From: an uncultured Fimbriimonadaceae bacterium
GTDB lineage: Bacteria; Armatimonadota; Fimbriimonadia; Fimbriimonadales; Fimbriimonadaceae
NCBI GenBank assembly: GCA_964370995.1
Contig: CAYJMZ010000001.1
Location: forward strand, 1-28,014
Reading direction: 5' to 3'
Length of the DNA stretch: 28,014 nucleotides
Below the pieces are notes generated by a model. The model saw nothing but the letters and a program-made list of their open reading frames with translations. It was not told the DNA's origin and did not search any database. Position numbers and translations under genes: made by a program. This document shows, one piece after another, positions 1 to 28,014 of the stretch (positions are counted from its first letter, which is position 1; each line of letters starts with the position of its first letter).

Positions 1-555
1 TGTACCGGAGTTCGTGACCCGGATTTCAAGGTAGCCGCTGTTGCCACTTTGAGTCTTGAACAGCGTGCTCAGCTCAGGTGCCAAACCGGCCACGTCCTGC
101 GACTCCGCAAGCATGGTGATGATCAACAAGGGGTCCGCGTGTCGGATCGGCAGACGACGCACCACTGTGGTGCGCTGGCTACCGGTCAGGTCCGGACCGG
201 TGTTCTGCGGGGCGATCACCGGATCTTCGCGCAGGATGATCTCGTAGATGCCACCCACGACGCGGTAGGTCGCTTTGACCTGGTTGAGAATGTTCTGAAG
301 CACCGTCTCGAACGTCTTGTTCTTCAAGTTGACCGTGACTGGGCCCTGGACCTCGGGCGAAACCGAGTACGAGACCCCGACATTCTTGAACAGAATCTTC
401 AGCGCGTCCCGCACGTCGGCCTGATCGAGTTCAAGCGACGGGATGATCTTGTTGCTCGGGTCGTCCTGCTGCGCATTGGCGCGCACGGGTGCCGCCGTCA
501 ACAACAGCACTCCCAAGAAAGCGCCCATCACAAACGTCCATTGCTTTTTCATCAT
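1..555 (-). CDS. Secretin N-terminal-domain protein in the PilQ position; 3' end lies outside the window
   Basis: Hand translation, not in the ORF track: MMKKQWTFVMGAFLGVLLLTAAPVRANA|QQDDPSNKIIPSLELDQADVRDALKILFKNVGVSYSVSPEVQGPVTVNLKNKTFETVLQNILNQVKATYRVVGGIYEI...VVRRLPIRHADP, open for 185 codons to the edge. GGAGGA ribosome-binding site upstream, Sec signal peptide with an A-N-A site, STN/N0-like segment, then an N1/N3-like 'RRLPIRHADP' start. Follows pilM-N-O-P. The secretin barrel domain is not visible. Confidence 0.72.
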   Translation of the reverse strand, partial: MMKKQWTFVMGAFLGVLLLTAAPVRANAQQDDPSNKIIPSLELDQADVRDALKILFKNVGVSYSVSPEVQGPVTVNLKNKTFETVLQNILNQVKATYRVVGGIYEIILREDPVIAPQNTGPDLTGSQRTTVVRRLPIRHADPLLIITMLAESQDVAGLAPELSTLFKTQSGNSGYLEIRVTNSGT

Positions 556-587
556 GTTCCTCCGACAAAATCGGTTGTTGTTCATTT

Positions 588-1316
588 CTAAAATCCTCCG
601 CCGATGGCTCCACCACCGCCACCGCCAGGAGCGCCCGCGGCGGTGGGACCACCGCCCGCACCGCCTCCAGCTGGCTGCCCGGCACCGGCACCGCCGCCAC
701 CGCCCTGATTGAACGGTCGGCTCTCCAACCTTACGACGATCTCGCTAGGGCGTCGGTTACCATCCCTTCTCAGCACGGCCCTCTCCCCATCGATCGACAC
801 CACCGTCCACTCCGTGTTCGGAATGCGCGTGCCGGGACGAACAATCTCCGTTCGGTCCCCCTCCAATTCAATGATGGCATACACCGAGTCGCCCACGAGG
901 ATGCCGGACAACCTGCGGTACGGCTGGGCCTCGATCGGACGAGGGTCGTCTGTAGACGCCGGCACCGGGGGGGTGAACAACAGCGCATATCCCCCGGATT
1001 CCTGAAGCACTCGCGCGGACGCCTGTTCGGCCTCATACGCACGCTCGCCGCCCATCAACGCGAAAGGATCGGTGCGCGTGCCGGAGAACGACCGGTTCGA
1101 TGCGAGCGTGGCGAGGTCCGCATCCGCGGTCTGCGGAATGGGAATGCCGGCGCTGACGTCGGGGCGGAAGGGCTCCTTGTTGACCACGGGAGGAGGTCCG
1201 GACGGAGTCCCGGCGGTGGGCTGGTCGCCGCCGCACCCAACTGCGGCCAGTGCCGCAACCAGCGCGAAGGACCAGCCCAGTCGGATCGTTAAAGAGGTGC
1301 GTTGCATGTGTGTCAT
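588..1316 (-). CDS. PilP-like lipoprotein (~242 aa) with a Gly-rich C-terminal tail
   Basis: Start refined to ATG 1316 (or 1307), just after the pilO-like stop that forms TAAGGAG. Signal peptide ends LAAVG-C (lipobox-like). Contains an RTDPF motif (cf. PilP RDPF) and a beta-rich LSGILVGDSVYAII...IVRPGTRIP...VVSIDGERAVL segment resembling the PilP/GspC-HR domain. Lies between pilO-like and the secretin-like gene. Confidence 0.62.
   Translation of the reverse strand: MTHMQRTSLTIRLGWSFALVAALAAVGCGGDQPTAGTPSGPPPVVNKEPFRPDVSAGIPIPQTADADLATLASNRSFSGTRTDPFALMGGERAYEAEQASARVLQESGGYALLFTPPVPASTDDPRPIEAQPYRRLSGILVGDSVYAIIELEGDRTEIVRPGTRIPNTEWTVVSIDGERAVLRRDGNRRPSEIVVRLESRPFNQGGGGGAGAGQPAGGGAGGGPTAAGAPGGGGGGAIGGGF
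600..705 (-). repeat. Gly/Ala-rich low-complexity coding tract
   Basis: Encodes GGGGGAGAGQPAGGGAGGGPTAAGAPGGGGGGAIGG. Seen as ccgcc/ccacc runs on the plus strand. Confidence 0.8.
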
Positions 1317-1323
1317 CAACTCC

Positions 1324-2103
1324 TTAGTTCCCGGCCATTCCAGCCGCGGACGGGCCGCCGAACGGCGTGTCACCGCCACCCGGGCGGGCGGGTGCCGCGC
1401 CACCGCCGGCGCCACCCGCCGCGGCACCTTCCGGCACGGCGGGGTACACCTTGTCGCCTCGGATGTAGCCCACGATCGTCAAATTGTAGGTCCCCGTCAG
1501 ATTCGGAGACGTGCCCGAAAGCGCCAGGCCGCTAGCCACCGCCAAATACTTCCGCATCCTCGACCAACCGCGCACGTTCGCCGCAATCTGCGCGTAGGTG
1601 CCCTGCACCGTGACCGTGCCGAGATCGAAGATCACCACCGGAAACGGGATGGCGGGATAGTTGAAGTAGTCCGCGACGATCGAAGACGCCGCTTCCTCCG
1701 GGGCGGGAACAAACGGTCCGTTCGGCACGACGACCCCGCCGTAGCGAATCTGGGCGTTGACCGCACGCTGCACGTTGTTGCGAAACTTGGCGGCGTCCAC
1801 CGTGAGCTGCCACGCGTGAACCGCGAGGTTGATCCCACCGGAGTTCACCGAGTCGGTGGGCGTGTGCGCCTCGACGACCGAGCGCCACTGCGCAGCCTTC
1901 TCGTTGACCATCTGCTTCGCCTTTTCGACGCGTTTCACGGCGATGGGCAACTTGGCCCCTTCGGCCACGTACAAGTCGCGCTGGTCGTTCTGGTACTGCG
2001 TCTCAGTCTTGTTCGGCTTCCACTCCTTGAAGAATGCAAAGGAGAGCGCAATCAGGCCTACCGCGAGGCCGATTAGAAATATAGGCAAAGCTCCAATCTT
2101 CAT
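1324..2103 (-). CDS. PilO-like inner-membrane alignment protein (259 aa)
   Basis: Single N-terminal hydrophobic segment, then a charged helical stretch and a mixed alpha/beta domain. AAGGAG site upstream. The call rests mainly on synteny (pilM-pilN-X-pilP-secretin). Confidence 0.55.
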   Translation of the reverse strand: MKIGALPIFLIGLAVGLIALSFAFFKEWKPNKTETQYQNDQRDLYVAEGAKLPIAVKRVEKAKQMVNEKAAQWRSVVEAHTPTDSVNSGGINLAVHAWQLTVDAAKFRNNVQRAVNAQIRYGGVVVPNGPFVPAPEEAASSIVADYFNYPAIPFPVVIFDLGTVTVQGTYAQIAANVRGWSRMRKYLAVASGLALSGTSPNLTGTYNLTIVGYIRGDKVYPAVPEGAAAGGAGGGAAPARPGGGDTPFGGPSAAGMAGN

Positions 2104-2115
2104 CGCATTCTCTCC

Positions 2116-2985
2116 TTACTGATCCTCTTCGACCTGTCCGCCGCCCTTCCCGGCGCGATTCGGCGGAACCGCCGCCGGGGCCGGGGCTTGGAAGCCGCCG
2201 CCACCCGTGCTGGCAGGTGCCGCCGAGCCGATTCCGGACAGCGTACCGCGTGGGTCCGGTGTTTGGACGCCACGGGCCAGCACAACGGTCACAGCGACCG
2301 TTGAATAGTTTGGCATCGCGCCTCGTGGCCCGGGCGCTCCGCCAAACCCGCTGGTACCGCTGAATCCGGACACCCCGCCCTGCGCGATCATCTGGTCGAG
2401 GCGGGCGAGGGGATCGTCGGGGATCGGCTGCTCGCCCGGCCGAATCGGGCGGCCGAACTGGTCCGTCTGGCTCAACTGGGGCACGTACCGGTCCGTGTTC
2501 TGATAACCTGCGCGCGCCACGGTCTGAACACCGGGGATGCGGTAGAGGGCGAGCATGAGGTCCGCGTACTCCTGATAGGTGTGCAGCACGCCGTTCAGCG
2601 AAAGGGTCGTGGTGTCCGGCCCTCCCGCACTGGCCGACATCGACGTCACGCGGTAGAACGCTGGAATGTACCCGCGCACCTCGTCGTACAGGTCGGGATA
2701 GACCGTGCTGTGCTTGGACATCTCGTCGGCGAGGTTGATGTTGACGAGGATCACCCGCGCCTGCGCGATGACCTCGTCGGCGTACTTCGAGGTCGCGGTG
2801 GCCAAGTCGGCGCGCGGCTTGGCCTCTGCGGCGGCCTTGGTGGCCTGCTGCAGCTCGGCACGCGACGTGAAGATCATGCCGATGGCGGCCGCGATCGAAA
2901 GCACGGCGACCAGAACCGACAACACGATCGCTGTTTGGGCTTGCTTCCCCTTCGATACCGAGGTTGGGAGTAGATTCAGCTTCAT
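2116..2985 (-). CDS. pilN: Type IV pilus alignment protein PilN (289 aa)
   Basis: N-terminal MKLNLLP (the PilM-binding [IL]NLLP motif), then a TM helix and a helical stalk. Directly downstream of pilM, with TAGGAG site. Confidence 0.82.
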   Translation of the reverse strand: MKLNLLPTSVSKGKQAQTAIVLSVLVAVLSIAAAIGMIFTSRAELQQATKAAAEAKPRADLATATSKYADEVIAQARVILVNINLADEMSKHSTVYPDLYDEVRGYIPAFYRVTSMSASAGGPDTTTLSLNGVLHTYQEYADLMLALYRIPGVQTVARAGYQNTDRYVPQLSQTDQFGRPIRPGEQPIPDDPLARLDQMIAQGGVSGFSGTSGFGGAPGPRGAMPNYSTVAVTVVLARGVQTPDPRGTLSGIGSAAPASTGGGGFQAPAPAAVPPNRAGKGGGQVEEDQ

Positions 2986-2994
2986 GCGTAGCTC

Positions 2995-4218
2995 CTAGTC
3001 GAACAAGATGTGGAGGCCGTTGCCGATCGCGACGGCGAACTCCTGGCGGTGCTCGTCCACGTACTCCGTTGTGGCCTTCCGAGCGTTGACGCTGATGTTT
3101 CGCAACGGGTCGAAAACGTCGCACGGCACCCCGAGCGACAATTCGAGGAACGGGGCGAGGCCCTTCAGCTTCGAACCTCCGCCGCAAATCGCGATGCGGC
3201 TTACGTCGCCGCCCCGACTGCGGAAGTAGTCGATCGAACGGCGAACCTCGGCGACAAACTCGTCGAGAACGGGCGCGATCGCGTTGTAGATCTGGGTGTC
3301 GCCCGGGCCCGCCGGCACCGGTGCGGGGGACGCTGCCGGAACGTCGGGCGCGCCCTCGGGCTCCGCACTCGGCACGGCAGCCGGGGCCTTGGGGATCGGC
3401 TCGTCTGTAAACGGGTTGTAGGGCTGGAACTCCTGCGTCGCCGCCCCACCAAACGCCGTCTGGGTTTGGGCCGACGCGGGAATCTCGCACTTGTCCTTCT
3501 TCAACCGCTCGGCGTCCTCCACGCTCACACCCAGCGCATCTGCGACAGCCTTGGTGAACATCTCGCCGCCAATCGGCACCTGACGGGGCATCAGCAGCTT
3601 GCCGCCCTTGAAAATGTTGATCGACGTGGTCTTGTGGCCGACGTCCACGAGGCACACCGTCTGCTGGTCGTATTTGTCGTCGTAGCTGACCTTGACCGAG
3701 CGCGCCAACCCCAGCGGCTCGACGTCGATGGCCACAGGCTGCTTGCCCGCTTTCTTCAGACACCCCAACACCGTGTCGATCGCCGACTGCGGAGAGATCG
3801 CCATCACGACGTCCATGTTCTGGGAGTTCGGATCGTCGCTCGCGAGCGGTTGGAAGTCGCTGACGACCGTGCTCTCGGCAAACGGGATGTTCCGGTTGAT
3901 CTCCCACTGCATGTGCTCTCTGAGCTCCGCGGGGTTCATGCGGGGAACTTCCAAGGTTCGGACCAGCACCGAAGCCTGCCCCGCGATCGACACCACCGCC
4001 TGCGACACCGACACGCCGCTGTCCGCGATGAGCTGCTTGAGCGCGGCGCCCACTGCATCGCTGTTGAACACACCCGTGTGGTCCACGCTTCCCTCGGGGG
4101 TGTCGATCATTCCCAGAGCCGTCACGACGACGTCCCGTCCTTGGCCCCTGACTTCGGCTACCTTGATGGTTCGGCTGCCGATATCGACGCCCAGAACGCT
4201 GCTCAGCTTTTTGGCCAT
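2995..4218 (-). CDS. pilM: Type IV pilus assembly protein PilM (actin/FtsA-like, 407 aa)
   Basis: VLGVDIGSRTIKVAE, LVDVGHKTTSI, IAICGGGSKLKGL and FAVAIGNGL motifs typical of PilM. Confidence 0.95.
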   Translation of the reverse strand: MAKKLSSVLGVDIGSRTIKVAEVRGQGRDVVVTALGMIDTPEGSVDHTGVFNSDAVGAALKQLIADSGVSVSQAVVSIAGQASVLVRTLEVPRMNPAELREHMQWEINRNIPFAESTVVSDFQPLASDDPNSQNMDVVMAISPQSAIDTVLGCLKKAGKQPVAIDVEPLGLARSVKVSYDDKYDQQTVCLVDVGHKTTSINIFKGGKLLMPRQVPIGGEMFTKAVADALGVSVEDAERLKKDKCEIPASAQTQTAFGGAATQEFQPYNPFTDEPIPKAPAAVPSAEPEGAPDVPAASPAPVPAGPGDTQIYNAIAPVLDEFVAEVRRSIDYFRSRGGDVSRIAICGGGSKLKGLAPFLELSLGVPCDVFDPLRNISVNARKATTEYVDEHRQEFAVAIGNGLHILFD

Positions 4219-4259
4219 GTTGTTCTTGAAACCTGCTTTCCCCTAGGGAGGGCGAAGCT

Positions 4260-4289
4260 ATGTTATCACCGGCTTTCCCCAGGTGTCAA
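4260..4289 (-). promoter_or_regulatory. Sigma70-type promoter for pilM-N-O-P-Q
   Basis: Minus strand TTGACA (4289-4284), 18-nt spacer ending in TGA (extended -10 TGn), then TAACAT (4265-4260). About 40 nt upstream of the pilM ATG. Confidence 0.7.
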
Positions 4290-4417
4290 CGTCACCCGGC
4301 CACCGACGCATCAAAGACGCGGCACGGGGCTCCGGAGGTTCGGTGAAACACGAGAATACTCGACAACCTTCGAACTCGAACCCGCTAGGCTCGAAATGGG
4401 GCGTTTTGACAGCGCGA

Positions 4418-4448
4418 AGGGCCACCGCGCGACCCACGCGACGGCCCT
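4418..4448 (-). other. GC-rich stem-loop just 3' of the 2188-aa gene (terminator-like or mRNA-stabilising)
   Basis: AGGGCC/GGCCCT outer stem with an inner CGCG/CGCG stem and TGGGT loop, 11 nt after the stop. There is no real U-tract (only TT), so intrinsic termination is uncertain. Confidence 0.35.
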
Positions 4449-4459
4449 GCACCAGCCCG

Positions 4460-7400
4460 CTACCGACCCGAGGCGAGCGGGGTGAATCTCGGGGCAATTG
4501 TCTGGAAGAACAGGTCGGGGCCGCCGGCGCGCGTGCTGGTGTAGAACATCCACACCAAGCCCGGACGCCTCTCGGCTACCGGAGCGGGGTCGAACGGGTC
4601 GAGGAACGAGGTCAGTTGCGTCTCGTTGACGGCCTGATCGATCGGCAGGGGCATCTCGTCGTCTTCGGAGATGATTCCCACGATCGCCGTGGTCGAGAGC
4701 CCCGTGATCTCAGCGCCCGACGCGGGGTCGATGCCCGTGTACCTCACGGTGACGGAGCGATTCTCGTCTGCGTCCGTGAAGTACACGCGGCCCTTGGCGG
4801 GATCGAACTGGCAGAACCCTGTGGCCCCGCTAACCGCCACAGCTGTGAGAGTGCCGTTCGGTTGCGTGTGGATGCCGGTGGGCAATTGGATACCCAGGCG
4901 GGCCGAGCGCAGGTACGGGCGGGCCGTTTGCCCCTCACCGGACGCACCGCGGCCGTACGTGAACATGAACCGGCCGGGACGTATGGGGTCAGACGCGTTG
5001 ATCGGCGAACCGTCGGCGCGCGCCCAGTAGCTGAACTCGCCGATCAGACGGTTGTCGAACAGCAGCGACGGGCTCGAGTGGCCCGCGCCACGGTTCGCCC
5101 CGCTGATGCGCAGGAATCGGGGCGTGTACGTCGCGCGCAACTCCGCGTTCACAGGCAACGTGGCGGTCGCGAACCGAAGCGTGCCCCGCGACAGATCCAC
5201 ATAGGCCTTGCCGCCCAGTTTGGTGTCGAAGCTCAGCGTGTTGGTGTCGCGATTGTACGACCGCGTGCCCGGGACCTCGATGTCCACCGGCAGCGCGGAA
5301 CCCACGGCCTCGAGGAACGCGATGGCCCCACGCGGATTCCACTCCAGGCCCGCGGTCTGGTACACGCCGGGCTCTCCGGTGTTGGTCATGCGCTCAACGA
5401 GGCGCTCGCTCAAGAACAGGCTCGCCTGCGGCCTACCGACTGCGGAGGCCCGCATCCGGCCAAAGTACACGTCGCTGTGCGGCCGACCCTTGACCTTGCC
5501 CACGAAGGCCATCTCGAGGATGGGGTCGCCCGGGGAAAGCCCCAAAACGGCCTCACCCTGGTAGATGCGCCCCGTCACGCTCGGCGAGGTCGCGCCCTCG
5601 AACGCCGAGCCGATCGGCAAGGTAGTCGTCGGGCTCCACCATCCGTTCGCGGCCCAACCGCCGTTGGACAGGTCGTAGGTCGCGTATCCGATCTGGCTCG
5701 TGCCCGTGCCGCCCATCGTGTAGAACACCGTGGCGACGTTGCCGACCTGAACCACGCTCGGTCTGCCCTTGGAGATGTTCGGGTCGTTGGGCATCACGAT
5801 CGGCTTGGCCAGGGTCACCGCACCGGTCGAGCCGATGGTGGCTGGACCGAGAAGGATCCGGCTTTCGTTCTGGCGTCCGGTCGGCGTCTGCTTGACGGCT
5901 TCGCCCACGAAGCCCATGTATACGGTCGCGTTCGCAGCGCCGGTGAACGGGCTCACGACGCCAGAGGTCGGGAACGACGGTGAGCCGTACTTGACGCTCG
6001 ATGCGAGGATGGTCTCACCCAGCCCTGCACCGAAGATCATGTCGGGCGTGGGGTTGCTTGGGTAAGCCCCGACCTGAGGCGAAACCCATTGCGTGGCGCT
6101 CGCAGGAACGAACGCACCAAGGTCGCGCAGGGGGCTCGATCCGACGCCTGCGGAGGGGGTCGCGCCCTGCACGCTGCCCACATAGAGGCGCCAAGAGTCG
6201 TTCTTTCGCGCTTCCAAAGGCTGGAGCTGGTTGAAGCTCGTGCGCGTCGAGGCAAAGGCCAAGACCAGGTTGCCATTGAGGTCGCGAAGGGCGGCCGGCT
6301 GGGCGTTCTGGTGAAGGAAGCTGCTCGAACCGATCACAGACGGATCGTCGACCATGGGCGCGGTGTTCGAGGTGAAGTTGCTGGTGATACGCGTCTCGCG
6401 CACCTTGAACACGAGGTTCAGGGTTGGGTCGCCGTACGGTTCCACGCCATTGCCGCTCGCGTCGAGACCCAACGACAGGTTGTTGTTGTTGTCCTCGATC
6501 ACGCGCATGATCTGGCTGTAACTGCCGGCCGGCATGCCCAGAGGCGGGGTGACCGCCAGGCGCGGGGGCGCCGGGGCCGGGCTGCCAAACAGCGGCCCAG
6601 CTACAACCCCGAGGTTGGCGTTGTCCCGGCGAACGGGGTTCGTGAGGAGCTCGGTGGACACGCGGTCGCCCACGCGGGCCTTTTGGATGGCGACCTGCGG
6701 GGTCAGCGCGAAGGCGGGGTCGATGTCGGACCACAGGTACCACTGGCTGTCGAGCCAGCCCAACTCGTGGTTGCCCGACGCGAAGATCTTCCACGGCCCC
6801 GGGGCGGCCGGCGCCACGTCGGAGGCGTGTGCCAGCCGCACGTTGAGCATGTTGACGTTGCCGTCGTTGTACACGCGGAACGTCTGGAACAGCGTGTTGA
6901 ACGTGTTGGTGGCCCACGGGCCGAACGGAGAACCTCCCGCATAGGGCGCGGTCGGCCCATAGCCGGTGGTCATGGCAAGCGGCCCCAGGTCGAGGGTCGG
7001 CGTGCCCACGCTCATGTGCTCGTCGATTCCCACTCCCGTGCCCAGCCACCAGCTGCGGAACGCCTCGCGGCGGCCCCCCTGCTCGAGCTGGCCGTTGCCG
7101 TTCGCATCCACATACGCCTGCACGCGGCCCAGATAGCCGCCGTTCTCGTTGACCCCTGCAGAGTTGGACTGGAGCAGCAGGTTCGCGGGCTGGAATTTCG
7201 GCACGGCGATTTCGAAGCTCATCGGCGTGGCGACCAGCGTGCGCGTGAGCGGCGCATTCTCGTCGACGCCGGTCGGGGGATACAGCGACACGGGGCTGAA
7301 GATCGGGTTCTCAGCGGCACCGAGGGGGTCCTTGGTCGCCTTGACGTTCTCCCGCTTGACGTCCGGATAATCCGGGCTCGTGTTCGGGCGGTTGAGCGGC

Positions 7401-10400
7401 AGCTCCTCGAAGCCCGGGAAGATCGCGGGCGGCAACAGCTTGACCACCGACGTGCCGAGGCCCGGGTTCCGCCAAATGAGGTCGCCGCGCGCCACGCGCA
7501 CGTTGGTGAGGCCGCGACCCGGGCCCAAAAGCAGGGTCATCATGCTGCGGTCGTACACCGCGAGAGTGGCCGTCGCGGACTGGCCGTGTGACACGAGGCC
7601 CGCAGACGAGAGCAGCCGATCCTCGCGCGCCGGGGTCGAGGGGTCGTCCCGCGAGCCGTTCATCAGGTTCTGAAAGAGCGACGGGTCGGGCGAGTACCCG
7701 ATGCTGTAATTCGGCAGGGGAACGCCGGACACGGGGTTGTAGGACATCGCGAGTGCCAGCGGATTGCCGATCGCGAACGCACGACGCGCATTTGCGGGAG
7801 CCACGGCGATCGTCTGGGCGCGCGGCGGGTTCGAAAGCGCCGTGGTCGTGATCGTATGCGACACGAACGCGCCACCCGGGGGCAGTGCGTTGGCGCCCCC
7901 GCCTTGAAGGCTGAAGGAGATGATCGCATAACCCGAGTCCGCCGTGTTGGGGGTCGCGGTTTGGAACAGCTTGCTCTCGACCGCCAGGTTGCGGATCGCG
8001 GCGCCCTCGACGCTGAACGAGTAGTTCACGACCGGCGGAGTCACCGCGGCGTTCGGCGGCACAAGCTGCTCGATCTGGTACGGGAAGTCGTACACGAGCA
8101 CGTAAAGCGTCTCGCCCCAGTCGAACGCCGTGCGAAGCACCTCGCGTGCGGCCGCGGTGGCCTGAACGTAGGTCAGCGTCGCGGGGTTGGATCGCAGCCG
8201 CTGGTACGTGTCCTTGGTGACCAGCTTGATCTTCGCAGCACGGAAAACGTCGCCCGTGACGTCGTTCTCCACGACGGTCTCGCCGCCCGGAGGGTTCCCT
8301 GGCGAGATGTAGCCGGCGTTGAACGTGTCGTCGTCGAGCCCAAAGATGTTGCCCGCGTCGTCGACGCCATACATCCAGTTGCGCCCGACCGCGAGCGACG
8401 ACTCCAAGGACGTGCTCCCGGTGATGAACTCGTAGCCGCGCTTCGTGCCGAACCGATTGAGGTCCGCGGTGCGTGCGAACAACGCGGAGTACCGACCATC
8501 CGAGGTAGGCACCAGCACCATCGGAGCGGTGACCCGGGATCCCAATCCGGAGTTGTCGAACACCGACATCGGCGTGTACGTCAGCGCGCCCGTGCTGCCG
8601 GTGCCCAATTCGTCCGAAGACCACTGCAACACGCCGTCGGCAGCTCCGAGGGCGTAAACGAAGCGGTTCTCATTGGCGGCGAACACGGTGTCCGGCATCG
8701 TGCCGGGCGCCATTTCGGTCGCCGGCACCGTAATGGGGCTGCCTCGGAAGTCGCCTGCGGGAACGCCTAGGGTACCGTTGAACGTCCACACGACCGCCCC
8801 GGTGTCCACGTCCAGCGCGATGACTTGTCCGCGAGGGTCCTGATCCCCGTCGATGGCGTCGGTGCCGAAGTAGATGTTCCCGAACTCGATCGCCGGGGTG
8901 GAGCGGATCGCGCCCAGAGTGGCCGCGGTCGCATCCGGATACTGCCAGCGCACCGTGGTGGTGCGCGTGGCGGGAACGCCGATGGCGTCAAGGGCATACA
9001 TGCGGCCCTGGGTGGTCGGCACGTAGATCGTGGGCCCCGCAGGCAGGTCGGCGAACGCCACAGACCCCTGGATGGGCCCAAGCGCGCTGCGGATCTGTGT
9101 GCCGGGATAATCGTTGGGGTACGACCACGCGCGCGTCGTGGTGCCAGGCTTCCGCTGTGGAAGGTCCATGTCTCCGCGACCGTCCATGTCGATGCTGTAC
9201 ACGCGCCCGTTCGTGGACCCGATGTACAGCCGGTCTGTAGGCACGCCTCCGACCATCACGGTCTGCACCAAAGCCGAGCTCAGATCGAAGCCGATCGGCA
9301 TCTCGGCGACGCCGCCGGCGCCATCGATTCCCGCGACCTGGTTGGGATCGGTCCACGCGGGGTCATCGGGGTCCGGAGTAGACGGGTACGTCCAATACAC
9401 GTTGGTCGTGCCGTCCCCGTTGCCGTTCGCATCAAGGCAGTAGAGCCGCCCGTTTTCGGTTGCGACAACCACCACATCGGTCAGCGTCGGCGCGCCGGCC
9501 GGAACCGTGCGGACCCTGGCCTGCGCGAGCACGGGGGTCGAGTTGATCGCCATGTTCGCGGCGCCCACGAAGCGGATCGCGTCGGCGTACGCCTTCAGGC
9601 CAACCTCTCCGCCCGCGCTGTAGTTCAGCACGGCGACGCTCAGGCGTGCGGTCGCGTCGATGTGCGTGTACCGACGGTTGCCGATACGCACCCATGCGCC
9701 GCTGAGCGACTGGTTCACGGCGTACGTGTTGACCGCCGCGCCCTCGCGCACTTCGTAGCTGACCTGCGTGCCAAACGTCTCTCCGCCGCCGTTGCCTGGG
9801 AGCCACGCGTAGATCTCGTACGTACCGTCGTCGAGCACCGGGCTGTACGTGATGGGCGAGGACAGGCCCGGGGCCCCCACGATCGTCGCCGCGTGGTAGT
9901 TCGTGCCGCGGTAATTCGGGGCAATGGCCTCGGGCAACCACGCGGGCGAGGCGGTGACCTGGCCGCTCGTGTTGTCGAGCTGAACCGTGAATTCGGACTC
10001 GTCCAGAGGCGAGAACCTCCAGCGGACCGCGCCGGTGTCGTGCACGTACGAGGTGACAACGCCTTTGGTGATCGTGACGGTCCCGCCCTCGCGCAAACCC
10101 ACCGAGCGCTCGTTCTTCGCGGCGATCGCGCTGATCGGCGCGCCGTTGTGCAGGCCCACGATGGGGCTTGCCGAGTAGTAGCCGCCGTCGGGTTCGGCCT
10201 TGGCGCCGTCTCCGTACACGAGCGTGCTGCCAGGGTCGTCGGTCAGCTCGCCGAACTCATCGCGCGGGATGGTGTTGTACAGGCGCACCAAGATCGGGTT
10301 CACGCCATCGTAGGCGAACATCTGTTGTGTCGCGCGTCCGCCGTTGCCCAGGCGGACCCATCCGCCGCCGGCCACGAAGGTGTCCACGACCTCGACGCGG

Positions 10401-11026
10401 CGCTGGCCGGTGCCGAACAGGATCTCGTAGACGAAGTACCGCTGCGGGTAGACCGGAGTCACGAGAGCCGTGGGGTCCACGTCGGTGGGGCCACTCGGCA
10501 GCCACACGGAGAGCGCGTAGTTGCGAGGCGTGCGCTTGGCGGGGTCGGCGGGCTCCAGGCGCCACGTGAAGGTGGACAGCGGATCGAAGATGCTCTGCGG
10601 AACCGTCGGGTCCGAGCCGGTGCTCGACGCGATGGTGCGGGCGTACAGGTACCCCGGATCGGGCGTGTAGCCCGTCGCGGTGTCCTCCAGGGGGTCGGGC
10701 GGGTTGCGGATGATCCGCGTGGGATTGAAGATGAGGTTGGCCTCTTCGTCGGGGGCCGGAGCCACCCACGATCCTACGGCATCCACCCACGGCAGGGGCG
10801 CCGTGTTGTTGCGGATCAGGGTCTCACCCCCATTCGGGTCCCCGGCGTTGGGGTGCCACCAGCGAAGGAAATCCCGGCCAGGCCCCGAGGTTGCGGCCGC
10901 ATTGTTGCGCCCAACGCGCGCATTGCTGGCCTTGAAGCTCTTGAAGTCCTGAGCGTGGGTAGCCGAGCACGCTGTGAGCGCCGCAACCACCGCGACCGTC
11001 AATGCCATCTGCCTTTTCATCATCAT
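4460..11026 (-). CDS. Giant secreted protein (2188 aa) with PQQ-like beta-propeller repeats and two golvesin/xanthan-lyase-CBM-like domains; PilY1-position adhesin candidate
   Basis: Start refined to ATG ATG ATG at 11026 (AGGA site overlapping the upstream TAG). Signal MMMKRQMALTVAVVAALTACSATHA. Blade repeats VATENGRLYCLDA, YIGSTNGRVYSID, YVPTTQGRMYALDA, YFGT..GQVIALDVDTGAVVWTF, FAANENRFVYALGAADGVLQW. CBM-like YEIYAWLP...VNQ..GAWVRIG...YADAIRF. Confidence 0.85.
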   Translation of the reverse strand: MMMKRQMALTVAVVAALTACSATHAQDFKSFKASNARVGRNNAAATSGPGRDFLRWWHPNAGDPNGGETLIRNNTAPLPWVDAVGSWVAPAPDEEANLIFNPTRIIRNPPDPLEDTATGYTPDPGYLYARTIASSTGSDPTVPQSIFDPLSTFTWRLEPADPAKRTPRNYALSVWLPSGPTDVDPTALVTPVYPQRYFVYEILFGTGQRRVEVVDTFVAGGGWVRLGNGGRATQQMFAYDGVNPILVRLYNTIPRDEFGELTDDPGSTLVYGDGAKAEPDGGYYSASPIVGLHNGAPISAIAAKNERSVGLREGGTVTITKGVVTSYVHDTGAVRWRFSPLDESEFTVQLDNTSGQVTASPAWLPEAIAPNYRGTNYHAATIVGAPGLSSPITYSPVLDDGTYEIYAWLPGNGGGETFGTQVSYEVREGAAVNTYAVNQSLSGAWVRIGNRRYTHIDATARLSVAVLNYSAGGEVGLKAYADAIRFVGAANMAINSTPVLAQARVRTVPAGAPTLTDVVVVATENGRLYCLDANGNGDGTTNVYWTYPSTPDPDDPAWTDPNQVAGIDGAGGVAEMPIGFDLSSALVQTVMVGGVPTDRLYIGSTNGRVYSIDMDGRGDMDLPQRKPGTTTRAWSYPNDYPGTQIRSALGPIQGSVAFADLPAGPTIYVPTTQGRMYALDAIGVPATRTTTVRWQYPDATAATLGAIRSTPAIEFGNIYFGTDAIDGDQDPRGQVIALDVDTGAVVWTFNGTLGVPAGDFRGSPITVPATEMAPGTMPDTVFAANENRFVYALGAADGVLQWSSDELGTGSTGALTYTPMSVFDNSGLGSRVTAPMVLVPTSDGRYSALFARTADLNRFGTKRGYEFITGSTSLESSLAVGRNWMYGVDDAGNIFGLDDDTFNAGYISPGNPPGGETVVENDVTGDVFRAAKIKLVTKDTYQRLRSNPATLTYVQATAAAREVLRTAFDWGETLYVLVYDFPYQIEQLVPPNAAVTPPVVNYSFSVEGAAIRNLAVESKLFQTATPNTADSGYAIISFSLQGGGANALPPGGAFVSHTITTTALSNPPRAQTIAVAPANARRAFAIGNPLALAMSYNPVSGVPLPNYSIGYSPDPSLFQNLMNGSRDDPSTPAREDRLLSSAGLVSHGQSATATLAVYDRSMMTLLLGPGRGLTNVRVARGDLIWRNPGLGTSVVKLLPPAIFPGFEELPLNRPNTSPDYPDVKRENVKATKDPLGAAENPIFSPVSLYPPTGVDENAPLTRTLVATPMSFEIAVPKFQPANLLLQSNSAGVNENGGYLGRVQAYVDANGNGQLEQGGRREAFRSWWLGTGVGIDEHMSVGTPTLDLGPLAMTTGYGPTAPYAGGSPFGPWATNTFNTLFQTFRVYNDGNVNMLNVRLAHASDVAPAAPGPWKIFASGNHELGWLDSQWYLWSDIDPAFALTPQVAIQKARVGDRVSTELLTNPVRRDNANLGVVAGPLFGSPAPAPPRLAVTPPLGMPAGSYSQIMRVIEDNNNNLSLGLDASGNGVEPYGDPTLNLVFKVRETRITSNFTSNTAPMVDDPSVIGSSSFLHQNAQPAALRDLNGNLVLAFASTRTSFNQLQPLEARKNDSWRLYVGSVQGATPSAGVGSSPLRDLGAFVPASATQWVSPQVGAYPSNPTPDMIFGAGLGETILASSVKYGSPSFPTSGVVSPFTGAANATVYMGFVGEAVKQTPTGRQNESRILLGPATIGSTGAVTLAKPIVMPNDPNISKGRPSVVQVGNVATVFYTMGGTGTSQIGYATYDLSNGGWAANGWWSPTTTLPIGSAFEGATSPSVTGRIYQGEAVLGLSPGDPILEMAFVGKVKGRPHSDVYFGRMRASAVGRPQASLFLSERLVERMTNTGEPGVYQTAGLEWNPRGAIAFLEAVGSALPVDIEVPGTRSYNRDTNTLSFDTKLGGKAYVDLSRGTLRFATATLPVNAELRATYTPRFLRISGANRGAGHSSPSLLFDNRLIGEFSYWARADGSPINASDPIRPGRFMFTYGRGASGEGQTARPYLRSARLGIQLPTGIHTQPNGTLTAVAVSGATGFCQFDPAKGRVYFTDADENRSVTVRYTGIDPASGAEITGLSTTAIVGIISEDDEMPLPIDQAVNETQLTSFLDPFDPAPVAERRPGLVWMFYTSTRAGGPDLFFQTIAPRFTPLASGR

Positions 11027-11034
11027 CGCAATTC

Positions 11035-14000
11035 CTATCGTCGATCCGCAAAGACCGGAAGCACGAGTCCGCGAGCGCCCTGGATGGGCGGCAGCTCGGC
11101 CTTGATGCTTGAAGAGTAGAAGCCCAAGTTCACCTTCGTGAACCCAAAGCCGCTCGTCGCGTTGGTTTCCGTTCCGTCCACATCGCCGTCGATGTGAAGT
11201 ACTTCGCCCTGGTACGCGCCGCCGCCTCGGGTCGGGCCGCCCCAGCCGTTGACGACCAGGACCTCGCCCGAGTCGAGACGCCGGGCGAACGTCGGGCGAA
11301 AATCGCGCGGATTCGCGTTGATCGGCGCTCCGAGCCACGGCTGTCCGGGAGGAGACCCGGCGCGCCGGATCACGCGGAACGCCTCGCGAGGAAGCATCCA
11401 GCGCACGATCCAGGCGTTGCCGGAGGGGTCTCGCACACCCGCCGGGCGGGGGTCTGGGCGCAGGACGACCTCGTAGACGCCGGTCGAGTCCGTGAGCATC
11501 ATGGCGATTTCCGAGCCTCCGCCGGACACCGGCACATAGCGCATGGTGACCGAGTTGAGGTTCGTCAACTTCTTGGGCTGCAGCGGGGTGGCACCCGAAA
11601 GGAAGCGCGGCAAACCCGACGGGGGCGAGTCGTTCCACAGCACGTCGGCGCCCAACCCCGGAATCAGGATCTCGTTGACCACCACGGTTCCGCTGCCGTC
11701 GAACAACACCACGCCGCCGTTGCCGGTGGACGAGGTGCGCTGGACGCGGGGATCCACGGCGGGCGCGTCGAGTCCCGTGTCCACGCGGGTCGGCATCGAA
11801 CCGCCGATCGCCGCGGCATACAGATACTTGCCCGACGCCTGGTTGAACTCGCGCGCCAAGCCGTTGTACGCGTACTCCTTGCCGGAGAGCGTAGATGGCG
11901 AGTGCCAGTAGAGCACTCCGAGCGCCGCGTCGCCGTTGGCGTCGTTCACCACGCCGCGGATGCGCCGCGTGGCGGGATCCACGTCGTAGCGATCGACCAG
12001 CTCCACCAACCGCCTGTTGCCGGAGTCCGCGATCAGGTAGTGCACCCAGTACTCGAGGGGCCGGCCGTTGCTGAGCGGCGGGGTCGTCTCATAGCTCGTG
12101 TACGTCACGACGTCGCGCGGCTGGCGGAGCTGCATGCTCTCGTTGGCCTCGAAGCCGTCCGGCTTGTACACGGGGTCCACGGAGAATCCCGAAATCGATC
12201 GCAGTTCCCTGCCCGACAGATCGAGCCGCACGATGCGGTCCGCTCCCGTGTCGACCACCAACATCTCGTTCTGCGCGGTGCGGTAAGCCTTGGTGGGTCG
12301 CACGAGACGCCGGATGTTGCCCGTGGCGTTCACTTCGAGCGCGGTGCCGGCGTTGAGGGTCGTGTCGGAGGTCCAGAGCGGGTTGCCGCTGGGGTCCACC
12401 CTCAGCAGGCGCCCTTCGTCGCAAACCAGCAGGTCTTCGCGCGTGAAGCCCCACATCCCCGCATCGCTCCACGCGAACAGCCCGCCGTCGCCGCCCACCA
12501 CGCCCTCGGCGTCGGCGGACGTGCCCAACACGGTCTGCAGCAGGCGCACCCGCCAAACCTCGAACGAGGTCACGCCGACCATCTGCGGCCAGCGGATGTC
12601 CGGGTTCGGCGCGATCGAGCCTCCAAGATTCTTGAGCATGTACAGCTGGTGCAGCCACGGCCGCCCCGAATCGGACACGAGGAACGGGTCGTTGGGGCTG
12701 ATCATGGAGTCAAAGCCCGTCACCATGCCGCGCGTCGGGAACGGCGAACCGGTCGTCACGATGCTCGGCAGCGAACTGCTTCCGGTCACGAACGCCGTTG
12801 CCCCGCTCACGAACGCCGGGCTGTGGTTGCGAAGTCCGTGCACCACGAGATACCAGTCCAGGGGGCTCCAGGAGCTGTCGCTGCGGTCCGGCTCGATCAG
12901 CAGGTCCGGCTGGCCCGATCGCCGGATGATGATCGGCTGGCTGGTGCTCAGCGCGTTCACCATCGGGCCGCGGGTCGTGGCCATGAGGTTGTCGATGCGG
13001 ATCGTGCCGGTGTCCTGCCCCGGCTGGCGCTCGTACACGTACTGGTTGGGCTGGAGCGTGCTGAACACCTCGGGCATAGCCGTGTTGGTGCTGCGCGCGA
13101 TGTCGGGCTGCACGATCGAGAAACCGTTGCCGAGGTCGCCCGTGCGGATTTCCACCGCGGCGGGCTGCGCCTTGAACGCCATGACGATCGACAACGGCAC
13201 TTGGACGAATCCCGTGCCCTTGTGCCCGCCGGCGACCACGTACACCGTGCCGTCGCGAACCACCGGACCCCCGTCGAAGTGCAGCTGCTGGATCGTGCCG
13301 CCCAGAAGCGCGCCTATTCCCGGCAGCGTGGTCACGCCGTCGCTGTCGGACAGGGTCTCCTTGTACGTCACGGGCGACGCCTGGTTCAGACGGATCGAGT
13401 GCTCCCGGTACATATCGTACCGATACACCAGCCGGAACGAACCCCGACCCTCCTCGCGCAGCGCAAAGAACGCGCCGCCGCCGATCTGTTTGCTGTGGGC
13501 GACGAAGATCGACCCATCGGGGCCCATGGCGATGCCGTGGATGATCCTCCGCGCCTTGGCGTTGTTGTCCGGCAGGTAAAGGTTGCCCCGAATGATCTGG
13601 GCGGTCACGTTCGGTTGCCCGGTGCCCCAGTCGATCGTGTAGTCCACGCGAACGACCGCCTTGACGGTCCCCAGCGGATCGATGTCGTTGGTGACCAGCC
13701 CGATTCCCGCGGCGGTCAACTCGGCGCTGAGGCGGCCCTGGAACTGGGTGATGCGCCCCGTGAATCGGAGTGCCATGTCCGCCGCGCTGTACGGATCGCC
13801 GGTGGAATTGACGAGCGTGAGTTTGACGCCCAACTGCTTGAAGTCCGCACCGGGCAGGAAGATGTCGAGACCCTGCAGCGAGGCGCGCGTCGGCAGTTCG
13901 AGCTGGTTGGCCTGAACCTCGGGTCGGTTCACCCGCTCGCCGCGAACGCCGAGCCAAAGGCTGGTGATGCCGGCGGTCGAGTTCGGGCCCACGACCGCGG

Positions 14001-15771
14001 GGTTCGGGCGCGACGGGACGTACATCACGCGGTCGAGGCCGCCCGAGTTGTCTTGGATCTCGATGTAGCCCACCGTGGGGCTCCACGACGGGTCGCCGAT
14101 AAACTGCGTGCCCGCACCGCCCACCGACCAGCTTGTGGAGCCGGTCTGGACGTTGAGCCCGACCGACGGATCGGCAATCCAAACGCGGCCCACCTTGTTG
14201 AAGCCCGTGGTTTGGGTGTCGGCGACGTACAGCAGACCCTCGTGCATCGTCGGCGCGTACGGGCCGCGGCCGGGGAGGCCAAAGTCGAAGGTCGAAGGCC
14301 CACCGGGGGGCGACAACTGGTACACCGAGGGCGCGTTGGCCTGTGCCAGCAGCCGCCCGTTTGCGTCGAGCGTGAACAGGTTGAACGCGTTGATGCGGCC
14401 CAGCGCGTCCACCACCACGACCTGGTCCTTGGGAAGACCGGCCGCTGGATTCGGGATCTGAAAGCACACCGGCGACGAGATCGGGCCGGACATCGGAGCG
14501 CTGACCCAGATCAGGTCGAGGTTCGACCCGGTCGCGTAGTCGGCAATCCCGTCGTCGGGGTTGCCATCGCCATCGAGATCGGTCGACGGGTGCGAGTCGA
14601 ACACGTAGATGCGGTCGTCGGTCACCGTGGCCACGATGCCCTTGTACACCGCGGGCGGAATGTGCGCCAGGGTCGACGGCGTGCGCGCCACCGGGGCGTC
14701 GAACCTGCGCAGCAGGGGCGCCGGGATGTCGATCGCGGTCGTTCCCGACTTGCGGCTGCCCGCATTGGCCTGGGCGTTCTCGGAGCGCAGGTGGATCATG
14801 TTCAGCACCAGCTTCGCGGCGGCGTTCGACCCGCGGTCGGCCGTCGGGTTAAGCGCCTGGTACTGGCGGTTCGAATTGTAGTTGCCGGAGCCGTCAATCA
14901 CGCGGTTGAGCGCGGTGGCGACGCCGTGGGTGGTGACGACCAGGAAGCCGTCGCCCACACGGGCCGAAGCGATCGACACGCCGAGGTTATCCGCCGCGAC
15001 CGCCTTGAATTTGAGCGAGTCGGTCTCAAGAGGCGAGAGGATCGGCTCAAGCTGCGCAATGCCAAGCGCGGCGAGCGAAGTCGTGACGAGGCCCACCGCC
15101 CCAGGTGTCGGGGGCGGAGTGGTCTCCATCGCAGCCAAACTCTGTTCGTTGACCGCGTTCGGATAGCTGAGCAAAGGGTCGAAGTAGTCCGCGTTGCGCA
15201 CCGCCCCCAGGGACGCGCCGTTGAGTTGGAACGGAATCGGAAACGGGTTGATCGCATCGAGCGCCGAGCCCGTGGTGAAGTCGAGCCACAGCACGCCGCC
15301 CTGGTCGAGGAACCGGCGTAGCTTCTCGCGCTCGATCGGGTTGAGCGACACGTTACGATAGCCGGAGAACACCAGCACGTCGTAGTCCGCCATCTCCTGG
15401 TCGCCCGCCGAGGAAAGCGGGACTTCCCAATAGGGGGCGTCGCGCTTGGTGATGCGTGCGCCCACGGCGGGAACGCCGCCGCCGACGATCGCCGCGATCA
15501 GGGCCCATCGGTTTTGGACCGCCGCGCTGACCTGCGTCGATGCCCGAGGGTTGTAGAACGACCACCCCGCCGGCTTGGCCGCGGCGTTCGCGTCGAGGTT
15601 GAACCAAACATACGGCGTGTCGTTTGCGGGCACAGTGCCGATCTTGTTGCTGTCCACGAGCAAGACGCCCGCGCGGATCGCCGTTGTGCGCTGAGCGTAC
15701 GAAACGGGCTGCGCGGCGGCCATCGCGCCCAGAAGGGCGGCGGCGGCGAGCGTCGCAAAGCATCGTAACAT
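11035..15771 (-). CDS. Giant secreted protein (1578 aa): DUF4159/GATase-like N-domain, beta-propeller region and NHL-like repeats; second PilY1-position protein
   Basis: Start refined to ATG 15771 (GTG 15774 alternative), overlapping the upstream TGA, with GGAG-AGGTG site. Signal MLRCFATLAAAALLGAMAAA|Q. Contains YDVLVFSG...EREKLRRFLDQGGVLWLD and NHL-like LVVDTGADRIVRLD and LIADSGNRRLVEL. Domain names are from recognition, not a search. Confidence 0.8.
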   Translation of the reverse strand: MLRCFATLAAAALLGAMAAAQPVSYAQRTTAIRAGVLLVDSNKIGTVPANDTPYVWFNLDANAAAKPAGWSFYNPRASTQVSAAVQNRWALIAAIVGGGVPAVGARITKRDAPYWEVPLSSAGDQEMADYDVLVFSGYRNVSLNPIEREKLRRFLDQGGVLWLDFTTGSALDAINPFPIPFQLNGASLGAVRNADYFDPLLSYPNAVNEQSLAAMETTPPPTPGAVGLVTTSLAALGIAQLEPILSPLETDSLKFKAVAADNLGVSIASARVGDGFLVVTTHGVATALNRVIDGSGNYNSNRQYQALNPTADRGSNAAAKLVLNMIHLRSENAQANAGSRKSGTTAIDIPAPLLRRFDAPVARTPSTLAHIPPAVYKGIVATVTDDRIYVFDSHPSTDLDGDGNPDDGIADYATGSNLDLIWVSAPMSGPISSPVCFQIPNPAAGLPKDQVVVVDALGRINAFNLFTLDANGRLLAQANAPSVYQLSPPGGPSTFDFGLPGRGPYAPTMHEGLLYVADTQTTGFNKVGRVWIADPSVGLNVQTGSTSWSVGGAGTQFIGDPSWSPTVGYIEIQDNSGGLDRVMYVPSRPNPAVVGPNSTAGITSLWLGVRGERVNRPEVQANQLELPTRASLQGLDIFLPGADFKQLGVKLTLVNSTGDPYSAADMALRFTGRITQFQGRLSAELTAAGIGLVTNDIDPLGTVKAVVRVDYTIDWGTGQPNVTAQIIRGNLYLPDNNAKARRIIHGIAMGPDGSIFVAHSKQIGGGAFFALREEGRGSFRLVYRYDMYREHSIRLNQASPVTYKETLSDSDGVTTLPGIGALLGGTIQQLHFDGGPVVRDGTVYVVAGGHKGTGFVQVPLSIVMAFKAQPAAVEIRTGDLGNGFSIVQPDIARSTNTAMPEVFSTLQPNQYVYERQPGQDTGTIRIDNLMATTRGPMVNALSTSQPIIIRRSGQPDLLIEPDRSDSSWSPLDWYLVVHGLRNHSPAFVSGATAFVTGSSSLPSIVTTGSPFPTRGMVTGFDSMISPNDPFLVSDSGRPWLHQLYMLKNLGGSIAPNPDIRWPQMVGVTSFEVWRVRLLQTVLGTSADAEGVVGGDGGLFAWSDAGMWGFTREDLLVCDEGRLLRVDPSGNPLWTSDTTLNAGTALEVNATGNIRRLVRPTKAYRTAQNEMLVVDTGADRIVRLDLSGRELRSISGFSVDPVYKPDGFEANESMQLRQPRDVVTYTSYETTPPLSNGRPLEYWVHYLIADSGNRRLVELVDRYDVDPATRRIRGVVNDANGDAALGVLYWHSPSTLSGKEYAYNGLAREFNQASGKYLYAAAIGGSMPTRVDTGLDAPAVDPRVQRTSSTGNGGVVLFDGSGTVVVNEILIPGLGADVLWNDSPPSGLPRFLSGATPLQPKKLTNLNSVTMRYVPVSGGGSEIAMMLTDSTGVYEVVLRPDPRPAGVRDPSGNAWIVRWMLPREAFRVIRRAGSPPGQPWLGAPINANPRDFRPTFARRLDSGEVLVVNGWGGPTRGGGAYQGEVLHIDGDVDGTETNATSGFGFTKVNLGFYSSSIKAELPPIQGARGLVLPVFADRR

Positions 15772-18700
15772 CACGGATTCACCTCTCCGAAGAAGGCCAG
15801 CGTCGGACTGACCGGAAGCCGCGGCAGCGGCGGCAGCGCGCGCCCGAGACCGTCGGTCCGCACGAGTGGGTTTGCATTGTCGAATCCACCCACACGCGCG
15901 GTGGCGAGCGTGAGGTCGTACACGACAACGAGGTTGGGCACAAAGCGGTCCGGACCCGTGTCGCGGATGTCGTACCCGTCGGGCACGTGGGACTTTGGAA
16001 TCAGCCGGCCGGTCGCCGCGAGTTTGCGCGGAATCCAGCCCCATTTGCGGAGCCATTCGGCCTGCTGGCTGATCGGGGGAGGCATGTTCTCGCTCACGGC
16101 ACCCAAAATCGTCACGCGAACGTCCGGCGCCTCGCCGAAGAACGGCATCTCGGGGAACGCGCCGGCCGAGCTCAGGCGATCGGAATCGGCCTGCGCCCGC
16201 GCCTGCGCCGCGCCGAGGCCCTGGGACAGGTAGCCCGCAATGGCGGCGTCGTAGGCGTCACGCCGATCGTTGGGGTTCGGGTTGAACGGCGGCCCGGGGA
16301 TCACGAACACCGAACCCTCCTCGGCGAACATCGAAGCCTCGATGCGCACGTCGTGGGGAATCAGGGCGGCGCGAGCGAGGTACCACGCGTTGGTGCCGCC
16401 CGGCCCGACCTGGTTCGGCCGAAACGTGAGGTCGTTGGTAGCCTGCAGCATGAGGCGATACGTGCCCTCGGGGGCGTTCGCCACGATCGTGCTCGAAGTC
16501 AGCGTCGCCGAGGCCTGCCGCACAACCGGGAAGCCGATCTGCTCGAACTTGGCGAACCGCTGCCAAGGCTCCGCGCCCAACCCGTACATCGGAATGTAGT
16601 TCGGGATGGTGTAGCCGGGGGTCACGTATCCGTTCACATACGGCGGCTGGTTCGTCGCCGCGTTCGAGGCAGACATGGGGAACAGGAACGTGGGGGTGGT
16701 CAGACTCGCGTTGACGTCGAGCGAAACAAAGCTGTACGGCGCGCCTCCGTCTTCCATCGAGTGCGCGAGAAGCAAGGTCGCGTCGATCGCGGTGCCCGTG
16801 TTGGCTCCCGGCGCGGGATCGACGAACTCCCGGTAGTCCATCGCATACGGGCGCCACAGCGCGGGGTTTGCGCTGGTCGACGGGTCGAGCAGCTCCTCCA
16901 TCCGCAGCGTGAGCGTTCCGCCGCCCAACTCCATCTTCACGGGGTTCCACGACACCGCGCCCGATTGCTCCAGCACTTCCTCGACGTCCCCGATTCCCGG
17001 CCCGAAGAACTGCGAGGTGTTGATCGCCACGTAATCTTTGGCGGCCAGCATCAGCATCGAGCGGCTAGGCTGGTTGATCCGATTGCCGGCGGCGTCCACG
17101 GGCAGGCCCTTGGTGATGCTGCCCTCCACGTAGATCGTGGCGTTGGAAACGATGGTGAGCTGGTGGTCCGTGGGGATCACGCCGCGCACGCGAAGGTTGC
17201 CCTCGAAGTACACGATGCCGTTGAAGGGCACTCCCGCCGAGAAAGTGGGGTTGGCGGAGTTGATGTTCGCCCCCGGCGTAAACGTGTTCACGATGTAGGG
17301 CACGCCGCCGACGTAGCCGAGCCGGTAGCGGATGACCGAGCTGTTGGTGTCGGAACCGTCGCGGTTGCGCCACGTGCGTCGCCGGCCCGTGGCCTTGGCG
17401 TCGCGCACGATGTAGAACCCGTCGGCGACCAGCTGCATGAACGCGCCGCGGGGCGTGTAGAACGGTCCCTTCCACGAGCCGTTGGGCGCGTTGGGATTCA
17501 GCCAGTCGTTGAAAAGCGATTCGGTCGAGCCCGCCTCGACGCGGCCGTCCTCGTCGATGCGCATCTGGCGATCGTCGAAGTTGTCCACGTACACGCCGCC
17601 GCCGTGCCCGAAGCGTCCGTCGCCGCCGTTGCCGACAAAGCGACCACTCTCGCGCGTGAGCAACACGTACCGGTTGAGCCCGGTTTCCGCGTCCACACGA
17701 AGGATCGACGGCGGGGCTTTGTACGCCACTCCCCTGGAGAATCCCTCCCCGTCGATTTCAGGCAGGCCGTCCTTGAGCACCCCGCCCTGCGTTCCAAACG
17801 CGGGGTTGCGGTTGTCGAGCGACGGGTTCGTGTTGTTGCCGAGCGACACGTTGGTGGTCTGCCACACGCCGCCGGCGACGTTCCACGCCGCGCGAACGAT
17901 GTTGAGCCGCGCCTGATCGTCCGCGCCCTTGATGTCGCCCGCGACGCTCCACGAGTCGCCCAGTGCGAAGTTGAGGTTCGCGGTCACGTCGCCGTGCACC
18001 AGCAGGGGCGCGTTGGAGTAGAGGCTGCCACCGAAGGAAATCGGCGAACGCAGGAGCATCGGGGGGTTGCCAAACGTGTACATCCGGGTCGGAGCGCCCA
18101 TCTGCACGGGCACCTGAACCGGCACGCCTTCGTACATGAGCCCCGATTCGCGGGGGAAGCCGATCTCGGCCGGCGCAGACCCCCTGTACTTGGCCGTGAA
18201 GAACCACGCGGTCTCGATGATGCCGATGGACGCGAACGCCGTCATCTTGCGCGACTCGGTGCGGTCGACGCCCAACACGGTCGTGGGGTCGTTGCCCAGC
18301 ACCCGGCCGGGCTTGCCGACGGCTTCGATCATCAGATAGGTGCGCGCGTGGCCCGGAGTGCGCAGCGCGCCCGCCGGGTTGGTCTGGAAAATGTTGGCGT
18401 CGCTGGGCGCGTACCGGATGCGAACCACCGAGCGACCGTCCTTGAAGTTGACGCGCGAGTACGGACCCAGGCCGTCGGGCCCTCCGGGTTGGATGTACTC
18501 CATGTCGGGATCGCGTGCGCTTACCGGCGCGGTGAGCTGGAGCCGATAGTCGGCGCCGAGGGGGGAGTTCAGCATCATGGAGTGGGCAAAGCGGATGCCC
18601 GCCTCGGCCAGATCGGTCGCCTGCGATCGCTGCTGGATGCGCCCGACGGTCCGGATGTTCCGGCCGATGATGCCCAAAAACACCAGTCCCAGCACCATCA

Positions 18701-18788
18701 GGATGCCCAACACAACCAACGCGATGATCAGTGTCTGGCCGGCGTTTTGCCCTCGTGTCGCTCTGCGCATGTTCCTTCTCATTTGCAT
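15771..18788 (-). CDS. Giant PilX/GspK-class minor pilin (1005 aa)
   Basis: Basic leader, then G|QTLIIALVVLGILMVLGLVFL with no Glu5 (PilX/GspK hallmark) and the ATDLAEAGI motif of PilX N-termini. Later GIVYFEGNLRVRG...LTIVSNATIYVEGSI segment suggests a beta-helix. Exact start Met is ambiguous (three Mets in the leader). Confidence 0.8.
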   Translation of the reverse strand: MQMRRNMRRATRGQNAGQTLIIALVVLGILMVLGLVFLGIIGRNIRTVGRIQQRSQATDLAEAGIRFAHSMMLNSPLGADYRLQLTAPVSARDPDMEYIQPGGPDGLGPYSRVNFKDGRSVVRIRYAPSDANIFQTNPAGALRTPGHARTYLMIEAVGKPGRVLGNDPTTVLGVDRTESRKMTAFASIGIIETAWFFTAKYRGSAPAEIGFPRESGLMYEGVPVQVPVQMGAPTRMYTFGNPPMLLRSPISFGGSLYSNAPLLVHGDVTANLNFALGDSWSVAGDIKGADDQARLNIVRAAWNVAGGVWQTTNVSLGNNTNPSLDNRNPAFGTQGGVLKDGLPEIDGEGFSRGVAYKAPPSILRVDAETGLNRYVLLTRESGRFVGNGGDGRFGHGGGVYVDNFDDRQMRIDEDGRVEAGSTESLFNDWLNPNAPNGSWKGPFYTPRGAFMQLVADGFYIVRDAKATGRRRTWRNRDGSDTNSSVIRYRLGYVGGVPYIVNTFTPGANINSANPTFSAGVPFNGIVYFEGNLRVRGVIPTDHQLTIVSNATIYVEGSITKGLPVDAAGNRINQPSRSMLMLAAKDYVAINTSQFFGPGIGDVEEVLEQSGAVSWNPVKMELGGGTLTLRMEELLDPSTSANPALWRPYAMDYREFVDPAPGANTGTAIDATLLLAHSMEDGGAPYSFVSLDVNASLTTPTFLFPMSASNAATNQPPYVNGYVTPGYTIPNYIPMYGLGAEPWQRFAKFEQIGFPVVRQASATLTSSTIVANAPEGTYRLMLQATNDLTFRPNQVGPGGTNAWYLARAALIPHDVRIEASMFAEEGSVFVIPGPPFNPNPNDRRDAYDAAIAGYLSQGLGAAQARAQADSDRLSSAGAFPEMPFFGEAPDVRVTILGAVSENMPPPISQQAEWLRKWGWIPRKLAATGRLIPKSHVPDGYDIRDTGPDRFVPNLVVVYDLTLATARVGGFDNANPLVRTDGLGRALPPLPRLPVSPTLAFFGEVNP

Positions 18789-20950
18789 TACCGTAGGAAG
18801 TTCCTAACTTTGGCGGCGCCTTTCAGCGTGATCGTCTGCGGCTCCGGCTGCGTCGTTTGCGGGTAGTTCCGGATGGTCAGCAGAATCGAAACCACTTCGC
18901 GGGAGTCGTAATCGACGGCCACGACGTCCCCTGCCCCACTCATTTGGAAACGGTACGACACGTAAATGTTCCCAAGGGGCAACGGCACGTTCGGGTCCGA
19001 GTTGAATTGGAGGTAGCCGGCCTTGTACCGCGGTTGGATCACGGCGGACACGAAATCGGTCGGCGTGTAGGACGCCGGAGGATTCGGAAGGCCCAGCAGA
19101 CCGTAGTCCGTCGGCTCGGCCTGCGCCACGTAGTTGATGCGGTACTGGTTCGGACCCGGCGTTCCGTTGGCCCGCGTGTAGCGCACCACGGCGCCGTAGT
19201 TCGCACCGGGCTGTTGATCGGGCCCGTACACGACGTCGCTGCCCGGCACCAGCTTGGCGCGAGCAAAGCCTGTGGCGGGGTCGGGGTGCAGCGGCGAAGG
19301 CGTGCCGTCGTCGAGGGCCACCACGCGCAAATCGAGGAACCGGTGCAGGTTCGGGCGAAGGCCGGGGTAGTCGTTCCAGATCTTGTTGAACTTGCGGTTG
19401 ATCGACGCAAAGGCAGCGTCGGAGAACACGCCGACTCCAAGCCCGACGTCGTTGACCGGGGTCAGCGCGGGCCCGGTGGCCGCCACCGGAAGGTTGTCCG
19501 GGTTGGCGGGATTGACCGGCTGGGCGACGTCGCCGACCTCGGAGATGGGAAAGCCGGCCCTGACTTTGCCGCCGCGCGCGTCGAGCGCGAACGGCTCGAA
19601 GCGCGAGCGGACGGCCGCGTTGCCGAGCCAGCCCGAGCGGCCGTTGGCGGCGGTCGCCGCGCGGGAGAACGGGAAGCGCAGGCGCAGCTTCACCGCGTCG
19701 TCGTACGCCTGGATGTCGAACACCTCGATGCCCGCGGTGAGTTCCGCGCCGCCCAGGTCGGGGTCGAACACGTACGCGCTCATCCCGACCTTCGCGGGGT
19801 CGGTGCGGCCCACGACGTACTCGTTGGCCACTGGGTTGGCGCCATCCCAGCCGGCGGGCCACATGCGCACCAGCGGGTTGGACCACGCGCCGTACTCCGT
19901 GCGGTACACGTCGGGGGCGTTGGCCTCCATGCCGTCGGCCTCGTCACCCTGCCGCACGGCTGTCATTCCTTCGGCGGGCTCGTTGGTCACCCGGGTCGGG
20001 CGCATCTGGATCAGGGGGATCAGCCTCGGCACGTTGAGCACAGCGGAAGCGTTGGGCAGGTACTCCACCACGCGGGTCCGCTTGTCGTACACGGGCTGGA
20101 TCATGTCGTAGCGGGCAAGTTCCGTCACCACCGCGGCTTTGGTCAGCCAGTTTTGGATGCGCTGCGCCTTGGCTTGCCCCACGGGGGTCAGGGTGCCGCC
20201 CGTGTTTTCGACGGGCTCGGCCGACACGTCGACGCCGGGAAGAAGCGTGAAGAACGCGGGATCATCGATGTCGTCGGGGATGCCGTCGGTGTTGGCGTCC
20301 AGGAACAGCGAGGTGTTCACCACGAACTGGCCGCCCTGGAACACGAGGGGCTGGACTTCGGCGCGGTACAGCACGTACAGGTTGTCCCGGTTGGCGCTCA
20401 TCCTGGAAAGGAGGCCGTCGTAGGGGTTGTCGTACCGGCGCGGGAAGCGCGTGGCGGGGCTGGCGGGATCCGCGGCCATCGGCTGTCGAAGGCCTACGAA
20501 GTAGCGCACGATCGAGGCGCCCGGCGCGGCGGGCAGCACGACCTGGCCCTTCGGCGAACGCAGGGTGGGGTCGCCCTTGCCGGTGTTGGGATCGACGAAC
20601 GCCCCGTTCACGATCTGCGACGGGTCGCCCTCGGCGGGGACGATGATATCGAGCTTCGTGTAGGGCAGAACCACGGTCTCCGGCAGCCCATCCTTGCCCG
20701 GCACCACGATCGCGATGGACCCGGCGAGACCGGCGTTGTCGCGCACGGCGGTTCCGTTGGCGACTTCACGGGAGATCCGTTCGATCAGCAGGCGGGCGCG
20801 ATCCTGCGCCTCGGAGAACCCTTGCGCGGCCCGTGTGAGGTTGAAGCTCTGCACCACGGGCACGATGATCAGCGTCATCAAGACCGCCGTGATTCCCATC
20901 ACGGTGATCAGCTCGATCAATGTAAAGGCGCGTCTGGTTCGGGTCATCAT
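18788..20950 (-). CDS. Giant PilW-class minor pilin (720 aa)
   Basis: Start refined to ATG 20950 (GGGGAG site, ATGA overlap with the upstream stop). MMTRTRRA|FTLIELITVMGI...AQDRARLLIERISREVANG matches the PilW/GspJ-type alpha1 pattern. Confidence 0.8.
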   Translation of the reverse strand: MMTRTRRAFTLIELITVMGITAVLMTLIIVPVVQSFNLTRAAQGFSEAQDRARLLIERISREVANGTAVRDNAGLAGSIAIVVPGKDGLPETVVLPYTKLDIIVPAEGDPSQIVNGAFVDPNTGKGDPTLRSPKGQVVLPAAPGASIVRYFVGLRQPMAADPASPATRFPRRYDNPYDGLLSRMSANRDNLYVLYRAEVQPLVFQGGQFVVNTSLFLDANTDGIPDDIDDPAFFTLLPGVDVSAEPVENTGGTLTPVGQAKAQRIQNWLTKAAVVTELARYDMIQPVYDKRTRVVEYLPNASAVLNVPRLIPLIQMRPTRVTNEPAEGMTAVRQGDEADGMEANAPDVYRTEYGAWSNPLVRMWPAGWDGANPVANEYVVGRTDPAKVGMSAYVFDPDLGGAELTAGIEVFDIQAYDDAVKLRLRFPFSRAATAANGRSGWLGNAAVRSRFEPFALDARGGKVRAGFPISEVGDVAQPVNPANPDNLPVAATGPALTPVNDVGLGVGVFSDAAFASINRKFNKIWNDYPGLRPNLHRFLDLRVVALDDGTPSPLHPDPATGFARAKLVPGSDVVYGPDQQPGANYGAVVRYTRANGTPGPNQYRINYVAQAEPTDYGLLGLPNPPASYTPTDFVSAVIQPRYKAGYLQFNSDPNVPLPLGNIYVSYRFQMSGAGDVVAVDYDSREVVSILLTIRNYPQTTQPEPQTITLKGAAKVRNFLR

Positions 20951-22827
20951 TTGTCTCCCCGCTGGAGGAAGGTCTCGGTCTCGGAACGGCGCCAGTTGCG
21001 GCCCCATTGTTCGAGCGCGACCATGTTGTCTGCGGGAACCGCGCCCAGGGACAGGTACGCGGGATTTCGAAGCACGCGCACGCTCACGGAGGCTCCGCGA
21101 ACGCCGCGAACGGCATAACCGTAGGTCGTGTGGTCAAGAATCGCGGCGCTCGGATCGATGTCGAGGATGTCGACGTACGGCCCGTTCGGCTCGTTGCTCG
21201 ACGTGCGGATCACCGCGTCCACGCCTTCGAGGTGCTTCAGCGCGCCGCCGCCGTCGCGGTACCACACGTCGCCGAGGGTCACCTTGCGATCCACGTCCAT
21301 GCCCGGGAAGTACACACGGGTGTTTTCGCGCGGGTCAATCGGCGGATTCGCCACGTAGAACTGGGCCACGCCCAGGGGCAGGTTGTCGCTCGGGCGGTAG
21401 ATCGCGGCCGCCTTGAGCACCTGCACGGACCACTCGCCGACGCCATGGTACAGCGCCCGCATCTGCCGGCCTCCGAGGGTCAGCGCGGTCGCGTTGGCCG
21501 CTCCGGGCAGGGTCACCCAACCCTGTACGCCATTGGCGGAGTTGCCGTCGGCGTCCAGGAACGTCACGAGCCCGATCGACCGGTCCACCCTGTAGGAAGC
21601 GTTCGTGAGCACGCCTCCGGTGCCGAGGTCCACGATCACCATGTCCCTGGCCTCGGTGCCTCCCGCGCCATCGGGCACCTGAAATCCCAGACCCGTGTAC
21701 GGACGACCGTCCAGGCCCTGGTTGCCCAGGATCTTGAGGTTTCCGATCACCAGCCGTTGCTGCGACGGGAGGGTGTCGGTCACGCGGAACTCGTCGCGGA
21801 TCACGCGCCAGTCCAGCACGTCGTAGCTCACGCGCGCCATCAGCGGGATACGGCGGCCGTTCGGGCGGCGCTCGAAGAAGTCCGAGCCGGTCGGGTTGAA
21901 CAGCAGCAGGCCCAGGTTCTGGTCGAGCAGCTTGTACTCGTACGGCGAATTCGGCGAAAACGGTGTGCTGTTCGCCAGAAGTTCGAACCGCCGTTGAACC
22001 TGGATGGAATCGTATTCCGCCCCCAGGTACGACTCGCCGGCGGTCAACGGGGCGTAGTTGGACAGCAAGAACGCCACGTAGCCGGTGCCCGCGCGCACGG
22101 GCACGGTCGCATCGACCACGCTGTGCCGGTGGTAGCCGGTGCCGTCGCTGACCCACGCGTCGAACGACAGGCGGTAGGAGCGGTTGCTCGGGCCGCGCGG
22201 CAGCCAAATCTGGCCGGCGGCCTCGTCGGCGTCCTCGAGGTAGTAGAGGTAGTTGAGAACGCGCGCGCCAGGGTCCGGAGCGCCCTCGCGAGCCACCATG
22301 TCGTTGCCGTAAACCTGGAACAGGCTCTGGTAGATCGGGTTGAACACCACCGGTGCGAACTGCAGCACCATGAGTCCGCCGTACTCGGCCCCGATCACCC
22401 GCGGGGCGGGAACGCGCCGGCCCTCGCCGATCACCCGCCGCATGACGTTGGCGCCCGACAGGTACTGCCAGCCGCCAAGCGGGTTGTTCGAGCTGTCGTA
22501 CAGAATGCCGTTCTCGTCGAGCCCGGCGGCCACGGGCCCGAGGTCGTCCGGGCGCCGGTTCGGGTCCGCCGAGATGATCACAGAGCCTGTAAGCCACGTG
22601 TAGATGACGGGCAGGATCATCTCGGGAAGCTGGGCGTCGTTGGACTTCACCCGTTCGATCTCCGCACGCCCAAGGGCGGTGCCGATCGACGCGTCGCGGG
22701 TGTCGCGAAGGATCTTGAAGCCGCCAGGCATCACCTGAACGATCGCAAGAATGCCGACCAAGAAGATCACGATGACCACCAGGACCTCGATCAAGGTCGT
22801 GCCGGCCGTGCTCCTGTTGCGCAACAT
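20947..22827 (-). CDS. Giant PilV-class minor pilin (626 aa)
   Basis: Start refined to ATG 22827 (GAGGAG site). MLRNRSTAG|TTLIEVLVVIVIFLVGILAI resembles PilV/GspI N-termini. First of a V-W-X-Y1 ordered block. Confidence 0.78.
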   Translation of the reverse strand: MLRNRSTAGTTLIEVLVVIVIFLVGILAIVQVMPGGFKILRDTRDASIGTALGRAEIERVKSNDAQLPEMILPVIYTWLTGSVIISADPNRRPDDLGPVAAGLDENGILYDSSNNPLGGWQYLSGANVMRRVIGEGRRVPAPRVIGAEYGGLMVLQFAPVVFNPIYQSLFQVYGNDMVAREGAPDPGARVLNYLYYLEDADEAAGQIWLPRGPSNRSYRLSFDAWVSDGTGYHRHSVVDATVPVRAGTGYVAFLLSNYAPLTAGESYLGAEYDSIQVQRRFELLANSTPFSPNSPYEYKLLDQNLGLLLFNPTGSDFFERRPNGRRIPLMARVSYDVLDWRVIRDEFRVTDTLPSQQRLVIGNLKILGNQGLDGRPYTGLGFQVPDGAGGTEARDMVIVDLGTGGVLTNASYRVDRSIGLVTFLDADGNSANGVQGWVTLPGAANATALTLGGRQMRALYHGVGEWSVQVLKAAAIYRPSDNLPLGVAQFYVANPPIDPRENTRVYFPGMDVDRKVTLGDVWYRDGGGALKHLEGVDAVIRTSSNEPNGPYVDILDIDPSAAILDHTTYGYAVRGVRGASVSVRVLRNPAYLSLGAVPADNMVALEQWGRNWRRSETETFLQRGDK

Positions 22828-22879
22828 CAAAATCTCCTCATCTCCAATATCCCTTCGATCAGGCGGCACTCACGTCCAC

Positions 22880-23770
22880 CTACGGTGCGACGGCGCGCCA
22901 CGACTGGGTGTTGATCGCCCTCGAGTCAAACGTGCGGGCGCCGCCGCCCAAGAACAAGACCACATCGCGCCGGATGGCCTGCGGAACCCCGGGCGACTCG
23001 TATTCGCGGTAGTAGCTGTTCCACGTGATCACCGTGCCGTCGGGCGGATCGGTGTATCCGAGCTGCCGCGGGTCGTCGTTGGCGCTGCCCGTGGTCAGGC
23101 CCCAAGACGTCCAGAACGGCGCGTACCGGAGCTCCCAGCGGGACGGCCCCGCCACCGTGGGCACCTCGGACACGTCGTAGCCGCTGATCCGGTAGAAGTA
23201 CGACTTGATCGTCGGGTTCGCGTCGTTCTCGATGTTCTCGGCAGGGTTGTTCGGGTTCGCCCGCATCACCAAATCGCCGATGCTGAACAGCTGCCGGCTG
23301 CCCGCGGTGTCGTCGCTCGCATCCACCACGCCGTCGCCGTTCAAGTCGAGCACGGGGGCCGAGCCCACCGCGCGCGAGTCGGCCTGGGACCAGTACGCCG
23401 TGGTGATCGCGTCGTTCGCGAAACGCGCGTAGGCGGGCTGGAACGTCTTGGTGGCGTCCACGCGGCGCGGATACAGGAAGCTCCTCAACGCGTTGGCCGG
23501 AACCACGTTGCCCATGTTGGGACCCGCCGTGTAGAGCGTGGCGTATCCGAGCAGCGCGGGGGGATAAGCCCCCTGGTCCACCCGGTAAAGCTGCAACGCC
23601 GTCCGAATCGCGTTCATGTTCGCCATGTCGGCACCACGGTTCGCGCTGTCTTTCGCGCGGGCGAGCACCGGGAAGGCGATGGCCGCCAGCAACGCGATAA
23701 TGGCTATCACGGTGAGCAGCTCGATCAACGTAAAGGCACGTCTTCGAGTCATATTCTTCGTTCGCTCCAT
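22880..23770 (-). CDS. Type IV pilin-like protein (290-296 aa) with a GspG-like alpha1 region
   Basis: MTRRRA|FTLIELLTVIAIIALLAAIAFP class III signal peptide, then ADMANMNAIRTALQLYRVDQGAYP (cf. GspG-type ALDLYKLDNGRYP). Start is either 23770 or 23752. Confidence 0.85.
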   Translation of the reverse strand: MERTKNMTRRRAFTLIELLTVIAIIALLAAIAFPVLARAKDSANRGADMANMNAIRTALQLYRVDQGAYPPALLGYATLYTAGPNMGNVVPANALRSFLYPRRVDATKTFQPAYARFANDAITTAYWSQADSRAVGSAPVLDLNGDGVVDASDDTAGSRQLFSIGDLVMRANPNNPAENIENDANPTIKSYFYRISGYDVSEVPTVAGPSRWELRYAPFWTSWGLTTGSANDDPRQLGYTDPPDGTVITWNSYYREYESPGVPQAIRRDVVLFLGGGARTFDSRAINTQSWRAVAP

Positions 23771-23773
23771 GGA

Positions 23774-24841
23774 TTAACTAAAAATAGGACCGGGCAAACG
23801 CGCAAAGTGTTCCACCATTGCCTGTCCGCCGAAGGCCCAGTCGTAATATCGGCCCCACAAACCACCGAGGGGCGCCTCGAATAGCATCGCCGCCACGGCC
23901 CCCAGGGCCAGGTACGGTCCGAAGGGGATCATGGTCCGTTCTACCTCAAACTCGTCGGAGTCCTCGAGCGCCGCGAATGCGGGCTCGTGGAACCACGCCT
24001 CGTACAGCCGCGGCAAGAACAGGCCGACGACGTCGATGCACAGCAGGTAGCCGAGCCCGCATCGGAACAGCGACCCGATGGATTCGGGTTCCCACGCGGG
24101 TTCCGAACCCCTCTCGGCGTCCCCCGCGTCGGCCTTTCCCTTGAGAGCCAACACCTGCACGATCCCCAACACGGCCCCCAAGACAACCGCCAGGGCAAAA
24201 CTCACGAACGCCATGGTCGGAAACACCACGGCACCGATCCCGCGGGCGAGTTTGATATCGCCGTGGCCCATCGCGTCCTTGCCGAACAGCACGCGCCCGA
24301 ACAGCGCGATCCCCCAGAGGGCGGCCACGCCGGCGATCCATCCCGCCAGCGCGCTGGGCATGCCCCACGTGTACGCGTTGGGCGCTCCATGCACGATCAG
24401 CCACACGTTGTACGCGATTCCCACGGCCCACAGGAACGCGTTGATCTGGTCGGGAATGATGTACATCTCCCAGTCGATGAACACCACCGCCACCAGCGTC
24501 GACGCCGCGGCCGCGTAGGCGATGAACCGCGCGGGGTCCCCGCCGTCGATAAAGAACCGATACCAGAGGCCCGCCCACAGGGCCCCGTTGAGCAGCTCGA
24601 CGAAGAAGTACCGCGAGGCGACGGGCGCCTTGCAGTGGCGACACTTCCCCCGCAGGAACAGCCAGCTCAGGAGCGGCACGAGGTCCGGCACCTCGAGCGA
24701 GTGCCGGCACCGCGGACAGAAACTGCGCGGCGGGTCGGACAGCGAGATGTTCCGGGGCGTTCGGTAGACGACGACGTTGACAAAGCTCCCGACCGTGGCC
24801 CCGAGCCAAAGGCCCACGAGCCACGTCCACTCAGGAAACAA
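23774..24841 (-). CDS. pilD: Prepilin peptidase / N-methyltransferase (A24A, 355 aa)
   Basis: GSFVNVVVYR, Zn-binding CPRC...CRHC, catalytic Asp motifs FIDWE and GHGDIKL, C-terminal IPFGPYL. TTG start with GGAG site. Confidence 0.95.
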   Translation of the reverse strand: MFPEWTWLVGLWLGATVGSFVNVVVYRTPRNISLSDPPRSFCPRCRHSLEVPDLVPLLSWLFLRGKCRHCKAPVASRYFFVELLNGALWAGLWYRFFIDGGDPARFIAYAAAASTLVAVVFIDWEMYIIPDQINAFLWAVGIAYNVWLIVHGAPNAYTWGMPSALAGWIAGVAALWGIALFGRVLFGKDAMGHGDIKLARGIGAVVFPTMAFVSFALAVVLGAVLGIVQVLALKGKADAGDAERGSEPAWEPESIGSLFRCGLGYLLCIDVVGLFLPRLYEAWFHEPAFAALEDSDEFEVERTMIPFGPYLALGAVAAMLFEAPLGGLWGRYYDWAFGGQAMVEHFARLPGPIFS

Positions 24842-24888
24842 GCCGCTCCGCCAATCGCCTACCCATCCTTAGGATCGCTCAAACAGCG

Positions 24889-26115
24889 CTAACCGTCAGC
24901 GCCGGCCGACAACTTCTCAATGACGCGGACCAACGGGAGGAACATCGACACAACGATGAAGCCCACGATGAGGCCCAATCCCACGATCATGATGGGTTCG
25001 AGGGCCGCGGTCAGGGACTGCAGCGTCGATTCGACCTCGGACTCGTAGAAGTCCGCGATCTTCTGCAGCATGAAGTCGAGCGAGCCGGACTCCTCGCCGA
25101 CGCCGATCATGTGCACGACCATCGGCGGAAACAGCTTCGACGCCTCGAGAGGCTCGCCGATGCGGTCCCCTTCTCGGATGCGCGCGCGGGCCTCGAGCAC
25201 CGCGTCGGACATGATCGTGTTGCCCACGGTGCCCGCCACGGTCTCCATCGCCTGGAGGATCGGAACGCCCGAGGTCAACAGCGTGCCCATCGTGCGGCTG
25301 AACCGCGCCATACACACCTTGTGGTGGAGTTTTCCAAACACCGGGACTTTGAGCTTCATCCGGTCGGCAACGCGCCGGCCGAAGCGCGTGCTGGTGAACA
25401 TCTTCCACGAGAAAACCACGATGCCGATGGTGAGGAGAATCATCCACCAGCGGTACTTGATCAGGTCGGACAGATCGATCAGGAACTGCGTGGGTGCCGG
25501 GATGTCGTCTTTCTTGAGCCCGAGGTCCACCAGGATGTCCTTCCACTGCGGAATGAACCAGGCCACCAGGAAGATGACGATGCCGGTGGCCAGAATCAAC
25601 ACCAGCACGGGGTACGTCATGGCGGCCTTCACCTTGCGGCGCAGCTCGACGTCCTTTTCCAGGAAGTGCGAAAGGCGTTGAAGGGACTCTTCAAGCACAC
25701 CACCGACCTCGCCCGCGCGGATCAGACCGATGAACAGGTTGCTGAAGGTGCGCGGATGCCGCTGCATCGCACGCGACAGGCTTTCGCCCGACTCGACGCG
25801 CTCGCCGACCTCGACGAGGATCTTCTTGAGTTTCGGATCCTGCGTCTGCTGGCCCAGAACGTCCAGACACCGCACGAGCGAAACGCCCGCATCGACCATC
25901 GTCGAAAATTGGCGGCAGAACACCGAGAGATAGACGAGTTTGACCTTGCCGTACGACTTCTGCTTGGCCGAACGCGCCTTGATCACCGTCACCTCGGTGA
26001 TGGTGAAGCCCTGCTCCTCGAACCTCTTCCTGAGAATCTCTTCGCTTTCCGCATCGGCGGTTCCCTTCTGGGTGCCGCCGCTCGGATCTCTAAACGTATA
26101 ACCGTAGACTGGCAT
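24889..26115 (-). CDS. pilC: Type IV pilus platform protein PilC (GspF family, 408 aa)
   Basis: FCRQFSTMVDAGVSLVRCL, IRAGEVGGVLE, AMTYP, MIGVGEESGSLD and LEP motifs. Confidence 0.96.
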   Translation of the reverse strand: MPVYGYTFRDPSGGTQKGTADAESEEILRKRFEEQGFTITEVTVIKARSAKQKSYGKVKLVYLSVFCRQFSTMVDAGVSLVRCLDVLGQQTQDPKLKKILVEVGERVESGESLSRAMQRHPRTFSNLFIGLIRAGEVGGVLEESLQRLSHFLEKDVELRRKVKAAMTYPVLVLILATGIVIFLVAWFIPQWKDILVDLGLKKDDIPAPTQFLIDLSDLIKYRWWMILLTIGIVVFSWKMFTSTRFGRRVADRMKLKVPVFGKLHHKVCMARFSRTMGTLLTSGVPILQAMETVAGTVGNTIMSDAVLEARARIREGDRIGEPLEASKLFPPMVVHMIGVGEESGSLDFMLQKIADFYESEVESTLQSLTAALEPIMIVGLGLIVGFIVVSMFLPLVRVIEKLSAGADG

Positions 26116-26130
26116 TGATCTCTCCTATCG

Positions 26131-27324
26131 TCAGCGCCGGGGGGGGCTGGTGGGCGCCGTACCTGTTTGCGGCGTGTTGATCATCTTCTTCAACTCGTCG
26201 ACGTTGATTGCTCTGCTCATCGCCTCTTCCAGGGTGACGTAGCCCCGGAGGTACAGGTCCCGGAGACTCTGGTCCATCGCGATCATTCCGTGGGCCGCGC
26301 TGGTCTGAATCATAGACGGGATCTGGTGCGTTTTGTTCTCACGTATCAGGTTGCGGATGGCTGGCGAGGCGATCATCACCTCGATGGCCGGCACTCGACC
26401 CGGGGCACCCGCACGCGGCATGAGCTGCTGCGAGATGACCGCCTGAATATTGTTGGCGAGTTGGATGCGGATCTGGTCCTGCTGCCCGGGGGGAAACACG
26501 TCGATCATGCGGTCCATCGACTCGGCCGCGTTGTTGGTGTGCAGCGTTGCGAACACGAGGTGGCCGGTTTCCGCGGCGGTGATCGCCAGGGCGATCGTCT
26601 CGATGTCGCGCATTTCACCGACGAGGATCACGTCGGGATCTTCGCGAAGGGAGGCTCGGAGCGCGTTGGTGAAGCTCTTGGTGTCGCCGCCCAACTCGCG
26701 CTGGTTGATCAGGCACAACTTGTGGGTGTGCAGGTATTCGATCGGGTCCTCGATGGTGATGATGTGCGTGGACCGCGTCGTGTTGATGTGGTTGATCATC
26801 GCCGCGAGCGTCGTGGACTTGCCCGAACCCGTGGGGCCCGTCACCAGCACCAGGCCGCGGGGCTTTTCGGTGAACTTTTCAAGGATCTTGGGCAGGTTCA
26901 GATCCGAAACCGTGGGGATCTTGTTGGGAATCAGACGAAAGGCGGACGCGCAGGCGCCCCGGTCTCGGTACAGGTTCACACGGAACCGGGCGCGGCGCGG
27001 AAGGGCGTACGAAAAGTCCAACTCCAGGGTCGTTTCAAACTTGTTGATGTTCTCGTCCGAGAGGATCTCGTACATCATCCGTTGAAGCACCGAGGGCGTG
27101 AACTTTTCGAAGTTCAGCTTCTTGAGGGCGCCATCCTCGCGGATGATCGGCTCGGATTCCGTACACAGGTGCAGGTCCGAGGCGTTCTTGTCCACGACGA
27201 TGTGCAGCAACTCATCGATGTGGAGATCCTCGAGCGAGCGCGGAGTGCCCGCCTTGACGACCTCCTCCGGCGCGTTGGGGTTGCCGGAGCCTGGAAGCTG
27301 AAACCGTGGCGTTTCGTTTTGCAT
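26131..27324 (-). CDS. pilT: Type IV pilus retraction ATPase PilT (397 aa)
   Basis: ASDLHL, Walker A GPTGSGKST, TIEDPIE, Walker B REDPDVILVGEMRD, His box TLHT and the PilT-specific AIRNLIRE motif. Confidence 0.97.
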   Translation of the reverse strand: MQNETPRFQLPGSGNPNAPEEVVKAGTPRSLEDLHIDELLHIVVDKNASDLHLCTESEPIIREDGALKKLNFEKFTPSVLQRMMYEILSDENINKFETTLELDFSYALPRRARFRVNLYRDRGACASAFRLIPNKIPTVSDLNLPKILEKFTEKPRGLVLVTGPTGSGKSTTLAAMINHINTTRSTHIITIEDPIEYLHTHKLCLINQRELGGDTKSFTNALRASLREDPDVILVGEMRDIETIALAITAAETGHLVFATLHTNNAAESMDRMIDVFPPGQQDQIRIQLANNIQAVISQQLMPRAGAPGRVPAIEVMIASPAIRNLIRENKTHQIPSMIQTSAAHGMIAMDQSLRDLYLRGYVTLEEAMSRAINVDELKKMINTPQTGTAPTSPPRR

Positions 27325-27352
27325 GTTCTCTCGTGTTGTTCCTTTCGTAGAA

Positions 27353-28014
27353 TTAGAAGCCGGCCGTGAAGACCACGCGCATCACCTCTTGCGGGTCCGT
27401 GATGCCTGCCAAAACCTTGGCGAGGCCGTCCTCGCGCAACTCTTTCATGCCGTTGGCCTTGGCCGCCTCCTTGATATCGGCCAGTGGCGCACGACGCACG
27501 ACCAGTTCCGCGATCTCCGCGTTCATGACCATGAGCTCGTGGAAGCCGATGCGGCCGTGGTAGCCCGTCTCACGGCACGCCTCGCAACCTCTGCCGCGGT
27601 ACAGCGTGACCATCTCCTCGGGGTCCTGCACCTGGAAGCCGAACCGGCGCAGATCGATCGCGGGAACCTCGTAGGGCTCCTTGCACTCGGTACAGATGCG
27701 GCGCCCGAGACGCTGGGCGAGAATGCCGATGACCGTCGCCGAGATCAGGTACGGCTCGACGCCCATGTCGATCATGCGGATCGTGGCCGAAGGCGCATCG
27801 TTCGTGTGGAGCGTGGACAACACAAGGTGCCCCGTCAGCGACGACTCAATCGCGATTTCGGCGGTTTCAAGGTCGCGCATTTCGCCGACCATGATGATGT
27901 CGGGGTCTTGGCGAAGGAAGGAGCGAAGGGCGGTGGCGAACGTGAGGCCAGCCTTTCGGTTCGTCTGCACCTGCGAGATGCCGTTGAGCTGATACTCGAT
28001 CGGGTCCTCGATCG
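27353..28014 (-). CDS. pilB: Type IV pilus extension ATPase PilB (C-terminal part; 5' end outside the window)
   Basis: Frame is open to the edge: [40 protein letters not shown], and the Zn tetracysteine RICTEC...GCEAC. The ORF-track start at 27970 is an internal Val. Confidence 0.95.

Follow-up and report, generated by a model that had tools for sequence, protein, structure and literature searches.

Organization of the Pilus Locus

The window, that is, the whole stretch of 28,014 nucleotides analyzed here, belongs to a MAG of an uncultured Fimbriimonadaceae bacterium (Armatimonadota), and the runs containing its sequence are exclusively DNA metagenomes. Every gene in the window lies on the minus strand. 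At the upstream end is the C-terminal part of pilB for the extension ATPase, cut by the window end (27353..28012; PF00437 T2SSE, 1.4e-70), and this fragment matches both TIGR02538 PilB (1.1e-89) and GspE (3.3e-92). It is followed by pilT for the retraction ATPase (26131..27324; 397 aa; TIGR01420 PilT/PilU, 499 bits with the cut-off at 319), pilC for the platform protein (24889..26115; 408 aa; two PF00482 T2SSF matches, 4e-69), and pilD for the prepilin peptidase (23774..24841; 355 aa; PF06750 and PF01478 Peptidase_A24). The downstream end consists of pilM (2995..4218; 407 aa; PF11104 PilM_2, 3.1e-46), a 289-aa gene with one N-terminal membrane helix (2116..2985) and a 259-aa gene (1324..2103) that are called pilN and pilO by position only and have no match in Pfam or NCBIfam, a gene at the pilP position with weak matches (588..1307; TIGR03021 PilP, 0.0057; T2SSC, 0.0045), and the N-terminus of the secretin gene pilQ (1..585; PF07660 STN, 6e-8; TIGR02515 PilQ, 5.4e-7), which is again cut by the window end.

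Between these two blocks are five large genes, termed V to Z here, whose coordinates are given with the most plausible start codons: V (20947..22827; 626 aa, 68 kDa), W (18788..20950; 720 aa, 78 kDa), X (15771..18788; 1005 aa, 108 kDa), Y (11035..15771; 1578 aa, 168 kDa), and Z (4460..11026; 2188 aa, 232 kDa). V and W overlap by 4 nt, W and X by 1 nt, and X and Y by 1 nt, while an 8-nt gap separates Y from Z. The initial annotation had described these as five coupled genes of about 650 kDa in total, inserted between pilBTCD and pilMNOPQ of a type IVa pilus with a PilT retraction ATPase. Sizes and tight spacing were confirmed (6,117 aa and 654.7 kDa summed over V, W, X, Y, and Z), as were the PilT assignment and both flanks, with pilN and pilO recognized by position, pilP weakly, and pilB and pilQ as partial genes. 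The range noted earlier (4460-23770) also contains a sixth gene, directly after pilD, for a 296-aa pilin (22880..23770). In the 241-nt gap before pilM, there is a promoter-like site on the minus strand (4260..4289), a consensus match with TTGACA, an 18-nt spacer, and TAACAT, with TG preceding the second hexamer. It agrees with the consensus at 10 of 12 positions, and 0.0 such sites are expected from shuffles.

Judged from its gene content, the locus is a retractile type IVa pilus machine, its PilN, PilO, and PilP being assigned by position or by a weak match. A type II secretion system was considered and ruled out: the locus encodes PilM and, in the window as well as in distant relatives, the operon includes a PilT-family ATPase.

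Conservation in Armatimonadota

The six-gene cassette, consisting of the 296-aa pilin gene and V to Z, is found in all 46 related loci compared, with unchanged gene order and similar gene sizes, and the pilin gene is present in every locus that extends to its position. Because orthologues of V to Z with similar lengths and 23-77% identity occur in every related locus, these are real genes and not chance open reading frames of high-GC DNA. The orthologues range over 597-717 aa for V and 588-783 aa for W, and reach about 1110 aa for X, while 35 of the 41 genomes of the order have a Z orthologue, in most cases with an open frame of 2100-2600 aa. The relatives likewise have short junctions (median 7 nt for W-X and 15 nt for X-Y), as measured from start codons set heuristically.

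Furthermore, six distant families within the phylum have the cassette with its gene order kept, and position, order, and size are maintained between families at an identity of only about 25%. Thus, the genes co-occur in order across both the order and these six families. PilT is also conserved within the pilus operon of distant relatives. X was detected in all 41 genomes of the order and in 179 of 201 genomes of the phylum. Y was detected in 122 of the 201; in all cases with compared coordinates it lies immediately downstream of the X match, and it was not found in those families in which X is weak or missing. In one genome, X and Y occur as a pair once more, on a different contig. In most of the phylum, the pilus operon encodes tip-forming proteins enlarged three- to sixfold over the usual, together with two huge secreted propeller proteins. 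An exhaustive search with the X profile gave 947 clusters, typically of 900-1150 aa and listed without taxonomy, and language-model matches hint at smaller DUF4900/PilX_N relatives of X in other phyla.

The 296-aa Pilin and the Minor Pilins V and W

The 296-aa pilin has an N_methyl motif and the N-terminal sequence RRA/FTLIEL with Glu5. Its alpha-1 helix resembles those of major pilins: the orthologue profile matches Geobacter PilA-N (1e-17), GspG (3e-12), and Thermus PilA4 (2.5e-11) in this region. DUF1559 was detected in 10 of 23 orthologues. This protein is either the fiber subunit or an adaptor at the FimU/GspH position. Small PilA-like and GspG-like genes are also found elsewhere in the genome.

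V and W have the signature of core minor pilins, namely a class III signal peptide (G/TTLIE in V and A/FTLIE in W), Glu5, and a hydrophobic alpha-1 helix, although residue -1 of W is Ala where Gly is usual. V matches TIGR02523 PilV (1.4e-5) and N_methyl through its N-terminus only. W matches N_methyl and TIGR02532, and its N-terminus additionally matches Verru_Chthon cassette proteins C and D. In profile searches against PDB, matches of both proteins are confined to alpha-1, and beyond this helix neither has a sequence match in Pfam, NCBIfam, or PDB. V is placed in the GspI/PilV class and W in the GspJ/PilW class from the gene order. Both may be described as modular pilins. The pilin N-termini proposed earlier for V, W, and X in PilV/PilW/PilX order were indeed present, with X lacking Glu5 as cap pilins do, and all three proteins (626, 720, and 1005 aa) far exceed the usual pilin size, as had also been claimed.

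The Cap Pilin X

X (G/QTLII, without Glu5) has the hallmarks of a GspK/PilX-type cap pilin: a pilin fold in the model, no Glu5, and the last position in the I-J-K order. In the AF2 model (pLDDT 83.8, pTM 0.87), a pilin module at about 14-187 is completed by the last strand at about 997-1001, and the insert before this strand is a beta-solenoid (about 188-968) that itself contains a CBM-like sandwich (about 594-812). Since GspK (3ci0_K; Z 6.2, model 46-1001) and a small streptococcal pilin both align from about residue 45 to about 1001, the pilin module is split around the giant insert. PilX_N folds match residues 1-187, T2SSK clusters also match by shape, and a language-model search with X leads to PilX_N/DUF4900 clusters. 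A Pro-rich linker and the final strand are conserved at 985-1001. According to this model, X appears to complete its own pilin sheet in cis, like GspK and ComZ.

The best solved match of the X model is Thermus ComZ (6qvi; Z 11.2, 267 residues, VIA-align), in an alignment of model residues 127-998 with residues 39-513, nearly the whole ComZ chain. Ice-binding solenoids match over 188-968 with Z of 10-11, and CBM35/36 domains with Z of 6-7. On the predicted model, X thus falls into the class of ComZ and solenoid PilX proteins. The domain picture is taken from VIA-align; Foldseek on these multi-domain models gave only weak jelly-roll matches for X and only generic multi-propeller matches for Y. 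By sequence, X gave nothing useful against PDB chains, and its profile has no detectable similarity to ComZ or to any PDB chain; therefore, the DNA-binding lysines of ComZ are not traceable in X.

The Secreted Proteins Y and Z

Y and Z are both predicted to be exported by Sec, and their signal peptides are conserved among orthologues. That of Z is of the SPase I type. A lipoprotein assignment for Z, suggested by LTAC in the window copy, was rejected because the orthologues do not share the Cys and their signal peptides end in A-x-A/Q. In Y, a DUF4159/ThuA-like N-domain (DUF4159 in 22 of 24 orthologues) and a DLDGDGNPD loop (398-406) precede two propellers, the first 8-bladed and PQQ-like and the second 6-bladed and of the NHL/YWTD type. 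The model of residues 380-1578 (pLDDT 84.3) matches YWTD/NHL propellers with Z of about 21 and 8-bladed propellers with Z of 17-18. The N-terminal half of Z contains a propeller of the PQQ type, into which a Golvesin_C domain is inserted. Of 23 orthologues, 21 have Golvesin_C and 22 have PQQ_2. No domain is assigned to the C-terminal 1000-1200 aa of Z: the last 1000 aa have no Pfam or PDB match in sequence and profile searches, and the last 1188 aa gave no look-alike in the Atlas search. The sequences of Y and Z, and the profile of the Y N-domain, yielded nothing useful against PDB chains. C-terminal tails are conserved in both proteins, and in the monomer model of Y the conserved C-terminus belongs to the aligned part of the protein's own propeller.

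Of 39 Y orthologues, 37 retain the DLDGDGNPD loop, and a second loop, that of Z, is partly conserved (24 of 35 orthologues). Calcium loops as a feature of most subunits were considered and rejected, as they are lineage-specific in the 296-aa pilin (5 of 31) and W (5 of 34) and absent from V and X. PilY1 proteins also have an EF-hand-like Asp loop. Y and Z share three traits with PilY1, the Sec export signal, the position after minor pilins, and the Asp loop, none of which is family-specific. PF05567 has no match in Y or Z at E up to 0.1, and PilY1/PilC is absent among the matches listed in four fold searches with Y 380-1578 (two of PDB, one of AlphaFold DB clusters, and one of the ESM Atlas). 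A whole-genome search with PF05567 is uninformative because the control genomes gave no match. As far as these domain searches and fold models go, Y holds the position of PilY1 and is not a PilY1 homologue, so that the PilY1 label given to Y and Z in the initial annotation survives in a positional sense only.

A Model of the Pilus Tip and Its Alternatives

In type IVa pili, minor pilins and PilY1 prime and cap the fiber (PMC7541494). For the locus described here, the most likely explanation is a retractile type IVa pilus whose minor-pilin cap is hypertrophied. PilB, PilC, PilD, PilM-Q, and PilT would build and retract the fiber; V, W, and X would be the core minor pilins that prime assembly and then stay as its cap, presumably in one complex. 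Each of them would consist of a normal pilin module and 450-800 extra residues, and X would be the ComZ-like one, with a lengthened beta-solenoid before the last strand, a CBM-like sandwich borne on it, and the last strand supplied by X itself. Exported by Sec into the periplasm, Y and Z may join this cap as ligand-binding heads that take the role of PilY1 without its ancestry, and they would then be carried outward with the growing fiber and pulled back by PilT. Attachment of Y and Z to the cap is suggested by synteny, and polysaccharide, particles, or cells as the tip ligand by weak CBM-like fold matches and the Pfam match of Golvesin_C; nothing was found in the golvesin literature on the molecular function of this domain. 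Taken as a whole, a main type IVa pilus operon with a giant V-W-X cap and with Y and Z as heads borne on it is probably the correct reading. The single complex of about 650 kDa containing all five proteins, as put forward in the initial annotation, is not supported as written, synteny being the one argument for it.

PilY1 is held by its C-terminal strand, the last ~10 residues, which is donated in trans to PilX/PilK (PMC13533445). Because X appears to provide its strand in cis and the C-terminus of Y is aligned into its own propeller, both in predicted models, this known mode of anchoring looks unavailable here. A bolder form of the preferred reading is an undescribed tip organelle, in which three giant pilins form a ComZ-like cap, the extra domains dock Y and Z (~400 kDa) without C-terminal strand donation, the proteins pass the secretin like beads on a string, and PilT reels in polymers, particles, or cells. 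This is a speculative picture, which we hold only tentatively. As a counterpoint to carriage on the fiber, a load of about 655 kDa, made up largely of rigid beta domains, would need to pass the secretin; the authors of the ComZ study already discuss how a 6-nm head fits through PilQ (PMC6561018).

The alternative that survives best is that V, W, and X cap the pilus while Y and Z are not borne on the fiber, being either secreted cargo or accessories of the machine in the periplasm or outer membrane. Precedents for such cargo are TcpF and CofJ, which are secreted by type IVb pili, and the substrates of type II systems. Absence of the PilY1 signature from Y and Z (PF05567, and the listed fold matches for Y 380-1578) is in line with this, as are the C-terminus of Y aligned into its own propeller in the model, the GspG-like N-terminus of the 296-aa pilin, the difficulty of carrying 400 kDa of Y and Z stably through the secretin, and the sheet that X apparently completes in cis, like GspK of secretion systems (PMC13533445). 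On the other hand, the conserved PilT of the operon fits a retractile pilus and not a secretion piston, a separate GspG-type pseudopilin gene is found elsewhere in the genome, and, throughout the phylum, Y and Z follow tightly on the cap pilin gene X and stay ahead of pilM. To our knowledge, dedicated cargo genes are seldom conserved so rigidly. On this balance, a cargo or accessory role of Y and Z is rather unlikely.

It is quite improbable that the apparatus is mainly a competence pilus for DNA uptake, with X as the DNA receptor and the extra domains capturing DNA in place of adhesion. Among solved structures, X is matched best by ComZ, which binds DNA (PMC6561018), and the genome has a ComEC homologue. 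Against this, the X profile shows no detectable sequence similarity to ComZ, ComEC is nearly universal (matched in 10 of 14 control genomes), uptake in Thermus works without propeller giants, and the CBM-like sandwich and Golvesin_C point elsewhere, if weakly. A competence function could also be compatible with the giant cap. Finally, the reading of Y and Z as unrelated surface or periplasmic proteins that merely neighbor the pilus genes is disfavored and very improbable: propeller domains are generic and the pilus link of Y and Z comes from synteny, but their position, order, and size persist at ~25% identity between families, the Y start overlaps the X stop, and the duplicated X of one genome is again adjoined by a Y-like gene.

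Relation to Known Systems

The nearest solved counterpart of X is ComZ of Thermus thermophilus, a tip pilin (PMC6561018), encoded in the row pilA1-pilA2-pilA3-comZ-pilA4 (PDB 6QVI). The two share a GspK-like module with an ice-binding-like solenoid before the last strand, the fourth place in the pilin gene row, the lack of the usual position-5 signature, and an argued fit to the tip only; even the secondary matches of X, GspK and ice-binding proteins, are those in the ComZ paper (PMC6561018). However, X is about twice as long (1005 aa against the 518-residue 6QVI chain), has the extra CBM-like sandwich, and shows no detectable sequence similarity. In addition, the partners of ComZ are small pilins, unlike the 600-780-aa V and W, and Y and Z have no counterpart in Thermus.

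A solenoid PilX has also been proposed as the cap in cyanobacteria, a lineage said to be without PilY1/PilC (PMC13759059). In these proteins, including the PilX-EPS subfamily, a bulky beta-solenoid sits on a PilX cap, similarly to X, and the solenoid is proposed as the capping part (PMC13759059). They belong to another phylum, however, and, compared by description, no giant PilV and PilW and no pair of secreted multi-propeller proteins are described with them.

The FimU-PilV-PilW-PilX and PilY1 systems of Pseudomonas, Neisseria, and Myxococcus (PMC7541494, PMC13533445) resemble the cassette in the order pilin-V-W-X-large propeller protein beside type IVa pilus and PilT genes, in the absence of Glu5 from X, and in the Asp-rich calcium-type loop of Y. 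They differ in that Y and Z are two proteins, lack PF05567/IPR008707, and have PQQ and NHL/YWTD propellers, and the trans C-terminal strand seems inapplicable to the modeled Armatimonadota set. The size is also different: the Armatimonadota minor pilins are three to six times larger, and the total is ~655 kDa against ~160 kDa for PilY1.3 of M. xanthus alone (PMC7541494).

Modular pilins, in which functional modules, including lectin-type ones, are grafted on a pilin module and are expected at the tip (PMC8179133), follow the same principle, as in PilB and PilC of Streptococcus sanguinis and in CofB. Their extreme in the survey is 860 aa (PMC8179133), whereas in Armatimonadota the enlargement affects the three core minor pilins jointly and phylum-wide, and the extra parts have no database signature.

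The claim that no described system has this architecture therefore holds for the Armatimonadota cassette as a whole, on which nothing was found in the literature, and fails for its parts: X has a solved counterpart in ComZ (6QVI), and solenoid PilX proteins and modular pilins have been published. The cassette is an unstudied, enlarged version of a known design, not a new type of machine.

Implications

At least one cultured species, Fimbriimonas ginsengisoli, has visible fimbriae (PMC4072686), and experiments are therefore feasible; the pilus genes named in the genome paper of this species are limited to the core pil set and a large number of PulG-like genes. Type IV pili are known mostly from Proteobacteria, with small minor pilins and PilY1 at the tip. 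Armatimonadota have, phylum-wide, a putative tip module of ~655 kDa, with a ComZ-like cap and, in the place of PilY1, two giants unrelated to it. If these giants are borne on the pilus, it becomes testable how so large a load crosses the secretin, how heads other than PilY1 are anchored given the self-completed sheet of the cap pilin, and what these common bacteria of soil, sediment, and wastewater grasp.

Organization of the pilus locus

The G+C content of the window is 61–70%, mostly about 66%, and all real genes lie on the minus strand, with coordinates resting on the most plausible starts. Pfam and NCBIfam models matched a partial pilB (27353–28012), pilT (26131–27324; 397 aa, 499 bits against the PilT family cut-off of 319), pilC (24889–26115), pilD (23774–24841), pilM (2995–4218) and the N-terminus of a secretin whose gene runs off the window (1–585). 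The retractile type IVa pilus proposed in the initial annotation is thereby confirmed: the locus belongs to a type IVa pilus that has a retraction motor, rather than to a type II secretion system. The secretin has a signal peptide followed by an STN domain, with no AMIN domain match within its 195 visible residues. The pilN-, pilO- and pilP-position genes (2116–2985, 1324–2103 and 588–1427), named by position, encode proteins with long Gly/Ala/Pro-rich low-complexity C-terminal tails, and those at the pilN and pilO positions gave no match to the PilN and PilO family models.

Between these two blocks are the genes for a 296-aa pilin (22880–23770) and for the five giant proteins V (20947–22827; 626 aa), W (18788–20950; 720 aa), X (15771–18788; 1005 aa), Y (11035–15771; 1578 aa) and Z (4460–11026; 2188 aa). 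V and W overlap by 4 nt, W and X as well as X and Y by 1 nt each, and Y and Z are separated by 8 nt. The giants add up to 6,117 aa and 654.7 kDa, so that their sizes, order and flanks had been read correctly; the range 4460–23770 assigned to them holds all five, but also a sixth gene left uncounted, that of the 296-aa pilin. Z and pilM are separated by 241 nt, in which a sigma-70-like promoter with an extended −10 was matched (4260–4289, minus strand; consensus match); judging from sequence, pilMNOPQ may have a transcript of its own, apart from the tip genes.

Conservation in the phylum

Related loci were taken from MAGs of Fimbriimonadales, Fimbriimonadaceae and other Armatimonadota; the DNA runs containing the window are sediment metagenomes. 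Conservation is given as counts without statistics, because related genomes are not independent samples. All 41 genomes of the order give a match to X, as do 179 of the 201 phylum genomes sampled, and the open frames are about 900–1150 aa long. Y is found in 122 of the 201, directly downstream of the X match in every case with coordinates compared; in families with a weak or missing X, the window query gave no Y match. For Z, the C-terminal half was detected in 35/41 genomes of the order, in frames mostly of 2100–2600 aa. In all 46 fetched loci (10-kb flanks), the genes present keep the order 296-aa pilin, V, W, X, Y, Z, with sizes of 597–717 (V), 588–783 (W), 860–1109 (X) and mostly 1490–1680 aa (Y). 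Furthermore, the full run pilT-pilC-pilD-pilin-V-W-X-Y-Z(-pilM) occurs in six genomes of distant families at about 22–35% identity. The outcome that the initial annotation had named as refuting, a failure of the genes to co-occur in other genomes, is thus not seen. Median junctions over related loci are 7 nt for W–X and 15 nt for X–Y, and are short in most loci, the starts being heuristic.

There are some variations. In one distant genome, a further X-like gene with a further Y-like gene behind it lies on a separate contig (G181:C4:146324–153722), indicating that the X–Y pair is duplicated. Two tandem copies of the 296-aa pilin gene precede V in one distant family (locus L089, G076:C1, 2053–3952).

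The 296-aa pilin, V and W

The 296-aa pilin, V and W each start with a prepilin-type sequence that contains Glu5, and family-model matches of these and of X are confined to the N-termini. For V and W, profile matches to solved pilins extend over alpha-1 only, and their extra 450–550 residues carry no database signature. The 296-aa pilin profile matches the first 60–70 residues of fibre-forming pilins (Geobacter PilA-N, E = 1e-17; GspG, 3e-12; Thermus PilA4, 2.5e-11), and a DUF1559 match is found in 10/23 orthologues; from its sequence, this protein may be the fibre subunit or a FimU/GspH-type adaptor.

In the 296-aa pilin and W, Ala instead of the near-universal Gly precedes the predicted cleavage site, as in many other pilin-like genes of the source genome (RRA/FTLIEL type, slash at the site); the W orthologues mostly carry Gly. 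This genome also contains about 25 more PulG/DUF1559-type pilin-like genes (200–320 aa), dispersed over about 25 contigs; they share a nearly identical N-terminus, FTLIELLVVIAIIAILAAILFPVF, and recall the 79 PulG-like genes of Fimbriimonas ginsengisoli (PMC4072686). Elsewhere in the genome lie a canonical GspG-like pseudopilin gene next to a pilin-like gene (G000:C34:7221–10095) and small PilA-like genes (G000:C301:198–632 and G000:C96:5249–5728), which indicates further type IV filament systems or alternative candidates for the fibre subunit.

X as a predicted ComZ-like cap pilin

The N-terminus of X (G/QTLII) lacks Glu5, as in cap pilins of the GspK/PilX class. An AlphaFold2 model from an alignment of 38 orthologues (pLDDT 83.8, pTM 0.87) begins with a helix of 60 residues that leads into a small sheet. 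Residues 1–187 match AlphaFold DB clusters named PilX N-terminal domain, the label of X's own family there being DUF4900. Among 48,161 PDB chains, the best structural match is Thermus thermophilus ComZ (6qvi; Z 11.2, 267 residues; model 127–998 against chain 39–513), followed by ice-binding beta-solenoids (Z 10–11; model 188–968), CBM35/36/6-type sandwiches (Z 6–7; 594–812), GspK (Z 6.2; 46–1001) and a 128-residue streptococcal pilin (Z 6.0; 45–1001). The same split pattern is seen for ESM Atlas clusters of the PilX_N and T2SSK families. From these split matches, the modelled pilin module consists of the N-terminal 187 residues and a last strand near residue 1000, to which a conserved proline-rich linker leads, with about 800 residues inserted.

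The topology and the secondary look-alikes are the same as those published for ComZ (PMC6561018), with no detectable sequence similarity between the two. In cyanobacteria, a solenoid-bearing PilX has been reported, whose solenoid was proposed to take over the capping role of PilY1 (PMC13759059). On these two precedents, the model places X in a known class, as a new and large member. Its family comprises 947 clusters by exhaustive search, and all database homologues are "hypothetical protein".

The propeller proteins Y and Z

Y and Z carry conserved SPase I signal peptides; a lipoprotein assignment of Z was rejected, since the lipobox-like Cys of this copy is not conserved. The N-domain of Y is DUF4159 (ThuA/glutamine-amidotransferase-like) in 22/24 orthologues, with a language-model hint as well, and a loop DLDGDGNPD (398–406) is kept in 37/39. 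The model of residues 380–1578 (pLDDT 84.3) contains an 8-bladed PQQ-like and a 6-bladed NHL/YWTD propeller (Z about 21). In the N-terminal half of Z, a PQQ-type propeller and a Golvesin_C domain are found in 22 and 21 of 23 orthologues, respectively (best E 1.4e-30). Its C-terminal 1000–1200 residues have no match in Pfam, PDB or Atlas. The proposed identity of both proteins with PilY1 holds for position only: neither matches PF05567, the PilY1-type propeller family, and no PilY1/PilC entry is among the matches listed for the Y model in any of the fold searches.

The sheet of PilX/PilK in Proteobacteria is completed in trans, by roughly the last ten residues of PilY1/PilC, whereas GspK completes its own in cis (PMC13533445). 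In the model, X seems to complete its own sheet in cis, like ComZ. The well-conserved C-terminus of Y is aligned within its own last propeller blade (monomer model), and Z ends in a conserved tail. If tip-borne, Y and Z are probably held otherwise than by a trans strand, possible anchors being the unassigned domains of V, W and X.

Possible functions of the putative tip proteins

We consider it fairly probable that V, W and X would prime and then cap the fibre, X being topmost, and that the periplasmic Y and Z would join this cap and serve the retractile pilus as heads that bind ligands. Support for the cap is good; for Y and Z it comes from synteny throughout the phylum, the close spacing behind X, export signals and analogy. 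Weak hints of glycan binding come from the CBM-like sandwich of X and the Golvesin_C domain of Z. A difficulty is the passage of about 655 kDa of beta-rich domains through the secretin; the fit of the 6-nm ComZ head was discussed by its authors (PMC6561018).

The main rival keeps the cap and takes Y and Z as secreted cargo or machine accessories, which we regard as rather unlikely. A competence pilus, to which the ComZ likeness of X leads, is an improbable assignment; it is compatible with the reading of a cap bearing ligand-binding heads. A ComEC (PF03772) homologue of a nearly universal family is encoded at G000:C20:12129–12911, making DNA uptake through the inner membrane genetically possible. 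Co-location of Y and Z by chance is disfavoured as very improbable.

A literature search found no paper on pilus tips of Armatimonadota/Fimbriimonadales; the genome paper of F. ginsengisoli describes only core pil genes and the PulG-like genes, and notes visible fimbriae (PMC4072686). The parts are already known, namely ComZ, solenoid PilX, the minor-pilin/PilY1 concept and modular pilins, the most extreme multi-domain case in a survey being an 860-residue protein (PMC8179133). What is new is that the three core minor pilins are all enlarged and come with two non-PilY1 giants, a combination fixed phylum-wide.
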